From positions 1-64,000 of the IMG/VR virus record IMGVR_UViG_3300025084_003207: a stretch of 64,000 nucleotides of DNA, one strand, 5' to 3'. The translations under genes were made by a program, and so were the position numbers. This document shows, one piece after another, positions 1 through 64,000 of the stretch (position 1 is the stretch's first letter; the number at the start of each line of letters is the position of its first letter). Below the pieces are notes generated by a model. The model searched no databases and was not told where the DNA came from. It saw only the letters and a list, made by a program, of their open reading frames with translations. Source of the DNA: a virus.

Positions 1-1
1 A

Positions 2-238
2 CCATGGGAAACTCCAGTAGAATTTTACTGGGGCGGAGACCGTTGGTTATGTCGTACCCATCACACTCCCAATCCTGAATATAGCCACTGGAACCGTGCT
101 ATCATAGGCAAGGCTGAACAATGGATTCCTTTAGAGGAGCAAGGTAGATCAGACTACAAATGTCAGTACAAGACCAAGAATGGTTGGTTTGATCAAAAAG
201 ATGCCCAACTGAAAAAAGAAGTTCAGGAGGCGGCGTAA
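2..238 (+). CDS. hypothetical protein, 5'-truncated by window edge
   Basis: Open frame PWETPVEFYWGGDRW...KKEVQEAA* ends at TAA 236-238, overlapping the next ATG (TAATG coupling). Not in the ORF track. Confidence 0.7.
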   Translation, partial: PWETPVEFYWGGDRWLCRTHHTPNPEYSHWNRAIIGKAEQWIPLEEQGRSDYKCQYKTKNGWFDQKDAQLKKEVQEAA

Positions 239-600
239 TGATTAAACAAAGAAATACAACTGTTCTTGCAAGTGACTATCAAAGCACTGAGCAACTTAAA
301 AAATTTGTTAAGCATTGTACTGGTGCTAAAATGACACCAGTGAAAGGTAAGGAAAATGCATTTTGGGTATCGGGTGATAAAAGAGGCGACTACTACGAGC
401 AAAAGTATTACAAAATAGTATTTGGCCCAGTCACCCAAGTTTCTTACAGACCAAACAGAAGTGAGAAATCAGGCTATGGTTTTGATATTCAAACAACTGG
501 GGACCTAAATGGTTGGCAGTTAATGGGTGAATACAGAACAATGATCAAAGAAACAATGGCTGAGTATAGGAAAACAAGGCCAGAAAATTTGGTAAAATAG
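238..600 (+). CDS. hypothetical phage protein (120 aa)
   Basis: AGGAGG SD at ~225-230, TAATG coupling, no recognisable motif. Confidence 0.8.
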   Translation: MIKQRNTTVLASDYQSTEQLKKFVKHCTGAKMTPVKGKENAFWVSGDKRGDYYEQKYYKIVFGPVTQVSYRPNRSEKSGYGFDIQTTGDLNGWQLMGEYRTMIKETMAEYRKTRPENLVK

Positions 601-601
601 G

Positions 602-630
602 TTGACCATAAGTGCCATTTTTAGTATAAT
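602..630 (+). promoter_or_regulatory. sigma70-type early promoter upstream of DNA ligase
   Basis: TTGACC (602-607) -17 bp- TATAAT (625-630), followed by AGGAG SD and ATG 662. Confidence 0.85.
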
Positions 631-661
631 AGTTGTATAAATTAAAAAGGTAGGAGTTTTT

Positions 662-1933
662 ATGAATACATGGAATATAATTCAAGAATTAGAGAGCAAC
701 AATAGTTCTCTATTCAAGCAAGACGTTATCAAGCAAAACATTGATAACAGTGAATTTGTTACTGGTATTCAGTATGCCTTAGATCCATTAGTTACCTTTG
801 GTGTACAACAAGTACCATTCAGTGAAGCAGATGGCAAAGGCATACTTCCAGAAGAGTTTTATAAAATTGCTGATATGCTAGTTGCAAGAGAACTTACTGG
901 ACATGCGGCCAGAGATGCTATTCAAGAACTATGTGATTTAGCAACTAACGAGCAATGGAACGATTGGTACAGACGTATCTTAATTAAAGACCTACGTTGT
1001 GGTACTGGTGCTAAACTTATTAACAAAGTACAAAAGGATACTATTCCACTATTTGGTTGTATGTTAGCACATGATGGTGCTAAACATCCTAAGAAGATTA
1101 CAGGCGAATGCTTTATCGAATACAAGTATGATGGTGTCAGAGTTATTGCTATCGTGCAAAACGGTAGTGCTACATTATACTCACGTAATGGTAAACTACT
1201 TGCTAATTTTCCACACATTGAAGAAACATTGAGCAAGCCTGAGTTCGAAGGCTTAGTGTTTGATGGCGAAGTAATGAGTGAAGACTTTCAAAGTTTAATG
1301 AAGCAAGTACACAGAAAAGAAGGTGCTCAGACTGAGGATTCATATTTAGCAGTATTTGATATGCTTACACTTGAAGAGTTTAATGCAGGTGGTACTGATA
1401 TGACTGCATTCGAAAGACGTGAACGTTTAATTAGTAAACAGGCTAATTTTAATAACAGAATTACACTTGTTCAAGCAATCAATTTAGATTTAGACAGTGA
1501 GCAAGGCCAAGCAAGTTTTAAAGCAATGAACAAACAGGCACTAGAAGAAGGCTACGAAGGCTTAATGATTAAGCCTGTTAACGAAGGCTACAAGTGTAAA
1601 CGTTCACATGCTTGGTTAAAGATCAAACCTTTTATTGAAGTAACCTTAAGTGTTGTAGCACTAGAAGAAGGCACAGGCAAGAATGAAGGATTACTTGGTG
1701 CTCTTGTTGTAGAAGGCGAAGACGATGGTAAGTTTTTTAGACTTAACGTTGGTAGTGGACTAACTGATGAAAACAGAGAGCAAATTTGGGCAAACCAAGA
1801 TGCTGTTATTGGGCAGTTAGTTGAGATTAGAGCCGATGCGGCAACGCAAAGTCAGGACGCAGAAGATACTTGGAGCCTTAGGTTTCCAAGATTTAAAACA
1901 TTCCGTGGCTTTGAATTAGGGGAGAAACTGTAA
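662..1933 (+). CDS. lig: ATP-dependent DNA ligase (T4 gp30-like)
   Basis: Motif I EYKYDGVR, FDGEVM, EGLMIK, WLKIK, OB-fold SLRFPRF; N-terminal RILIKDLRCG as in phage ligases. Confidence 0.95.
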   Translation: MNTWNIIQELESNNSSLFKQDVIKQNIDNSEFVTGIQYALDPLVTFGVQQVPFSEADGKGILPEEFYKIADMLVARELTGHAARDAIQELCDLATNEQWNDWYRRILIKDLRCGTGAKLINKVQKDTIPLFGCMLAHDGAKHPKKITGECFIEYKYDGVRVIAIVQNGSATLYSRNGKLLANFPHIEETLSKPEFEGLVFDGEVMSEDFQSLMKQVHRKEGAQTEDSYLAVFDMLTLEEFNAGGTDMTAFERRERLISKQANFNNRITLVQAINLDLDSEQGQASFKAMNKQALEEGYEGLMIKPVNEGYKCKRSHAWLKIKPFIEVTLSVVALEEGTGKNEGLLGALVVEGEDDGKFFRLNVGSGLTDENREQIWANQDAVIGQLVEIRADAATQSQDAEDTWSLRFPRFKTFRGFELGEKL

Positions 1934-2022
1934 TGGCTGAATTAATTTTTGGATTTATTTACTTTGGTTATCTTGCTCTATTAAGCATTGGTACTAGTGT
2001 TATTATTTGGGAGAAATTATAG
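1933..2022 (+). CDS. small single-TM membrane peptide (29 aa)
   Basis: MAELIFGFIYFGYLALLSIGTSVIIWEKL*; TAATG overlap with ligase stop, GGAGA SD; not in track. Confidence 0.55.
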   Translation: MAELIFGFIYFGYLALLSIGTSVIIWEKL

Positions 2023-2026
2023 AAAA

Positions 2027-2563
2027 ATGCCAAATTGGTGTAATAATCATATTGTAATTGAAGGACCTACTGATAAGGTTGAAGCAATATGGAGTAAAGC
2101 AAGTGACGAATCCGATGAAGGATTGTTAAGTGCCTTACACCCAATCGGCGAATGGGATTATCACAAAGCAGTAGATGAATGGGGAACTAAATGGGACGTA
2201 CCTTTAACTGACAGTAATTTAGAATTAGAAATGATTAATGAGAGCACATCTGCTATTGTTGGTTATTTTGAAAGTGCCTGGTCACCACCGTTAAATGCTA
2301 TTATGCATTACGAGGAGGCAAACCCAGATGTTGATATTCACTGTATGTATTATGAACCTGCAAATGACTTTGTTGGTTCTAATCACTATGGTGATTTCTC
2401 TATTACTGATCAGCCAAGAAGTTTTTGGGAAACAGATCCAGCAGGACAAGATTTAGATAATACTTTTTATGTCACGGAAATGCTTGACGAGTATCAAGAC
2501 GAATTAGAAGATCAGCACCTAGATGATGACACACTAGTTGATCCGGAGAAATTACCCGAATGA
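2027..2563 (+). CDS. YubB/DUF1281-like ferredoxin-fold protein
   Basis: MPNWCNN...WGTKWD...FESAWSPP...YYEP signature. Start moved from 1988 (track) to ATG 2027 after a GGGAGA SD-like sequence. Confidence 0.75.
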   Translation: MPNWCNNHIVIEGPTDKVEAIWSKASDESDEGLLSALHPIGEWDYHKAVDEWGTKWDVPLTDSNLELEMINESTSAIVGYFESAWSPPLNAIMHYEEANPDVDIHCMYYEPANDFVGSNHYGDFSITDQPRSFWETDPAGQDLDNTFYVTEMLDEYQDELEDQHLDDDTLVDPEKLPE

Positions 2564-2874
2564 AGGCTTGGGAAGAATTTTTAGTAAGCGATACCAAACA
2601 TCATTTTGGTGGTCGACAACGTATATACAAATTTCCAAATGGTTTTGGTGCTAGTGTAATACCAGAATATATAATCACAGACGATGAGCAATATGATGAG
2701 CACCTTAATCCTGAGGATAATAATAAAATGAAACCTAAAAAAGGTTGGTGGGAGATTGCAGTATTAGATTCTTTCGGAGAGTTATGTTATGACACAGACA
2801 TAACAGATGATGTATTGAGAAATCAATGTGACCCAGATGTAGATAATGTGTTAGGGAAAATAAGTAGATTATGA
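2560..2874 (+). CDS. conserved hypothetical phage protein
   Basis: YKFPNGFGASV...WEIAVL...ITDDV pattern familiar from small phage proteins; ATGA coupling. Confidence 0.7.
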   Translation: MKAWEEFLVSDTKHHFGGRQRIYKFPNGFGASVIPEYIITDDEQYDEHLNPEDNNKMKPKKGWWEIAVLDSFGELCYDTDITDDVLRNQCDPDVDNVLGKISRL

Positions 2875-3011
2875 AAAAAATAGCAGAATGGTTAGAAATT
2901 TGTAAAGTTCATTGGAAAGAGATATTTGCTATCTCCTTTATTATGCACTTTGTATTTGATGGTTTTATATTGTTAATTGGTATACTAATAGGAGTACACA
3001 TTGGGCACTAA
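2871..3011 (+). CDS. small membrane protein (46 aa)
   Basis: MKKIAEWLEICKVHWKEIFAISFIMHFVFDGFILLIGILIGVHIGH*; ATGA coupling; hydrophobic C-half; not in track. Confidence 0.65.
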   Translation: MKKIAEWLEICKVHWKEIFAISFIMHFVFDGFILLIGILIGVHIGH

Positions 3012-3138
3012 AAAAATAAAAAGACCTGTGAGCACTTTAACTCACAGCACAAAGGAAGTAGCACTACACTTTTTAAAGTGGAGAGAGCAACAAAAGAAAA
3101 ATTCTTTAATAGGGCATAACGGAGGACCCTCTTTATAA
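3001..3138 (+). CDS. small basic protein ending IGHNGGPSL (45 aa, TTG start)
   Basis: GGAG SD at 2991-2994, TTG at 3001, open frame fills the gap to the next promoter motif; not in track. Confidence 0.5.
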   Translation: MGTKKIKRPVSTLTHSTKEVALHFLKWREQQKKNSLIGHNGGPSL

Positions 3139-3141
3139 ATA
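3134..3141 (+). promoter_or_regulatory. T4-late-like promoter TATAAATA
   Basis: Exact T4 late consensus, 6 nt before ATG 3148. Confidence 0.7.
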
Positions 3142-3147
3142 ATTATT

Positions 3148-3420
3148 ATGACGCAATACGACGATACAGTAGAAAGACAACGAGTATTACTTGCCGCTGA
3201 AGATTGGGCAAAAGGTGTTAAATCAGTTCATGCACATTCACTTGGTTCCATGTGGTATGATACTAGGCCTCAAGATACCCAAGACGGAAATTCTGTGATG
3301 GATATACAATACAATAGTGGACTTATTGAAAGACAAACAAGCGATGGTTATACAGTCTACTTTGGTAAAGAACTTAAAGGTGATGACCTAATACAAGAGT
3401 TTCAAAGAAACTCTGCATGA
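3148..3420 (+). CDS. hypothetical phage protein (90 aa)
   Basis: ORF track; directly behind late-type motif; ATGA coupling to next gene. Confidence 0.75.
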   Translation: MTQYDDTVERQRVLLAAEDWAKGVKSVHAHSLGSMWYDTRPQDTQDGNSVMDIQYNSGLIERQTSDGYTVYFGKELKGDDLIQEFQRNSA

Positions 3421-4658
3421 AAGATATCCTAGTAATTCCCTACTGGGAAGAGTTTGACGATATACTAGGAAAATCTCGTCCTGCTAGGCTTTGCAATAAA
3501 GCACTAGAATACCCAATGTCAGAAGATGTCACTAGAAACATAGTTCTCATGAGATCAATAGAGCAGTTGGAAGAACTCATTGAATCCGGAAATGACAATC
3601 TTACTATTCAGTTTGGGTTGCATTTAAGACCACAATTAGATTATGAAACAGGTGATAAATTATTTGGTATTGTAGAAAGATTATCTAAATGTAAAAACTT
3701 TGATAATGTTAAATGGAGATTTGCCAATGGTTGGGATATCTATAATTTAGATGAAGAGGCAAGACGTAATTGGTTAGTAGATCAAACTAGATTAATTAAA
3801 CAAGAAAATATCAGTATTCATATAAACAATTTTTTAACTGTTAAAGATTATAAAAAAGTTTTACCAAAAGCAGATATACAATTTTACAATGTATATTATA
3901 ATAGAATATTTTGCAATAATGAAGAATTAAATTTTCAGCCTAATGTTGAAAAACGCAATAAGCATTTTGTAGCATTTAATGGTAGAGTATGCTGGCACAG
4001 GGATTATATTGTCAATCACATTGAGAACAAATATAAAGAAAAATGTTATTACAGTTACATAGAAAAAAATATAACACTAGGAAAACAGACTGGTGTAAAC
4101 AGCGACACAGGTACTACTCCAACTTATGAAATGTATGATAGGCAATATGAAGATTGGATGATGAAGCCGTCATTTAGTGTATTAAATGATTCTTATGTAC
4201 AAGTTGTAACCGAATCTTTCTTTGACCCTAACTCTATTGCTGTAGCATTTAATGGTAATGATGAACAAGGTAATTCAGATATAAATATCAAACCCATAGG
4301 AACAGCAAACGGTTTGATAACTGAAAAAACTTATAAAACGTTTTTATACGAACAACCAATGTTGCTAGTTGCATTTCCAGGAATACTTGCACAGATTAAA
4401 GAAATGGGTTACAAAACTTTTCCTGAATTCTTTGATGAAGACTATGATAATGAACAGCATCATCATACTAGAATGAATAAAATTGTTGCAAGTTTAGACA
4501 AGTTTATGCAAATGGATCTAGATGAAATACATGAACTTTACCACAGTGATTCTGTACAAGAAAAACTAAAACATAATAAAGAATTGTTTTACAAGAGCAC
4601 AATTGAATGCCCGATCAACAAATGGTTTGTGCCTAACAAACAATACCAACTATCCTAA
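3417..4658 (+). CDS. putative glycosyltransferase (GT-B / GT10-like C-terminal motif), paralog 1
   Basis: FVAFNGR..WHR, VVTES, ITEKTYK..LYEQPML..GIL..IKEMGYKTFPEFFDEDYD; pattern shared with 11039-12418 and 12400-13983. The ITEK motif resembles the GT10 nucleotide-sugar motif (function inferred). Confidence 0.5.
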   Translation: MKDILVIPYWEEFDDILGKSRPARLCNKALEYPMSEDVTRNIVLMRSIEQLEELIESGNDNLTIQFGLHLRPQLDYETGDKLFGIVERLSKCKNFDNVKWRFANGWDIYNLDEEARRNWLVDQTRLIKQENISIHINNFLTVKDYKKVLPKADIQFYNVYYNRIFCNNEELNFQPNVEKRNKHFVAFNGRVCWHRDYIVNHIENKYKEKCYYSYIEKNITLGKQTGVNSDTGTTPTYEMYDRQYEDWMMKPSFSVLNDSYVQVVTESFFDPNSIAVAFNGNDEQGNSDINIKPIGTANGLITEKTYKTFLYEQPMLLVAFPGILAQIKEMGYKTFPEFFDEDYDNEQHHHTRMNKIVASLDKFMQMDLDEIHELYHSDSVQEKLKHNKELFYKSTIECPINKWFVPNKQYQLS

Positions 4659-4676
4659 AAAACAAAACAAATCTCT

Positions 4677-4684
4677 GATAAATA
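4677..4684 (+). promoter_or_regulatory. late-type promoter GATAAATA
   Basis: Intergenic. Followed by hairpin TGTACTA-GAAAT-TAGTACA (4689-4707) and AGGAG SD before ATG 4730. Confidence 0.65.
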
Positions 4685-4729
4685 TGAGTGTACTAGAAAT
4701 TAGTACAGAGACATAAACAGGAGAACAAA

Positions 4730-6052
4730 ATGGCCTCAATCGGATTCATTGGGGTAGGCAAGTTAGGACAAGCCTGCGCCGAGATGGTCGCCGAGGTCCA
4801 TGATGTTGTTGGTTATGATGTCAATCCAGTAGAGCCTGAAAACTTTACAATGGTTGACAATATGGAAGATGCTGTAAAAGGACAAGACATTGTTTTTATC
4901 GCAGTACCTACTCCACATGACCCGCAGTATGATGGAAAGGCACCTACCAGCCATTTACCTAACAAGGACTTTGATTACACAATAGTTAAAGACATTCTTG
5001 AAAAAGTAAATGCTGTAGCGACCCAAGAACAATTAATAGTCCTTATATCAACAGTACTTCCAGGTACTGTTAGAAGAGAATTTATTCCATTAATTACTAA
5101 CACAAGATTTGTATATAATCCATACTTAATTGCTATGGGTACTGTGAAATGGGATATGGTTAATCCAGAAATGGTAATGATTGGAACAGAAGATGGAAGT
5201 GAAACAGGTGATGCAAAAGAACTTGTGGACTTCTACAAAACAATAATGCAAAACGATCCTAAGTACATTATAGGTACATGGGACGAATGCGAATGTATTA
5301 AAGTTTTTTATAATACATTTATATCAGCAAAAGTAAGTTTAGTAAACATGATACAAGATGTTGCAGAAAAGCAAGGCAACATCAATGCAGAAGTAGTATG
5401 TGATGCACTTGCAAACTCAGATAGACGTATTATGGGACCAGGTTATATGAAACCAGGTATGGGCGATGGCGGTGCTTGTCACCCTAGAGATAACATTGCT
5501 CTACGTTGGATGGCAGAGGACTTGGATTTAGGTTATGACTTGTTTGATGCAGTAATGTTATCAAGAGAAGTACAAGCAGAGAACATGGCAAAACGTCTAA
5601 TGGAACTTGCAGGAGATGAACACCCAGCATTTGGTTTAGTACCAAGCAAGCCTATAATTATTGTAGGTAAAGCATACAAGCCACTTGTACCGTATGAAAC
5701 AGGCTCTAGCAGTATGCTTGTTGGACATTACATTGAAAAAGCAGGATTTGAATTATATTACTATGACGAACAAACAGGCGACATGCCTCCGCAGGAAGTA
5801 TTAGATAGTCCTGCTGTTTATCTTTTAGCACATAACCCAGAAGTCACATATGGCGATCAATTAGACACAGTACCAAGTTGGTATGGTGAGCATAACGTCA
5901 CAGATTGCGACGAAGCATTAAGTGTAAAAACAGGTAATGGTTCAGAACTTAGTTTTGCTATTAATAGTACAGTAGTAGACCCATGGAGAAAAACACCTGA
6001 CATAGACGGTGTTACTGTTATCCACTACGGGAATACTAGAGGAGCAAAATGA
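4730..6052 (+). CDS. ugd: UDP-glucose/GDP-mannose dehydrogenase family protein
   Basis: GFIGVGKLG Rossmann motif, FIAVPTP, STVLPGT, KVFYNTFISAKVSLVN, catalytic GGACHPRD. Confidence 0.9.
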   Translation: MASIGFIGVGKLGQACAEMVAEVHDVVGYDVNPVEPENFTMVDNMEDAVKGQDIVFIAVPTPHDPQYDGKAPTSHLPNKDFDYTIVKDILEKVNAVATQEQLIVLISTVLPGTVRREFIPLITNTRFVYNPYLIAMGTVKWDMVNPEMVMIGTEDGSETGDAKELVDFYKTIMQNDPKYIIGTWDECECIKVFYNTFISAKVSLVNMIQDVAEKQGNINAEVVCDALANSDRRIMGPGYMKPGMGDGGACHPRDNIALRWMAEDLDLGYDLFDAVMLSREVQAENMAKRLMELAGDEHPAFGLVPSKPIIIVGKAYKPLVPYETGSSSMLVGHYIEKAGFELYYYDEQTGDMPPQEVLDSPAVYLLAHNPEVTYGDQLDTVPSWYGEHNVTDCDEALSVKTGNGSELSFAINSTVVDPWRKTPDIDGVTVIHYGNTRGAK

Positions 6053-6837
6053 ACATAGATCAACAAATACTTGATCACATATTCCATAAGTGGGGTAGTG
6101 ACAGTGAAAAACTTGCTTTGAATGAGCAATATCGCTATACCCCTCCCTACCCTACTTTGGCTTTAGATGATTTTATCCCTTATAATGTAGCAAAATTATT
6201 ATACGAAGAAAGTAAAACTATACCTAAAAAATATTGGACAACATTTACTAGAGCAGATAGTTATATGGAAGAGTGCAAAGACTTAGACGAGGCACCAGTT
6301 GCCAGAGGAGTTGTTAGTGCTTTACATAGTAGAGAGTTCTTAACATGGTTAAGCCAAGTATGTGATGTACAACATTTATTACCGGACCCTTACTTAGTTG
6401 GTGCTGGTTATATGAAAAGTTACAAAGGCGACAGTTTAAAAATACACTCAGACTTTAATTGGAATGAAGAATGTCAAACTCATAGAGCATTAAGTTTAAT
6501 ATTATATTTTACACCTGACTGGGACGAAGCATGGCACGGTGACTTACAGTTTTGGGATTTTGAAAAGAAAGGAAAAGTAGTAAGTTACCCACCTAAAATG
6601 GGAAATGTAGTTGTGTGGAAATATCATAAACGAGGTTTCCACGGACATCCAAATCCAATTGACTGTCCTGAAGATAAATTTAGAGTAGGCTTTAGAGCAT
6701 TTTATTATATATCAGATAGTAAACACGATTGGAGAGATCCACCACACAAAAGTTTATATTGGTATGACAAAGAAAAGAATCAACCATACCATTTAGAAAA
6801 TGAATACGGACATGGTAAACTAAAAGACGATGACTAA
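6049..6837 (+). CDS. 2OG-Fe(II) oxygenase
   Basis: LPDPYLVGAG, IHSDFN (HxD), LILYFTPDWDEAWHGDLQFWD, FHGHP...R. Confidence 0.85.
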   Translation: MNIDQQILDHIFHKWGSDSEKLALNEQYRYTPPYPTLALDDFIPYNVAKLLYEESKTIPKKYWTTFTRADSYMEECKDLDEAPVARGVVSALHSREFLTWLSQVCDVQHLLPDPYLVGAGYMKSYKGDSLKIHSDFNWNEECQTHRALSLILYFTPDWDEAWHGDLQFWDFEKKGKVVSYPPKMGNVVVWKYHKRGFHGHPNPIDCPEDKFRVGFRAFYYISDSKHDWRDPPHKSLYWYDKEKNQPYHLENEYGHGKLKDDD

Positions 6838-7753
6838 TTATAATTATCAAGGTCCGCTTAATGGCGGTTATGCTATACAGGACAAAAACATTACATCAGA
6901 ACTGAGAGATTTCTGTATGAGCACTTATGAGTGGGACGAATTTTTTGCCGCTGATGGTGTAACTGATCACAGAGAAAAATTTATAGAAATTTTTGGTAGA
7001 TGGATACGCAGTAGTGATTTAAATACCATTGATGGCCTAGATGCATTTCCGCATGTTACACAAACTAATGGTACTAGTGAAGCATTCAGTATGTTTATGC
7101 AACGTCATAGAGATAAGAACTTTAAATTTTTTAAAGGTGACTTTATGATGCACAAAGTTGCATGTAATAATATGAATGTTAATTGGGAATGGATTTATAA
7201 TTACGGCCAAATTAGAAAAGGCGATGCTGTAATTATAAGTTGCCCATTTAGTGACACAGGCAGAGCAAAAGAAGATATGCATGAATTCTTAGAATGGTGC
7301 ACAATAAACAATGTACCAGTACTAATTGATATGGCATACTTTGGAATGTGTTACGGTATTGATATTGATGTCGACAAGCCATGTGTAGAAGAAGTTACTT
7401 TTAGTTTAGGTAAAACATTTCCTATCATTGGTGCTAGAGCAGGTATTAGACTACAACGTACTGAAATAGATGATGCTGTACTGTTTGCTAATCAACATGG
7501 TATAGTAAATAACTTTGGTGCTATGATAGGTGAATTTGCCATGAGTGCTTGGGGACCAGATTATATACCAAACAAGTATATGAAAACACAATGGGTAGTG
7601 TGTAATAAATTAAAATTAAAACCAACTAGTTGTGTTATATTTGCACAAAGCAATCATTTAGAACATCAGCAATTTAATAGAGGCAACGATTTAACAAGGC
7701 TTTGTATATCAAAGTTGCTAGTAGAGGAATATGAACGAACCAAAGTATTGTAG
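6830..7753 (+). CDS. PLP-dependent aminotransferase-fold (class I/II-like) enzyme, compact
   Basis: NGTSEAF, SCPFSDTG, LIDMAYFG (DxAY), FSLGKTF...RAG (PLP lysine). Confidence 0.7.
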   Translation: MTNYNYQGPLNGGYAIQDKNITSELRDFCMSTYEWDEFFAADGVTDHREKFIEIFGRWIRSSDLNTIDGLDAFPHVTQTNGTSEAFSMFMQRHRDKNFKFFKGDFMMHKVACNNMNVNWEWIYNYGQIRKGDAVIISCPFSDTGRAKEDMHEFLEWCTINNVPVLIDMAYFGMCYGIDIDVDKPCVEEVTFSLGKTFPIIGARAGIRLQRTEIDDAVLFANQHGIVNNFGAMIGEFAMSAWGPDYIPNKYMKTQWVVCNKLKLKPTSCVIFAQSNHLEHQQFNRGNDLTRLCISKLLVEEYERTKVL

Positions 7754-8957
7754 TTTACTGTGGACACATCTCAGTAACGAACCAGGCGGAACTTGTAGAA
7801 GTTGCTGTATTGCTCGTGAAAGAATTTCACGTCCAGATGGTTCTGACTACACACTAGGTGAAGATTCAATTAGGGATATTTTTCATAGTGATTATATGAA
7901 AAATTTAAGGCAGGAAATTCGCGAAGGCAAGATGCCAGAGAATTGTGCTACATGTTGGATAGACGAAGACAACGGTAAAGAGTCTAAGCGACAGTTATAC
8001 AACGGTTACGCAGAATGGAGATACCCAGATGGAATAGATTACGAGGCTGAACCCGATATGCCGCGGGATTATCAACTTATACTAGGAAACGCCTGTAATT
8101 TGAAATGTAGAACTTGTAATGCAAATTACAGCAGTAAATGGAGAAAAGAATCTATAGACAGAAATATAGAATTTTGGGAACCACCTTCAAAAATAGATTT
8201 ACATGATTTAGAGCAATCTAAATTTTGGCTAGACATTGAAGACTGGTTACCACATGTTAGAGTTTTAGAAATAATGGGTGGCGAGCCTTTCTATATGAAA
8301 GAGTTTCGCAAACTCATTGACAAGTTAGTGGACATGGGAGTAAGCAAAAATATAATGATTACTCTCAGCACTAACGGAACACACTACAATGACAAACTCA
8401 TAGATAAAATTGTAGGCAACTTTGAGAACTTAGGGTTCAACATAAGTTTAGACGGTGTAGAAGAAAAGTTTGATTACCTACGCCACGGAGATAATTGGGA
8501 CAATGTAAAAAGTAATTTAGATAAGTTTTATAAATTACACACAGAAAATGATCATGTTAATATAAATGTTACGCATACTGTAAGTGTGTGGAACTTCTTT
8601 TACTTAAGAGATTTTCATCTTTACTTTGAAACAAATTATCCAGAGTTTTTAATATGGAACAATTTAGTACACTTCCCAGAATGGTGTGAAGCAAATGTTG
8701 TTCCAGGTTTGACAAAGTATGTTATTGCTGATAGAGTAAAACATCCAGAAGATTTTGGATTACCAGCATGGGACAAAGAAAAATACAACAAGGATATATC
8801 ACCATTAGTAGAACATGCTTTAACAGATAGCACAGAAGAGCATTGGCAAAAATTCTTAGAACAAGTCAATGCCGGTGATGTATATCGTAACGAAAGTTTT
8901 GAAGATACGTTTACAGAACTTTATAATGTTGTCAAAGGGGACATGATAAGTATATAA
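7731..8957 (+). CDS. radical SAM enzyme with N-terminal twitch/SPASM-type domain
   Basis: CNLKCRTC, GGEP, STNGT, ISLDG; N-terminal C..LW...CRSCC...CATCW. Confidence 0.9.
   Translation: MNEPKYCSLLWTHLSNEPGGTCRSCCIARERISRPDGSDYTLGEDSIRDIFHSDYMKNLRQEIREGKMPENCATCWIDEDNGKESKRQLYNGYAEWRYPDGIDYEAEPDMPRDYQLILGNACNLKCRTCNANYSSKWRKESIDRNIEFWEPPSKIDLHDLEQSKFWLDIEDWLPHVRVLEIMGGEPFYMKEFRKLIDKLVDMGVSKNIMITLSTNGTHYNDKLIDKIVGNFENLGFNISLDGVEEKFDYLRHGDNWDNVKSNLDKFYKLHTENDHVNINVTHTVSVWNFFYLRDFHLYFETNYPEFLIWNNLVHFPEWCEANVVPGLTKYVIADRVKHPEDFGLPAWDKEKYNKDISPLVEHALTDSTEEHWQKFLEQVNAGDVYRNESFEDTFTELYNVVKGDMISI
8945..8952 (+). promoter_or_regulatory. late-type promoter variant GATAAGTA
   Basis: 6 nt before SD-less ATG 8959, same spacing as other copies. 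Confidence 0.45.
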
Positions 8958-8958
8958 C

Positions 8959-9138
8959 ATGGCAAAATTAAAACAACCAAAACTAGGAGATAGAATATTA
9001 CACAAAGAGCCTGCCTTTGCTAGAGAAAACGAAGGAGTAGTAATACAACTATTAGGAATGCAGTTTGTGTATAAAACAGATAGTGGCGAAGAACGTTTTT
9101 GTCTGTTTAGAGAGGATTGGAGAAAGATCAATGACTGA
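8959..9138 (+). CDS. small hypothetical protein (59 aa, possibly SH3-like)
   Basis: MAKLKQPKLGDRILHKEPAFARENEGVVIQLLG...FREDWRKIND*; fills the gap; not in track. Confidence 0.65.
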   Translation: MAKLKQPKLGDRILHKEPAFARENEGVVIQLLGMQFVYKTDSGEERFCLFREDWRKIND

Positions 9139-9298
9139 TAAAAAAGAATTCGATATGACCGATATAGGTGATATTGCAAGTGAATGGAAGAATGTAAATT
9201 GGGACCTAGTTCAACGTATGCGATTTATGAATGCTGATGCTGAAATAGATCCAGAAGATGGTTATTCAGAAGGTAAACTAAAGTTCGATGAAGACTAG
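9131..9298 (+). CDS. small acidic protein (55 aa)
   Basis: Start moved from 9065 to ATG 9131 (GGAGA SD, overlap with upstream stop). Confidence 0.6.
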   Translation: MTDKKEFDMTDIGDIASEWKNVNWDLVQRMRFMNADAEIDPEDGYSEGKLKFDED

Positions 9299-9740
9299 GT
9301 ATTACATACTCGCAGGTATAGTTTACACATTGTTTGTAGGCTTTATTGTGAATGCTGTAACCTACAGAGTGACATATGAAGAAGTTAAGGAATCATGCTT
9401 AATAGATGGCTGTACAAATGTATATGAATACACAGGCGAAGTCGATGGTGAGGAATGGGAAGAACTAATTACCATCGCAATGGAGTATCAAGAAGAAGCA
9501 GAAATGTGGAAAGCAGATTCTGACGCAAAATGGGAAAGTGATGAGAACCCATACTACAACACAGCATCTGAACAATCCGATGCCGCAATATATGTTAATA
9601 TGTTTATGATGTTAGCAGATCCTATAAACTGGTTGTTTACATTTTTAATAGCAAGTTTTATAGCAGGTTTCTACTTAGCATTTTACAGTTGTAAACTTGC
9701 TATAGAAAGACATTTTAGGGGAGACCATGGGGAAGATTAG
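9288..9740 (+). CDS. membrane protein with N- and C-terminal hydrophobic helices and an acidic loop
   Basis: YYILAGIVYTLFVGFIVNAV and WLFTFLIASFIAGFYLAFY segments. Confidence 0.7.
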   Translation: MKTRYYILAGIVYTLFVGFIVNAVTYRVTYEEVKESCLIDGCTNVYEYTGEVDGEEWEELITIAMEYQEEAEMWKADSDAKWESDENPYYNTASEQSDAAIYVNMFMMLADPINWLFTFLIASFIAGFYLAFYSCKLAIERHFRGDHGED

Positions 9741-9828
9741 ACAGTGGTTTTTTAAATGGTTTGACAAGCAAATAGAAAAAAGTATGCAACGTCAAGCAAA
9801 CAGACAATTTGAGAAAAGTAAGAAATGA
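9727..9828 (+). CDS. small basic peptide (33 aa)
   Basis: MGKIRQWFFKWFDKQIEKSMQRQANRQFEKSKK*; GGGAG SD; ATGA overlap with radical SAM start; not in track. Confidence 0.55.
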   Translation: MGKIRQWFFKWFDKQIEKSMQRQANRQFEKSKK

Positions 9829-11042
9829 GTAAAACATACTGCCCATTACCGTTCACGCATTTAGCAACACACCCTCATGGTGGGTGTACACTTTGCTGTA
9901 TAAGTGATCACAAAAATGGAGCAAGTAGAAGTAAAAATTATAAAGAAGACGGCGGAACTGAGTGGTTAGACTTAAATAACCATAGTATAAATGACATTAT
10001 GAATTCTGACTATTACAAAGAAGTTAGATTACAAATGTTAAATGACGAAGAACCCGCCGCATGTACAAGGTGTTATGATGAAGAAAGAAAAGGTATTACA
10101 AGTAAACGGCAGTCCGAGATACAAGTTTTTGAACACTTCGACTCGGTACGAGCAAATGAACTTACTAGAGAAGATGGCCACATTGATTTGGATCTTCGTT
10201 TTGTTGAACTTCGTCTTGGTAATTTGTGTAACGTCAGGTGTCGTACTTGTAATCCAGCAAGTTCATCTCAGTGGCGTAATGATTATAAAAAAATTGAAGC
10301 AAGCCTGGACTTCGTTACGAAATATGGTAACATAGACAAAGACGAATACAAGTGGCCTGAAGAAGATGCTTTTTGGGACGACTTATTTGATTCAGCACCC
10401 AATTTAGAATTAGTTTATATTAATGGCGGAGAGCCAACACTAATTAAAAAGCATTGGGAATATTTAGAAAAATTAATAGCGGCCGATAGAGCAAAGAATA
10501 TGACTCTATGGTATAATATTAACATGACAAACTTACCAGAGAAAACATTTGACATTTGGAAACAGTTTGGCAAAATACAAGTTAGTGCCAGTATAGATGA
10601 TATAGCAGAACGCAATCATTATATTAGGCATCCAAGTAATTGGGAAGATGTTACAAATCACTTACAGCAAATAATGGCAGAGGACTGGATAGAAACCAGT
10701 ATATGTCAAACTATAAGTGCGTATAATTATCCTTACTTAGGAGAATTTCATACGTGGGCAACTAAAGAACTTGGATTACATGTACATTTAAATTATGTAT
10801 ATGATCCTTCTTTCCTTAGTCCTAAAGTTATACACCCAGAAGCAAGAGCACAGATACACTCACAGTTTAGAAAAGACTTTGGTAATCATCATGCCCTAGG
10901 AAATCTATTGTCTATGTTTGACAACGACGAATGGGACGAAGATGGTTGGAAAAAGTTTAAAGTCTATAACGACCAACTCGATCTAATTAGAGAGCAGGAC
11001 TGGAGAGAAGTGTTTCCTAAATTAGTCGAGTTATGTGAATGA
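9825..11042 (+). CDS. radical SAM enzyme with N-terminal twitch/SPASM-type domain
   Basis: CNVRCRTC, GGEP, ASIDD; N-terminal CPLPF...CTLCC...CTRCY. Confidence 0.9.
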   Translation: MSKTYCPLPFTHLATHPHGGCTLCCISDHKNGASRSKNYKEDGGTEWLDLNNHSINDIMNSDYYKEVRLQMLNDEEPAACTRCYDEERKGITSKRQSEIQVFEHFDSVRANELTREDGHIDLDLRFVELRLGNLCNVRCRTCNPASSSQWRNDYKKIEASLDFVTKYGNIDKDEYKWPEEDAFWDDLFDSAPNLELVYINGGEPTLIKKHWEYLEKLIAADRAKNMTLWYNINMTNLPEKTFDIWKQFGKIQVSASIDDIAERNHYIRHPSNWEDVTNHLQQIMAEDWIETSICQTISAYNYPYLGEFHTWATKELGLHVHLNYVYDPSFLSPKVIHPEARAQIHSQFRKDFGNHHALGNLLSMFDNDEWDEDGWKKFKVYNDQLDLIREQDWREVFPKLVELCE

Positions 11043-12418
11043 AAGTAGCAGTACATCAAAACGATCCTACAAAAGAAATCAACGAGGAATTACAACAAAA
11101 CTTTTTTAAAGAAGATTCTATTTTTATGCAATTATGCTGGAATAGAATAATACATCAAAGAACACATAGTTATCTAAAAGAACTTAATGAAGACATGATT
11201 ACTATGAATGTATATGATGCTGATACAAAAGGTCTTGTGCCTTTTGAAATTATTGAAGAAAGCAATATAAGTAAAATCAGAGAGTATGATGTTTTTGTAA
11301 TCCACCCAAGTGCATTAGCAAGATTAGACACTAAAGAAATAGAATACTTAGTTAATAGTAAAAGCACAAGGGTAGTCTTAGATTATTTGTTCGAAGCAGA
11401 AATAGATACTTATATGCCTTTAATTAGTACAATAAGAGACTACATTGGTACTCCTGATAACTGGATGTTGCTTGTAGGCGGCGACATTGTGTCTAATGAC
11501 GAGGATTTGCTACTAAGGTTCAAAGAAAAAACTTCAGTAGACTTAGGCTTTTTTAATTACTTTAGAATCAACGAAGCATGTATCGGTAAAGAAAAATTAC
11601 GTGACGGAAAGTATAGCATAGATACTATACAGAAAAATTTTAGAGCACCAAAAAAATATGATTTTTTATGTTTAAATCTCAAACCAAGATTTCATAGAAT
11701 AGCATTAATTAAATGGCTGAAAGAAAGAGGAATGATTGATAGAAATCTTGTTACTGCTAGATGGGGATATCAGCAACCAACAAAACGAGCAGACGAGTTT
11801 TATGAGATCAAACAATCGCATGGATTTTTTCAAGAACTAGAATCAGGTGACTATTCGGAAAGGCTCAGAAGAGAGTGTGCATTTTATAACGAATCACCTG
11901 AAACATTATTACAATTTGTTAAGGAGAATACAGAAGAATTAATAATTCCTGTCATGCAAGACAGATATCAGAAAAGCGATGACAGATCATTTATTAATGA
12001 TGTATATAAGGATACATATTATTCCTTGGTAACTGAAACATATTACGATGATGAATTTATAAATCAGTTACCAGACATGCCAGAGGAATATAATCATAAT
12101 TTAAAGAGAGCATTTGTTACTGAAAAAACATATAAGCCTTTAATGTATGGCCACCCTTATATGGTAATTGGAAATATAGATACAAATACAGTTCTAAAAA
12201 ACCAAGGATTCGAAACATTTGATAATGAGTTCGATATAAGTTACGACACACTAAATGACAGGAATAGATATAACACAATATTAAGTAATGCTATGATATT
12301 TGACTATGAAAAATTTGATTACCACACACTAGGTAAAATTGTACATAACTTTCATAACTTTTATGATAATAGAAAATTACTAGAACACATGGATACACTA
12401 TGGAAAATAATACAGTAA
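11039..12418 (+). CDS. putative glycosyltransferase (GT-B / GT10-like motif), paralog 2
   Basis: FLCLNLKPRFHR, SLVTET, FVTEKTYKPLMYGHPY..IG...L...GFETF...DISYD. Confidence 0.5.
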   Translation: MKVAVHQNDPTKEINEELQQNFFKEDSIFMQLCWNRIIHQRTHSYLKELNEDMITMNVYDADTKGLVPFEIIEESNISKIREYDVFVIHPSALARLDTKEIEYLVNSKSTRVVLDYLFEAEIDTYMPLISTIRDYIGTPDNWMLLVGGDIVSNDEDLLLRFKEKTSVDLGFFNYFRINEACIGKEKLRDGKYSIDTIQKNFRAPKKYDFLCLNLKPRFHRIALIKWLKERGMIDRNLVTARWGYQQPTKRADEFYEIKQSHGFFQELESGDYSERLRRECAFYNESPETLLQFVKENTEELIIPVMQDRYQKSDDRSFINDVYKDTYYSLVTETYYDDEFINQLPDMPEEYNHNLKRAFVTEKTYKPLMYGHPYMVIGNIDTNTVLKNQGFETFDNEFDISYDTLNDRNRYNTILSNAMIFDYEKFDYHTLGKIVHNFHNFYDNRKLLEHMDTLWKIIQ

Positions 12419-13983
12419 AATTTGTAAACATAACAGGTGATGCAATACTAGACTATAAATCACAACACCCAGAGGAAATGTATCCACCTACACATATTTT
12501 TCCTTTTACAGATCCAGGACCAGAAGCATCAAAAAACGAATATCATGATTTTGATTATGACATACTGACAGGCAACGGTGTTAAAAGATATAAATTAGAT
12601 TGGCAGAATGCATATATGATCGACCAATGGGATTGTCAGCATTTTGCACATGAGCAAGATGGTGTATTTAAAGAGTTTTTAAAACACGACATGACTGTCG
12701 AATCAGTTATAGACGGTTCGTTGATAGGCAATATTGAAAACTATATTGCCAGTCAAGATAATACTATAATCTTTATTCTACACAGACTATATTCATATTC
12801 ATTACCATATAGTTTTTGGCGCAAATGCCACGACAACGGTATTAAAGTTGCAATAGACAATTCGTTTGAAGCAGAGACATATAGTTTACACAAATTATTC
12901 TTTTGGCTACACAGTTGTTTTGAAGATACAAGTTTTGTTAAATTATTAACATCACAATTTGATAATCAGTTACCAAAGGACTATAAAACTATTAAACAAC
13001 AAATCAAAGAACACTTTGGAGTTGATTTAATAGAAATAGATTTTTTTATTTTGCACGAGCAAAATAATAAAATTGCAACAATGTCTGAGCATAGTGGTCC
13101 TTTAGAATATGCTACATTTAGGCCAGATAAAATATATGTAGACAATAAACCCAAAAAGTTTTTATGCTTAAACAATTATATGAAAGAGCATCGCTTTTTT
13201 ATTTTAAATCATTTGATCAATACATTCGATAAAGACGGAAATAGATTAATTGATAATTGTATAGCAAGTGCAAGATTTTCAGTAGATCCTGATAAGCCAT
13301 TTTACAATCATGGAATTGACGAAACAGACTACAAACATTTAAACTTTCAATCAGAAATTATATTAGGCGAAAGCCTCAAGCAAGATGAATTTGATAAAAC
13401 AAGCGAATACTTACCTATCATTCTAGATGATGATTTAGAGGATAATAAACACGCAGTCAACCCTGACTTATTTAATAATGACAATAGTTCACAATATGAA
13501 TTTAGAGATAGATGGATAAATTGGAAATGGTATGCAGATACTGAAATAAGTTTAGTTACAGAAAGTAGTTATACTGCAAATTTAGTTTTACAAAAAGGTA
13601 TATTTCATCAATACATACCTAAACACGATGGCTATCCTTATTATGATCAAATACCACAAGAGATAGGATTTATAACAGAAAAAACATTAAAGCCTATTAT
13701 GTATGGCCACCCATTTTTATTAGTTACACACCCAGGTACATTAAGACATTTAAGAAGCATAGGGTTTGAAACATTCCCAGAATGGTTTGACGAAAATTAC
13801 GATGACATTGAAATTGATAGTGAAAGATTTAAGGCTATTAAAAAACAAGTAACGCACATTGCTAATACAACATTACACATAGAAGCAATCAAAGACAAGT
13901 TAGAACACAATAGACAACTGTTCTTTAATGCAAAAACTTGTGCTGGAATATACGATAAATTAATAGATGACATATTAAAATAG
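12400..13983 (+). CDS. putative glycosyltransferase (GT-B / GT10-like motif), paralog 3
   Basis: FLCLNNYMKEHR, SLVTES, FITEKTLKPIMYGHPF...GTLRHLRSIGFETFPEWFDENYD. Confidence 0.5.
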   Translation: MENNTVKFVNITGDAILDYKSQHPEEMYPPTHIFPFTDPGPEASKNEYHDFDYDILTGNGVKRYKLDWQNAYMIDQWDCQHFAHEQDGVFKEFLKHDMTVESVIDGSLIGNIENYIASQDNTIIFILHRLYSYSLPYSFWRKCHDNGIKVAIDNSFEAETYSLHKLFFWLHSCFEDTSFVKLLTSQFDNQLPKDYKTIKQQIKEHFGVDLIEIDFFILHEQNNKIATMSEHSGPLEYATFRPDKIYVDNKPKKFLCLNNYMKEHRFFILNHLINTFDKDGNRLIDNCIASARFSVDPDKPFYNHGIDETDYKHLNFQSEIILGESLKQDEFDKTSEYLPIILDDDLEDNKHAVNPDLFNNDNSSQYEFRDRWINWKWYADTEISLVTESSYTANLVLQKGIFHQYIPKHDGYPYYDQIPQEIGFITEKTLKPIMYGHPFLLVTHPGTLRHLRSIGFETFPEWFDENYDDIEIDSERFKAIKKQVTHIANTTLHIEAIKDKLEHNRQLFFNAKTCAGIYDKLIDDILK

Positions 13984-13991
13984 CATAAATA
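13984..13991 (+). promoter_or_regulatory. late-type promoter CATAAATA
   Basis: 5 nt before SD-less ATG 13997. Confidence 0.6.
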
Positions 13992-13996
13992 CTGTT

Positions 13997-14173
13997 ATGA
14001 ACGACTACAAGAAAACACAGAAAGAACTCACAGAACTTAATCATGACGGCAATGAAGACCGTGACGAAAACGGTAACGATACTTCAGAACAATCAAAACT
14101 GTCTGAGAAAGAAAAACTTATACAAAAGAAGTTAGAAGAATTAAGAAAAAGAGATCCTTTTATTTACAGATAA
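13997..14173 (+). CDS. small protein with C-terminal RKRDPFIYR motif (candidate carbamoyltransferase partner), 58 aa
   Basis: MNDYKK...KLIQKKLEELRKRDPFIYR*; ends 4 nt before the carbamoyltransferase ATG; not in track. Confidence 0.7.
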   Translation: MNDYKKTQKELTELNHDGNEDRDENGNDTSEQSKLSEKEKLIQKKLEELRKRDPFIYR

Positions 14174-14177
14174 TAAA

Positions 14178-15716
14178 ATGCGTATTCTCGGTTTAAGTTT
14201 TTTATTTCATGATGCCGCCGCCACCGTTATAGAAGACGGCGAAATTCTTTATGCTTCACATTCTGAAAGATATAGCAAATATAAAAACGATCCCTTTTTA
14301 AATCACAAAATGATTGCTGACTGCTTAAAGTTTGGCAAGCCTGATGTAATTGTGTTACACGAAAAACCATGGGCAAAAAAGTTAAGAAATCTTTACGCAG
14401 GTAACTGGAGAGCATTGTTAGAACCAACAATGCAAAAATGGATTAAAGATTTTTTTCCAGAGTTACATGGTATACCAATTAAGACTTATTGGCATCACGA
14501 AACACATGCCGCCGCTGGTGTACTAACTAGTACGTTTGATGAGTGTGCTGTTATTTGTATTGATGCTATTGGCGAATTTGATACTGCTACAACATGGCAT
14601 TGGAATAAAGGCAATCTTAATAAAATACATAGTACAAAGTTTCCTAGCAGTCTAGGATTATTTTATAGTGCCATGACGGCACATGTTGGTCTCAAACCAA
14701 TGGAAGACGAATATGTTTTAATGGGTATGGCCGCATACGGTAAACCTATTTATGAAACTGCTATGCATCAAGAATTTTTTGTAGATGCTGATTGCAATGA
14801 ACCAGCAAATGTTATTGAGATGACAAAAAATTTACAAAAAGGCGTACCTGCTAATTATTTAGGCAGAGACAAATGTGCATTAATTGACGAGTGGGGACAT
14901 CATAGTTTAGATTATGATATTGCCGCTAGTGCTCAGGCTGTAGCAGAAAAACGTATATTTGAATATGCCAGACATGCCCTAATAAAAACAAACAGCAAGA
15001 ATTTAGTATTCATGGGCGGGTGTGCTTTAAATTGTGTTGCTAATGGTAATCTATTTAAGTTATTTGAAAACGTACACATAATGCCTAACCCAGGCGATGC
15101 TGGAAGTAGTTTAGGAGCCGCCGCATTGCATTATCATAATACAACCGGTAATAAAGTTAATTGGACTGGTGCATACTTAGGCAATAATATTAGAGGCGAT
15201 TATCCTATTAAAAAATCATTGGCAAGTTTACTTAAAGGTGAAATATTTGGTATTGCTAACGGTCGTGCAGAGTTTGGTCCTAGAGCATTAGGCAACAGAA
15301 CATTATGTGCTGATCCACGTGGCAACAAAATAAAAGACAAAGTAAACAAAATCAAACGTAGACAAGAGTTCAGACCTTTTGCACCAATAATATTAGAAGA
15401 ACATGTACATGAATATTTTGAAATGCCAGGGAATATTAGTAATGCTCCATATATGCAATTTGTAGCAAGATGTAAAAAGCCAAAAGAGTTTCCAGCAATC
15501 GTTCATGCAGATGGTACAAGTAGAGTACAAACAGTTAATGAAACAGAACACCCTGAGTTGTATGAACTTATGACACAATTTTATAACGAGACAGGTTGCC
15601 CAATGATACTGAACACTAGTTTAAATATCAAAGGTATGCCTATAGTCAATGACGAGAAAGATGCCGCAGACTTCGAAGAAAAATACAACGTCCCGGTCCA
15701 CACTAAGGACGATTAA
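14178..15716 (+). CDS. O-carbamoyltransferase, NodU/CmcH/TobZ family
   Basis: HDAAA, SERYSKYKND, HHETHA, DAIGE, SLGLFY, GGCALNCVAN, GDAGSSLGAA, EFGPRALGNR, RPFAP, HADGTSRVQTV, LNTSLN. Confidence 0.93.
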   Translation: MRILGLSFLFHDAAATVIEDGEILYASHSERYSKYKNDPFLNHKMIADCLKFGKPDVIVLHEKPWAKKLRNLYAGNWRALLEPTMQKWIKDFFPELHGIPIKTYWHHETHAAAGVLTSTFDECAVICIDAIGEFDTATTWHWNKGNLNKIHSTKFPSSLGLFYSAMTAHVGLKPMEDEYVLMGMAAYGKPIYETAMHQEFFVDADCNEPANVIEMTKNLQKGVPANYLGRDKCALIDEWGHHSLDYDIAASAQAVAEKRIFEYARHALIKTNSKNLVFMGGCALNCVANGNLFKLFENVHIMPNPGDAGSSLGAAALHYHNTTGNKVNWTGAYLGNNIRGDYPIKKSLASLLKGEIFGIANGRAEFGPRALGNRTLCADPRGNKIKDKVNKIKRRQEFRPFAPIILEEHVHEYFEMPGNISNAPYMQFVARCKKPKEFPAIVHADGTSRVQTVNETEHPELYELMTQFYNETGCPMILNTSLNIKGMPIVNDEKDAADFEEKYNVPVHTKDD

Positions 15717-15897
15717 AAAAAAGTTGCAAGGTAAGTGTACTACCTGTGGTGGTACTTTGCCGGATCATATCGGAGTATGCCCGGTATGGGGAGAAGAGTT
15801 AATGCGTAGGTATAACGAAGTTGATGCTAAGGTAGAGCATATTAGCACAGTAGTACAAAGAGTGGTTGACGAATTAGAAGAGCAAAAATATGTATGA
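15649..15897 (+). CDS. small protein with CxxC-x6-H-x3-C putative zinc site and coiled-coil tail
   Basis: CTTCGGTLPDHIGVC; start uncertain (15649 or 15661), overlaps the upstream gene end. Confidence 0.55.
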   Translation: MTRKMPQTSKKNTTSRSTLRTIKKKLQGKCTTCGGTLPDHIGVCPVWGEELMRRYNEVDAKVEHISTVVQRVVDELEEQKYV

Positions 15898-18800
15898 TAT
15901 TTTTTACATAGGTGAAAACGAAAGTCTCAAAGACAATTTTCCTTTTGCAAAAAAAGTAGACCAATTTGACTTAGAAAAGATATCAAACTTATCTAAAACA
16001 AAATTATTTTTCATAGTAGAGAATAATATAGAAGTAACAGACTATGAAGTATTTAGATATGTTCCTTCGGAATATACTGAAACCTTTATTCACAAATGGA
16101 AGTGGGACAGTAATAACTATGGCGGAGTATCACTATATCCAACTAATTTTAAAGACACAGATACTTCATATATAAACGAAATTGTATGCAAGAAGAGTTT
16201 TGATATTCTGTATCAATCAGATCCAAACGACTATTTTGATAATAACAGTTTTTCATCACATGTTTGGTGTGTTGATCCAGACTATAAACTTAATGACGAT
16301 ATTAACTGGGCACCAGGAAACTTTGAACCAGACTTCATACACAGTTTTCATTTAAGGGGACAACTAGAGCATAAGTATCCTGCACAAGAAGGCGGCATAA
16401 AACTATATCCGCGTGAATGGAAAAATGCAGATATTAAATACCACAGTTACTTAGATGCCAGCATAGAATACCCTGTTTTATTTGTTAAAGATATTGATGA
16501 CTACTCCCAACGTAATACTTTTAAAGAAGATTATGTATGGCTAGTTGACAATAATCATAAAGTTAATTTAAGAACATTTGACTGGGTACCAAGTCCGTTT
16601 GACGATGATATGATACATGCTTTTAGAATGCCATATCAACTAACAGAAACATATCCACTTGCAATGGGTGGTATTAGACTAATACCTCGAAATTGGAAAT
16701 TAGCAGAAACAAAAATTCATCCTGCATGTCCTGTTGAAGACGAACAGTATGATGTGTTTTATATCGACGATGACGAATTTACTGCTGACACTTATAACGA
16801 ATATGCCGAACGTAGTAAAACAGATTGGTTTTGGATAGTTGACAGAGAATTTGATTTTAACGGTAAATTATTATTTGTACCTGCAGAACACGAACAAGAA
16901 TATATACATGTTTTTAAAATACCAGAGCACCTAGAAGAAAGATATCCTACTGACTTTGAAGACCCATGGGATAACAGATGTGGTGGTATCAGACTGATAC
17001 ATAAAAACTTTGATATGACTAAACATAAATACCAAAAAGATATTTGCCCTATACGTTACGATGTATTTTACACAAATAACTTAGGCGACTATGAAACTTA
17101 TGCTCGTAAAAGTAGGACTAAAATGTTTTGGCTAATCGACGAAGAGCATGAAGTCGACAATGTATTTAATTATGTTCCGCATAGATATGATCAAAAAACT
17201 ATACACATTTTTAAAATACCAAATCAATTAACACACAAATATCCTAAAGCAGTAACAAATGTAAGCGATAATAGATGTGGCGGAGTAAAACTTGTACCTA
17301 TAAAATATGATGTTGACCGTATAAAATATGTTAATCACTCACCCACAGGATATAAACAATATCCTATTTTATATGTAGAAGACGTATCAGATTATAATAT
17401 TGTAACTCAGGACTGCTGGATTATAGACAAAGAATATCAATTTGATGACGAAGTAGATTGGACTCCACCAGATTTTCAAAAGAGCATGATTCATACGTTT
17501 CATTTAAGTAATCAATTAAAACATAAGTATCCAGAGGAAATGGGTGGTATTCGTTGGGTGCCTAAATTGTGGAAAGATGCCGAAGTTGTTATTCACAACA
17601 TAGCACCATTTAAAGATTTAGATTTTGAAAAGTTTAGCAACGAAGATGAAGGCCGAGAAAAATGCAGGAATAATTGGTTCTGGGTAATAGACCCAGATGT
17701 AGATGTAGTAGACGATTTTGATTTTGATTTTGTACCTGACGTCTGGGACGAAGGAAAACAACATGTGTGGCAAAAACTAAATCCTATTACAGGTAAGCAA
17801 TATGATTATGGCGGAGTTAGTTTATGTCCTAAGATACCACAGACAAAAGGTAGACCAAAATATATTAGAAAAATTTGTAGTACACAAAAAGAATATCCTG
17901 TTTACACAATGACAGCAGATGATGTTGCAGACGGCGTAGCAGAGTTTTATAAAAAATGTGCTGAAAACACAGAAACAAAAATGTTTTGGGTAGTAGACTA
18001 TTGTGTACAAATATGTGAGTCGTTCGACTTTAGTTACTACCCAACTCAGTGGGATATAAAAAACGTTCATGTGTGGCAAAACGAAAATGGCGATCACACA
18101 GATGTTAGATTATGCCCTACGGAACTTTTCTTAAATAATGACTTTACTGAAAAACAAATAGTGAACAATACATTTGATGATTTAAAATTAATGCCTAAAC
18201 AAGCAAGTGAAATGCCAGAATGGAATGTATATACATTTGACGACACGCCACTAAAACAGCAATTAATTGACTTTGCTGAACAGGATAATAACGCATACTT
18301 TTGGACAGTTGACCCTAATGTAGATACATATGATAACTGGAATGCCAAGTATAAACCTGCTGTTGAAAATGCAGATAAACTACATGTATGGCAAAAACTT
18401 AACCCAAGAACAGGTAAAGTACATGCATATGGTGGCGTAAGACTGTGGCCAAACCCCTTCTTAGACGCATTTAAAACGTCTTACAGCAGTGATGATATCA
18501 AGTATAGTAAAACAGTAAGGGGCAAGTTACAGTACGTTAAAGACGCCCTAAGTGTGTCTAAACCATATGATATAGTGTTCCTATCCTACAAAGAAGCGGG
18601 GTCTACGACTGCATATGAGCGTCTTACAGCAAGGTTTGATGCAACCTGGGTCAAAGACATTAAAGGCATATTTAATGCACACAAAGAGGCGGCAAATAGG
18701 GTTAAAAGCGATATGTTCTGGGTAGTAGATGCTGATGCTGACATATCAGAAGACTTTGACTTTAGTTATATACCTGATGTATATGACGAAGAAGTAGTTC

Positions 18801-19225
18801 ATGTATGGGCAAGTAAAAACCCTGTAACAGGCGAAGAATACGGATACGGTGGTGTTAAATTGTTCAACAGACAGCAAATATTAGATGCTACTAGTTGGGG
18901 GTTAGACTTTACTACCGGCCTTAGCAAACGATTTAAAGCAATGCCAGAAATAAGTTGTATCACTAGATTTAACACAGACGCCTTTAGTACCTGGCGTAGT
19001 GCCTTTAGAGAATGTGTTAAATTAACACTTAGTAATGATCCAGATAGCGAGACCAGATTAAACAGTTGGTTAAACCCACAAGTAGATGCGGACTTTGTAG
19101 AAGATGCAATAAAAGGTGCAGAACAAGGAAAAGAATTCGCTTTAACAAATAATAATAATCCAAGTGAATTAAATAAAATTAACGATTACGACTGGTTAGA
19201 AGAACAATGGAAACAATCAAATTAA
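15890..19225 (+). CDS. multi-repeat GT-A (GT2-like) glycosyltransferase-fold protein, ten ~100-aa repeats
   Basis: Ten W/F-x-V/I-D-like strands each followed by H-x-W/F and GG(I/V)xL motifs. The last copy is complete (DIVFLSY..VKDIKGIFNAHKEAA..FWVVDAD..YGGVKLF..TWRSAFRECVKL) and paralogous to 26025-26990. Confidence 0.65.
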   Translation: MYDIFYIGENESLKDNFPFAKKVDQFDLEKISNLSKTKLFFIVENNIEVTDYEVFRYVPSEYTETFIHKWKWDSNNYGGVSLYPTNFKDTDTSYINEIVCKKSFDILYQSDPNDYFDNNSFSSHVWCVDPDYKLNDDINWAPGNFEPDFIHSFHLRGQLEHKYPAQEGGIKLYPREWKNADIKYHSYLDASIEYPVLFVKDIDDYSQRNTFKEDYVWLVDNNHKVNLRTFDWVPSPFDDDMIHAFRMPYQLTETYPLAMGGIRLIPRNWKLAETKIHPACPVEDEQYDVFYIDDDEFTADTYNEYAERSKTDWFWIVDREFDFNGKLLFVPAEHEQEYIHVFKIPEHLEERYPTDFEDPWDNRCGGIRLIHKNFDMTKHKYQKDICPIRYDVFYTNNLGDYETYARKSRTKMFWLIDEEHEVDNVFNYVPHRYDQKTIHIFKIPNQLTHKYPKAVTNVSDNRCGGVKLVPIKYDVDRIKYVNHSPTGYKQYPILYVEDVSDYNIVTQDCWIIDKEYQFDDEVDWTPPDFQKSMIHTFHLSNQLKHKYPEEMGGIRWVPKLWKDAEVVIHNIAPFKDLDFEKFSNEDEGREKCRNNWFWVIDPDVDVVDDFDFDFVPDVWDEGKQHVWQKLNPITGKQYDYGGVSLCPKIPQTKGRPKYIRKICSTQKEYPVYTMTADDVADGVAEFYKKCAENTETKMFWVVDYCVQICESFDFSYYPTQWDIKNVHVWQNENGDHTDVRLCPTELFLNNDFTEKQIVNNTFDDLKLMPKQASEMPEWNVYTFDDTPLKQQLIDFAEQDNNAYFWTVDPNVDTYDNWNAKYKPAVENADKLHVWQKLNPRTGKVHAYGGVRLWPNPFLDAFKTSYSSDDIKYSKTVRGKLQYVKDALSVSKPYDIVFLSYKEAGSTTAYERLTARFDATWVKDIKGIFNAHKEAANRVKSDMFWVVDADADISEDFDFSYIPDVYDEEVVHVWASKNPVTGEEYGYGGVKLFNRQQILDATSWGLDFTTGLSKRFKAMPEISCITRFNTDAFSTWRSAFRECVKLTLSNDPDSETRLNSWLNPQVDADFVEDAIKGAEQGKEFALTNNNNPSELNKINDYDWLEEQWKQSN

Positions 19226-19884
19226 ATAGTTGGAAAGAAGTAACTGAATACATTGACAATGGATTTTGGCAACCAACACCTAGTTACTTTGAACATATTG
19301 TTCAGCATAATACTTATTACCCTAACCACGCATTTAGTAAAGGACAATTAGCAAGTAAAAGTTGGTTACTAAAAGAATTACACCACACTTACCCTAAAAT
19401 ACCAAATCGAACTGTAGCAATTTTAGGTAGTTGGATTGGCGCTCTTGTAGAACCATTACATAAAAGTATTTCTATAGAACGCATTTATGGCATTGACACA
19501 GATGCTGAAGCAATAGAAAAGTCTGAAAAACTTAATAGACAATTTGTTCAAGACAGTTGGAAATACAAAGGTGTGGTACACGATGTAGATTTATTAGACT
19601 GTAGTGAAATGGAATTTCAAACAGGCGGCGAACTAATCAATGTAAAACCTGATTGGATTATAAATACCAGTTGCGAACACATGAGTACACTTTGGTATGA
19701 TAGTGTTGACAGCGATCAACTTATAATAATGCAAACAAATAATTCAGAAGAGTTTGAGGGGCATATAAACACTTGCGAAAGTGTTGAAGAAATGCAACTT
19801 AAATATCCACTATCAGAGACAAGATATGTAGGAGAGTTAATTACTCCTGCATATACTCGCTACATGCAAATAGGTTACAAATAG
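19207..19884 (+). CDS. class I SAM-dependent methyltransferase-like protein
   Basis: VAILGSWIG (motif I-like), IYGIDTD, IINTSCEHM. Confidence 0.65.
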   Translation: METIKLNSWKEVTEYIDNGFWQPTPSYFEHIVQHNTYYPNHAFSKGQLASKSWLLKELHHTYPKIPNRTVAILGSWIGALVEPLHKSISIERIYGIDTDAEAIEKSEKLNRQFVQDSWKYKGVVHDVDLLDCSEMEFQTGGELINVKPDWIINTSCEHMSTLWYDSVDSDQLIIMQTNNSEEFEGHINTCESVEEMQLKYPLSETRYVGELITPAYTRYMQIGYK

Positions 19885-19885
19885 G

Positions 19886-19914
19886 TTGACAAACGCCTTA
19901 AAATTTACTATAAT
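19886..19914 (+). promoter_or_regulatory. perfect sigma70 consensus promoter
   Basis: TTGACA (19886-19891) -17 bp- TATAAT (19909-19914); AGGAG SD downstream. Confidence 0.9.
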
Positions 19915-19948
19915 ATAAGAGTAATAAAAATTGTAGGAGATTTTATTA

Positions 19949-20128
19949 ATGTTTGAATTTTTCATTTTTTTACTTATAGGCACATTTCTATACTATGGCG
20001 GTTTAGAAGGTGTTATAGGTCTAATTAGTGGATTAATAAATTTAGTAATTAATATTGCTTTTTGGATTCCTGTAATTGTAGGAATACTGTTTTGTTACGG
20101 AATATACTGGATTACTTACGTTTACTAA
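19949..20128 (+). CDS. very hydrophobic 59-aa membrane protein (probably 2 TM)
   Basis: MFEFFIFLLIGTFLYYGGLEGVIGLISGLINLVINIAFWIPVIVGILFCYGIYWITYVY*; own promoter and SD; not in track. Confidence 0.75.
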   Translation: MFEFFIFLLIGTFLYYGGLEGVIGLISGLINLVINIAFWIPVIVGILFCYGIYWITYVY

Positions 20129-21547
20129 TTATCGTTGATTGTGTTTAGGGTCCGGCCTATTCCACCAACTCCAAAGTTCAGGATGTTCACTGTAAATATC
20201 ATTTATTGTTAAACGACCATCTTGCCCGTCCTTTCTAATTGATTGAATAATTTGCTGATACTTACGACCATTAAAGAATTGATCGTTTGCTGTGTCAGGC
20301 CATTGCTCTTGAAATGTAGGTGACTCTAGTAATCCTTCTAGTTCACGTATAAGTGTTTGTTGCTTTTCAGTTACTCTAGGTCTACAGTAATCCAATAAGT
20401 CATTTACTATTTCGTCAAGTATGTGCCTAGGCCATGCCATGGGTGATAATACTATATCGGCATGGAAGGCAAACATTCGTTTTGTTTCTATTTTAACATC
20501 TAGTTCTAGTGCATAATCTAAAAAGTTTTTAATATCAAATAGGCCTGGTCCGGTTATTGTTAAGTCCATTATCATTTTGTCATGGCCACCGGGTAGTGCA
20601 ACACCCTCTCTGAAGTTTCTATCCCACTCTTCCCAATTAAGTCCTGTCCTAATAAACTCGCCTATAGGTCCTGTGCCGTCTATACTTGCACACATTGTCC
20701 AATCTTTTGCTTGTGGTAACCAATCATATAAGTAGTAGTCCTTATATCTTACTCTACTAAGGTTACTGTTATATCTTAAATGAACTTTATGTAAATTATT
20801 ATCTGATTGCAGTCTATCCATTGACTTCCAATGTATATCATACATAAGTGGTTCGCCACCTACCCAGTATAATTCTTCAACCGTGCCTGATTTGATATAT
20901 TCCCAAAACTCTTCTTCAACTACTTCCTTTTGGAACTTTTCGATAATCTTCTTATTCTCGGGGACCATGAATGGTTGTTGTTCAGGAGTCCAAAGGTCGT
21001 GTTTTCTTTTTTCTGTTTCCCACGTTGAACTGAGTTGTTCGCCACACATACGGCATTTAAAATTGCATAAATTACTATACCTATAATCAAAAGAGATAGG
21101 TTCCATTGTAGTATATCCATTTTCGTCTGTCTCCTCAAAACATTGATCTATTTTGTCGTTAAATAAAAATCCTGTAAACCATTGACGATATGTACTGTTA
21201 CTTAATAAACTGTCATTGCACACATCACATTGTGGTATCTTTTCGCCTGCCATAAGTTTCTTTCTTATGTCCATCATGTAAGGCGAGTTCCAATGTTCTT
21301 TTAAACTTACAGGCTTATAGTCAGCAATAGTACCTGACTCTTTTACTTCTCCATACTTTTCATCATTACTTGCATCTATGTACTGCTTTTGAAATTGGTG
21401 CTCTTCTCTACTAGCACAACACATACGCCTTTCGCTTTGTGGACTAATATAAGTATGTGTCCATGGAGCAGTACAGAAAACTTTATTAGGAGAGTCTGGA
21501 TGTACGGAACCATGTTCCCAAATTGGTTTTATCTTACTCATATTCAA
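20129..21547 (-). CDS. radical SAM enzyme with N-terminal twitch/SPASM-type domain
   Basis: CNFKCRMC, GGEP, YNSNL, ASIDG; N-terminal CTAPW...RMCC...CDVC. Confidence 0.9.
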   Translation of the reverse strand: MNMSKIKPIWEHGSVHPDSPNKVFCTAPWTHTYISPQSERRMCCASREEHQFQKQYIDASNDEKYGEVKESGTIADYKPVSLKEHWNSPYMMDIRKKLMAGEKIPQCDVCNDSLLSNSTYRQWFTGFLFNDKIDQCFEETDENGYTTMEPISFDYRYSNLCNFKCRMCGEQLSSTWETEKRKHDLWTPEQQPFMVPENKKIIEKFQKEVVEEEFWEYIKSGTVEELYWVGGEPLMYDIHWKSMDRLQSDNNLHKVHLRYNSNLSRVRYKDYYLYDWLPQAKDWTMCASIDGTGPIGEFIRTGLNWEEWDRNFREGVALPGGHDKMIMDLTITGPGLFDIKNFLDYALELDVKIETKRMFAFHADIVLSPMAWPRHILDEIVNDLLDYCRPRVTEKQQTLIRELEGLLESPTFQEQWPDTANDQFFNGRKYQQIIQSIRKDGQDGRLTINDIYSEHPELWSWWNRPDPKHNQR

Positions 21548-22172
21548 ATCCTATATGTATTGTGTCTCTATGTTTTTCTGTTGGAAAGTTAATTCTGTGT
21601 AATTGTCTTGCTCTAAATATTACAGCAGTACCAGAAGTGCCATTATAAAACTTACCAGGTATATCGCTTACACAGGAATATTTATTTTTTATTTCACTAT
21701 ATGAGTCATCGTTAATGTATGTTAAATCTTCTTCCATACATACAGCACCGTTACTTTCGTTTACATCATTTAAATAAATTATCATTTTGATTCTATTATC
21801 TGGTTGGTAAGTATCGGCATGCCAAAATAATGACGGCCAACCACCTGACAAAAGTTCTTTGTGTTTATTTTTGTCAAATTCAACATCTGGTATTCTTGAG
21901 TTCCACAAATAAGCATTTCCCATTTCTCCTATAGGATACATTCTTTCTATTCTAAATTCTATTATGTCTCTTCCTACCCAATCTAAGACATGCTTGTATT
22001 CTTCTGTTTTTTTTATTTGGCCATTATCGCTTATAAGATCTATTGCTGGTTGATCATCATGAGAAAGTTCTGTGACTAATTGAAATTTATGATATAATTT
22101 ATATAATTGCATAAGTGTAAATGCAGGTACTTCAGTAACTAAAATTTCTCCTTTTGCTGGTATATCTATCAT
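21534..22172 (-). CDS. 2OG-Fe(II) oxygenase (PhyH-like)
   Basis: WHADT, IIYLNDV...NGA, GTAVIF...LHR...R. Confidence 0.7.
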   Translation of the reverse strand: MIDIPAKGEILVTEVPAFTLMQLYKLYHKFQLVTELSHDDQPAIDLISDNGQIKKTEEYKHVLDWVGRDIIEFRIERMYPIGEMGNAYLWNSRIPDVEFDKNKHKELLSGGWPSLFWHADTYQPDNRIKMIIYLNDVNESNGAVCMEEDLTYINDDSYSEIKNKYSCVSDIPGKFYNGTSGTAVIFRARQLHRINFPTEKHRDTIHIGFEYE

Positions 22173-22834
22173 AATAAATCTTTTAATGGTACAACTATAT
22201 TTTCAACTTTACCACCACGTTCGTTGCAGTTATCTTTTGATTCTTCTAGCACTTGTTCGTATGTACTGATATTATATCCTGTACTTATACGCATAGCATC
22301 TTGTGGGTTAGGTGTTGCCCAGTGTAATAAATGTGCCGGCATAAATGTAAAATGACCGTCAAAATTATCTAACCCTACTACTTCATTAATGTCCTTGTCA
22401 GGTTGATAATATGTAGTAGTGCCTGTATCTTTGATTACATAGTATCCGTGCCAAACACCATAATGTTTATGTGCAATAATCTGCTGACCTTTGGGCCAAA
22501 CATTAATCCAACTTTTAAAATAATACTTTTCATAGTCAGTATCACCTACCATTTCCAAACATTCTTTTATGTACGGAAATAAAAATTTTAATTGAGGGAA
22601 TACCTCTATACAAGTATATTCATGATAACTTGCCCAGTCAAAACTTGGATAGTTATAATCTAATTCACTTGTGGTATCTGCATGTGGATATATTTCAAAA
22701 CGTCTGGCTACAATGTCTTGATAAATTTCACGCAAATCACTAGGAATGATTTTACCATCTATTAAAACTTCGTTACCTATTGATTTTTTATCAAGTTGGT
22801 AATCTACAGTTCTATTGTCCGCCAAGTCCGTCAT
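22169..22834 (-). CDS. 2OG-Fe(II) oxygenase (HxH type)
   Basis: SWINVWPKG...AHKH...GYYVI, FMPAHLLHWATPN...RISTGYN. Confidence 0.7.
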   Translation of the reverse strand: MTDLADNRTVDYQLDKKSIGNEVLIDGKIIPSDLREIYQDIVARRFEIYPHADTTSELDYNYPSFDWASYHEYTCIEVFPQLKFLFPYIKECLEMVGDTDYEKYYFKSWINVWPKGQQIIAHKHYGVWHGYYVIKDTGTTTYYQPDKDINEVVGLDNFDGHFTFMPAHLLHWATPNPQDAMRISTGYNISTYEQVLEESKDNCNERGGKVENIVVPLKDLL

Positions 22835-24482
22835 TGTCTGTGTCCCAACCTATACTACTACCTGCTTTCTTTTTAAAGTCAGGTTCATCAGCATACTTGT
22901 CATCATCGTAATCGTCTTGACTTTCTCCTGTTTTGCGTCTATCTTTTCTATCACGTACTTCTATTACTTGTACTACACCGTCTTCGTCAACTTCTCTGTG
23001 TGCGTATATTTCTACAGCACGATCACCTTTAGGCTTTTGTATGTCTTCCTCTTCTACATCTAGTGGTATTACTTCTAAACTATCATACCATTCTACTAAA
23101 TTAGGAAATGTTTTTCTAAAGTCTTTGCCTCTTCTTTGATCATACTGTTCATAAAATACTCTAAAGTCATGCTCTAGTTTATCTCTATCAGCAGTATTTC
23201 TGTGTGGTGTTTTAACAACGTCTAAATATTCTATTAGTCTGCTTAATTGATCTGCTTCCCAGTCTTGAACTAATGCTCTGCCTGTACCATCTAATTCTTG
23301 TTTTTCTTGCACTTTTCTATGCCATGCTAATAATTGATCGTGGTACTTGGTTCTTAAATGATCTGGTAATGTTAATGCACTTTGGAAACTAGGAAAACGT
23401 AATATGTTTACACTGAAACTAGGTTTGTTATGTCCAAACTCTCTTTTGAGTTCTAGCATCCAATCTAAAAATTCTACCATGCTGTCTAAACATAAAGCAT
23501 TTATAGTCATCATCATATGGAAGCCTTCTATCTTACCATCTCTTAAAAGTTTAACACAATTTTGTCTGAATTGATTAAATTCTAAACCGTCTCTAATGTA
23601 TTCTCCTTGAGCACCAAACGCCTCTCCACTTGTATATAAATGGAATCTTTCAACATGTTGAGTTGCTTCTGCAAGTTTTGTTATTAGTGTATCCTTTGCA
23701 CCTAAGTTACTGTTAATTGCATAACGCATTTTCTTTGCATTAGGATGGCTTTCTGCATTTTCTTTGAACCAATCAAATAGTCCCCAAACACTAGCACTCA
23801 TTGTAGGCTCGCCGCCTGTAATTCTTAATTCGTCTAATTCTAAACTTAGTTCAGGCCACCAGTCCCAAAATGCTTTCACATATGGATTTTCATCTCCTTT
23901 TTCAAAAGGGTCGGCATACGGAGCATCATCAATAAAGTGTCCTCTAGCATCACTTCTGATATTAGAGTAACCGCCATTTGTTCTAATGTCTTTTACCCAT
24001 GTTGTACTAAATGCTGGATTGCAATAACTACATGCAAACTGACATGTTCTATCAAATGCGATTTCTAAAGTTTTTAAGTTTACATCGTCTGCTGGGTCCA
24101 TGTTTGCAATTCGTTGCAATTCTGCATCACTATAGATATGTGTTTTAAAAGTTCTATCACTGACAGGTCTACTGCCGTCAGCATCTTTTTCCATATCTTC
24201 AATCTTCCAGCAATACTCACATTCTTTAGGTCTTGTGCCTTCTAACATCATTTGACGCATTTTCTTTTTGTGCCTGGTATTATGAATAGCACTTGGATTA
24301 GTTTTTATTTCTTCTTTATCAATGTTATGTGCAGGAGGATGGTGACAACTTGCTGTGCCTCCGTGTCCTAGCCAAATAGTTGCATTGTACCATTTAGCAC
24401 CACAAAACGAATCTGATATCGGGTCAATTACTCTTCTTCTATAGTCATCAAATGATTCATTCGGTTGTCTACCTTTACTCAT
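22812..24482 (-). CDS. radical SAM enzyme with N-terminal twitch-type domain and charged C-terminal extension
   Basis: CQFACSYC, TGGEP, NSNLG; N-terminal CGAKW...SCHHP...CEYCW. Confidence 0.9.
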   Translation of the reverse strand: MSKGRQPNESFDDYRRRVIDPISDSFCGAKWYNATIWLGHGGTASCHHPPAHNIDKEEIKTNPSAIHNTRHKKKMRQMMLEGTRPKECEYCWKIEDMEKDADGSRPVSDRTFKTHIYSDAELQRIANMDPADDVNLKTLEIAFDRTCQFACSYCNPAFSTTWVKDIRTNGGYSNIRSDARGHFIDDAPYADPFEKGDENPYVKAFWDWWPELSLELDELRITGGEPTMSASVWGLFDWFKENAESHPNAKKMRYAINSNLGAKDTLITKLAEATQHVERFHLYTSGEAFGAQGEYIRDGLEFNQFRQNCVKLLRDGKIEGFHMMMTINALCLDSMVEFLDWMLELKREFGHNKPSFSVNILRFPSFQSALTLPDHLRTKYHDQLLAWHRKVQEKQELDGTGRALVQDWEADQLSRLIEYLDVVKTPHRNTADRDKLEHDFRVFYEQYDQRRGKDFRKTFPNLVEWYDSLEVIPLDVEEEDIQKPKGDRAVEIYAHREVDEDGVVQVIEVRDRKDRRKTGESQDDYDDDKYADEPDFKKKAGSSIGWDTDNDGLGGQ

Positions 24483-24492
24483 CTTTTCTCCT

Positions 24493-26025
24493 TTATAGCA
24501 ATGCGTCTGCTTCTTTACAAATATTCCACCAGTCTTCCATTTCAGAAAATGTTGCTAAGAAATCTGTGTTTCTTCTAGTGTCGTGTTGCGTAAAGAATTT
24601 GTAAAAATTTGCTCTTGCTTTTGTTAGTTCTTCTTGTGACATTTTACGGCCTTCTTTCATCCAGGCCAAATTACGTCTTACTTTGTCTATTTCAAAATCT
24701 TTAAAACCTCTATAGTCTATATTTACTTCATCTGCTTGATTTAACTCCATAAAAGCAATACATTCTTCTAAATAGTCTTCATAATGCTGTGGCATTACTT
24801 GTATGCATTGCCATAATGGTGCTCTTAATAACGGTATATCAAACCATATTCTCTGCTTAGGTCTTATTTCATAATCACAATGTTTATGTCCGCCGTTGTC
24901 TGGTACAGGAATATATTTTGTTCCTTGTACATCTTTGGCATATTGATCTCTAAGTTCTAAAATCCATTGTAAATAATCTTTTAGACTTGTCATACTAAGC
25001 GAATTGAATGTATTAATAAAAGTAATAGTTGTATTATCTGTTTCACTTAATATTCGCTGTACGTTGTCTTGTAGCATTTTAAAGTCCATACCGTTACGCA
25101 TATATTCTGCTTGTGGACCAAATCCATCGACACTTACAAATACTGCGAAGTTCTTACATGCTGGTGCTACATACCAGTTATTCCCTGAGTTTGGATTAAA
25201 CTTTTCCGGGTCCTCCCATATTTGTATCTCTTCTAATTTCTGTAGCGATTCGATGAACTTGTCCATTAACACCGGCTTAGGTGGACACATATTCGATGTT
25301 ACACTCATTTCAAGCCAAGCATTTGGATTAGTATATACATAGTCTAATACTTTAAATGTATTACTATCCATTAATGGTTCGCCCCCTGTCATACGAAAAA
25401 CTTCTAAGTTTTTATATAACTCAGGCCACCATTTCCAAAATGCAGTAACGTATGGATTGTCTGCTTGTGACAGTTTAGGTGGCATCAATCCACCTCTGTC
25501 TAAACTTTCTATATTATTATGTTCCCCATCTACAATTTGATAAGGTCCATGTTCTTTTATTTCTTTTTCCCAACTATTTGATAAATGAGGTGAACAGTAA
25601 CTACATTTTAAATTACATGCTTGATTAAAGTTTACTTCTACATAACGTGGATTGATGTTTCCGTCAGCACCTGCTTCTGCTATTTCTTCTCTGGCATTTT
25701 GTGCCCAGTACTCTCCACTTCGATATACTCTATCACTTCTTCCACCTACATCTTCTATACGCCAACAGTAACTACACCCTTCTGGTCGCTCACCTGCTAA
25801 CATCATTCTTCGTTGTTCTTTCTTTTCTTTTGTATTATGTAATGCCGAAGGATTAGTTTCTAACTCTTTTAAATCTATTTTGTGTGTTGGTGGATGATAG
25901 CAACTGTGAGTCATGCCGTTAGTAAGGTGCATAGAAACCTGTGTCCACTTTGCGTAACACATTGTTTCGCTTATGGCATCTAATTGTTCCTTTGCCTTAT
26001 CTGCGGCCTGATCATAATTGCTCAT
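24493..26025 (-). CDS. radical SAM enzyme with N-terminal twitch-type domain
   Basis: CNLKCSYC, TGGEP, VSVDG; N-terminal CYAKW...SCYHP...CSYCW. Start moved from 26094 to ATG 26025 (TAATG coupling). Confidence 0.9.
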   Translation of the reverse strand: MSNYDQAADKAKEQLDAISETMCYAKWTQVSMHLTNGMTHSCYHPPTHKIDLKELETNPSALHNTKEKKEQRRMMLAGERPEGCSYCWRIEDVGGRSDRVYRSGEYWAQNAREEIAEAGADGNINPRYVEVNFNQACNLKCSYCSPHLSNSWEKEIKEHGPYQIVDGEHNNIESLDRGGLMPPKLSQADNPYVTAFWKWWPELYKNLEVFRMTGGEPLMDSNTFKVLDYVYTNPNAWLEMSVTSNMCPPKPVLMDKFIESLQKLEEIQIWEDPEKFNPNSGNNWYVAPACKNFAVFVSVDGFGPQAEYMRNGMDFKMLQDNVQRILSETDNTTITFINTFNSLSMTSLKDYLQWILELRDQYAKDVQGTKYIPVPDNGGHKHCDYEIRPKQRIWFDIPLLRAPLWQCIQVMPQHYEDYLEECIAFMELNQADEVNIDYRGFKDFEIDKVRRNLAWMKEGRKMSQEELTKARANFYKFFTQHDTRRNTDFLATFSEMEDWWNICKEADALL

Positions 26026-26990
26026 TAAGTATTGCCTATTAATCCTTTTTCTAATAGGTCTTGTATTTGTCTTTCGGTAATCATTGCACCCCATCTTTTA
26101 GGGTTTACAAACGTTGCTTTAAAGAATTTACTCATCTGGTCGTTAGGTTCAAACAGCATCATGCCTTGCACTTCTTCATTAATTTCTTCGCCTAACTCAT
26201 TAACAAGTTGTTTTAGATGTTCATCACTTTCTATATTGTTTTTTGTTTCTTCGAAAAAGCCTTTAAACCAATCATAATCTGATATTTGATTAGTGTCCCA
26301 ATCACTTAATACTGTCTTCTGACAACCTAGTCTTGCTCCGTATATTGCCCACCAACCATTTTCTACATCTGTTCCTATATTACACCAAACATTTAATCTG
26401 TTAAAGTTACCATACCATATTTTATCTTGAAATATATGAGGTGCTACTCGTGTGCCTTGATCTAAACTTAGTTTAACACCTTCACGGAATCCTGCTCTAA
26501 AGGCTTGGAAAGGACTAGCAGTTTGATGTACTTCTGAAAAGATATCATTCATTTGTATGTAATTAAGTTTCCAACAAAATTCCATACCCTCACCGTCTGT
26601 TGCGGCTTCATGTGTGTTGATACCTAGTGTGTATTCTTTAGGCCAGCATTTAAGTCCACCGTTGCCATATACTAAACCATTCAATAAGTTCTTAGCATTC
26701 CAACTGAATATACTTTCTGATATATCATTGCCGTCATGATCTTTTTCTGGGAACTCTAATTCTTGATTAAAAAATTCATCCATTACAATATTGTCACCAT
26801 CAACGGTGATAAAGCGATCTGTTTCGCTTTGTTCTGCACATGCCTTATGAGCGGCATCAAATCCTTTGACTCCATGTACACGTTTTGCCCATGGAACTTT
26901 GTTTAGTAAGTCTGCCCAGTTTTCTTCGCAGTTGGGTTCATCGTATGAAATATAAAATATGTCTAATTCTGTGACGTCTATTTTTGCCAT
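26025..26990 (-). CDS. GT-A (GT2-like) glycosyltransferase-fold protein, single-domain paralog of 15890-19225
   Basis: DIFYISYDEP, VHGVKGFDAAHKACA, FITVDGDN (DxD), YGNGGLKCWP, AFRAGFREGVKL. Confidence 0.65.
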   Translation of the reverse strand: MAKIDVTELDIFYISYDEPNCEENWADLLNKVPWAKRVHGVKGFDAAHKACAEQSETDRFITVDGDNIVMDEFFNQELEFPEKDHDGNDISESIFSWNAKNLLNGLVYGNGGLKCWPKEYTLGINTHEAATDGEGMEFCWKLNYIQMNDIFSEVHQTASPFQAFRAGFREGVKLSLDQGTRVAPHIFQDKIWYGNFNRLNVWCNIGTDVENGWWAIYGARLGCQKTVLSDWDTNQISDYDWFKGFFEETKNNIESDEHLKQLVNELGEEINEEVQGMMLFEPNDQMSKFFKATFVNPKRWGAMITERQIQDLLEKGLIGNT

Positions 26991-27014
26991 ATGTGTGTCC
27001 TAATAATATACACA

Positions 27015-27022
27015 TATTTATC
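27015..27022 (-). promoter_or_regulatory. late-type promoter GATAAATA
   Basis: Intergenic, 24 nt before ATG 26990; AGGA SD. Confidence 0.65.
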
Positions 27023-27039
27023 TTGATTTTGTGTAGGTA

Positions 27040-27657
27040 CTATGTGACTCTGATATACTTGTCAAATAGTTTTCTAGTGTAGATGCTTTTGTTTGTTGAG
27101 TCAACATTAAGTGTAAACTCTAACTTGTCTGCTTTAAATAAATCTTTTAATGATAATTCTATACTATCATATAGAAAATGGGGGTCATTTAAACTTGTAA
27201 TATAGATTGCCATTCTTTCTTCTCCTTTAAAAGAGAAATTGTCTACATTAACATTTTTTACTACATTTGATTTTAACTTGTCACTGATATTAATAGATAA
27301 TTTATTTTTTTCTGTGAATATTTTAATATCGTATTCTGCTTTATTTGATGGACGTATTTGTGATAACATTTTAGTTGCAGACTTAAATTTTTCTAATTCT
27401 ATAACTTTAGTTACAAATGAGTATACTCCTTCTTCGTTAGGATTAGTCAAAACCAAAAAGTCGTTAGTAGTTTTTTGATTTTTAGGATCTTCAAAAATTA
27501 AACATTGCTCGTATGTAAATGTTGCATGATGATATTCTGCATAGTCATCTGATTCTGCTCTACCGTAGTAAACTATATTACCAATGTCATCAAAATACAC
27601 ATGACGATTACTTTGCCTTTGTGCCTTTCTAGCCTTTTCTAAGTCCGCTAACTTCAT
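27040..27657 (-). CDS. hypothetical protein (205 aa)
   Basis: ORF track; in operon with glycosyltransferases; no motif recognised. Confidence 0.75.
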   Translation of the reverse strand: MKLADLEKARKAQRQSNRHVYFDDIGNIVYYGRAESDDYAEYHHATFTYEQCLIFEDPKNQKTTNDFLVLTNPNEEGVYSFVTKVIELEKFKSATKMLSQIRPSNKAEYDIKIFTEKNKLSINISDKLKSNVVKNVNVDNFSFKGEERMAIYITSLNDPHFLYDSIELSLKDLFKADKLEFTLNVDSTNKSIYTRKLFDKYIRVT

Positions 27658-28507
27658 TTTCTAATGTCTCTATAATATCGTTACTCAGCCATTCCTTGTC
27701 AACATAATGAAAAGGATAATACTGTTGAAAATTTCCTACCTTAAAGTTTGACACACTACTAAAGTATGTTGGTATACTTAGTGTCCATCGTTCATCTAAT
27801 AATGAACCACCTGGCACATCTTGTATAAAACTTTTCATATGTGTGAATGTAGGTATTTCTGTTAAATCGTCTACAGTTGTTTCGCTTTCTAATCCTAACA
27901 ACTGTATTGCTAATGCATATACAACGTCTGCACTAAGTTTATTTGGTTTACCGTTTGGCATATATTTAAAATAAAAACGTTGCCAATTTTCAAATATCAA
28001 CTGTATCATTTTAAACAGTTCACTTGCTGTATCTGATTTTTTAAAATAAAAGAATGCAGTATAAATGTTTGGCATATTATTTTTAATAAAATATTCTCTG
28101 TAATATTTACTGCTAGGATCTGCTGGTTCGCCCCTATACGTTTTAATATTTGTTGTTGCCCATACGTCTTTCTGCGATAAGGTGTCCCACCAATGACTTA
28201 CGTCTGTTGGAAATATCATATCAGCATCTAGTATAACTGTTTCATCATATGGCGTCATATAATAGTATTTCCATTTGTTATCTATTTTCCAATCTGAATC
28301 TACTGCATCGTCCTTCCATGGTATTTCTATTACTTTGTCAAATACTTTTTTGTATTTTTCAGGTACTGTACTTTTGTCTTCAACACATACTGCCAAGTTA
28401 CTTACTTTTGATTGCGTAATTTTTAAACTTAATGCTAGAGCATAAGCCATTTTTAGATAGTTAGTATCTTCAGAATTTTGTGCAATAACAATATACCCCT
28501 TAGACAT
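27629..28507 (-). CDS. GT-A glycosyltransferase (GT8-like)
   Basis: YLKMAYALALSLK, PYDETVILDADMIF (DxD), FTHMK, HYVDK. Confidence 0.7.
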   Translation of the reverse strand: MSKGYIVIAQNSEDTNYLKMAYALALSLKITQSKVSNLAVCVEDKSTVPEKYKKVFDKVIEIPWKDDAVDSDWKIDNKWKYYYMTPYDETVILDADMIFPTDVSHWWDTLSQKDVWATTNIKTYRGEPADPSSKYYREYFIKNNMPNIYTAFFYFKKSDTASELFKMIQLIFENWQRFYFKYMPNGKPNKLSADVVYALAIQLLGLESETTVDDLTEIPTFTHMKSFIQDVPGGSLLDERWTLSIPTYFSSVSNFKVGNFQQYYPFHYVDKEWLSNDIIETLENEVSGLRKG

Positions 28508-29285
28508 CTGCTAACTCCGGCTTAATATGTTCTTCAAAATACATTTTATGACCTATTTCGTTTGGGTGGCCTTGATAATCATCAGTACTCCATACGTCTT
28601 TTACTTGCTCTTCGTATTTGATTACTTCTTGCCTTATGCCAGGTAAGTCTATACTGTTTTCAATATGAGATGTCAAGTGATCATAAATCCAAGTATGCTC
28701 TGGCTTTAAAACTTTTTGTCTATCTTTTTCGTCCATCCAAATAAACATAACTTTGATATTGTGTCTATCACAAAAAGATTTTACTAAACTGTACATAGAT
28801 AATGTATTTAAAATATCTGTGTAATAATTCTGTATATGTGTATAATATTGTGTAGATAGATTATGCAGGTCTGGTGTTTGTGTTGCAGTATCTTGATTGG
28901 TTTGCCATGGTGCAATACTTACCCAGCCGTTATCCTCTTTGGCAACGGAATCATAATCTGTAAACGTTCTTGGATATATAACTCTATCTCCGTAAAAGAT
29001 ATTTGGATTATCATTTAATTGCTCATTGCCAGAAGGAAAAGCATATCTATGAATCATACTCCATTGTACAATCCCAAATAAATCTTTTGCATCAATTCCA
29101 TCATCTAATTTTTGTTTCATTGCGTTCATAAAACTATGTGCTATAAATTGATTACCAGTACCGCCTACACCTTTGGATATTAATTCTGCATCTAAATAGT
29201 CTGCAACAAAATTATTCCACATCAAAAAGTCAGAATTTATTGTATCACTAAAACTACAACCTGCAGAAATAAAATAGTTAGGCAC
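28500..29285 (-). CDS. SGNH/GDSL-fold esterase or O-acyltransferase-like protein
   Basis: Block I GCSFS, block II GVGGTGN, block V DYQGHPNEIGH; probable GTG start at 29285 with GGAG SD (track start 29312). Confidence 0.65.
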   Translation of the reverse strand: MPNYFISAGCSFSDTINSDFLMWNNFVADYLDAELISKGVGGTGNQFIAHSFMNAMKQKLDDGIDAKDLFGIVQWSMIHRYAFPSGNEQLNDNPNIFYGDRVIYPRTFTDYDSVAKEDNGWVSIAPWQTNQDTATQTPDLHNLSTQYYTHIQNYYTDILNTLSMYSLVKSFCDRHNIKVMFIWMDEKDRQKVLKPEHTWIYDHLTSHIENSIDLPGIRQEVIKYEEQVKDVWSTDDYQGHPNEIGHKMYFEEHIKPELADV

Positions 29286-30159
29286 TATACATCTCCAGTA
29301 GTTTATCAGCATTTCGTTGTAATGCCCATTTATTCATTATGTGCAAGTCTACATCTTTCCATCTACTTAATTGAAAGTCTGCATTTGCTTTTGGTTTTTC
29401 TAAAAACATTGTAATATCGTTAACAGCATTTACTTCATGTATGTCGTCCCAATCAAATGTTTTATACATTTTTTCTATTGGTAATTGCTCTTGTGCTTCG
29501 CTTTTAAATCCATTCATTACATGAGCGGCAACACTAAAACTGTAATCGTTTCTATAAAGCATACCTGGTATTTCATATAAGTCTTTGTAGTAGTTCCAAT
29601 TTTGTTTCACATCTTTAACTACATTAAAAAAACTTTCTACATATGGTGTCTTTTTAAAATATACTACTGTGGCCCAATACATAGAAATACTAAAGTCGCT
29701 TATTCTTTTGTATGATTCTGATCTACCAAATTGTATATCTTGCACATCTCTGTGTAACATAATATCGTTTTTGTGTCCCCAACAAGCATTTAAACTATCG
29801 CTGAGTACTAAGTAATCTACATCCATTACTATTGTTTCGTCATAAGGTGATATATCATAAGCATCGCATCTGTTAGCATTATAGAAAGGCAATACTTTTA
29901 CACTATGATTAGTGTCTCTATAGTTGCGATGATTTTTTGCTTTGAAGTCTAAATCTTTTTCAGCAATAATTATATTGTCTATATAATCTTCTACTTTGAT
30001 GTTTTTAGATGTGTAGTCATAAGAGTTTTGATCAGTAACTACTGTAATGCTATGCTCTCCAAGATTGTATCTAATCATACTTGCTGTTACACAGGCAAGT
30101 TTTAAATACTCAATCTCTTCATTGTTATGAGCGTATAATAAAAATCCTTTAGTCGTCAT
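29278..30159 (-). CDS. GT-A glycosyltransferase (GT8-like), paralog of 27629-28507
   Basis: KGFLLYAHN...YLKLA, SPYDETIVMDVDYLV (DxD), YRNDYSFSVA, HIMNK. Confidence 0.7.
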   Translation of the reverse strand: MTTKGFLLYAHNNEEIEYLKLACVTASMIRYNLGEHSITVVTDQNSYDYTSKNIKVEDYIDNIIIAEKDLDFKAKNHRNYRDTNHSVKVLPFYNANRCDAYDISPYDETIVMDVDYLVLSDSLNACWGHKNDIMLHRDVQDIQFGRSESYKRISDFSISMYWATVVYFKKTPYVESFFNVVKDVKQNWNYYKDLYEIPGMLYRNDYSFSVAAHVMNGFKSEAQEQLPIEKMYKTFDWDDIHEVNAVNDITMFLEKPKANADFQLSRWKDVDLHIMNKWALQRNADKLLEMYSA

Positions 30160-30511
30160 CGAGATCTATGTCTATTAGTTTATGGACTTTGCGAGCCTTT
30201 CTTAACTTGACATATTCTGCATGATAATCATTTGTAACTTCAAAGTATCTACTTAGTAATTCATCTAAGAATACTGATAGATCTTCTATATGGATAGGAT
30301 TTTCGTAGTTGTCTATGAGAACACTATCGTTATATTCTTTTTCTATTAGTGTATTTACAAATGTAATTAGTTCTTGTGATACAGTAAATGTACCACCGTT
30401 TGTAGAAAGGATAAGCCTCGTTTGAGTTTTGGATCTCAACGAGGCTATCTGATTATTTAATGTTTGCCGATAATTGGCGAATTCTAATGCTTTGGTAAGT
30501 CGCTCACTCAT
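30149..30511 (-). CDS. hypothetical protein (120 aa), first gene of the GT8-like operon
   Basis: ORF track; own late-type promoter; AGGA SD. Confidence 0.75.
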   Translation of the reverse strand: MSERLTKALEFANYRQTLNNQIASLRSKTQTRLILSTNGGTFTVSQELITFVNTLIEKEYNDSVLIDNYENPIHIEDLSVFLDELLSRYFEVTNDYHAEYVKLRKARKVHKLIDIDLDDD

Positions 30512-30541
30512 ACAAGTCCTGTGTTGTGTTTATTTACAAAC

Positions 30542-30549
30542 TATTTATT
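30542..30549 (-). promoter_or_regulatory. late-type promoter AATAAATA
   Basis: In a 39-bp intergenic gap upstream of ATG 30511; a second TGTAAATA at 30531-30538. Confidence 0.5.
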
Positions 30550-30550
30550 A

Positions 30551-31447
30551 TTATAAATCTGAGTTTGTAGTATAAGTCGGTGTAGCAACTGTAACTGAAT
30601 AACCGTTTGGCAATGTGCCACTATTCGGTCTATATTGCCCAGCAACACTTGTTAAAGTTCCATCAACACTATCAAAGTATCCTCTACCTGTATGCGAGTC
30701 ACCAAATGTGATTAAAAATCTCAATACAGTCGAACTATCTGCTCTTGCTTGAATTGAATAATAGTTAGTTGAGTATGAACCTGAACCTGCTTTAGTATAT
30801 ATAGTTTGGTAAGTAGTTGTTAAATCATTATTGCCAATACTTGTAGTTGTTCCTGAACTTGCAGTAGTTTGAGTATAATTCATTTTAACTGTACCCATAG
30901 CACTTAACATGTTAGTCCAGTCTGTGTTCTGATCATTAGTTGAACCACCACTTCTACTTGCTGTAAAGTATAAACTTCCACCTGCATTGAAAAATGCATT
31001 TCTAACTGCGGAACTTGAAAATGTTACAGTAAGATCATGAGTAACTGTAGTACTCCATGCGGCTGTTCTAGTACTAGTATCTTTTGCCTCTACTGCTAGA
31101 TATGACGCATCAGCAGTTAATCTTGCATTATAGCCATTTGTAATAGTAGACTGTATGTTATTTAAGTCAGTGTCTTGTATTAGTGCGGCGTTACTTACAT
31201 CTGAAACATTGTTACTTGCACCTGTATAAACTGCAATATCCTGAGCGGCATTAATTATGTCATTAGTGTTTGTGTCGGTAATTGTTGCACCGGCGGCTGG
31301 ATTATAAACACTCCAACTTTGACCCCAACCTTCGTTTGAGCCTCCTGGAGTACCAGTTATTAATAAAATATTATTCCTTGCAACGTCCCAATCAGCGGCG
31401 GTTATTGTAGAACCTGCTGACCTATTCGTCATGGTTGATAATGCCAT
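30551..31447 (-). CDS. Ser/Thr-rich virion structural protein (tail/baseplate associated)
   Basis: AGSTITAADW...GWGQ N-terminus, FFNAGG, W..ML..MGTV, VDGTLTS; composition typical of tail proteins; late-type promoter. Confidence 0.6.
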   Translation of the reverse strand: MALSTMTNRSAGSTITAADWDVARNNILLITGTPGGSNEGWGQSWSVYNPAAGATITDTNTNDIINAAQDIAVYTGASNNVSDVSNAALIQDTDLNNIQSTITNGYNARLTADASYLAVEAKDTSTRTAAWSTTVTHDLTVTFSSSAVRNAFFNAGGSLYFTASRSGGSTNDQNTDWTNMLSAMGTVKMNYTQTTASSGTTTSIGNNDLTTTYQTIYTKAGSGSYSTNYYSIQARADSSTVLRFLITFGDSHTGRGYFDSVDGTLTSVAGQYRPNSGTLPNGYSVTVATPTYTTNSDL

Positions 31448-31502
31448 TATTTTCTCCTAAATCGATTTAGTTGTTATCTTGTGATAACAAATTGTACAAA
31501 TG

Positions 31503-31510
31503 TATTTATC
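31503..31510 (-). promoter_or_regulatory. late-type promoter GATAAATA with palindrome-rich leader
   Basis: Intergenic; leader to ATG 31447 holds three inverted repeats and an AGGAG SD. Confidence 0.65.
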
Positions 31511-31522
31511 AAAATAATAAGA

Positions 31523-33460
31523 TTAGGTGTCCTGAGTAAACCTTTTTGTCCACAAAGTAAGACTGTATTTAACGCCTTCTTCTAGCGGTTCGCACACGTG
31601 AGGATGTGTAACTTGCCCAGGCCACATCAGCATAATACCTCTTGTAATGTGCCTATTTGTAAAATGCTGTCTAGGAAAAGTTAATTCAGCACCTTGATAG
31701 TTATCATTTAATTTAACACTTCCGCTGACCATACTAGCATCATTATGTAATGCTAATTCTGTTTGTGTATCTAAACTGTATCGCATAGCAAAGAAGTCTC
31801 TTATACCATACATGCTCATAGGTGGCCAGTATGCTTCTAGTTGCGGCCATATGTTTTTAGTTAAATGATTTTCTAAATGTTTATATAAACTTGGACATAA
31901 TGTTTTAATTCTAATTTCTTGTGCCGGATAGGCGTCGTCTGGTCTAGGTTCCCACCCACCTTTGTTATCACATGCTCCTATCAAATCATCGCACATCTGA
32001 GGTGTCATGTACTCAAATGCTACAATGTCATCTGCAACTGTCCATATTTTATTGTATCTAGCAATGTTTATCGGAATTACAGAACCTTGATTAAACATTT
32101 GATTGACTAATTTTGTGTATGCCGCTTTGTCTTCATCACCGCCGTTGCCGTGTAACACACAACTGTAGCAACCTGTTTCAGAATTATAAACTTGAGTGTT
32201 GTCCGAAACACTTAAACTATTTGCTGTACCGCTTACACATTGGAATAGATAATTTTCTACATCTAATCTAATATTGTACTTGCCACTTAAAAACAATTTT
32301 TGGTAATATAATTGGTCATCATCTCTTTTCTTGATGTCATTTTTTAGCATTTCTTTAATTACAACTGCTCTTCCAATAAATGCACCACTATTCAAATACC
32401 TATTTCTTGTATGTACTTCTGGAAATTGATCTGCTATACTGTCATCAGGCCATATCATTGGTTCTGCGGCAAATACTACATCTGCACCAAACTGTTTAAA
32501 TCGTTTAATAAGTTCATTTTGATTATCATTTATGACTACATCGTAACCGTCTACAAACATTACTATATCGTGATCGTCGACATTACGCAATCTACTTCTA
32601 AGATAATGAACCTTGTGTCCGCCTCCAGGTCCATCTGCCATTACGCCGCCTTCCCATGGTTCGCCAACCCCTAACATTTCTAAATCTAATCCATGTATTT
32701 CGCAACTTTTAATTAAGTTTTCTGCTTTTAGACTTTCTGTTGCAACTGTGAGTAATTTAAAATCTTTCCATTCTTTAAATGTTGTTGCAGTTTCTGTGTC
32801 AGTCCTGCCAATTTCTGTTTCTCTTTTATATGGACTAAAAACATTGTTCTTATATGCTAGTCCTTTTAGTTTGGGTAATTCTTTAAATTGTGGATACTGA
32901 TCTAGTAAAGGACTTGTGCCTAACATCATTGGCAAATATTCATCTGCTGGTATTAAATTATTTAAGCCTACATTGTTTAGTAACATCTGGGCACCTTTTA
33001 CACTTAAGGCATATCCGGCTGTCCAATAGCAATATCCTGGTATTTCAAATAAATCATCAAAGCCTACCATTTCCATATCCATATTCCACTTTGACAAATA
33101 CACTAAATCAAATTCATCTAGTCTTTCTTCTATTTGTGTTAAATTATATTTGTCACTGCTGTGAAATAAATCATCTTCTAAAACAATACCTGGGTTTCCG
33201 CTTTTAACTATTTTAGACCATGCTATGATATGACTGAGAATACAACCAACTTCACCTGTAGTAAGCGGTCTATCTTCTAATGGGTCTAACCAATTTTTAC
33301 ATACTTGCATGCCATTGCTAAGTACTTTACTGTAATCAACTAAGTTCCCGTCAACTGCTTCAATTCTTTCATAATCAGTGATTTCAAGTTTAGCAAACAA
33401 GTCAATCATGTTTTGATTTCGTTCTGGTCTTCTTTCTAAATTTATATAATAATGTTTCAT
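31523..33460 (-). CDS. GT25 glycosyltransferase + PLOD-type glycosyltransferase + lysyl-hydroxylase-like 2OG-Fe(II) domain fusion
   Basis: GT25: YINLERRPER, EAVDG, GEVGCILSH, LEDD, YWTAGYALS..GA, PADEYL. PLOD-GT: LLTVAT, GGGHKV, MFVDGYDV, FAAE, YLNSGAFIG, DDQLYY, HGNG. LH: FAMRY..DTQ..L.LHNDAS, V.LN..YQG, PGQVTH.H, G.KY. Start moved to ATG 33460 (ATGA coupling). Confidence 0.85.
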   Translation of the reverse strand: MKHYYINLERRPERNQNMIDLFAKLEITDYERIEAVDGNLVDYSKVLSNGMQVCKNWLDPLEDRPLTTGEVGCILSHIIAWSKIVKSGNPGIVLEDDLFHSSDKYNLTQIEERLDEFDLVYLSKWNMDMEMVGFDDLFEIPGYCYWTAGYALSVKGAQMLLNNVGLNNLIPADEYLPMMLGTSPLLDQYPQFKELPKLKGLAYKNNVFSPYKRETEIGRTDTETATTFKEWKDFKLLTVATESLKAENLIKSCEIHGLDLEMLGVGEPWEGGVMADGPGGGHKVHYLRSRLRNVDDHDIVMFVDGYDVVINDNQNELIKRFKQFGADVVFAAEPMIWPDDSIADQFPEVHTRNRYLNSGAFIGRAVVIKEMLKNDIKKRDDDQLYYQKLFLSGKYNIRLDVENYLFQCVSGTANSLSVSDNTQVYNSETGCYSCVLHGNGGDEDKAAYTKLVNQMFNQGSVIPINIARYNKIWTVADDIVAFEYMTPQMCDDLIGACDNKGGWEPRPDDAYPAQEIRIKTLCPSLYKHLENHLTKNIWPQLEAYWPPMSMYGIRDFFAMRYSLDTQTELALHNDASMVSGSVKLNDNYQGAELTFPRQHFTNRHITRGIMLMWPGQVTHPHVCEPLEEGVKYSLTLWTKRFTQDT

Positions 33461-34029
33461 CGCCAATGTGGACCTTCCACCCACGTTACTAAACTGTGTC
33501 TTATTCCACTTGTTACTGGTGTTACTCTGTGCCTGTGGAAACTAGGAAATACAATTACTGATCCTTTATTAAATGCTTCATCTGGTAATTGCGGTAATGT
33601 GTTATCAAATTCAAATCTTCCGCCTTCATAATCACTAGGGTCGCTCAATTGAAAAACCAAACTTAACTTTCTATGGAATGCTCTACTTTCTGCCCAGTCA
33701 ACATCATGATGCCAATCATACTTGCCTGGATTGTCTGGGTCACCTATGTACTTTGTGAATTGAATATCGTTTACATAACGTAAATCTAAATCAAATGAGT
33801 CTCGATTAACTTGATTAGCATAGTGCCATATCTCTTTTACTATTGCTTCTTCTGTTTTAGGATTAAGCCAACGTACTTCGCTTTTACGATACGAGTCTTC
33901 TTGCTTTGCATTTTCAAACCCTATAACAGCATCACGTGGTTCATAATTCTCTGTGGCGTAATCAATGATATAATCACACCAATCTGAACTTAATGCTTGG
34001 TCAAAGAATAGCCAATAGTCTCCTTTCAT
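33457..34029 (-). CDS. PKHD/P4H-type 2OG-Fe(II) hydroxylase
   Basis: YDWHHD, RKLS, DYEGG, FPSFHRHRVTPVTSGIRHSLVTW. Confidence 0.9.
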   Translation of the reverse strand: MKGDYWLFFDQALSSDWCDYIIDYATENYEPRDAVIGFENAKQEDSYRKSEVRWLNPKTEEAIVKEIWHYANQVNRDSFDLDLRYVNDIQFTKYIGDPDNPGKYDWHHDVDWAESRAFHRKLSLVFQLSDPSDYEGGRFEFDNTLPQLPDEAFNKGSVIVFPSFHRHRVTPVTSGIRHSLVTWVEGPHWR

Positions 34030-34034
34030 ACTAT

Positions 34035-34042
34035 TAGTTATC
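34035..34042 (-). promoter_or_regulatory. late-type promoter variant GATAACTA
   Basis: 5 nt before SD-less ATG 34029. Confidence 0.5.
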
Positions 34043-34065
34043 TTAAGTGAGGGGGAATTTTATAA

Positions 34066-36177
34066 TTATTTGACGCCAATAACAACTTCAACGACAGCAT
34101 CATCAAAAGTTTCTTTGTCTTCTAATGCTCTACCAATTATGCATCGCATGTCATATTCGTTTTTCATTAATGCCTTTGCAAAGCCTGGCTTACTGCCACT
34201 TACAAGTCTTTCGCCTTTCTTGATACGACCTTCGACTTTAACTGGCACTCTTCCTGTTAGTGCAACTGCAACACCTTCTGCTTCACTGTTCATTAAGTAT
34301 GCTGGGTTTGTACTAACAACACCAAATACTTCTGGGTCATTAAACGAAGTTGTTTGTGTAACTTCTGCACTACCGCCTAACTTAACAACTGTGCCTGGCT
34401 CGTAGTCTGCATCAGATGAATATATCTCTGCCAAGTCAGCATATTGAGCCGATGTTGCTGTACCTTCGAAATAGTTACCTATGACATTTGCACTAGTTGT
34501 AATATTTTCGCCTACAAATAGTCTCTTTTCAATTACTGCACCACCGTCTGTGTAAAATGATGCACTTGTATCTGATGCACTTGTTGGGTTAGCAAGATCT
34601 TTTAATTTTAATTTAAATAGTTCTGCATCTCTACCATCAATAGTTTCGCCTACATATAATTTTTTCTCAATAACTGCACCACCATCAAGATATAATGGAG
34701 CACTTACATCTGAATTACTGCTTGGACTTGCTGTACTTGTAAGATTAAGTAGACCAGCAAAGGTCATATTACCTGAAGCATTAATAGTGTCAATGTATAA
34801 ATTGTTCCAATACTTTGTACTAGAACCTAAGTTATATGTTGTGGTTGCATCTGGTATTAAATGTGATTTTATTTGACCATTTATTGTAACATCGTCACTG
34901 TTATTATCACCAAGTGTAACTGAACCGTTGAGTGTTGTTGCACCTGTATTTGTTATACTGCCAAATGAACCATTACCTGTAAATATTGCAGTAGTACCTT
35001 TAAAAATAGTACCATCAATATTACCTGTAATTGCCGCGGCGCCTGTTACTGATAAACTACCTGATGTTAGCGAACCAGTGGCAATCACATTACCAATATT
35101 AATATTACCTGAGCCACCTTGATAATTTGTGACTCTGATTGTATTAACTGTTGCATCGCTAATGTTTGATGTTGTTATAGGAAATGCTGTTGTACCAATT
35201 TTTGTTGTAACATTAGCGGCAGTTGATCTAACTTCTGCTGTACCGCCTGTTTGACCTAATGAAAGTATACCATTTACATAAACATTTTGCCATCTATTTG
35301 TACTACTTCCTAAGTCAAATGTATCACCTGAATCAGGAATAATATCACTTGATGATGTAACAATAGATGTAATGCCAACATTACTAGCACCTATAACTAA
35401 ATTCCCTGTAATACCGTCTGCTCTATAGGCTCTATCTGCTAATGCTATAGATGTGTTAGCATATTCCTGCCTTAAATTCATACCAGGACTGATTTCAATA
35501 CCAATACCGTCGGATTCTGCTAATTGATCATACCAATTAAAAGTATCACCATGTGATGAACCTGCGGCATCCTTAACTGTGAATGTTGTGTGATCACTAA
35601 ATATAGCCATAATGGTTTCACCACCTGGTCTTGTGTCACTGGATTCACCGTCATTGACGTAAACTAATGCACTAACGGCTCTGGGAATATCACCGTTATC
35701 TGTTAAAAATATGTTTCTTAATTTTGTACCATATGCACTTGGTGTATTTAAATTATTTACATTAGTGTATTCATTTGATACTTGACCAGCATAACTACTA
35801 TCAACATAAGTAACGCCATTGTGTATTTTTAATTTATCGTCTGTTGTATCAAAGTACATTGCTCCAGCACTTGCACCGTCTGAAGGTGCAGTAGATGAAA
35901 TAACTGGCGATGTTCTCACCCATGTTGCTGAGTTATCTTTATAAACTTTTAAAACTTTTTCATTGGTATCGTACCAAACTTGGCCTACTAATGTTGTATT
36001 TGGTGTAGGTGCTAAAGGACTTGCAAAATTTTCTAAATGCCTTAAACTGTTTTCTGCAAATACTTGTCCATAGTTAGTAACATTTTTACCTACTAACTTA
36101 AGACTAAAATTATTGTTAATTGTACCGTCTTCAACAGTATAACTGGAACCTGTACTTGATGTAATTGTATATGCCAT
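34066..36177 (-). CDS. tail fibre/baseplate fibre protein with C-terminal autoproteolytic chaperone-like (Peptidase G2-like) domain
   Basis: N-terminal LVGKNVTNYGQ..ENSL..LENFA...GQVWYD; fibre repeats IIPD....DLGSSTNRW; C-terminal ADLAEIY..D..YEPGTV...GVVSTNPA..VALTGRVPV. Confidence 0.75.
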   Translation of the reverse strand: MAYTITSSTGSSYTVEDGTINNNFSLKLVGKNVTNYGQVFAENSLRHLENFASPLAPTPNTTLVGQVWYDTNEKVLKVYKDNSATWVRTSPVISSTAPSDGASAGAMYFDTTDDKLKIHNGVTYVDSSYAGQVSNEYTNVNNLNTPSAYGTKLRNIFLTDNGDIPRAVSALVYVNDGESSDTRPGGETIMAIFSDHTTFTVKDAAGSSHGDTFNWYDQLAESDGIGIEISPGMNLRQEYANTSIALADRAYRADGITGNLVIGASNVGITSIVTSSSDIIPDSGDTFDLGSSTNRWQNVYVNGILSLGQTGGTAEVRSTAANVTTKIGTTAFPITTSNISDATVNTIRVTNYQGGSGNINIGNVIATGSLTSGSLSVTGAAAITGNIDGTIFKGTTAIFTGNGSFGSITNTGATTLNGSVTLGDNNSDDVTINGQIKSHLIPDATTTYNLGSSTKYWNNLYIDTINASGNMTFAGLLNLTSTASPSSNSDVSAPLYLDGGAVIEKKLYVGETIDGRDAELFKLKLKDLANPTSASDTSASFYTDGGAVIEKRLFVGENITTSANVIGNYFEGTATSAQYADLAEIYSSDADYEPGTVVKLGGSAEVTQTTSFNDPEVFGVVSTNPAYLMNSEAEGVAVALTGRVPVKVEGRIKKGERLVSGSKPGFAKALMKNEYDMRCIIGRALEDKETFDDAVVEVVIGVK

Positions 36178-38153
36178 TATTTAACTAAAGCCTCCACTGT
36201 TCCAGCACCTTCATCTAATTTTTCCGTAATTGCTATACCTATACAACTAGGTCCGTTTACGTTCATATTATCAACTGCCGCTTCGGCATGGCCTGATGTA
36301 GCACTATGTACTAGCACATCACCTTTTGAAACTGCTCCTACTACTTTTACTGGTACTCTACCTTTAAGTGCAACCGCTGTTACATGGTCGCCTTGTAATT
36401 CTGAATTCATTAAATATGCAGGATTGTGTGATACTACTCCTGCTATTGACGGACTTGCTTGTATATCTGAAGTTGTTACTTCAGCATCGCCGCCAAATAC
36501 TAAAACTGTTCCTTCTTCATATTCTGCGTCTGCAAGATATTTTTCTGCCAAATCCGCATAACGGGCCGATGTTGCTGTACCTTGGAAAAGGTTAGCATAC
36601 ACATCACCACTGCCATCTCTTGCTACAACTTTACTTGCTGTTGCGGTTGTTGTGGCATCTACGGCTATGTCATCTGCATTTACTGTGATATATGAACCTG
36701 CACCAACATTAAGTGTAACTCCTCCTGATGAGCCGCCGCCTGTTAAACCGTTACCAGCACCGACACTTGATATGTCACCTACTTCGGTAAGTGTTAATAT
36801 ACCAGTACTGCTATCATATGATAAAGGTGCTGTGGCACTAATAGCCGCTCTTGCTCTTGCATTTGTGTAATATAAATTTGATGAACCTTCTGTTACATCA
36901 TCTGTATTACCGCCTAGTTCACTAAGATGATCTTTTGTATCAATCTGTGCGTCAACATAAGTTTTGACTGCTAACTGTGATGGTACTAAAGTATTTGAAG
37001 CACTACCAAAATTAACATCTGTATCTATTGCCGCTTGTACTCTAGCATCTGCTCTAGCATTTGTGTAGTATAAGTTACTTGAACCTTCTGCTACTGTATC
37101 AGTATTGCCTTGTGTATATGTTAATACACCGGTGCTACTATTATATGCTAATTGAGTTGAGCCTTCACTGATTGCCGCTCTTGCTCTTGCATCAGTGTAA
37201 TATAAGTTTGAACCTTCTGATAAATTTGTAGTACTGTGATTAGCAATACTGCTAACTGTACCTGTTACATCTCCTGTTAAATTGCCTTCGAATCCACCAG
37301 TTGTATGAACAGGTTCTGAACCAAATGTCCATTCGTTTGCTGATGTATCGTATGTGATTTGTTTAATGGCACCGCCAATGTTTGCTTCGAAACCTGCATC
37401 AACGTCTGCGCCATCGGCATTTACTCTAAAGAAAGCATCATCAACTGTGACTGTTGTGGAATTAATTGTTGTGGTTGTACCATTGACAGTTAAGTCCCCA
37501 GTAATAACAACGGCTCCACTTGCATTAACATTGTTAAATGTTACGTTAGATGTTGTTTCTACTGCTTGTCCTATTGCAATATCGCCTGTGCTACTGTTAT
37601 AAGTTACACCAGTACCACCACTAAAATGTGCTCTTACTTCTGAAGGACTTGGTCCTGTATATGTAATAACACCATTACTGTATGTTAAACTTCCGTCACC
37701 GCCATTATCAACATGACTGAATAAACCTTTAATATACACATCACTCATGACATTTTGCCACTGTGAGCCATCGTAATAGTTTAGATTTTTCTCACCTGAA
37801 TTATTGTTGTAATAAAGTTCGCCTTCTTGTATGTTGTTGCTTGGTGGTACAGATTCTGATTTAGGTACATACGCCAATTGAGTATAAGTTCTATCGCTGT
37901 TTTTACCTCTATAAACGTTTAAATGTTCTTTTGTTGTATCGTACCAAAGTTGCCCTGTTAATTTGATTGTTGCTGTTTGCGTCGATTCTGGACCAGCAAA
38001 ATTTTCTAATTGCCTAATTGTATTTTGTGCAATTATTTGGCCATAGTTAGTAACATTTTTACCTAATAATGTTAACGAATATGTAGACTGGTCTAACTGA
38101 TTATCATTTACAGTTATTGCAGTTCCTTGTGTATTTGAAAATGTATAAGCCAT
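36177..38153 (-). CDS. tail fibre protein paralog with the same N-terminal anchor and C-terminal chaperone-like domain
   Basis: LLGKNVTNYGQ...LENFA..GQLWYD; three EG(S)SNLYYTxARA repeats; ADLAEKY...VALKGRVPV. Confidence 0.75.
   Translation of the reverse strand: MAYTFSNTQGTAITVNDNQLDQSTYSLTLLGKNVTNYGQIIAQNTIRQLENFAGPESTQTATIKLTGQLWYDTTKEHLNVYRGKNSDRTYTQLAYVPKSESVPPSNNIQEGELYYNNNSGEKNLNYYDGSQWQNVMSDVYIKGLFSHVDNGGDGSLTYSNGVITYTGPSPSEVRAHFSGGTGVTYNSSTGDIAIGQAVETTSNVTFNNVNASGAVVITGDLTVNGTTTTINSTTVTVDDAFFRVNADGADVDAGFEANIGGAIKQITYDTSANEWTFGSEPVHTTGGFEGNLTGDVTGTVSSIANHSTTNLSEGSNLYYTDARARAAISEGSTQLAYNSSTGVLTYTQGNTDTVAEGSSNLYYTNARADARVQAAIDTDVNFGSASNTLVPSQLAVKTYVDAQIDTKDHLSELGGNTDDVTEGSSNLYYTNARARAAISATAPLSYDSSTGILTLTEVGDISSVGAGNGLTGGGSSGGVTLNVGAGSYITVNADDIAVDATTTATASKVVARDGSGDVYANLFQGTATSARYADLAEKYLADAEYEEGTVLVFGGDAEVTTSDIQASPSIAGVVSHNPAYLMNSELQGDHVTAVALKGRVPVKVVGAVSKGDVLVHSATSGHAEAAVDNMNVNGPSCIGIAITEKLDEGAGTVEALVK
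36845..37220 (-). repeat. three dispersed intragenic repeats encoding EG(S)SNLYYTxARA
   Basis: Similar 40-50 nt segments at ~36845-36893, ~37051-37090 and ~37171-37220. Confidence 0.75.
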
Positions 38154-38162
38154 ATGTTCCTA

Positions 38163-38840
38163 TTACGTCATTTGTATTCTTAAAGTATAAACTACTTCAA
38201 TTATTCTGTTTGCACTCTTTTGTACAGGGTGAAATACCACATGAGTTAATAGTTCTGAACTACTACTTGCTGTGGTGGCACTATCGCCTTCTGAATAAGT
38301 CATTAATCCTAGTTCGTCAAATATAAAGTCGCCTTCGTTATTTGCACTAGTATCAAAATTATCTTGGCCTGCAGGCTCACCTAAACCTAATGTACAAGTA
38401 ACTTTTAAATCTGTAAATCCAGCACCTTCTATAACTTCTATTTTATTATTTGGTTTTTCAGCATCTGGATTAGCATCTGTATCACTGACTACTTTTGCAT
38501 AAGTTTTTCTATACAATGTTGCATCAGTTTCTCTTGTTTCGCTGGTATTAGTACTTTTATATAGTACTCTACCTGTACTATCAACACTAGAAGCACCGTT
38601 ACCGAATGCCATAAAATGTATGTAGTCGTTGGTTTCTGTTGCGCCGCCAGTGCCTTTTCCTATTGAATTCGCAATCAGGTATCCAAGATTTCCATAATGG
38701 ATAGCATTTCTTTTGTTTACAATCTCCTCACCAGATTCTTTATCTCTAATAAGAATGTGCCCAGATACATTAAAACCAATTGTGGTATCTATTTGCTCTG
38801 CTTGTGGCTTATTTTCGTTTGTTGCGTTTTCTTCTTTCAT
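38163..38840 (-). CDS. baseplate/tail-fibre attachment-type structural protein
   Basis: GHILIRD..SGE.IVNKRNAIHY, FDELGL, LLTHVVFHPVQKSANR.IEVVYTLRIQ; lies between wedge and fibre genes. Confidence 0.6.
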   Translation of the reverse strand: MKEENATNENKPQAEQIDTTIGFNVSGHILIRDKESGEEIVNKRNAIHYGNLGYLIANSIGKGTGGATETNDYIHFMAFGNGASSVDSTGRVLYKSTNTSETRETDATLYRKTYAKVVSDTDANPDAEKPNNKIEVIEGAGFTDLKVTCTLGLGEPAGQDNFDTSANNEGDFIFDELGLMTYSEGDSATTASSSSELLTHVVFHPVQKSANRIIEVVYTLRIQMT

Positions 38841-38845
38841 ATAGG

Positions 38846-38853
38846 TATTTATC
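38846..38853 (-). promoter_or_regulatory. late-type promoter GATAAATA
   Basis: 5 nt before SD-less ATG 38840. Confidence 0.7.
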
Positions 38854-38879
38854 TCTTTTTTAAACTACTGCTATAATTA

Positions 38880-41800
38880 CTAGCCAAAGTATGATCCTGG
38901 TCCTGCTTGTAGGAACCCTGCTATAGATGTATTAGCATTTGCTAATGGCGATGCAGTACCACCATCAACATTCCATATAGTTATCTCTGGATCTGCATTG
39001 GCCCCGTATGCAAATGCACCAGCATTTATGTTATTTGACTCTGTTGCATCGTATACTGTTTCTCCAACTGTATGCGATTCTGCAGATGTACCGTTTGTTC
39101 CTCTTGTAACACCTGTTAAAGTATTACCTACAATTCCTTCAAATGTTATTCTTTCGTCTCCAATAAAGACTGCTGTTGCTGGACTTCCTGTATATGGAGG
39201 TGTTATAGCAGTTGCATCTGCAATTTGTATTGTTAAACTTTTAGCAGTAATATTTGCCGCTAGTGTTGTTTTATTACTGTCACTTAATCTAATGTATTCT
39301 GTAGCACCGTTCATTCCAACAAATATTTTATACGAAACATTAGCATTACCGTGAGTACCTGGTAATTGTGTAGCACCAGACTTAGGTCTGAATACGCCAT
39401 CTTGATTTCCAACTACTGTGCCGTCGTTATCATATGCTGTCATATTTGATTGAACATTAATTTGTAAACCTTCTAATGGTTTGAATAATGCATGTTCTGG
39501 TGGTATGCCCGGTCCTGATAATCCTGTAAAGAATGTGCTACTATCAAATCCTTGATATGTTAGTGTATCTCTGATCAGTTCGCTTTGTACCGCGGCATTT
39601 ACTGTGTAATTGTTTACACTTTGCTTAGAATCAAAGCCGGCACTATCAAAACCAAACAAGTCATATCCAAGTCCTGTGGACATCAACTCTTTACCAATGG
39701 AATCAAAGTATGCTTTTGCAAAAATATTTGCATCTAATTCTTCACCAAAGAAGTCTGCGTATGCTAATGTTCTTAATGTTGCATCTCTGGTTGCAACAAA
39801 TCCTGCAATAATATCACTTGAGTATGTATCTGTGTCAGCAATTTTCTTAGTTAGATCTGTAATAACTGTATTGTACTTAAACACTCTTTCAATGTGATTT
39901 ATAGGTGTTGCATTACTACTTGCATCGGATAATTGTTCCATTCTTATTGCACTAGTATTTGACTGTGGCTGATTATATTTAGATGCCAGTTGTACTGTTA
40001 ATATGCCATTACTATCTGTGTGGTCATAAATTGGTGATATCTCATCATTTATTCTGTCAATAAATATTTTTTCTGTTATAGTTCTAATCTTTGTTGCATT
40101 GTTACTATAGTTATTTGTCCAGTTGACATACTCAGTATTATTTGTTAAAATACTAACATCTCCTGAATTACTGTCATCAAGTATCTTGGCTGTAATAGAT
40201 AAGTCTGGCTGATATGGTGGTCTATCAAAATCTGTTGCAAATGATTTCAGTGAATCTATACTGATTTTTCTATCTTCAAAATCTCTTAACTTACTTGTAT
40301 ACGGCTTGTTTTCTTTAATACTTTTAACAACACTATTAAATGTATCTATCTTAGTTGCTGGTGTTTGTACTAAATTTTCTGCACTTTGACGTACATTGAA
40401 GTATGTTGTTTTGAAACACCAATCTGTTTGATATTGCTCAGTTAATACATAGTTTAACATTGAGAAATATAATTTATTTTCTAAGTTAGTATTCTTAAAT
40501 ATATTATTGCGTATAGCAAATAAGAGTTGTCTAAGTTCAGATGTAAGTCCAGGGTTTATTTCACCAAATACACTATATTTAAGTTTCATTGTACCGCCTA
40601 CAATTTTAACTAAATCATAATCATCTTTTGCAGAATTGTATTCAAAGAATCTATCTGGGTTATCGCCAATGCCTATTAACCTTACAAATGCACCATCTGG
40701 AATATTTGTTAAACCTCTCATTTCTTTAACAGATCTAACATTGGCTCTAGATTTAATAGTATTTGTATCGTATCCTGTTGCTACCCAATCTGTTATTTCA
40801 TAATAAGTGTTTGTGGTTAATTCTGAATCCCAACCACTATATAAATCATCAGATAGTTTAATATCTTTCATTATACTGTTAATAAAGTATACTAACTCTC
40901 TTCTAGCATTTTTAGGCTTGACAAACATTGTCTGTCTAGGTCTAATTGATATACCATATCTTTCAAATTTATTTAAATACGGATCTGGTACAACTTTTCC
41001 TAACCTATCTTCTTCAACTAAACTATCAACTAGTTTATGGAAGAACTCACTAGGTATGTTTCCTGAAATATTATTTTCGCCTAACAGTATATAAGATTCA
41101 TGTTTGTTTTTGTATTTACTATCAGTTCTCTTGAAGTTTATTTGAAATACACTTTCGTCGTCTGTTAAGTAAGACTTCACATTATTAAGCACTATACTGT
41201 TATTAGATATTGCACCAAATGTTGGTATATTTTGTAATTTAGGTGATGCTATTAATGAAGCAACACTCGAAGCACTTGCTGTTCTGCCTTTTACATTAGG
41301 TACATCTGTAATATCTTTAACCCAATAATAATATAAATTTTTAAATAAGCCTGTACTAGAAACATATCTTTGATCTATTAAATATTTTTCTATATCTAAT
41401 GGTGTACCTGGGCCACTATATTCTATTGGTGTTTCTGTTGATTCTATCCATTCATATACATCAACCTGTGAACCGTCTACATATGAACCCCAGTATTGTC
41501 TTCTATAGTCATCATCGGATTGCTCATACCAACGTACACGCATATTTGATGTATTCCACCAAAGTTCGCCAACATTTTTATTGCTAAAATTACTACTATC
41601 GTCTGCGTAATAAACAGGGTCGCTTTCTGAAATATAAGTTAGATTTCTTTCTACCTCAGGCATAAACACATTTTTAAACGGATCATTTAAAAATACATCT
41701 GAAATTCTTTCACCTGTAATATTATCGTATATTAATGCAGACTTAATTTTGCTACTGTCTACTAATTTGTCTTTTCTGTAAACAACTTTGCCATTTTCTA

Positions 41801-44800
41801 AATATGCCCAACCGTTTACATCATAATTGTCTACCCATGCTTTCGGCATAAGTGATTTTAATTCATACTTACTTCTGACTCTTGCAGATTTCAAATACAA
41901 TACATCAACTTCTGATTGTAATTTTTCTGTAACTAATTGGCCGCCACCGACTCTATTGAGATCATAACTATAAACATTACCAAAATTAGAACTACTTAGG
42001 CCATCAAATTCTGGAGGTGTTGATGCATTATATAATATTAAACTGTCAGGATCGCCTTTATCAAATGGATTATCTTTTCTAATACCACTGTCGTTAAGGC
42101 CAAATCCATTTCCACCGTCGCCTACGTCTGCACTAAATCCAAATGCGTTTGGACCATAGTCACCTGCAGGTATTCCTAGTGCATCTAATGTTCCTGGTAC
42201 TAAGTCACTTAATTCAAAACCATCAGCATCTGTTTTAATTGACAATGTATGCACAGATGGGTTGATTGGTGTTGAACTTGCTGTGAGTCCGCCGTCTATT
42301 CCGCCGACTGTATTAATTAAGTCTGCTAATGTTTCTGTTGGCGTAGCAGGTCTAGAAGGTCCTGAATTCCTACTAACAATACCTGGTGGTTGCTGACAGT
42401 TAATAACACTTCTAGATGTTAATTGAACTCTAGCACCATAACCTTCTCCATATGGTCTTGTTTTCATAGTTGGACTTGCCATATCGCCTTCTAGGTATTT
42501 TAATGGTACACCTCTTTCAAATTCTGCTGGGAATATTTCATATACTCCTCTATCTAATATTCTAAGTTTTGTGATACTACCTGCTTGGTTAATTTTTAAT
42601 ACTTCGAATACTGCTTGTTGGCTCTTAATATCTGGATTGTCCTCGCCAACTAATTTACCTTTCTTAAGGAATGCCTGTGCTTCAAATCCTGTACCACTAC
42701 TGCCTTTTGCAACAACTGTATATCTTCTAGTTGCAAACTCAGGTTGGAATCCACCTTTTTGTATAATTGCAACATCGCCGATGCTCTCTTTATCGGCTGA
42801 ATCGTATGCTGGATTCTCACTAGCAGATGTATATTTAATTTTAATATTTGGTGTACGAATTTTAGTTTTCTTATTACCAACTGTTCCAGGATCATATGCT
42901 AAATCTATAATTCTACCAGGTCTGGACCATTCAAGGAACCAAGTACCTTTACCTAAAATACCTCTGATATTTCCATCTTCATCTCTCAAGAACTTTCTTA
43001 AAACATTTTCTACTGAATTATAATTTATTCCATATTCGCTTAATGTAACATCATTACCATAATCGCTACCTAATACTTTAGAGATTGCTCCACTTGCCGT
43101 ATCAAAATGCTGACCATGGTTGTTAAGATCTCTGGTTGGCATGCCGATTGAAGGCTTAACTTTATTACTGTAATTAAGATTTGAACCACCATATTTTATA
43201 GCCTCAGCAGTTAGACTAGATGTCAATGTAAACTGGAATGCTTGTATTATATCATTTTTATGATAGTCATACCCATCAAGGAAACCCTGTTGATTGTGTT
43301 GTCCTTCAGAACCAAAACTACCTAATGTTTGTAATAAAGGTATTCTTCGGCCTTCTGGCGATGTTAGCCACATCATATCAAAGTCACCTGGTGCATAACT
43401 GTCAAATCTCAAATCAATATCTATGTCATTAACTTTTGCATCATCTGGTAAATTACTAAAATCAAACTTGTAAATAATTGCTTCTGATTCTTGTAATTCG
43501 TTTACCGGTTGTACTACTGGCCTATATACAGTACTGTAATTTAATTTAGCCATATTATTTGCTAATGTAGAACCTGCAATATCAAATTCGCCTCCATGTG
43601 TACTTGCTGGAATATCAAAATGTATTGTTACAGGTACTCTGAGATAGCCTACATCGACTCCGTCTTGGAATACAAATATATCAAACTGTTGCATTGTAGC
43701 ATCAGGATTATTACCTAATTGTTTTGCTTTAACTTTAAGTCCATGTACAGCATCTCTTGAATCCATTCTAAATGTTGCTGTACCAGATGCTGTTACATCA
43801 CTAGAAACAGAAGTATCATTTTCTATAATTACTTCATAATTATTTGCAAAAGTAGATGAAGTGTCTGCACTAAATTCATTTAAGGAATTGATTGGATAGA
43901 ATCTTGCAAACATATTTGCAAAATCCGGTGTGCCTATTGATCTGCCTGCCGCTGTATCTAAATCATATGGATTCATTACCTGGAAGTACGCTCTGTCATT
44001 ATCAAGTTTTAAAAACTTAACAATTCGACCATTTGTTTCTTTTATATTATCACTTAAGAAATGATTAAAATCATCTCTTGTTAAAGGACCAAATGCTTCT
44101 ACATCATAGTATGATTTCATTATACCAACTGTGCCTTGTGCTAAGTCACCAAAATTATCATGTGCATTTGTTGAAGTAAATTTATTTTGTGAGTTAGGTA
44201 TATTCCAGCATATAATCCAAGCACCATTTAAATCATTTCTTTCGCTTTCATTGAAAGAACTTGTAAAGTTACTTTGACCTCTATCATTAATACCTGTTGT
44301 GCTGTTCTCTTCAAAATTAAACATCATGAATTCGCCAAAGTTTTCATACTTTCTTGTACCAACAAATGCTTTATATGTTGTACCTAGTTCCATAGCAGTT
44401 GTGGCTGATAATGTAAATGTTTCTTCATAGTATGTATTCTGTGAATCTATACCAACATCAACTCTTCTAGCATCGATAGTGATACCGTTTATGGAATTAC
44501 CTGCTCTATCTATAAATGCTGTGTTTGTGTCTAATCCACTTAACCAGTCTATTTCTCTACATCCTTTGTAACCTATATAAGTCTTGTAAGGTAAAACAGC
44601 GGATGATATAGCAGTTCTACCTGTGTTTTTAGTTACAGGTGTTACAGCATCATCGCTTGGCTGGAATACAGGATTAATTTGTACACCAGGTAAAATAGTG
44701 CCCATTTCAGTATCTATAACTTCTAATCGTGTTGTTCTAGGATTATATCCAGAACCTGGATTTGTTACAACAACGTCTGATAGATAATAGGCATCTTCGT

Positions 44801-47800
44801 CGATTGTTTTCGGTCTTCCTCCTACTATGGTTAATTTATCGCCAACCATATAGTTGAAACCTGTACTGTCTTCAACCATACCAGTTTGTACAATACCTAC
44901 GTTAGCATTTGCTACTTGACCATCCCTAGTACCTTCACCTGACCTTGGATTAACTGGATAGCCATCTATCCTAATATAGTCTGATGTCATAAACGGATTA
45001 CTAGTATCCGGAGCACCCATTATATCTACGATAGTAACTTCTTGTCCTGGTAATCCACCTGATATAACTTTTGGTGTAAATACAGAAGTATCATCTCCAC
45101 CTAACTCATTGTATTGCTCTGGTGTTAGTGCATTTGCTATTGTCAAGTTAGCACTAGAATTGATATTTTTTTCTCTGTAAGGCTGGAAGTCACCTACTTC
45201 TGTGAATGGACTTCTACTACAACCTGTTCCTAGGCTGAACGGTACAGCACTCTTGATTCTTACTATTGGATTCAGTTGTGGAATGTTTGCATCTTCGGCA
45301 CTGGTACACCCTTGTACACGTCTTTGTTGTTTTGCATGATACTGCCATAAGTTTCTAAACCAGGAGCCTGTTCTATCTTTCCACTTACCTCCATCTTGAA
45401 CACGTTCCCCGTATCCTGTGATTTTATCAAATTTGAAACCTCTTTCGTCTTGTTCTTTGGTTGTCGTAATAGCATTACTTCTGGTATCTTCATCAGTTTT
45501 ACTTCCAAAACCACCTAAGTATAAATCGTCAATAATTGTAAAGTTATATAAGTCACCTAAATATTTGTGGTCGGATGTTCCGTGTTTTGGTAGTCTGTAT
45601 AAAATACCGCCTTTTCCTTTGGTACTATAATCATATCTGCTTCTGTTTAACTTACTCACATATACTGACATGGTATCTTTATTAATACCTCTGCCCATTG
45701 CATCTTTACCAAATTGTATTGTCTGCATCTGCTGGCCTTCATCAAATATAGAACCTGAACTTGGTGCATAAACTATAGCAAACGGATGTCTTGCTATATT
45801 ATTATACTCGCCTTTAATACCTGAGCCAGTATTTGTAATTCTTGCTGTGCTATTTTTCCAGTGTAATAATTCTCCAGAAACGTCATCGTTTGTTGTACTT
45901 CGCAATACAACTGATTTATATTCGTTAGGATCTAGGCCTTTTTCTTCTAATTGTAATTTAATAGATTTTAATAAATTTGGGCCATCTATGCTGACCATTA
46001 ATCTTGCATCGTCGTGTCTAGAACCAAATAGTACTGCTGGTACTCCGTCTTTTCTGCCTTCGAGTAATTTATAGTTGTCATCTCTTTGTCCGATATAGTC
46101 TACACTCTGACCTTTGTTATTACCCATTTTAACAATTTTATCAACACCTCTAAAATCTGTAGTTCCCCATGCTTGTCTGCCACCTTTAATTACACAAGAC
46201 TTAGGTTCACGTTTGGTGTCTTCTGGTACACATTCTGCATTAAAGTTCGGAGACTGTGAGTTAATTGCATCTGCCAATGAACAAGGATCGCACCCTTCTG
46301 GTAAACTAACTGCTGAACCACCTAAGTGCAATACTTCACCACTTGACGTACATGTGTTGCCGGTTATATCTTTGATATGCAAATCTTGTAATTCGCATAA
46401 ATCAACATCTAGTTGATTGTATGGAATTTTAGTATAGTTTTCTCCTATACCTTCAATGTATGAAAGTATAGTTGTCCAGTCTGCTCCGGTACCGCCTGCT
46501 TGTATAAATTGATTTTGATAACCTGAAATATTAGTATATTCAGAATCTATGTATTGCTGAACAATGTCAAACAGGCCATCATCAAATTCGTATGTTGTAC
46601 CCTCTTCACCAGAGTTAGTATCGTATAATGTGATTCTAAATTTACCACATGATTCTGCTGGTGGTGGTGGATCTTGCGGTGGTGGATCTTGTGTGCCACC
46701 TGGGCCTCCGCCGCCTCCTGAGATACCTCCGCCATAATGCTCGCCGTTTAATTGCCTGTACCCATATTTGTCATCTCGCCACCATTGATTGCCGCCCATC
46801 CAATTATCGTAATAGGTGCCCATGTAAGGACCAGTGTAACCTGTGTAAGGCCATGTACCATGTTTAGGAGAACCAAAAGGTGCTTCTGCTTTATTTTTAA
46901 TTGTTTGTAAAGATGGATCTAAATACATATTATTGAGATTATTCTCATAATTTTGTACTAGTTCTTTATCTGCTGTTAATTTTCCATCTAGTACTTTGAA
47001 TGCTGGTGTACCATGTGGACGTTTTGTTCTTTGTTCATTTAATGAACCGTAATATACTTGCTCTTCGAGTCCTTGCATATCAATGATATACTTCCCTGCT
47101 AACTTGCTAGGTGCTCTTCTTTCTGCAATGGTTTCATTTGCTTTTACTGGACTAAATTTGTTTACGCCACCTTTGAGTGCATTACCGGCCGGGGCACCTA
47201 TGTATTCATATGAATATACTTGATCTAGACCAGAAACATCTGCAGGCCTTTGAACATATTTCTGATTAAAGTCAGGCGATGTTCTATTATCACTTCTTGG
47301 ATCTCTATAGCCAAACAGGAAGCCAACTTCCATTTTCTTTTCTTTGTCAATTGCACCTGCTTTAAAATCACTTATAAAGTTTAAACTATCTGCTACTTGC
47401 TCAACTGTGTCTTGTGCTGGCAAATATGTTTTATTATCATTTATTTCCACAGCATTGTGATCTGTTAAACTGTAAGAAACATTTTTATCTGTAAAATCTA
47501 TTGCTACATTTGAATTTGTAAATCCAAATACTTCAATTTGATTTTTACCTAAACGGCGTTGATCCATTCCGATTGGTGCCATTTTGTAAGTTGCATTATA
47601 GTTTCTTATTGGCGAATTTTTAATTGCAATATGATTTTGTGTTGGTTTAACATTTATTTCATTTTGAAAATCATCTGTGCCTGTGATCAACATTGTATCA
47701 GAGACCCAATGTCCGTTTGTGACTACATTTCCTGTATATATTGTATTAATTACAAATGAATTTTTATCTGCTAAAAACGGTGTTGCAAATCCATCATAGT

Positions 47801-50800
47801 TTCTAGTGTTGCCAATTTTGATTGTTCTGCTTTGTGATGGTATGTAATTATCATAAGACACTGAGAATACATTGCTTGTTGCTGTTGCACCAGGAGCCTC
47901 AATGGTTATATATTGTTCGCCATCGCCTTCTATGTTATCTATTAAATTAACAAAATCCACTACAACAAAACTATTACCTGATAATACATGTCCTACTTGA
48001 CTGTGAGAGAATGTAATATTTGCACCAACTGATATGCCTCTCAATCCATTTGGCAATTCAATATTTACTAAACCTTCGCTACTTGCATTTGTAGATGATA
48101 CTACTAATTGGTTATCATCTACTTTTCCAATATTATGATCTTTACTATAGAATCTAGTTGCTTCATATATGTCTAGCATTAACTCGTCATTGTTAAATGA
48201 TGTTCCTAGATCTTTCTCAAAGTACATTACTGGCTTACCGTCAGTGGTAGTGAAATTTTTATCAAAATCTAAATCTGTTATTTTGTTAAAAGTAACATCA
48301 GTGTTACCACCTAGTGAATAAATATTTTCAGGATCATATATACTTCCTGTCATCCCAGGTACAGCATATCCTCTAGGAAGTGTCATAATATGTAAGTTTG
48401 CATTTCCTGTAAGTGATGCTGTTAAATTTGTTGTTAGGCTTGTAGGTGCAGTAGCATGATTAATCATTATTGCATTTTCAAGTACTGCATTAACAATATA
48501 AGTCTGGCCATTTACACTTGCTGTATCTACTGAGCCAGTATTTAATGTAATGTTATCGCCTGGTTCAAATACATGTATATTTGCAGGTACGTGAATTGTT
48601 CTTGTAGTTACCGTGTTTGTTGATGCAGTTCCTTCTATGATTGGTAGTCCGTATGTTAAGTACTTCATACTACTTAATTCTGCTGTAGGTATTACATTTG
48701 TATTTGCTAATTTAACTGTAAATGTATTTTCTGTTACTGCTCTAATTCTAAATTCAGTATTATTAATTCCGTTAGCAGAACCACTGGTGTTTACAAAAAT
48801 TGTGTCGTTTACACTTAATAGATTATTTGGCTTATTAAATACCAAATGCGGTCCATGTGCAGACGAAACAATTATTCCTAAACTATTTTTTTGAGTTTCA
48901 TTGATTGCATAAGTTCCGACATTATCTGATATACTTTTTGGTATAATTGCATAATTTGTCTGAGTATTTGCTACAACAATATTACCTGTTAATACAGAAT
49001 TAGCACCGTGAACAGTATCAGCAAATCTCAAAATATTATTGTCTACTGCTTCTGTATCCATAAACATTTTATGCTGTGGTTCAACTACATGTACATCTAC
49101 TGCTACATTAACATCAGAGACGTTAATTTGTTTTGAACTTACTCCAGTGTGATTCAGTGGCAAGTAATCAAATGCTATATCTAAATTACTACCAAAAATT
49201 GAATCTAACGATACATTTGCTGATTGATTTATGCCTACATAGAATGTTCCTGCAGAACCTATTTGTGTAGGTAATGTACTAATGTAACCTAAAGTATTTC
49301 CAGAGTTCAAAGAACTTGAATTACTCTTTGGTTGTAATAGTACTGCTGAATAACCATTATCAGTAGTAGATTTTTCTACTGGTGATGCATAGTCATTTGC
49401 TAACACTTGCTTGTTTTTATTTTCATCAACTTGATAAATGATTGCATTTAAATTATTTGTAGTATCATTTGTGGTAAATGTGTTATCACTATTATCTATT
49501 GTGATACTAGACTGTCCTACAGAAGCAATTTTTCTATCTACAATTTGTGGTATATTTCCAGAATCATCTTTAATAGCCACTCTCAAGTTTAATAATTCAT
49601 TTTTAGTTGTAGGAGCAAGTGTATATTTGAATTTTGCTCCATGCACTATTACTAAAGGTATTGCAACATCAAAATTATTATGACCCGGATATGCTGTTAA
49701 GCCATTTTCAAATCCTAAATTCAATACAATTTTATTGTCTGCGCCTTGCGATAAAACATTCTTTACATCTTCGCCCCACCATTCAAACGGATATGAACCG
49801 CCATTTATATGACTGGGTCTAAGTTTATTTGTTAATAACGACCCTCTTATTTTTTTAGGTTGCGAAGAATGTACTTGTATAATATTTCCATTAGGGTCAG
49901 TCCAAATCAAATTATTGTCTTTAGAATCTATTACTGATATAACTTTACTAAATGACATAGGATGCAAATCAGAAAAATCAAGTTTTAATCTATTTTTGTC
50001 AGTTTTATCAACTAATTTTGATGATACAGTAGAAATAGATAATTGTTTTTCTACATCGCCAATTATATTAAACGCCTCATGCTGACCAAAATGTCTTGGT
50101 ATAAGATCTAATTTACTTGTAACCTCACTTCCGTTTCTTGCTTGTAATTCGATGTACATTCCGTCTAGTGATGGATTTTCTTGTGTAAATGTGAAGTTTT
50201 CTATCCACCATGCTGAATCAAAGTTTTCTGTTTTAGATAGCATCTCGTATGCATTATTAACAAACTCTGATGAGGACGTATCTCCTTGAACACCTGTTTG
50301 CCTTAGTAATTCTCGTAAGCCTTGATCTGTTACATATCTAAATTCTAAGTCTAACTCCACACCATCTATTGATCTTAAAGATTCTGGTATACCCGTAAAG
50401 TCAGTTTCTAATGATATTTGATTTTGACTTGTTGGTAATCCTAAGCCTAGGTATACTGGCTTGTTGTTGTAATTAAATAATTTACTTGGATCGTTACTTA
50501 ATATGTTTTGTTCTTCTGGTGTTTTTTCACTGTCGTTAAATAATACTCTAGCAAACTCTCCTGCACCGTTATCTCTAAAGAATAAATCAACTGTGTTATT
50601 AGTTGTATCTCTTAATGTATGAACAGGGAATCTAGTTTGCATTGTTCTAACTGCATCTTCTACATCTATAATAACAGTATTTCCATTTATTTTAAATGGT
50701 CTTTCTGAACCTGACACACTTGGTATAACGCCTGTGCTGGTATTGGAATTCATATATTGAACATTACCAAATCCGTAGTTTCCTAAATTACTAGTTTCAA

Positions 50801-53800
50801 AACCAGATAATGTTAATGCGTTACTTGTTAAATTTGAAATACTTCCTGTTCTTGTTTCTTTAGACCCAGTATATACAACTGCTGTTCTACCTGCTGTATT
50901 ACTAGTAATCGAAGGATCATAAATTTGTATAAAGTTACCATCGTTACTTTGAACTGGATACACATTACCTGAATAATTGCCAGTGCTGGTAAATTGTACA
51001 AAGTCACCTTTATCAATAATTGCAGAATTGGCTCCAGCAAGTGTGCTATTACCTTTACCATCAATGTTACCAAATGCGGCTAATGTTATTTCATTAAAGC
51101 CTGATCTTGTTATTGTGGCTGTTTGTGTTGTAACATTACTAGAAATTTCAAATGTTTTATCTGAAGAATTCCAATTAGCAACTGTGTAACTGTAATCATC
51201 TACATAAAAATCATTTGTATTTGTAATTCTTTCTCCGCTCATTAATGAGAAGTCTATATCTAAACCGTTTGATATGTAACTAGAAATATTTAAATTATAC
51301 TCGTCTGCTACTTCTAGCAATACAGTACTTGTTCCAGAAAGTCCTTTAACTTTCATATTCACATTAAATTCTAAATCTGATTCATATGCAACATAACAAT
51401 CTGAATTAATAGATGCATAATCTGTTCCTGTTACATTTGCTTCATTGATTGTGAAGAAACCTTTTGAAGGATCATCGACATCTACAGCACCCGGGTTACC
51501 GCCAAGTCCTCTTTCACTTATACCTGTTACAGTATATGCTTTACCAACTGTTAAATTTGCGGCGGTGGCCTGTGTACCTGTAAATCTGACTGTATCTCCA
51601 ACACCTAATCCTGCTAACGAATTAGGAGATATTAATACTGAATTTGCATGAGCATTTGGTAAATTATCTTTAACAACACTTGCTCTAGTAAAAAAGTCTA
51701 AACCAGGCGCAGGGTGGGATCTTTCAGCATATATTCTTGCCATGTAATTAGGATCTTTGTACGGCTCCACTTTGGTGATAGGCCTTGTATACCCTGGCTC
51801 AATTTTTGTAATGCCTCTGTTTATTTTCTTTAATGGTCTATAGTCGCCTTTGTAAACTGTTCTTGGAGTAAATACAAAATTCTCATTGCTCCACTCTAAT
51901 ACAGTATCTGACAAGTTTGTATTTTTAAGTACAATTACATTGTCATAAAAATTTGCATTTGTTTTATCGCCTAAAATATTTCCATCTGTCCATTTAGAAA
52001 GTCGTTGATCTGAAAATAACATTGCTCGGCCATTTACATTATCAATGTAATTTTTAGCACCTGATACGTTTCCTGTTGAATTTTCTATTCCATGTTTTTT
52101 GAGATTGAACACATTCCAATCTTCATTTTCTGATTTACCTAAATGCAAGTAATCGTTTTCTTTTGGTATATTAACTTTACCAGAGCCAATTAGGTTTGCA
52201 AAATAGGACAAGTCAATACTTTCCCAATCCACTTTGTTTCTGTTTACATAACCTGCATTTGGTACTATATAGTCTTCCTTGTTATCTCTGTACCACAACC
52301 CGTCTTGCAACGAATTGGTTGGTCTCTTCAACATAGTATCAGGATCATCTATGTCAATTGTAATTTTATTATCTGTTAAAATATCAGGAGTACGTTCGTA
52401 TGTACGTTTACTAATTGTATTTGCAATAAGTGTATCGTTTGCAACACTTTTAATACTTAAAACTTTGCCTGGTACATCTGCTGTAAACGTATTATTAAAT
52501 TGTACTGAACCACTTTCAACAACTGTAATGTTAGAGCCAATACTGAAATTATCTGTGTATAAAGACGCATTACTAAAACTTATTGTAGTTGTGGTTGAAT
52601 TATTTGTTAATGTAAATGCATCATAGTCCGGTGAATTTTTGATTCTTTTTCCGTCAATATAAATTTCTGCAAATGGATATAACCCATCAATTTGAGTAAT
52701 ATTTTCGTCTTCAAATTTGTTTTGTCCACCTATTTCAATACTAAATGCATTGTTAGGATTTATGTTGTAATCGTTGACAACTGATGCATTTGCTGTTATA
52801 ATAGTTCTAGCACCTCTATCATATGACCAATATGTTGCACCTACATTATTGCCGTCTACACTAACAATTATATCGTTTGATGTTGTGTTATTTGCAGATC
52901 TTATCGGGAATCTCTGAGTAGGCTGATATCTACCTGCAGGTATATTTAAAACTGCAAGAGTTGTACTATCAGAACCACCAGATAATTCTACTTCACTAAT
53001 TGTGAAATCGCTACCTTTTATGAACAGTCTGTTGTCGCCACCAGTTCCAAGTACTGTAACATTTGCTTGTATATAATCTGTTGAAAGATTGCTATCTGAA
53101 AATGGCTTTGTTAGTCCAGTTGTGTTAAGTGGTATCTGTAATGCTGGATCAGTGTATAACTTAATCTGTGTATTACTTGCACCTCGTTCTGCATAATAAG
53201 AATTGTTGTATGCAGTTAATTCTGTAAAGTAACTAACATTATGAGTGCCTAATCCTGTAATTGTGCTGTAATTAAACTCGACATTTACTAAGTCTGCTTC
53301 TGCACTTCGATATGCTCCAACTGATTGTAAGTGAGTATCTACGCCACTTACAGATTCATTGTACCATGAAGTAGCATCAACATTTGCAGTTAATTGCTCG
53401 TTTGTGTATAATTCGTATACAGTTGTGTCAGCAGTTGCTTTTACAAAATATGTTTGATTAAGTATGTTTGATGTAAGCACAGTATATGGTTCATGATTAA
53501 CAAAGGTTAATGTATCACCATTTTGTAATGGCGTAAATCCTGTCTTAGTTGTTAATGTCACTGTAGCAGGGTTAGTATTTGTTATTGAATCTACATTACT
53601 AAATGTCAAAGTCGATGCACCATTTGTAATAATAGATGCATTACTGCCTACTGGTGTATTGATTTCTATTGATGTGTTCGAAGTAACCGTTGCTCTATCT
53701 GTTGCTATTCTAGTATTGGAACCAGCCTTGGTAATTTGCGACACAAGATGCTTTTCTGCTTGAGTGTCAATATCGCCGTATGCAACAATATTTGCTATAT

Positions 53801-56800
53801 TGGCATCAGTAAATTCTCTATTAAGTACCTCAACTACACTATCAATGCTTCTTTCATTGCCTAAGTAAATGTCTAAATTACTTGATGTTGTGTGGTCATA
53901 AATGTTTACATTTGTTAATGCATTTGCACCGCTTAATGGTAAATCAACAGTAGCATTACTACCTGCTAATCCATATGCTAATACATCACTGAATTGAGAA
54001 ATTACAATATTACCTGTAATAACTGCTACATTTGGTTTACTTGAATACCCGTCACCACCTGATGTAATTGTAACACTTTCTAATTGAGCATTGGCATAAA
54101 GTTTTGCTGTTGCTGTAGCGGCGTTACCGTTTGTTGGTGGATCAATTTCAATTGTTGGTACATTGTAGTATGTTGTATTTCTTTCAAATACAAAAATATT
54201 TGATACTGCACCAGTAATATTTTCAGGATATATAATTTCTATTTGCTGATTATCTCTGGTAAATTTGTCTTGTTCTAATTTTATATCCATACTTTGATGA
54301 TTATAAACATCACCAAATTCGCCACGTTTGATTGCCCATTCTTCAAAAATCTCAATGTTTTTATTTGTGTTTACAACATTAGATCTAATTAAACTTGTAA
54401 GTGAATTGGCAGTACCTTTCTGATTTATTAATCCTTTATAGTACTGGAAGCCAATTGTGTCATCTATTTTGATATCAGCATATTCATTAGTTGTTTGATA
54501 TCCTAACAATCCTTTTGCTAGTTGTGATTTTAGTGGGTCTAATTGTATAGCATCTTTGTCGTGGTACAAACGTATGCTGTCTATTAATGTATCAAAGTTT
54601 GGCAATACTGCATCACCAACAATAACTAGACCTTCTGCTTGATATCTGCCGTCCCAATTTCTGCTTCGTTGAGTATTTACTTCTAGCCTGTCTTGTCTTA
54701 TTCCAAGAACATTGTCATTTATCACGTCATTGAAAACTGTTTTGTTGTTAATTACAAAAGCATGTTCAACTAATTCTGTATGCAATAACATGCCGTATAT
54801 TCTGTTGTCAATTGGAGAAACAGTAATTGTATTATCCTCTCTGACAATTGAACAATCTTCGGGTATAATTGCTTTGCCGTTTTCGTCTAATATAGAATAT
54901 TGATCATTGATCTGTCTACTAATTTTTGATATTTTACCTGATGTACTAACAAATTTTAATGTTTCTGCTAGAGGACTTAGTTTTACACTTTCGCCTACGT
55001 CATGATCTTCTGTTGACCAAAATAAGAATCTTCTTCCTGCAAGTACCCAGTCATTCATGCTATTAATACTGCTATCAAATTCGCCAAAGTCGAAACCGAT
55101 ATCTTTTTGTTTTCTTCCTAAACTTATAAGGAAATCAAATACTTGTTGAACACTTTTGAATACGGTGTCGTAATAAACTTTTTCTGTGACACCAGTACCT
55201 AATTGATAAACTGTACCTGATGCTCCGCCTATTGTAGGCAATGACGGTATTTGTGTCCATTGGGCAGTATCAAAAGCACCTGCTGATATATTTTCTTTGG
55301 CTATGTAATAAACACTACCTAATTTTACAATCTCGTCTTTTAAGTAAGATAAGCCTGTTTCAAATATACTAAAGTCTGCAGGAGAGCCGCCTTCTTGGAC
55401 TCCTTCCAACGGGCCTGCAAAATCACTAGGTATAATTTCAAAATATTGTAATACTGTATCAAAGCCTGAGACACTATATCCTTCTGCTTGTTTTGTAATT
55501 TTTACACCAGTATAAAAGTTTCTACTGTTATAAGGACTTGTATGCAAGTTTACTGTTACATCTTCTTTAGGCAATACCTGACTTGCACTAAATCCATCTG
55601 TGCTTATGCTTTCACTAAAAACCTTAAGTTGTTTGCTGTTTACAAATCCTGCAAACTTATGACCTAGCCTTGTGTCTAAAGTTTTAACAGGATTTCCTAT
55701 TTCAACATTTATATTTAATGAGTAAAAAGTCAAATATTGATATAGCAAGGTTGTATAACCCGGTCTCAGTGTAATAACATTATCAGTAGATCTGTAACCA
55801 TGTGGGTCAAAGTTTTGCCTTAATTTTCTTTTACCTGTAGTTTTATCAACTAGTTGCTCAGGATGAACTGTTAACCTTTTGAGATTTCTCTTATCATAGA
55901 ATAGTTTAGTAAACTCTCCTGGTCTAGACAGGTATAGCATTTCCAAGATTGCAAACGGATAGTAACTGCTTTTTCTCCAAGCATATTCTACCGGGCCAAT
56001 GTCGCCAAATGCCCATTGATTGTCAATGTCAATAGAATCTGCAGTAAGCGATGTATAAATTATTTCTTTAGGTGATCTTAAATTACCCGATGAATCAACT
56101 GGCAAGTAACTGTAAATTGTAGGTCTTGCCCAACGTTTCCAGTATCCTTTTCTACTTCCTGCTGGTATATATCCGTCTCTGACATTATTCCAAAATGCTG
56201 TGTATGAACTTGTTATTGCTGTTGGATACTCAGTGTCCCACCATGATGGTTTTTTACAGTAACCAAACATTTCCCACGGTGTAACAGTAGGTGTTTGTGT
56301 ATCATAGTAGTAATCATACACGCCTCTCCAGTACCCTGGTTCTGCAGGACCACTTGCATAATTCCATGTAAATTCATTTGTGCTGTCGAAAACAGAATTT
56401 GTTCTGTAGTCAACCTTGTTTTGTTTGTTCCATTTATTGAAGTTTGTGTTCAATAATGTATTGTATTCAACTAAACTAAAATCAGTTTCACAGAAGAAAC
56501 TTGGCTTTATTTCATATTCATTAAGTTCTATGTTTTCGCAATTTCTATATTCTTCTTCTATATTACTGTAAACAATTTGTTCAAATGCTAATATAATATC
56601 ATCGATTTTGTCGTTTTGCCTAATAACATAACTACCATCGTGACACAAAATTACATCCTTATCAACTTGATACGATGTGTCGGTCATAAACTGAGGTTGG
56701 AATGCTCTAAACATTCCTAGTTTAGATAAACTTGCTGGTACATCTGCAGATTCGCTGTCCTCGTAAATTCTTAAATTTAATGTGTCATTTTCTGCCAATG

Positions 56801-59800
56801 TTATATTATTGTCTAATGTTATATCGAATGGCAAGTATGAATTTACGGTATAATCTTTATCTGCACATAAAACTGTATTATTATGTTGCAATATATGTAA
56901 GTTTTTATCTAATGAAATATTTGCTGTATTACTGAATGTATACTCTTGTAAACTCACATTACTGATTGAAATTTCTTCATTGGTGTAATCTGCGCCAATT
57001 GGAATCATGTAAGATAAATCAAAGCCGCCGGAAGTGACTTTACTAGATTTTAAAGTCTTTAATACTGTGTCTAATATTTCTAAATTTGTTTGATCTAAAT
57101 AGTCATTATTGTTAAGATAAACTTCTAAACCTGATATAAATTTATTTTTAAAATTGTTGTACTGATCATTACCAAATCTTAATGCATTGATTAAATTTCT
57201 GCTTTCGTTCTTACTGAAATACATGGAATGCAGTAAATCAGAATCAATTTGACCAATGTTGATATCATTGATATTAAATGTTTTACTTGTATCTTTGTAA
57301 TTGTTATTACCAGTTACTTTACCGCTAAAACCTTCCTGCCCTAGTAATAATTTATTTCCATGGCCTACAAGGTCACTTAATCTTGTTTCTGTAATTTCAG
57401 TGTTTAACGGATTATATTTTATTGCACTTGGAATTTCAAAATATCCATATGCATCAATAGACGTTTTTCTTTCGCCCTTAGTAAATGTTCTAACATTAAT
57501 TACATCAGTATCTTTTAAAGTCACTGCTTCATTGAATGTAAAATTAAAAGTTGCATCAACTCCGTGTCCGTTATTAGATGCTGTATTAATAATTGATGTG
57601 ATATTTCCAGGATGGCCAACTAGTTCGCTGTAAAGGCCGTAGTTTGACACAGAAATAGTTTTGATCTGTCCGCCACCGTTACTGATATTTCCACTATATG
57701 CTTCGGCATCAGTGACAGTTATTGCAACATTACTGCTACTTCCTGGTATACTTAATGTCAATACATCACCGACTTCATAACCTAAACCTGGGTTATTTAA
57801 TGATACATCTTTAAGAGTAGGATTTAATACAATACCTGTACTGCTATTTCTAATTGCAAAATCTTCGTTTAGTGTGAGAACAGTATCATTAATTTTAACA
57901 ATAATATCATTGTTGTAAGGTGTTGCACTTGTTGTGAAAAATTTATCTGTTACATTGATTTTATCAATTAAAATTACATCTTCTACATATTGTTTAGAAT
58001 ATAATGAATGCTCATCCTCATAAAATTTAAAATTACTAATATCAAAATTACCAGCAGAAATATTTGCATTTGCTACAAAATATTGATCATTGTATTTTAC
58101 TACTTCATTTGTGAAATATGTTTCTACATTACTAAAGTCTCTATATTGATCTGGTGTACTTATTGGATGCCAATTGTTTCTAAATCTTGTATTGTCATTG
58201 CCTTTATAATCTTGTTGTAAATCTTTATAAAAAAGATATCCAGATATTGTAGATGCGTTTGCTAATAAATTTGCTTTGTATGTTACAGTATGATTACCTA
58301 AATGATTAAAAAATGTAGGTTCACTGCTAAACTTACTTGTTTGATAAACAACATTCGCACCTAAATCTGCATCATACGATGTCTGCTTGGTACTTGTTTT
58401 ATCAGTATTATATGTAAATATAGGACAACCTTTAAAATCACTATACGGATATTTTGCAGGATCATCTACTTTAACTCCTTCTGAGTCATATAAATTAAAT
58501 AAAGGCTCTTGGTTAATTTGTATCTTTTGCTGTGCTTGTCGCCATGCTGTGCCAGTCCAGTAGTAATCTAAACCTATGTTAGTTCCTGTAATACTGTACA
58601 CATGACCGTTAGTGACAATTAAATTACTTAGAGAAGTGTCTTCACTAAATTGAATTGTACCGCTATTATCTTGTATTCTATAAATTTTTTGTGCTATTGC
58701 TGTATCGTCTTGTGGGAAAATTATACTGGCATTTGCAGTACCTGATGCACTATTGATTGGAAAGCCTATTGCTAATCCTTCTAGATCTTCTTTTTTCTTA
58801 TCTGCAATTATGTCTATTTTAGATATAAAGGAGTTACCCCAGTTATGTAATTCTATATCTCTGTCGAATTCTAAAATAGGTCGTGTTGCTCGTTGAGCCG
58901 CATCTGGTAAAGCAAACCCTGTTGCATTATCTTTAAGTGGTTCCCTTAATTCGTTTACATGCCACCAGTAATTTAATCTGCTCCATGGATTTCTATTTTT
59001 TGAACCTTTTTCTATAACCATGTAATCGGGTTGGTTCTGTGTTGATTCTGAACCCCATGGTGCTGTGCCCCAACCGTAAACTGTATCGTTATTCCATTGT
59101 AGTTCTGGTACTATGTATGTTTGATGGAAATCGTCTAATGCAAAGTTTTTATCCCATTGCACACTATCGGGTAATAAGTAGTTAGACTCCGCTTCAACAT
59201 CTAGATAAACAACATTACCTGTTCGTTGTGCATTGTTACCTAAATACTTTACATTGGCTGACACGGCATCGCCTACTTTAAGTTCAATATTACCAATGTA
59301 CAGTCTAGAATTGTTATGTACAGATGCATTGGCGGCTCCTGACGGTACGCCGTCTGCTAAATTTCTATAGTACTCTTTGAAATCGCCGCCTGGTGTATCA
59401 ACAAAGTCTTCTGGTAAATTTGTTTCTAGATTATAATATGATTGCGAATTTGCCTGAGTATATGTTATTGATATTGATCGCTCTAAAGGAAAATCATTAA
59501 ATTCCGCATAAGCAGATGTAGAATCACCTGGCAAAATAAATTGTATTCCTTTACCTACGCCTGTTACAATATAAGTAGTATCTTTAGTTAGTACACTGGT
59601 GTTTGAAATATGATCACCTGTGAATTTAATAACCATCTCATTTCTAAGTGTTTGCCCTGCCGGTGACGTGTAATTTTTTAATCCAACAATGTAATCTATA
59701 TTAATTTGTACAGAGGAATTACCCTGTATTTCAGTGACTTCTGGTCCTGTTGGGTACCAATAGTAATCCTGATAGTTTATAAGTTTGTCTATGTTTATTG

Positions 59801-60155
59801 GTGGTGCATAAGCATATTGATTAGTTTTAAATAATCTGTTATGGTTATCAATTAATCCACCTTTGCTTCTTAAGTCATATAAAAAGTCCTCATAGAAAAC
59901 ATAATTTACAGGTTTACCTGTGTCTGGATTTACTGTGGTTACCACAGGGTCAAAACTATAGTATTCTCTATTAGGTGCTGGTTGCTCTACAAATGATGTA
60001 TTGCTGTTGCTAATTTCTCTTGGAGTTCCTATAAAGCCTTGTATATTTTCTACATTTGCTTTTGAAAATAATTGTTCGACTGTGCTTTCAAAGAAATTTT
60101 TATTAACACTAGTCTGGTGCTGTATAGGTAATAGATCAAAAAATTTGTTTGTCAT
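38880..60155 (-). CDS. giant baseplate wedge-like virion protein (7091 aa)
   Basis: Uninterrupted 21.3-kb ORF after a gp6-like wedge gene. N-terminal PPINIDKLINYQDYYW and NPWSRLNYW, C-terminal DWCFKT/KPYTSKLR and IGDERITF...LTGVTRGTNGT patterns resemble jumbo-phage wedge proteins. Repeated V.I.N.G.GY beta motifs. Confidence 0.75.
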   Translation of the reverse strand: MTNKFFDLLPIQHQTSVNKNFFESTVEQLFSKANVENIQGFIGTPREISNSNTSFVEQPAPNREYYSFDPVVTTVNPDTGKPVNYVFYEDFLYDLRSKGGLIDNHNRLFKTNQYAYAPPINIDKLINYQDYYWYPTGPEVTEIQGNSSVQINIDYIVGLKNYTSPAGQTLRNEMVIKFTGDHISNTSVLTKDTTYIVTGVGKGIQFILPGDSTSAYAEFNDFPLERSISITYTQANSQSYYNLETNLPEDFVDTPGGDFKEYYRNLADGVPSGAANASVHNNSRLYIGNIELKVGDAVSANVKYLGNNAQRTGNVVYLDVEAESNYLLPDSVQWDKNFALDDFHQTYIVPELQWNNDTVYGWGTAPWGSESTQNQPDYMVIEKGSKNRNPWSRLNYWWHVNELREPLKDNATGFALPDAAQRATRPILEFDRDIELHNWGNSFISKIDIIADKKKEDLEGLAIGFPINSASGTANASIIFPQDDTAIAQKIYRIQDNSGTIQFSEDTSLSNLIVTNGHVYSITGTNIGLDYYWTGTAWRQAQQKIQINQEPLFNLYDSEGVKVDDPAKYPYSDFKGCPIFTYNTDKTSTKQTSYDADLGANVVYQTSKFSSEPTFFNHLGNHTVTYKANLLANASTISGYLFYKDLQQDYKGNDNTRFRNNWHPISTPDQYRDFSNVETYFTNEVVKYNDQYFVANANISAGNFDISNFKFYEDEHSLYSKQYVEDVILIDKINVTDKFFTTSATPYNNDIIVKINDTVLTLNEDFAIRNSSTGIVLNPTLKDVSLNNPGLGYEVGDVLTLSIPGSSSNVAITVTDAEAYSGNISNGGGQIKTISVSNYGLYSELVGHPGNITSIINTASNNGHGVDATFNFTFNEAVTLKDTDVINVRTFTKGERKTSIDAYGYFEIPSAIKYNPLNTEITETRLSDLVGHGNKLLLGQEGFSGKVTGNNNYKDTSKTFNINDINIGQIDSDLLHSMYFSKNESRNLINALRFGNDQYNNFKNKFISGLEVYLNNNDYLDQTNLEILDTVLKTLKSSKVTSGGFDLSYMIPIGADYTNEEISISNVSLQEYTFSNTANISLDKNLHILQHNNTVLCADKDYTVNSYLPFDITLDNNITLAENDTLNLRIYEDSESADVPASLSKLGMFRAFQPQFMTDTSYQVDKDVILCHDGSYVIRQNDKIDDIILAFEQIVYSNIEEEYRNCENIELNEYEIKPSFFCETDFSLVEYNTLLNTNFNKWNKQNKVDYRTNSVFDSTNEFTWNYASGPAEPGYWRGVYDYYYDTQTPTVTPWEMFGYCKKPSWWDTEYPTAITSSYTAFWNNVRDGYIPAGSRKGYWKRWARPTIYSYLPVDSSGNLRSPKEIIYTSLTADSIDIDNQWAFGDIGPVEYAWRKSSYYPFAILEMLYLSRPGEFTKLFYDKRNLKRLTVHPEQLVDKTTGKRKLRQNFDPHGYRSTDNVITLRPGYTTLLYQYLTFYSLNINVEIGNPVKTLDTRLGHKFAGFVNSKQLKVFSESISTDGFSASQVLPKEDVTVNLHTSPYNSRNFYTGVKITKQAEGYSVSGFDTVLQYFEIIPSDFAGPLEGVQEGGSPADFSIFETGLSYLKDEIVKLGSVYYIAKENISAGAFDTAQWTQIPSLPTIGGASGTVYQLGTGVTEKVYYDTVFKSVQQVFDFLISLGRKQKDIGFDFGEFDSSINSMNDWVLAGRRFLFWSTEDHDVGESVKLSPLAETLKFVSTSGKISKISRQINDQYSILDENGKAIIPEDCSIVREDNTITVSPIDNRIYGMLLHTELVEHAFVINNKTVFNDVINDNVLGIRQDRLEVNTQRSRNWDGRYQAEGLVIVGDAVLPNFDTLIDSIRLYHDKDAIQLDPLKSQLAKGLLGYQTTNEYADIKIDDTIGFQYYKGLINQKGTANSLTSLIRSNVVNTNKNIEIFEEWAIKRGEFGDVYNHQSMDIKLEQDKFTRDNQQIEIIYPENITGAVSNIFVFERNTTYYNVPTIEIDPPTNGNAATATAKLYANAQLESVTITSGGDGYSSKPNVAVITGNIVISQFSDVLAYGLAGSNATVDLPLSGANALTNVNIYDHTTSSNLDIYLGNERSIDSVVEVLNREFTDANIANIVAYGDIDTQAEKHLVSQITKAGSNTRIATDRATVTSNTSIEINTPVGSNASIITNGASTLTFSNVDSITNTNPATVTLTTKTGFTPLQNGDTLTFVNHEPYTVLTSNILNQTYFVKATADTTVYELYTNEQLTANVDATSWYNESVSGVDTHLQSVGAYRSAEADLVNVEFNYSTITGLGTHNVSYFTELTAYNNSYYAERGASNTQIKLYTDPALQIPLNTTGLTKPFSDSNLSTDYIQANVTVLGTGGDNRLFIKGSDFTISEVELSGGSDSTTLAVLNIPAGRYQPTQRFPIRSANNTTSNDIIVSVDGNNVGATYWSYDRGARTIITANASVVNDYNINPNNAFSIEIGGQNKFEDENITQIDGLYPFAEIYIDGKRIKNSPDYDAFTLTNNSTTTTISFSNASLYTDNFSIGSNITVVESGSVQFNNTFTADVPGKVLSIKSVANDTLIANTISKRTYERTPDILTDNKITIDIDDPDTMLKRPTNSLQDGLWYRDNKEDYIVPNAGYVNRNKVDWESIDLSYFANLIGSGKVNIPKENDYLHLGKSENEDWNVFNLKKHGIENSTGNVSGAKNYIDNVNGRAMLFSDQRLSKWTDGNILGDKTNANFYDNVIVLKNTNLSDTVLEWSNENFVFTPRTVYKGDYRPLKKINRGITKIEPGYTRPITKVEPYKDPNYMARIYAERSHPAPGLDFFTRASVVKDNLPNAHANSVLISPNSLAGLGVGDTVRFTGTQATAANLTVGKAYTVTGISERGLGGNPGAVDVDDPSKGFFTINEANVTGTDYASINSDCYVAYESDLEFNVNMKVKGLSGTSTVLLEVADEYNLNISSYISNGLDIDFSLMSGERITNTNDFYVDDYSYTVANWNSSDKTFEISSNVTTQTATITRSGFNEITLAAFGNIDGKGNSTLAGANSAIIDKGDFVQFTSTGNYSGNVYPVQSNDGNFIQIYDPSITSNTAGRTAVVYTGSKETRTGSISNLTSNALTLSGFETSNLGNYGFGNVQYMNSNTSTGVIPSVSGSERPFKINGNTVIIDVEDAVRTMQTRFPVHTLRDTTNNTVDLFFRDNGAGEFARVLFNDSEKTPEEQNILSNDPSKLFNYNNKPVYLGLGLPTSQNQISLETDFTGIPESLRSIDGVELDLEFRYVTDQGLRELLRQTGVQGDTSSSEFVNNAYEMLSKTENFDSAWWIENFTFTQENPSLDGMYIELQARNGSEVTSKLDLIPRHFGQHEAFNIIGDVEKQLSISTVSSKLVDKTDKNRLKLDFSDLHPMSFSKVISVIDSKDNNLIWTDPNGNIIQVHSSQPKKIRGSLLTNKLRPSHINGGSYPFEWWGEDVKNVLSQGADNKIVLNLGFENGLTAYPGHNNFDVAIPLVIVHGAKFKYTLAPTTKNELLNLRVAIKDDSGNIPQIVDRKIASVGQSSITIDNSDNTFTTNDTTNNLNAIIYQVDENKNKQVLANDYASPVEKSTTDNGYSAVLLQPKSNSSSLNSGNTLGYISTLPTQIGSAGTFYVGINQSANVSLDSIFGSNLDIAFDYLPLNHTGVSSKQINVSDVNVAVDVHVVEPQHKMFMDTEAVDNNILRFADTVHGANSVLTGNIVVANTQTNYAIIPKSISDNVGTYAINETQKNSLGIIVSSAHGPHLVFNKPNNLLSVNDTIFVNTSGSANGINNTEFRIRAVTENTFTVKLANTNVIPTAELSSMKYLTYGLPIIEGTASTNTVTTRTIHVPANIHVFEPGDNITLNTGSVDTASVNGQTYIVNAVLENAIMINHATAPTSLTTNLTASLTGNANLHIMTLPRGYAVPGMTGSIYDPENIYSLGGNTDVTFNKITDLDFDKNFTTTDGKPVMYFEKDLGTSFNNDELMLDIYEATRFYSKDHNIGKVDDNQLVVSSTNASSEGLVNIELPNGLRGISVGANITFSHSQVGHVLSGNSFVVVDFVNLIDNIEGDGEQYITIEAPGATATSNVFSVSYDNYIPSQSRTIKIGNTRNYDGFATPFLADKNSFVINTIYTGNVVTNGHWVSDTMLITGTDDFQNEINVKPTQNHIAIKNSPIRNYNATYKMAPIGMDQRRLGKNQIEVFGFTNSNVAIDFTDKNVSYSLTDHNAVEINDNKTYLPAQDTVEQVADSLNFISDFKAGAIDKEKKMEVGFLFGYRDPRSDNRTSPDFNQKYVQRPADVSGLDQVYSYEYIGAPAGNALKGGVNKFSPVKANETIAERRAPSKLAGKYIIDMQGLEEQVYYGSLNEQRTKRPHGTPAFKVLDGKLTADKELVQNYENNLNNMYLDPSLQTIKNKAEAPFGSPKHGTWPYTGYTGPYMGTYYDNWMGGNQWWRDDKYGYRQLNGEHYGGGISGGGGGPGGTQDPPPQDPPPPAESCGKFRITLYDTNSGEEGTTYEFDDGLFDIVQQYIDSEYTNISGYQNQFIQAGGTGADWTTILSYIEGIGENYTKIPYNQLDVDLCELQDLHIKDITGNTCTSSGEVLHLGGSAVSLPEGCDPCSLADAINSQSPNFNAECVPEDTKREPKSCVIKGGRQAWGTTDFRGVDKIVKMGNNKGQSVDYIGQRDDNYKLLEGRKDGVPAVLFGSRHDDARLMVSIDGPNLLKSIKLQLEEKGLDPNEYKSVVLRSTTNDDVSGELLHWKNSTARITNTGSGIKGEYNNIARHPFAIVYAPSSGSIFDEGQQMQTIQFGKDAMGRGINKDTMSVYVSKLNRSRYDYSTKGKGGILYRLPKHGTSDHKYLGDLYNFTIIDDLYLGGFGSKTDEDTRSNAITTTKEQDERGFKFDKITGYGERVQDGGKWKDRTGSWFRNLWQYHAKQQRRVQGCTSAEDANIPQLNPIVRIKSAVPFSLGTGCSRSPFTEVGDFQPYREKNINSSANLTIANALTPEQYNELGGDDTSVFTPKVISGGLPGQEVTIVDIMGAPDTSNPFMTSDYIRIDGYPVNPRSGEGTRDGQVANANVGIVQTGMVEDSTGFNYMVGDKLTIVGGRPKTIDEDAYYLSDVVVTNPGSGYNPRTTRLEVIDTEMGTILPGVQINPVFQPSDDAVTPVTKNTGRTAISSAVLPYKTYIGYKGCREIDWLSGLDTNTAFIDRAGNSINGITIDARRVDVGIDSQNTYYEETFTLSATTAMELGTTYKAFVGTRKYENFGEFMMFNFEENSTTGINDRGQSNFTSSFNESERNDLNGAWIICWNIPNSQNKFTSTNAHDNFGDLAQGTVGIMKSYYDVEAFGPLTRDDFNHFLSDNIKETNGRIVKFLKLDNDRAYFQVMNPYDLDTAAGRSIGTPDFANMFARFYPINSLNEFSADTSSTFANNYEVIIENDTSVSSDVTASGTATFRMDSRDAVHGLKVKAKQLGNNPDATMQQFDIFVFQDGVDVGYLRVPVTIHFDIPASTHGGEFDIAGSTLANNMAKLNYSTVYRPVVQPVNELQESEAIIYKFDFSNLPDDAKVNDIDIDLRFDSYAPGDFDMMWLTSPEGRRIPLLQTLGSFGSEGQHNQQGFLDGYDYHKNDIIQAFQFTLTSSLTAEAIKYGGSNLNYSNKVKPSIGMPTRDLNNHGQHFDTASGAISKVLGSDYGNDVTLSEYGINYNSVENVLRKFLRDEDGNIRGILGKGTWFLEWSRPGRIIDLAYDPGTVGNKKTKIRTPNIKIKYTSASENPAYDSADKESIGDVAIIQKGGFQPEFATRRYTVVAKGSSGTGFEAQAFLKKGKLVGEDNPDIKSQQAVFEVLKINQAGSITKLRILDRGVYEIFPAEFERGVPLKYLEGDMASPTMKTRPYGEGYGARVQLTSRSVINCQQPPGIVSRNSGPSRPATPTETLADLINTVGGIDGGLTASSTPINPSVHTLSIKTDADGFELSDLVPGTLDALGIPAGDYGPNAFGFSADVGDGGNGFGLNDSGIRKDNPFDKGDPDSLILYNASTPPEFDGLSSSNFGNVYSYDLNRVGGGQLVTEKLQSEVDVLYLKSARVRSKYELKSLMPKAWVDNYDVNGWAYLENGKVVYRKDKLVDSSKIKSALIYDNITGERISDVFLNDPFKNVFMPEVERNLTYISESDPVYYADDSSNFSNKNVGELWWNTSNMRVRWYEQSDDDYRRQYWGSYVDGSQVDVYEWIESTETPIEYSGPGTPLDIEKYLIDQRYVSSTGLFKNLYYYWVKDITDVPNVKGRTASASSVASLIASPKLQNIPTFGAISNNSIVLNNVKSYLTDDESVFQINFKRTDSKYKNKHESYILLGENNISGNIPSEFFHKLVDSLVEEDRLGKVVPDPYLNKFERYGISIRPRQTMFVKPKNARRELVYFINSIMKDIKLSDDLYSGWDSELTTNTYYEITDWVATGYDTNTIKSRANVRSVKEMRGLTNIPDGAFVRLIGIGDNPDRFFEYNSAKDDYDLVKIVGGTMKLKYSVFGEINPGLTSELRQLLFAIRNNIFKNTNLENKLYFSMLNYVLTEQYQTDWCFKTTYFNVRQSAENLVQTPATKIDTFNSVVKSIKENKPYTSKLRDFEDRKISIDSLKSFATDFDRPPYQPDLSITAKILDDSNSGDVSILTNNTEYVNWTNNYSNNATKIRTITEKIFIDRINDEISPIYDHTDSNGILTVQLASKYNQPQSNTSAIRMEQLSDASSNATPINHIERVFKYNTVITDLTKKIADTDTYSSDIIAGFVATRDATLRTLAYADFFGEELDANIFAKAYFDSIGKELMSTGLGYDLFGFDSAGFDSKQSVNNYTVNAAVQSELIRDTLTYQGFDSSTFFTGLSGPGIPPEHALFKPLEGLQINVQSNMTAYDNDGTVVGNQDGVFRPKSGATQLPGTHGNANVSYKIFVGMNGATEYIRLSDSNKTTLAANITAKSLTIQIADATAITPPYTGSPATAVFIGDERITFEGIVGNTLTGVTRGTNGTSAESHTVGETVYDATESNNINAGAFAYGANADPEITIWNVDGGTASPLANANTSIAGFLQAGPGSYFG
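46663..46733 (-). repeat. Gly/Pro linker with 15-bp tandem duplication (QDPPP x2)
   Basis: GGTGGTGGATCTTG at 46663-46676 and 46678-46691; protein GGGISGGGGGPGGTQDPPPQDPPPP. Confidence 0.8.
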
Positions 60156-63100
60156 TAGTATCCACTTCCACCGGAGCCACTGCTACCACTACTACCACTG
60201 CTACTGCTACTGCTAGTACTACTTGTTGTAGATGATTTTGTGATTGCATTGCCCTTCATTTGTTTTAAATTTGTTGAAGATAAACTTTTTACTACTTCTA
60301 CGTTATCAACTGTTGCTGTAGAAAAGAATAATTCATCTGATGCCGCTCTAACTTGATATAGATCACCAAATATAGATTCTGACTTGCTAGGTACAATAAC
60401 AACTGATGCTATTGCTTTACCTAACTCTTGATGAATGTATGCACTTAACTCTGAGAAATAAAATGTTTCACCAAAGTCCCAATTTTCTACATTAAAATAA
60501 GTATCAATTAATTCTAATACCGCACTTCTAACTTCTGCATCTGTTGTTGTACTTCCTGGTAATTTTACAACTTTAATTTTTGCTTGTAATTCTGGATCGG
60601 CGTCGTCGCCAAATAATAATTTAAATTTACCACTGCTGTAAACTAATTGGTCACTAACACTCTTAAACTCATCTAATCCTGAATATTCTTGTGCAAGTTG
60701 TTCTGATGTTGGTGCACTAGGCAATGTACTTACACCGCCATTTTTATAACTTAGCATTGCTTGGTAATATGATTTTGTAAGCATAAACATTTCTACAACA
60801 TTGCTGATACTAGGATCTATTCTAACATCACTTGGAGCAATGTGTTGCCATTCAAATGCACATTTTCTTGGATCGTTTTGAAGTGTGTTTTGCTCAAAAC
60901 TTCTACCTACTTTTACATTGTACTGGTTGTTTTCTGTTAGCACAATCATTTTAGGTGTTGTTAAATCATTAATTAATTCGTATACTTTAGGCAAAAGCGA
61001 TCTTGGAAAAACTAATTTGTGATTAAGTTTTCCTAAATTATTTTTTAAATATGTTTCTGCTACACTTAAATCTTTTACAATTATCAAATCAAAATCTGTA
61101 AATGCAGTTTTATTATCTGGATCACTGCCTGGAGCAACTGTGTCTAACACATAATCAACTGATATTTCTGTCTCTGTTGCAAAATTTAATATTTTAAATT
61201 TTGCTGGTCTTTCATATGTGTAGCCATCTAAATCTGTATATTGCTCAAAGAAAACAAAGTCTGTGCTACCTACAAATTTATCAAACAAGTCTGGATCATC
61301 TGGAAATCCATCATAGTCACTGTCAATGGGTTTGACAACAACTTTTGCCGGATCGGCAAAGCCATCGCCATATCTGTATGCATCGACTATTTCAAATTCT
61401 ATTGGCTTGTCTAAAGACTCTTTGACATTTTTATAAACAATTTGTAGTTTATCTGCATGTTTAAATCCATTCCATCTACTGCTTAAACTATCAAAATCGG
61501 AAACTTTAATACTTGAATTAGACAGCAAATCAATGTGTCCTTCTGATGCAGTATCTCCTACTTCAAATGTAGTTGTGGTTGCATTACCAGTATAGGTTTT
61601 ATAACTGCTTGAACCAATATCATAATTCACATAAGCAATATTACCATTTGCTCCGCCAACAATAGATGTACCAAATTTACTTAATGGTATAGTGATACCG
61701 CTTGGTAAACCTGATAATTTTGCACTATTTAATTTTACTACTGCTTTACCTGTAGTTGTCGATATTGGGTCTACTGCTATTGTTGTAGATACCGCTGGTG
61801 CAAAATCTCCTTGGCTATAATCTGCTGTGGGTGACACTGATGCTTCGCCGTTAACCAATAAACCAAAGTTACTGATAAATCTTACTTCTAAATCTTTTGC
61901 TTTTGTGTCTCTGCTTCTTAAAATAATTTCTGGACTGTTTCCTACATTAGGTGTGTATGTTGCATTAGTAGTTTCTAATTGCCAACTGTCACCTATGTCA
62001 TCTAAATTTGTATCAACCCAATTATATGTTTCTATTAACTCTGGTTTGAAGTTTGCTGTAGTTAAAGCAATGGTATCTTTTAATACTCTACCTGTTTTAC
62101 TATCAAATGTTTTTTCATCACTAGAAAAATAAAATTTTATATCTTTAAGACTTTCAAATATAATTCTAGTACCTCGGGTAGTTACTGTGTAATTTGAAAT
62201 GCTTGATGTACTATTTGTACTGTTGTATTCAAATTTCATTAACCAACTAGCACCGCTGGTAAGGTCTGGGTTAAAGTCTGCATTTTTTTGTAAATTACTG
62301 TTGTCAATAATATACCAGTGTGTGGAACCACTACCACCTGGTCTGAAATTATATCCTATACCAAAATCTTCTTTGGCTGTAATTCTTGTATTAAATGCTG
62401 TGCCTATATCTGTTTCTAATGCATTGGCATTTAATGTAGGTATTATTTCAGTGGCTCTCCATGCATTTGGAATTTCTTTGTTTAATTTTACTACCCCTTC
62501 TGTGACACTTAGTAAATTTGTTGGTACACCATTATTTGTAATACTGGTAATGGTTGCTAATTCCTCTTGTGTAGGATCGTTTGGATTTTTAAATTTTATA
62601 TATGAACCGGCTTGTATGATTCTATTATCATTTACACTATTGTTAAGTGTGGTTCTGACGCCGGCTTCTAGTCTAGTAAAATAACCTGTGTTATTTTTAT
62701 TTTTACTAGGCTGGGTTACCCATGCAATATCTTTATTATTTGCTGTTAAGTCAAATGCTAATGCATCTAAGCCTTTATGTAATTTTCTATAATCGTCATA
62801 AACAAAGTTTTGTAGATTTGTGTCTTTAGTAATATTAGCAACATCTTCTTTTAAAATTTGCATTGTTGTTTTACTTGTACCAAATGTTAAATATGTATCT
62901 TTGTTTTCGATATCTTTATATAATGCACCGTCGTCTGCAAACGAAGTTACACTACTGAACCTTCCTGTAGGATCTTCAATATCAATATATCTACTATGGC
63001 CTGCATGTGTTCTATTTGTTGCTTTTAATTTTAGAATGTTTGCACTTTGGCTCAGTGGAAATACATTATAGTCTTGAGCACTAACCATTCTATTTTGAGT

Positions 63101-64000
63101 ATAATATGTTTGTGGTGCTCTTCGTTTAATACTTTGTAAAGTTTCTGCGGCTGAACTATTTGATACTGTGGCTTTTAATGACATCCTTAAAGTAAGGTTA
63201 TGCAATTCGCCTTTTCTATTATAATAAGGTAATGTTAATTCTTTGTTTTGAAAATCTGCTGGTCTAATAGACATGTTTTCGCCAATGCTAGTTCTGAAAT
63301 AAATTCTAAAAATACCAGAAGGTATGTTTGCAAAATTACCGTCTGAAAATCTTACTCTAATACCGTCGTCGAATAAGTTGTCAATTGCATATAAATTTCT
63401 AGATTCTAAACTGGTTGCATTATATAATAAAGTTTGTCCTTGAAGATTGCTGACTTTTTGCCAAGTAAGTTGGTTAACAGCATTATTGTCTAACTGATGC
63501 ACAAATACATCTGTTTCATTGATGTTTGCAACTGGTATATCTACTGTTCTGTTAGGCAAGGCTCTTTCAAAAATATAATCTTCAAAACTCAACTCGCCTT
63601 GTTTGAACATCATGAAAAATCCTGTGTAAGGACTTTCTAATCCTCTTTTGTCATCTCGATAAGAAATTCTCATCTGACTGTAAATGTCTGGTTGTGCTTC
63701 TTTGAAAACACCGTTTTCAATATTTGTACTAACAAATTCAAAAGGTACACTAGTACCATTTACTGTTGCACTTGTTGAAAATACAGGTGTTGTGCCTATT
63801 TCGTTATTGAAGCCATATATCTGTGTAGCAATACCGCCTACTGTTTCTTCAATGATTGGTTTTGTAAAAGGATTTGCTACTGAAAATGCACTATTTAAAA
63901 CTGTAATGAATTGATCAAAACTATTATTATTTGTTGGATCATTCCAATCAATTCTGATATTCTGTAAACTGTCGCCTGAAGCATCTAGTAATGGCTCGTC
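60155..64000 (-). CDS. baseplate wedge subunit (T4 gp6-like), 5'-truncated by window edge
   Basis: RFSDGNFANIP, ETLQSIKRRAPQTYYTQNRMVSAQDY, YFNVENWDFGETFYFSELSAYI. The frame stays open upstream of 63673 to the edge (DEPLLDASGDSLQNIRIDWND...SQMRIS). Confidence 0.85.
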   Translation of the reverse strand, partial: DEPLLDASGDSLQNIRIDWNDPTNNNSFDQFITVLNSAFSVANPFTKPIIEETVGGIATQIYGFNNEIGTTPVFSTSATVNGTSVPFEFVSTNIENGVFKEAQPDIYSQMRISYRDDKRGLESPYTGFFMMFKQGELSFEDYIFERALPNRTVDIPVANINETDVFVHQLDNNAVNQLTWQKVSNLQGQTLLYNATSLESRNLYAIDNLFDDGIRVRFSDGNFANIPSGIFRIYFRTSIGENMSIRPADFQNKELTLPYYNRKGELHNLTLRMSLKATVSNSSAAETLQSIKRRAPQTYYTQNRMVSAQDYNVFPLSQSANILKLKATNRTHAGHSRYIDIEDPTGRFSSVTSFADDGALYKDIENKDTYLTFGTSKTTMQILKEDVANITKDTNLQNFVYDDYRKLHKGLDALAFDLTANNKDIAWVTQPSKNKNNTGYFTRLEAGVRTTLNNSVNDNRIIQAGSYIKFKNPNDPTQEELATITSITNNGVPTNLLSVTEGVVKLNKEIPNAWRATEIIPTLNANALETDIGTAFNTRITAKEDFGIGYNFRPGGSGSTHWYIIDNSNLQKNADFNPDLTSGASWLMKFEYNSTNSTSSISNYTVTTRGTRIIFESLKDIKFYFSSDEKTFDSKTGRVLKDTIALTTANFKPELIETYNWVDTNLDDIGDSWQLETTNATYTPNVGNSPEIILRSRDTKAKDLEVRFISNFGLLVNGEASVSPTADYSQGDFAPAVSTTIAVDPISTTTGKAVVKLNSAKLSGLPSGITIPLSKFGTSIVGGANGNIAYVNYDIGSSSYKTYTGNATTTTFEVGDTASEGHIDLLSNSSIKVSDFDSLSSRWNGFKHADKLQIVYKNVKESLDKPIEFEIVDAYRYGDGFADPAKVVVKPIDSDYDGFPDDPDLFDKFVGSTDFVFFEQYTDLDGYTYERPAKFKILNFATETEISVDYVLDTVAPGSDPDNKTAFTDFDLIIVKDLSVAETYLKNNLGKLNHKLVFPRSLLPKVYELINDLTTPKMIVLTENNQYNVKVGRSFEQNTLQNDPRKCAFEWQHIAPSDVRIDPSISNVVEMFMLTKSYYQAMLSYKNGGVSTLPSAPTSEQLAQEYSGLDEFKSVSDQLVYSSGKFKLLFGDDADPELQAKIKVVKLPGSTTTDAEVRSAVLELIDTYFNVENWDFGETFYFSELSAYIHQELGKAIASVVIVPSKSESIFGDLYQVRAASDELFFSTATVDNVEVVKSLSSTNLKQMKGNAITKSSTTSSTSSSSSSGSSGSSGSGGSGY
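60158..60235 (-). repeat. low-complexity Ser/Gly tail SSTTSSTSSSSSSGSSGSSGSGGSGY
   Basis: AGT/AGC/GGT trinucleotide runs at the 3' end of the wedge gene. Confidence 0.8.

Follow-up and report, generated by a model that had tools for sequence, protein, structure and literature searches.

Why should a long stretch of phage DNA lack two short words, AGCT and GCWGC, completely, and what agent would have removed them? The stretch analysed here (the window) comprises 64,000 nt with a GC content of 34.4%, not the ~33% given in a preliminary description of it, and lies within a parent contig of 92,809 bp. This DNA represents ~26% of an uncultured, T4-like marine jumbo phage of ~350 kb. An overlapping contig, G005, extends it by 43 kb on the left side to a merged sequence of the same phage of 136,139 bp, or ~39% of the phage genome. 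A megablast search of 20 kb against cultured phages returned no match.

Neither word occurs anywhere in the window (1..64000), where dinucleotide shuffles predict 221 +/- 14 copies of AGCT and 58 +/- 7 of GCWGC; the window-wide lack claimed in the preliminary description is thus confirmed by computed counts, which are zero for each word and nowhere near expectation. The empty region continues to the end of the contig (position 92,809) and 43 kb leftward on G005. Shuffling synonymous codons, while keeping every protein and the codon usage of each gene, yields 213 +/- 12 AGCT and 70.6 +/- 4.7 GCWGC for the contig and ~335 and ~118 for the merged 136 kb, against zero observed in every case. Both strands, all reading frames and intergenic DNA are affected. 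The absence is selected, not a product of base composition.

Site removal was achieved through synonymous recoding that left the proteins unchanged. At 27 conserved dipeptides where relatives carry AGCT, this phage uses a synonymous alternative. As had been claimed, alanine pairs begin with the otherwise rare codons GCC or GCG: all 73 do, whereas elsewhere 88% of alanine codons are GCA or GCT. The forced choice described for alanine after glutamate, lysine or glutamine is equally clear, GCT never following a codon that ends in A (0 of 574, versus 32% otherwise). AGC never precedes T (0 of 377, versus 12.6% otherwise), and a CTN leucine codon never follows AAG, CAG or GAG (0 of 73, versus 46% after AAA, CAA or GAA). 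The strings quoted as examples are all in place: CATGCGGCC (902..910, plus strand), Ala-Ala written as GCG-GCC in the DNA ligase gene; CTTGCCGCT (3190..3198, plus strand), Ala-Ala written as GCC-GCT; the forced alanine codons of GAT GCC GCC GCC in a carbamoyltransferase gene (14211..14222, plus strand); and GCCGCGGCGCCT (35033..35044, minus strand), a GC-rich sequence of a tail-fibre-like gene in which one GCGC has survived as GGCGCC and one CGCG as CCGCGG. The excess of GCSGC, 100 copies against 40 expected, is compensation.

A 'tailoring island' (3417..34029) of genes for UDP-glucose dehydrogenase, 2OG-Fe oxygenases, an aminotransferase, twitch-type radical SAM paralogues, a carbamoyltransferase and glycosyltransferase-like proteins lacks AGCT and GCWGC just as the remaining window does. 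Hallmarks of DNA modification, such as a DNA methylase or DpdA, are missing from it, and the earlier statement that it does not globally shield the DNA holds. One third of the window is taken up by a virion-type giant gene of 7091 aa (38880..60155, minus strand; homologues in relatives are 5536-6645 aa), again with no copy of either word.

At least six further words, overlooked in the preliminary description, are purged as well. TACGTA, TGCGCA and GCTAGC are likewise absent, GGGCT is reduced to two copies, and GCGC, AGCGT, GCAAGC, GCATGC and GTGCAC survive exclusively where the base immediately on their 5' side is a G. For the partly purged words in the merged 136 kb this flanking G is present in all 49 survivors, versus ~44% expected; GCGC alone counts 21 G-flanked copies and 0 others, where 53 and 33 are expected. 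This four-fold depletion leaves nine copies in the window (at 4776, 12819, 19439, 35039, 37408, 38641, 49741, 51707 and 56992, spanning 4776..56995), each of them GGCGC or GCGCC, while the three remaining copies of AGCGT/ACGCT (at 18618, 30130 and 43988, spanning 18618..43992) all take the form GAGCGT. GCGC had been listed as present alongside GATC, GGCC, CCGG and GANTC, a list that stands for GATC, GGCC and CCGG (at expectation) and for GANTC (115 copies in the window) but not for GCGC. Control palindromes are also at expectation, and the near-identical words GCSGC, AGCA, GATC and CATG are normal or enriched. The avoided words are type II-like, short and mostly palindromic (AGCT, GCWGC, TACGTA, TGCGCA, GCTAGC, GCGC, GCATGC, GTGCAC); neither GA nor GGC occurs in any of the fully purged words, almost all of which are short palindromes matching known type IIP specificities.

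The same pattern extends across 39 related contigs (617 kb; DNA ligases 68-100% identical), which are without GCWGC, without AAGCTT, and without any AGCT or GCGC that is not G-flanked. Pooled over these relatives, G-flanked and other copies number 201 and 0 for AGCT and 85 and 0 for GCGC, compared with 351 and 664, and 112 and 111, in the outgroup. More distant relatives show no avoidance, and counts are normal in outgroup phages whose GC content is similar. Conservation falls into two tiers: core words are missing at all 39 ingroup loci, and extras vary by sub-lineage (G003 has lost CATG, and TGCA is under-represented in other lines), so that the palindromes purged from each related contig overlap with those of the others without being identical. 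Loss of AGCT is layered, HAGCTD having gone first and GAGCT later, in the lineage of this phage. Dozens of assemblies made independently from different samples repeat the purge, and contigs whose capsid genes are 99% identical turn up in many samples.

The purging is selection against sequence-specific nucleases; this is the right class of explanation because type II enzymes cut short palindromes such as those purged here. The earlier proposal of selection by host restriction or a phage nuclease therefore stands as to the nuclease class, given the synonymous purge of type II-like words, with host and phage both as candidate sources. We favour, with moderate confidence, a reading in which type II-like sites were purged against restriction systems of the host population, with a layer of guanine modification shielding the tolerated copies. 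By synonymous substitution, the phage would have removed the recognition sites of several type II-like endonucleases: fully in the case of AGCT (AluI type), GCWGC (TseI/ApeKI type), TACGTA, TGCGCA and GCTAGC, nearly so for GGGCT (two left), and wherever a 5' G was lacking for GCGC, AGCGT, GCAAGC, GCATGC and GTGCAC. With the sites removed, unmethylated phage DNA would give such enzymes no target. We detected no C5 or N4/N6 methylase (PF00145, PF01555) in G000 or G005 (136 kb, ~39% of the genome), so that the sites, if present, would be unprotected; both families are sporadic, in distant relatives only. The enzymes would be those of a host population that is probably a marine gammaproteobacterium, and purged sets that differ from contig to contig are what varying restriction repertoires would produce.

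Some findings weigh against host restriction. The loss of the same words, at least four, over 39 contigs would demand continuous action of the same specificities on the clade, which would be unusual for strain-variable host systems. Others concern the host lead, which is one gene: the phage AOX gene shares 83-84% identity with streamlined Porticoccaceae. Of 151 species genomes of this family, 39 have C5 methylases; the four AOX-nearest, Porticoccus-like genomes contain no C5 or N4/N6 methylase, and the one complete chromosome among them avoids none of the purged words, carrying ~5.5 AGCT and ~1.3 GCWGC per kb in a 400-kb sample. The 'host fingerprint' that the avoidance had been said to provide is not established, since the AOX lead points to methylase-free genomes with normal AGCT and GCWGC density. 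A second host marker, a DUF481 protein, had no match in 301 genomes of the order. The TonB-plug protein of the phage belongs to a viral family, and its host information is limited to a diderm envelope. A cyanobacterial host was dropped given the AOX result.

Methylases of both core specificities are on record elsewhere. The environmental methylome studies concerned used SMRT sequencing, to which m5C systems are poorly visible. AGCT (m4C) in Thaumarchaeota and GCWGC (m4C) in Chloroflexi are conserved environmental methylomes (Hiraoka et al. 2019, PMC6329791; 2022, PMC8919816), so systems specific for these words exist and can be conserved across entire aquatic lineages. Both lineages are unlikely hosts of a phage that is T4-like, encodes a TonB-plug protein, has 35% GC and carries a gammaproteobacterial AOX gene; the type of phage, its GC content and the affinity of its AOX led us to reject them.

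The second layer of the favoured reading, guanine modification in GA- or GGC-like contexts, would protect the copies left standing. In the Escherichia phage CAjan, dPreQ0 at GA and GGC blocks enzymes whose sites contain these (Kot et al. 2020, PMC7544227), and a report on the Pseudomonas phage iggy describes 7-deazaguanine modification with a strict GA motif (PMC10484667). Survivors here stand only where a 5' G makes GA or GGC, the contexts known from CAjan, and the phage encodes GTP cyclohydrolase I (FolE; PF01227, 6e-38), adjoining in G005 a gene for a QueE-like radical SAM enzyme (phrog_2076, 1e-51). Unlike CAjan, it has a phosphoribosyltransferase gene beside these two, all three lying 13-15 kb left of the window in the same phage, and no DpdA, QueC or QueD was found in its 136 kb. 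DpdA/TGT (PF01702) was not found in this phage (G000 and G005), in nine related contigs or in G009, which is 91% complete, a search that a very divergent DpdA could escape; QueC gave sub-threshold matches only, in relatives, and QueD was found only in G009. Nor does a simple GA/GGC rule accommodate every word: GGTGCAC misfits it, and so do GGGCT and GGCWGC, which contain GGC and are purged here nonetheless. The G of GAGCT, moreover, sits outside the 4-bp site, and the pattern, unlike that of CAjan, is one read from sequence. The G-flank rule and the FolE, QueE-like and phosphoribosyltransferase genes together suggest an added, context-specific guanine modification; with 49 of 49 survivors G-flanked, partial shielding of this kind would be likely.

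It is possible, if somewhat improbable, that the phage itself encodes the nucleases, as one or several restriction-like endonucleases without a methylase, vertically inherited in the clade, that would cut host or competing-phage DNA at AGCT, GCWGC and the other words. The phage would be immune because it has no sites, the G-flanked ones being shielded by modification. A vertically inherited gene would explain the absolute, clade-wide persistence of the core words; targets abound in the chromosome of the candidate host, which has no recognisable C5 or N4/N6 enzyme and shows no avoidance; and no phage methylase was found. Against this, Pfam, PHROGs and PADLOC scans found no restriction-like gene in 136 kb (~39% of the genome), and the search for cognate methylases or nucleases that the preliminary description had proposed came back empty over that span. 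None of the HindIII, PvuII and NlaIII/IceA families (PF09518, PF09225, PF05315) was found in 14-40 related contigs, among them G003, which is free of CATG, and G009, which is poor in AAGCTT. In PADLOC, ten orphan ORFs gave only a 2OG-domain match, and two lineage-specific ORFs gave no nuclease in PDB sequence searches. Among the genes lacking in G009, a relative without the avoidance, those present here include no nuclease candidate, and none found in the GCWGC-free contigs stands out. Several nucleases would also be needed to cover the purged words, of which there are at least eight.

The role of such a nuclease would be like host-DNA degradation in T4, with site absence replacing hydroxymethylcytosine. 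T4 breaks down host DNA with EndoII and EndoIV and protects its own with that base, and chlorella viruses carry restriction-modification systems. The likeness, which applies to a phage-borne nuclease only, is that of a large virus cutting host DNA at short words from which its own DNA is exempt; the difference is that those viruses use base modification or methylation, not site absence, and that no such nuclease gene was found here. Taken furthest, and we regard this as rather doubtful, the clade would practise 'restriction without modification': its own methylase-less nucleases would shred host or rival DNA, its own sites would have been erased, and tolerated copies would be shielded by a DpdA-independent route through FolE, QueE and the phosphoribosyltransferase.

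An improbable compromise assigns the core words (GCWGC, AGCT) to a conserved phage-borne nuclease and the lineage-specific extras (CATG, TGCA, TACGTA, AGGCCT and others) to variable restriction by hosts or rival elements; it would fit the two conservation tiers, with the core lost at all 39 ingroup loci and the extras differing, but is less simple than either agent alone. That no nuclease is involved, the words having been lost through mutational bias, codon-pair or translation constraints, or an artefact of sequencing or assembly such as miscalls at modified motifs, which can arise systematically in some long-read data, is hardly credible in view of 0 of 335 expected copies with amino acids and codon usage fixed, the involvement of both strands, all frames and intergenic DNA, the normal or enriched counts of similar words (GCSGC, AGCA, GATC, CATG) and the normal counts in outgroup phages of similar GC content, and a sequencing artefact was rejected because the purge recurs in dozens of independent assemblies.

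Avoidance of restriction sites, short palindromes above all, has reportedly been seen in virulent dsDNA phages (Sharp 1986; Rocha et al. 2001; Rusinov et al. 2018), and the GATC-free Staphylococcus phage K group is the textbook case. The phage described here is like these in its under-represented short type II palindromes, in their synonymous removal and in having no cognate methylase that we could find. It is unlike them in that avoidance is absolute for several words together (0 of ~335, 118 and 25), is common to a deep clade of uncultured marine jumbo phages and is layered in steps, with a candidate host that shows neither methylases nor avoidance. The phenomenon is the known footprint of restriction evasion, and its completeness and clade-wide sharing are unusual, making this an extreme case.

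A purge this complete can be read directly from assembled DNA and so offers, at no cost, a means of grouping uncultured jumbo phages of the ocean into lineages by the nucleases they face in common. Its stepwise pattern would bring together two anti-restriction strategies, removal of sites and shielding of the copies that remain. If the nucleases are phage-borne, the virus would be distinguishing its genome from foreign DNA in a different way; in the host-borne case, a stable, multi-enzyme restriction barrier missing from current methylome surveys would exist in an abundant group of marine hosts.

Neither AGCT nor GCWGC occurs in the window (34.4% GC), where dinucleotide-preserving shuffles predict 221 ± 14 and 58 ± 7 copies respectively; the absence claimed in the preliminary description therefore holds, and the strings it quoted are where it placed them. 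The IMG/VR virus record that supplies the window as its bases 1-64000 is 92,809 bp long and likewise lacks both words throughout. As a conservative null we shuffled synonymous codons within genes, keeping proteins and per-gene codon usage fixed (67 ORFs called on the contig, 94% coding). Under this null the contig is expected to hold 213 ± 12 AGCT and 70.6 ± 4.7 GCWGC, with GATC, GGCC, TGCA and CATG at expectation and GCSGC enriched (100 observed, 40 expected). That avoidance is visible as forced codon choice, as had been proposed, is borne out by codon-context tables that are absolute. All 73 Ala-Ala pairs start with GCC (49) or GCG (24), and GCA and GCT together make up 88% of the Ala codons outside pair starts. 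No GCT stands after an A-ending codon (0/574, versus 32% otherwise), Ser AGC never precedes T (0/377, versus 12.6%), a CTN Leu codon is found after AAG, CAG or GAG in 0 of 73 cases (46% after AAA, CAA or GAA), AGC or TGC follows an NGC codon in 0 of 64, and CAG and CTG never stand between a codon ending in G and one starting with C. At 27 orthologous conserved dipeptides, relatives use AGCT and this phage a synonymous alternative.

The DNA comes from a T4-like jumbo myophage. Its structural genes encode a gp23-type capsid (67% identity to the capsid protein of Pseudomonas phage PA5oct), a gp20-type portal, a prohead protease, a baseplate wedge and a 7091-aa virion-type protein. The last is a single ORF (window 38880-60155, minus strand) adjoining the baseplate wedge gene; its counterparts in relatives are 5536-6645-aa genes. 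Farther along the contig (66035-67762, plus strand; locus L001 3035-4762) lies the gene for a 575-aa protein of an almost exclusively viral family; it has a TonB-dependent-receptor plug domain. CheckV estimates 26% completeness, implying a genome of ~350 kb. A second IMG/VR contig, G005 (48,119 bp), covers window bases 1-4789 at 99.94% identity and adds 43.3 kb of the same phage on the left. Its genes include one for a 1225-aa protein carrying numerous collagen triple-helix repeats (locus L200 2226-5900, minus strand; PF01391, 1e-48) and, elsewhere, some that are sulfotransferase-like and one for an outer-membrane-type DUF481 protein. The merged 136,139 bp contain no AGCT (~335 expected), GCWGC (~118) or TACGTA (~25).

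The purged words outnumber those first described. TGCGCA and GCTAGC are also missing from the merged sequence, GGGCT/AGCCC is absent from the contig with 2 copies left in the merged 136 kb, AGCGT/ACGCT is down to 5 copies in the contig (54 expected), and GCATGC, GTGCAC, GCAAGC, GTTAAC, CTGCAG and GGATCC are reduced. GCGC, earlier listed as present, does have copies, but that statement needs qualifying because they number 16 in the contig against 57 expected. Surviving copies follow a rule: in the merged sequence all 49 survivors of partly purged words have a G directly 5' on one strand, where ~44% would be expected. Observed G-flanked and other copies (expected values in brackets) are 21 and 0 for GCGC (53, 33), 8 and 0 for AGCGT (32, 57), 7 and 0 for GCAAGC (6.8, 19.7), 4 and 0 for GCATGC (5.7, 4.3), 7 and 0 for GTGCAC (10.9, 6.5), and 2 and 0 for AGCCC (15, 40); in control words this bias is missing.

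The purge is shared by a whole clade. Among 80 IMG/VR contigs, GCWGC and TACGTA are, with few exceptions, missing from the capsid-centred loci down to 79% capsid identity, and absence of AGCT and GGGCT is limited to at least 84% identity; in relatives with a few AGCT, every copy is GAGCT or AGCTC. Across 39 ligase-centred ingroup loci (68-100% ligase identity, 617 kb) there is no GCWGC or AAGCTT, and all 201 AGCT and all 85 GCGC are G-flanked; in 37 outgroup loci (427 kb) G-flanked and other copies stand at 351:664 for AGCT, 122:368 for GCWGC and 112:111 for GCGC. GAGCT too has been lost in sub-lineages that include this phage. Each larger related contig has its own overlapping set of purged palindromes: GCWGC, TGCGCA and AGCGCT are missing from G001 and G002, where AAGCTT is scarce, and G001 is also without GTGCAC, AGGCCT and ACGCGT; G003 lacks AGCT, GCWGC and every CATG; and G009, a 340-kb, 91%-complete relative, retains AGCT and GCWGC and is purged of AAGCTT (4 rare copies, all G-flanked), AGCGCT, ACGCGT and most GCTAGC (7 of 9 G-flanked). 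Some ~220 CATG were expected in G003 (57,275 bp, record of locus L034, capsid 83% identical), and no NlaIII/IceA-family gene was found in that fragment. TGCA is strongly depleted in several sub-lineages (loci L018-L025, L029, L115, L133, L139 and L124; for example 17 copies in 11.5 kb, versus ~70 in sister contigs), another lineage-specific purge. Mean protein identity between the larger contigs and this phage is only ~53%, a distance at which synonymous sites are saturated, so selection must be at work continuously.

In phage CAjan, the G of GA and GGC is exchanged for preQ0, which blocks enzymes with those motifs in their sites (PMC7544227); here, neither GA nor GGC occurs in any fully purged palindrome. 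Side by side and in this order, this phage encodes a QueE-like radical SAM enzyme (phrog_2076, 1e-51), GTP cyclohydrolase I (PF01227, 6e-38) and a phosphoribosyltransferase (PF00156, 1e-11), 13-15 kb left of window base 1 (G005, locus L198, 17699-20116), and QueE is kept across the clade. Against a CAjan-type system, no TGT/DpdA homologue was found in its 136 kb or in G009, and GGGCT and GGCWGC are purged despite containing GGC. Because of these differences, and because QueC gives weak matches only, in relatives, and QueD is seen in G009 only (neither they nor DpdA lie near the three genes), we infer a guanine modification rather than assert one. A route without DpdA is possible, and the three-gene set recalls nucleotide-level 7-deazapurine pathways, not the DpdA route. 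TCGA (160 observed, 249 expected), ATCGAT (13, 28) and GGATCC (2, 10), all containing GA, are moderately depleted in the merged sequence, which does not fit a simple GA-shield rule. The earlier view that the tailoring island (window 3.4-34 kb) does not shield the DNA stands: its sugar- and protein-tailoring enzymes include no DNA-modification marker genes. The purge and the G-flank rule are confirmed, the deazaguanine idea only in part.

As to what drives the avoidance, we give host restriction about an even chance. The sole host lead is an alternative oxidase, likely an auxiliary metabolic gene (G005, locus L199, 6631-7221, minus strand; PF01786, 9e-69), 83-84% identical to those of streamlined Porticoccus/Cellvibrionales (Porticoccaceae) genomes and 70-76% to SAR86. 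Of 151 species genomes in this candidate host family, 39 carry C5 methylases, making host restriction possible, not general; no C5 or N4/N6 methylase was found in the four Porticoccus-like genomes, and a 400-kb sample of a complete 1.44-Mb Porticoccus-like chromosome shows no avoidance of the purged words (observed/expected 0.94-1.01 for AGCT, 0.96-1.15 for GCWGC). A phage-borne nuclease is a less probable source, although the core words are conserved deeply and absolutely, a pattern that matches a vertically inherited phage gene no worse than it matches strain-variable host systems. The 136 kb yielded neither a methylase nor a recognisable restriction enzyme, the related contigs searched contain no member of the HindIII, PvuII or NlaIII/IceA families, and at least eight words would require several nucleases. 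That host restriction and a phage-borne nuclease act together seems doubtful, and causes without any nuclease are very improbable; a small part of the weight is left unassigned. Restriction-site avoidance in phages has long been known; this clade is an extreme, multi-word, clade-wide case of it in uncultured marine jumbo phages.

Follow-up and report, generated by a model that had tools for sequence, protein, structure and literature searches.

A putative glycan-building and tailoring gene island beside the tail-fibre genes of an uncultured jumbo myovirus

Gene content of the two converging operons

The window, i.e., the whole stretch of viral DNA analysed (64,000 nucleotides), stems from an uncultured jumbo myovirus with a genome of roughly 350 kb and carries, between 3.1 and 34.0 kb, two converging operons of tightly coupled genes. 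Judged from predicted products, these genes form a coherent island of about 30 kb of glycosyltransferases and tailoring enzymes. Seven or eight GT-fold proteins (three GT-B, two GT-A, and two GT8, plus a GT25/PLOD fusion) are accompanied by nucleotide-sugar enzymes (NDP-sugar 6-dehydrogenase and PLP enzyme) and by a tailoring set of five N-twitch radical SAM enzymes, 2OG oxygenases, and an O-carbamoyltransferase, which a methyltransferase and an SGNH enzyme possibly extend. Genes are named by their first coordinate.

Plus-strand operon:
3134-3141, plus: NATAAATA box of the operon, 6 nt before the ATG of leader ORF 3148
3148-3420, plus: 90-aa leader ORF opening the operon, overlapping the start of the next gene
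3417-4658, plus: GT-B-fold glycosyltransferase-like protein, paralog family A (AlphaFold model, Foldseek, VIA)
4677, plus: NATAAATA box of the NDP-sugar 6-dehydrogenase gene, upstream of 4730
4730-6052, plus: NDP-sugar 6-dehydrogenase, UDP-glucose dehydrogenase type (Pfam UDPG_MGDP_dh, TIGR03026)
6049-6837, plus: 2OG-Fe(II) oxygenase, P4H-like Oxy_3 with HxD motif (Pfam E 1e-11, above cut-off)
6830-7753, plus: PLP-dependent class I/II aminotransferase- or decarboxylase-like enzyme (Pfam Aminotran_1_2)
7731-8957, plus: N-terminal-twitch radical SAM enzyme (NF033640 E 5e-90; CNLKCRTC at residue 122)
9288-9740, plus: 150-aa protein with two hydrophobic segments
9825-11042, plus: N-terminal-twitch radical SAM enzyme (NF033640 E 5e-108)
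11039-12418 and 12400-13983, plus: two more GT-B-fold paralogs (BLASTP paralogy with 3417)
13984-15716, plus: segment made up of a NATAAATA box and the next two genes; 5 nt separate the box from the ATG of the 58-aa ORF
13997-14173, plus: 58-aa ORF upstream of the carbamoyltransferase gene, no Pfam family
14178-15716, plus: NodU/CmcH-type O-carbamoyltransferase
15890-19225, plus: 1111-aa protein whose C-terminal GT-A-like domain (893-1109) is intact (family-B HMM E 4e-40)
19207-19884, plus: possible SAM-dependent methyltransferase (TIGR03587 E 0.04)

Minus-strand operon:
20129-21547, minus: N-terminal-twitch radical SAM enzyme, conserved core (NF033640 E 1e-88)
21534-22172 and 22169-22834, minus: pair of short candidate 2OG oxygenases (Pfam matches under the cut-off: Oxy_3 E 8e-4; Oxy_5 E 4e-3)
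22812-24482 and 24493-26094, minus: two N-terminal-twitch radical SAM enzymes, conserved core (NF033640 E 2e-90 and 1e-96)
26025-26990, minus: GT-A-fold (nucleotide-diphospho-sugar transferase) protein with invariant DxD (predicted structure and alignment)
27015-27022, minus: NATAAATA box of GT-A gene 26025
27040-27657, minus: conserved 205-aa protein between GT8 and GT-A genes (sub-threshold ASH match only)
27629-28507, minus: GT8-like (glycogenin-like) glycosyltransferase (family profile; phrog_1903)
28500-29312, minus: possible SGNH-type hydrolase or acyltransferase
29278-30159, minus: second GT8-like glycosyltransferase, paralog of 27629 (part of profile A1)
30149-30549, minus: 120-aa helical protein that always follows a fibre-like gene; NATAAATA box at 30542-30549
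30551-31510, minus: 298-aa Ser/Thr-rich fibre-type protein (composition, synteny) with its own NATAAATA box (31503-31510)
31523-33484, minus: GT25, PLOD-type GT and lysyl-hydroxylase-type 2OG domains in one protein (Pfam)
33457-34029, minus: P4H-like 2OG-Fe(II) oxygenase paired with the fusion (Pfam Oxy_3 E 2e-13)

An earlier note on this DNA had counted about 22 enzyme genes, and most of the families it named were recovered by profile or fold; its GT10, methyltransferase, and SGNH labels and two of its 2OG labels remain unproven. The per-gene HMM and structure searches that it proposed identified the radical SAM, fusion, dehydrogenase, PLP, and carbamoyltransferase proteins and placed the GT-B and GT-A proteins at fold level only. 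The AlphaFold model of 3417 (pLDDT 76) led Foldseek to OtsA, TarM, and PglA (probability 1.0) and VIA to EXTL3, PimB', FUT9, and T4 BGT, all tied at Z 10.8-9.7; the three proteins formerly termed GT10-like have a GT-B fold, with GT10 enzymes tied with many other GT-B families. Paralogs 11039 and 12400 share the consensus TEK...P.L.VG and FPEFFDESYD (alignment A3). For 26025 (pLDDT 76), Foldseek returned SunS, PBCV-1 A64R, and RmlT (probability 0.97-1.0) and VIA returned BcsA, POMGNT1, and GnT-I (Z 9.3-8.0, nucleotidyltransferases tied), with D64 and D66 invariant in the alignment. In 15890, the C-terminal domain is preceded by degenerate copies of the DxD segment, with weaker partial HMM matches at 590-648, 682-714, and 796-871 and faint family-B matches at 302-319 and 404-428. 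Protein 26025 and the C-terminus of 15890 have a GT-A or nucleotide-diphospho-sugar-transferase fold with invariant DxD, seen at fold or weak-profile level only. Likewise at weak-profile level only, the two GT8-like genes were confirmed by matches of their joint profile (27629 and 29278) to glycogenin-1 and -2 (E 3e-5), with DxD and H...K invariant.

Among the remaining enzymes, the nucleotide-sugar dehydrogenase was borne out by UDPG_MGDP_dh (central domain E 6e-18, N-terminal E 3e-15) and TIGR03026 (E 5e-44); 4730 retains the cysteine of GGAC(H)PRD and is 78-96% identical in many relatives. The PLP assignment of 6830 also held (Aminotran_1_2, 30.9 bits against a cut-off of 19.7; weak CobD-like match), as did that of carbamoyltransferase 14178, in which both Pfam domains were found (Carbam_trans_C E 4e-53, Carbam_trans_N E 2e-41). 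Of four further proposed 2OG oxygenases, 6049 and 33457 exceeded the Pfam cut-off, and 21534 and 22169, which occur in the closest relatives only, fell below it. The methyltransferase label of 19207 remains unproven, its basis being E values of about 0.04 only (in PDB searches BamL/BpumL methyltransferases, E 0.04), and its homologs have radical SAM genes as neighbours both in Bdellovibrionota loci and in RsoM2USA, a cultured Ralstonia phage. Equally unproven is the SGNH label of 28500, whose sole basis is the invariance of S20, G53, N54, and H249 across six homologs; HMM and PDB searches gave no match. No family match was found for leader ORF 3148 or for protein 9288, the sole membrane-like island protein in a hydropathy scan in which all island enzymes lacked membrane segments.

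All five proposed radical SAM-twitch enzymes (7731, 9825, 20129, 22812, and 24493) were upheld, scoring 298-362 bits to NCBIfam NF033640 (cut-off 170 bits) and carrying CxxxCxxC and N-terminal Cys clusters. Homologs of 9825 number 973 in metagenomes (E<=1e-10), 20129 is 77-98% identical across relatives, and 22812 and 24493 share 30% identity. The solved structures nearest to their profile are peptide maturases mixed with sugar or nucleotide enzymes. On a Bacteriovoracaceae chromosome an N-twitch radical SAM pair stands among housekeeping genes with no glycosyltransferase nearby, so the substrate need not be a glycan. The radical SAM and 2OG enzymes might act directly on fibre-protein residues (e.g., hydroxylation, epimerisation, cross-links), with the glycosyltransferases adding only simple sugars to the hydroxyls so created, and the island would be mainly a maturation system instead of one for glycan tailoring. 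We regard this as improbable: the best match, RiPP cyclopropyl synthase entry 8VPO, and the next, SkfB, speak for it, together with the bacterial pair, the prolyl/lysyl-hydroxylase type of the 2OG enzymes, and the PLOD fusion, which does exactly such chemistry on collagen, but the profile also matches viperin, glucuronate decarboxylase BlsE, MoaA, and the BtrN twitch domain, neither a RiPP recognition element nor a precursor peptide was seen, and the radical SAM genes are interleaved with dehydrogenase, PLP, and GT-B genes in conserved sub-blocks. Loci L017-L020, L026, and L032 all keep the genes for dehydrogenase, 2OG, PLP, and radical SAM enzymes together.

Fibre neighbourhood, boxes, and conservation

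The minus-strand operon adjoins the fibre genes:
34066-36177 and 36177-38153, minus: two tail-fibre genes with common N- and C-terminal domains (PHROG tail-fibre families)

Their C-termini are 50% identical, and no G-X-Y repeats were found in either. With the baseplate wedge gene at 60155, they bear out the fibre and baseplate neighbourhood described earlier. The structural-type gene noted among the enzymes, 30551, proved fibre-type: Ser and Thr make up 29% of its product (about 10% in the enzymes), genes of its type always lie immediately downstream of a fibre gene, and in RsoM2USA gp355 the domain follows an N-terminus of fibre type in one protein. Its divergence (31-43% identity) outpaces that of the enzymes. 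The 30149 product, possibly a fibre-assembly chaperone, is 58-98% identical in relatives and 36% in RsoM2USA; the ESM Atlas pointed to DUF4376 clusters (score 0.90; 164-167 features in common), which Pfam did not confirm. Protein 27040 was found in most relatives (24-74% identity).

The NATAAATA box is depleted overall (ATAAATA, 14 copies vs 44 expected) and located upstream of island, portal, and baseplate genes. Seven ATAAATA copies in the window lie on the sense strand 5-55 nt upstream of gene starts, and further copies beyond it precede portal, baseplate-hub, and baseplate-wedge genes; the P4H/fusion pair has no box separating it from the fibre genes. The box therefore does precede both island and morphogenesis genes, as had been claimed, and the island is probably expressed late, judged from this T4-like box only.

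Dozens of IMG/VR contigs from uncultured jumbo phages, down to about 30-50% identity, keep the core order (fibre, 30551-like, 30149-like, GT8, GT8, 27040-like, GT-A, radical SAMs) beside the fibre genes and co-oriented with them. RsoM2USA has the same order just downstream of its giant virion protein gene, and its ortholog of 22812 is 54% identical, but it differs in that its carbamoyltransferase and one radical SAM gene are some 90 kb away, beside a DNA ligase gene. Linkage to tail genes across jumbo phages, a check suggested earlier, thus held for the fibre-linked core and failed in RsoM2USA for these two genes.

A DNA ligase gene also flanks the island in the window's phage, which would suit a hypermodification of phage DNA, e.g., glycans on hydroxymethylated bases. 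The tied fold matches include two GT-B enzymes that glucosylate DNA, T4 BGT and AGT, and glycan hypermodification of phage DNA is on record (Pyle et al. 2024, as cited in PMC12619734). This route is nonetheless disfavoured because a 91%-complete relative lacks a thymidylate-synthase-family hydroxymethylase, also missing from four other relatives, and the earlier note's preference for a target other than DNA stands. The 2OG enzymes are P4H-type, with no Tet/JBP match in a search whose controls were blank too, and the island lies amid fibre genes and has its boxes in common with morphogenesis genes; a DNA target appears very improbable.

Candidate targets of the encoded chemistry

Virion glycosylation is known in mycobacteriophages. 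Our preferred reading, held tentatively, is that the island encodes late, cytoplasmic building and tailoring of a glycan for fibre-type virion proteins. UDP-sugars would first be oxidised and aminated, glycosyltransferases would then transfer sugars stepwise, and radical and oxygenase chemistry, together with carbamoylation, would edit the glycan; candidate acceptors are the 30551 protein, the two fibres, and a 7091-aa protein.

The same enzymes could instead remodel the surface of the infected host cell (LPS core, O-chain, or capsule) and might thereby exclude superinfecting phages or keep progeny from sticking to debris. Among GT8 enzymes are LPS core transferases without membrane segments of their own, and WaaB, WaaG, and PglA are among the GT-B fold matches. 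In pelagimyophages, cassettes of GT8, UDP-glucose 6-dehydrogenase, and radical SAM genes in the fibre hypervariable region were interpreted as host O-chain modification (PMC7029224), and this analogous cluster makes the earlier statement that no comparable phage pathway is characterised too strong. Against host-surface remodelling, which we hold to be unlikely, no flippase, polymerase, initiating phosphoglycosyltransferase, ABC exporter, or other membrane glycan-export gene was found in the window, which has one small membrane protein only; the P4H/PLOD pair is protein-directed, and late-type boxes are common to island and morphogenesis genes. Since the gene order next to the fibres recurs in phages whose hosts presumably differ widely (a Ralstonia phage among them), a virion target fits better than a host-specific polysaccharide.

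Aminoglycoside pathways combine twitch radical SAM, PLP aminotransferase, GT-B, carbamoyltransferase, and 2OG enzymes. A similar set (BtrN-type twitch radical SAM, PLP aminotransferase, GT-B, TobZ/NodU-type carbamoyltransferase, 2OG) would fit a soluble sugar-derived small molecule (an aminoglycoside-like pseudo-oligosaccharide or modified nucleotide sugar) directed against host or competitors, yet neither cyclitol synthase nor exporter was found, the location inside the fibre module is conserved, and the P4H/PLOD pair acts on protein, which leaves this product quite improbable.

Within the virion-glycan reading, the P4H-like enzyme and the GT25/PLOD/LH fusion would be a sub-module of their own that acts on protein, hydroxylating lysine and attaching Gal-Glc in the manner known from collagen; in the window's lineage it would have been inserted between two fibre genes. 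The fusion itself was correctly recognised earlier (GT_PLOD E 1e-59, Glyco_transf_25 E 6e-23, Oxy_3 E 1.5e-3). Comparison of loci supports a tie to collagen-like fibre genes in other phages: in 38 of 44 distant loci, a collagen-like, lysine-rich fibre ORF of the same orientation, mostly with GxKGQKGE repeats, precedes the fusion, against 0 of 29 control loci. In the window's lineage, no collagen-like gene was found near the fusion (0 of 6 loci), and more distant relatives with collagen-like genes are without the fusion. The EDD, DGYD, HGNGG, and HxD...HxH motifs are conserved between the fusion and its counterparts in S-CAM9 and CRP-6, and in S-CAM9 a 40%-identical ortholog of 33457 lies directly upstream of the fusion.

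Enzyme content of the island

The island spans window positions ~3.1–34.0 kb inside the tail-fibre gene block and consists of two converging operons of sugar-building and tailoring enzymes. Its genes (named here by their lower window coordinate) are tightly packed, with overlapping stops and starts: the plus-strand operon occupies 3148–19884, and the minus-strand operon reads from 34029 back to 20129. The enzyme inventory drawn up in an earlier note was largely borne out by profiles and folds, although several of its family names (GT10, methyltransferase, SGNH, and two small 2OG enzymes) were not established. Searches against Pfam, PHROG, and NCBIfam left 13 genes without a match, six of which fall into three paralog families (BLASTP), and returned nothing even at permissive thresholds for 3417, 11039, 12400, 15890, 26025, 29278, 30149, and 30551. 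The enzyme genes identified by profile, apart from the radical SAM genes treated further on, are listed below.

Enzyme genes of the island identified by profile (lower window coordinate, strand, assignment, basis)
4730, plus strand: NDP-sugar 6-dehydrogenase (profile search)
6049, plus strand: P4H-like 2OG oxygenase (profile search)
6830, plus strand: PLP enzyme (profile search)
14178, plus strand: NodU/CmcH carbamoyltransferase (Carbam_trans_N E 2e-41, Carbam_trans_C E 4e-53; partial NodU match E 1.5e-41)
31523, minus strand: GT25/PLOD-GT/lysyl-hydroxylase-type three-domain protein (profile search)
33457, minus strand: second P4H-like oxygenase (profile search)

Both NodU/CmcH/TobZ-type domains are present in the carbamoyltransferase. 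The calls for 19207 (methyltransferase), 21534 and 22169 (small 2OG enzymes), and 28500 (SGNH) correspond to sub-threshold matches or motifs only; in 28500, six homologs all keep S20, G53, N54, and H249, and neither an HMM match nor a PDB match by profile search was found. A DUF5989/SxtK identity was considered for a 58-aa ORF and dropped, Pfam giving no support.

Alignments of glycosyltransferase families A (3417, 11039, 12400), B (26025 and the C-terminus of 15890), and C (27629, 29278) were built from related loci. The family C profile matched glycogenins (E 3e-5 over ~90 residues), with a conserved DxD (D94/D96) and H...K pair (H267, K271); no Pfam or NCBIfam GT8 model was matched. Neither family A nor family B had a PDB match by profile search. 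For family B, proposed earlier as two GT2-like genes, a GT-A (nucleotide-diphospho-sugar transferase) fold with an invariant DxD (D64, D66) was recovered, the model matching SunS, PBCV-1 A64R, and RmlT at Foldseek probabilities of 0.97–1.0 and BcsA at VIA Z 9.3 (rmsd 5.3, 227 aligned); since same-fold nucleotidyltransferases tied with it, only the GT-A fold can be assigned, not GT2 itself. The three supposed GT10-like genes of family A have a clear GT-B fold in the model, with matches to FUT9 (Z 9.8, rmsd 5.1, 262 aligned), FUT13 (Z 9.8, rmsd 4.8, 258 aligned), and H. pylori FucT (Z 8.1, rmsd 5.5, 226 aligned), but these GT10 matches tie with EXTL3, PimB', Gtf3-type enzymes, and T4 BGT, and no GT10 match was found at the sequence level. 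The 1111-aa protein of 15890–19225 (plus strand) carries a single intact GT-A-like domain at its C-terminus, upstream of which the DxD segment recurs in degenerate form at least three and perhaps five times, at a spacing of ~100 residues.

The call of five radical SAM-twitch genes (7731, 9825, 20129, 22812, 24493) was upheld: all five paralogs scored 298–362 bits against NF033640 (NCBIfam, N_Twi_rSAM, twitch domain-containing radical SAM; curated cut-off 170) and carry CxxxCxxC, with 4–6 cysteines upstream of the motif and an N-terminal segment that aligns with the Pfam SPASM model and the BtrN twitch region. To our knowledge, no reaction has been assigned to NF033640, and membership therefore gives no function. 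The solved enzymes nearest to the profile (the RiPP cyclopropyl synthase entry 8VPO, SkfB, viperin, BlsE, MoaA, and BtrN) were set aside as a guide to the substrate, as this mixed set does not separate peptide from sugar. For a genome scan, a narrower alignment worked, a broad one being too divergent. The cellular NF033640 members found were mostly from Bdellovibrionota MAGs or chromosomes (L050–L092), a picture that the pattern-based scan may bias. There, two to five tandem genes are 40–55% identical to individual phage paralogs, and some arrays sit with family B GT-A genes, a PLP enzyme, a methyltransferase-like gene, or a carbamoyltransferase; one pair on a complete chromosome (L057) lies among housekeeping genes, between smpB and an Na/Ca exchanger gene.

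Conserved core and its candidate product

Searching with radical SAM protein 22812 recovered 29 IMG/VR loci (33–94% identity, contigs up to 340 kb) with a constant, co-oriented order: fibre gene, 30551-like gene (Ser/Thr-rich fibre-type protein), 30149-like gene (small helical protein), GT8, GT8, 27040-like gene (conserved 205-aa protein), GT-A, and three radical SAM genes, the second and third each preceded by variable genes. GT-B genes, a dehydrogenase, and more radical SAM genes lie distal to this core in the relatives; in the window, the distal arm (3148–19884) is inverted relative to the common order. The pair formed by the three-domain protein (31523–33484, hereafter the fusion) and the 2OG oxygenase 33457–34029 is restricted to the closest relatives among these loci.

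Among isolated phages, the GT-A and GT8 proteins matched a single record by tblastn, Ralstonia phage RsoM2USA, in which ORF355–347 reproduce the core in unchanged order downstream of the gene for a giant virion protein: a fibre-type protein with a 30551-type domain, 30149-like, GT8, GT8, 27040-like, GT-A, radical SAM, GT-A, and methyltransferase-like (identities 32–47%). These genes were annotated as hypothetical and left unstudied (PMC8504454). Compared with the window, the RsoM2USA core has one radical SAM gene instead of three and lacks the PLOD fusion. An ortholog of 22812 (54% identical) and the carbamoyltransferase are found together at a second locus, ~90 kb off and beside the ligase gene, so that fibre linkage of this arm is not universal; the core itself lies beside fibre genes both in the IMG/VR loci and in RsoM2USA. 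The DNA ligase gene of the window (662–1933) also adjoins the island, and the position of a ligase beside both this locus and the RsoM2USA radical SAM/carbamoyltransferase pair (L049, 114.9–140.0 kb) may be a remnant of synteny. A Bdellovibrionota host, raised by the radical SAM matches and the GC content of 35%, was dropped since the Ralstonia phage has the same core.

In RsoM2USA, gp355 combines a 30551-type domain with the N-terminus of a fibre-type protein, which supports 30551 as a fibre component. The window protein has 29% Ser+Thr, evolves faster than the island enzymes, and retrieved only viral hypothetical clusters from the ESM Atlas. The cultured counterpart, the domain fusion tying 30551 to fibres, and the counts that associate the fusion with collagen-like fibre genes (next section) are new here, and the presence of the core in RsoM2USA makes virion glycoproteomics and gene deletions feasible.

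The proposal that the phage builds a tailored virion glycan was supported in part. The best explanation, at a likelihood that we place slightly short of even and with rivals live, is that a glycan for fibre-type virion proteins is made and tailored late and in the cytoplasm, alongside a separate enzyme pair of collagen type that modifies lysine. Remodelling of the host surface, the function proposed for a comparable fibre-associated region of marine phages (see below), is unlikely for this island: no island enzyme has a membrane segment, no Pfam family of an initiating phosphoglycosyltransferase, Wzx/Wzy, polymerase, or ABC exporter occurs among the island proteins, and the core is kept in phages with presumably unrelated hosts. 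Direct modification of protein by the island enzymes is considered quite improbable. Against hypermodification of phage DNA speak the P4H type of the island 2OG enzymes and the absence of the ThyA-family hydroxymethylase (PF00303) from the five relatives examined, including one at 91% completeness (the window's own genome being 26% complete); a search of the relatives for Tet/JBP (PF12851) was blank, but so were its controls.

Should the product decorate fibres, the island would represent a widespread phage post-translational glycan decoration around an enzyme family without a known reaction, and it would bear on the ways in which phages adjust their host recognition and evade defences based on glycan binding or proteases. 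It is a more doubtful proposition that the N-twitch radical SAM enzymes carry out undescribed sugar chemistry (C–C bond formation, epimerisation, or uronic-acid decarboxylation) on a tail-fibre-protein glycan, that a coat tailored in this way would, throughout a large jumbo-phage clade, be a general and conserved factor deciding host recognition or defence evasion, and that predatory Bdellovibrionota would carry the same cassette.

The closest described arrangement is the fibre-associated, hypervariable host-recognition region of pelagimyophages and cyanomyophages, in which tail-fibre genes of marine T4-like phages are interspersed with glycosyltransferases, GT8 for the most part, as well as UDP-glucose 6-dehydrogenase and radical SAM cassettes; its authors read it as serving host O-chain modification (Zaragoza-Solas et al. 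2020, PMC7029224). The two regions are analogous, with homology unsupported by tblastn: no pelagiphage or cyanophage record among isolated phages was matched by the N-twitch radical SAM, GT-A, or GT8 proteins, and the window core differs in its fixed order and in having far more radical SAM enzymes. Virion glycosylation itself is established for giant viruses, e.g., in the fibril glycans of mimivirus (PMC9614988), and phage-encoded transferases glycosylate the mycobacteriophage capsid and tail tube according to Freeman et al. 2023, as cited in PMC12619734. As in those systems, soluble virus-encoded glycosyltransferases adjoin structural genes in the window, where the virion glycan is a predicted one; unlike the window island, the mycobacteriophage, PBCV-1, and mimivirus systems are poor in tailoring enzymes and lack radical SAM arrays.

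The PLOD fusion and collagen-like fibre genes

The GT25-PLOD fusion gene was confirmed by Pfam matches to Glyco_transf_25 (E 6e-23) and GT_PLOD (E 1e-59), with a further match to an LH-type 2OG domain (E 1.5e-3). EDD, DGYD, and HxD...HxH are invariant in five aligned homologs, including those of cyanophage S-CAM9 and Roseobacter phage CRP-6; homologs ~40% identical to the fusion occur in cyanophages S-PRM1, S-CAM9, and S-8S5x and in CRP-6. Hydroxylysine glycosylation of collagen is carried out by animal PLOD/LH3 and COLGALT1 and by mimivirus L230 and R699 (PMC5802723, PMC9546862, PMC12003778). The phage protein likewise has GT25, PLOD-type GT, and LH-type 2OG domains with conserved metal-binding motifs, all three predicted activities being combined in 653 aa.

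In S-CAM9 (L038:1998–7490) and CRP-6 (L039:6080–7546), the fusion lies directly downstream of an annotated tail-fibre gene with long G-X-Y tracts rich in GxKGQKGE. A profile scan found fusion relatives in 303 IMG/VR contigs. Collagen-like runs of at least eight triplets, always upstream and on the same strand, were present at 51 of 74 distant fusion loci; among loci with at least 4 kb of upstream sequence the count was 38 of 44, compared with 0 of 29 controls and 0 of 6 loci of the window lineage. In 42 of these 51 collagen-like loci, the share of Y positions occupied by lysine reached 10% or more. This association argues that the fusion is in general a fibre-directed, collagen-type lysine hydroxylase/glycosyltransferase, and would predict collagen-type Glc-Gal-hydroxylysine on phage tail fibres, for which a literature search found no paper. 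Loci L105–L113 (within L105–L178) have Gln-rich G-X-Q repeats with almost no lysine, which a lysyl hydroxylase does not obviously explain.

The window lineage differs from the collagen system in having no collagen-like gene nearby or in the 92.8-kb contig to which the window belongs: no ORF of that contig (~26% of the genome) contains six or more consecutive G-X-Y triplets, and none of the six closest relatives has a collagen-like run next to the fusion. Two distant relatives (G007, G008) have collagen-like genes elsewhere in the genome and lack the fusion.

Genome setting and promoter-like box

The window covers the initial 64 kb of the 92.8-kb IMG/VR contig, for which the CheckV completeness estimate of 26% gives a genome of ~350 kb. 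The baseplate wedge protein (60155–64375) has its nearest relatives, at ~36% identity, in PA5oct, Atu_ph07, SCTP-2, and Phosso, which are distant T4-like jumbo myoviruses. At the DNA level, the island had no match by megablast against 50,697 phage records. Kinship with the moraphage lineage (PMC12619734, where core glycosyltransferases are mentioned) was considered, and no link to the window lineage was found. A 7091-aa ORF on the minus strand (38880–60155) is rich in Asn, Thr, and Ser, has a Pfam match in neither half, and resembles in parts RsoM2USA ORF361, the giant virion protein seen in virions by mass spectrometry.

ATAAATA is strongly depleted (14 copies vs. 44 ± 7 expected). In the window, seven sense-strand copies are placed 5–55 nt upstream of starts 3148, 4730, 13997, 26990, 30511, 31447, and 38840, and beyond the window the box precedes a baseplate wedge gene, a gp5-like hub/lysozyme gene, a virion structural gene, and the portal gene; it is also found upstream of an endonuclease V-like gene (79010–79507). 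The ligase region has no ATAAATA box, and neither sigma-70-like promoters nor intrinsic terminators are enriched within the island. The box upstream of island, baseplate, and portal genes agrees with the claim that island and tail genes share a motif; NATAAATA/ATAAATA fits a T4-type late promoter, from which we infer late timing. As no box lies between the fibre genes (34066, 36177) and the fusion with its P4H-like partner, that pair probably shares a transcript with them.

The 244-nt gap between the converging operons (19886–20128, plus strand) contains a perfect sigma-70 consensus (TTGACA, 17 nt, TATAAT; 12 of 12 positions), followed by GGAG and a 59-codon ORF (19949–20128) for a very hydrophobic small protein, which looks like an early-type membrane peptide gene driven by the host polymerase between late operons. 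In six genes (genome coordinates 64746, 70719, 79507, and 80077; window 13997 and 38840) the ATG follows the NATAAATA box by exactly 5 nt, a spacing that suggests leaderless or near-leaderless late mRNAs.
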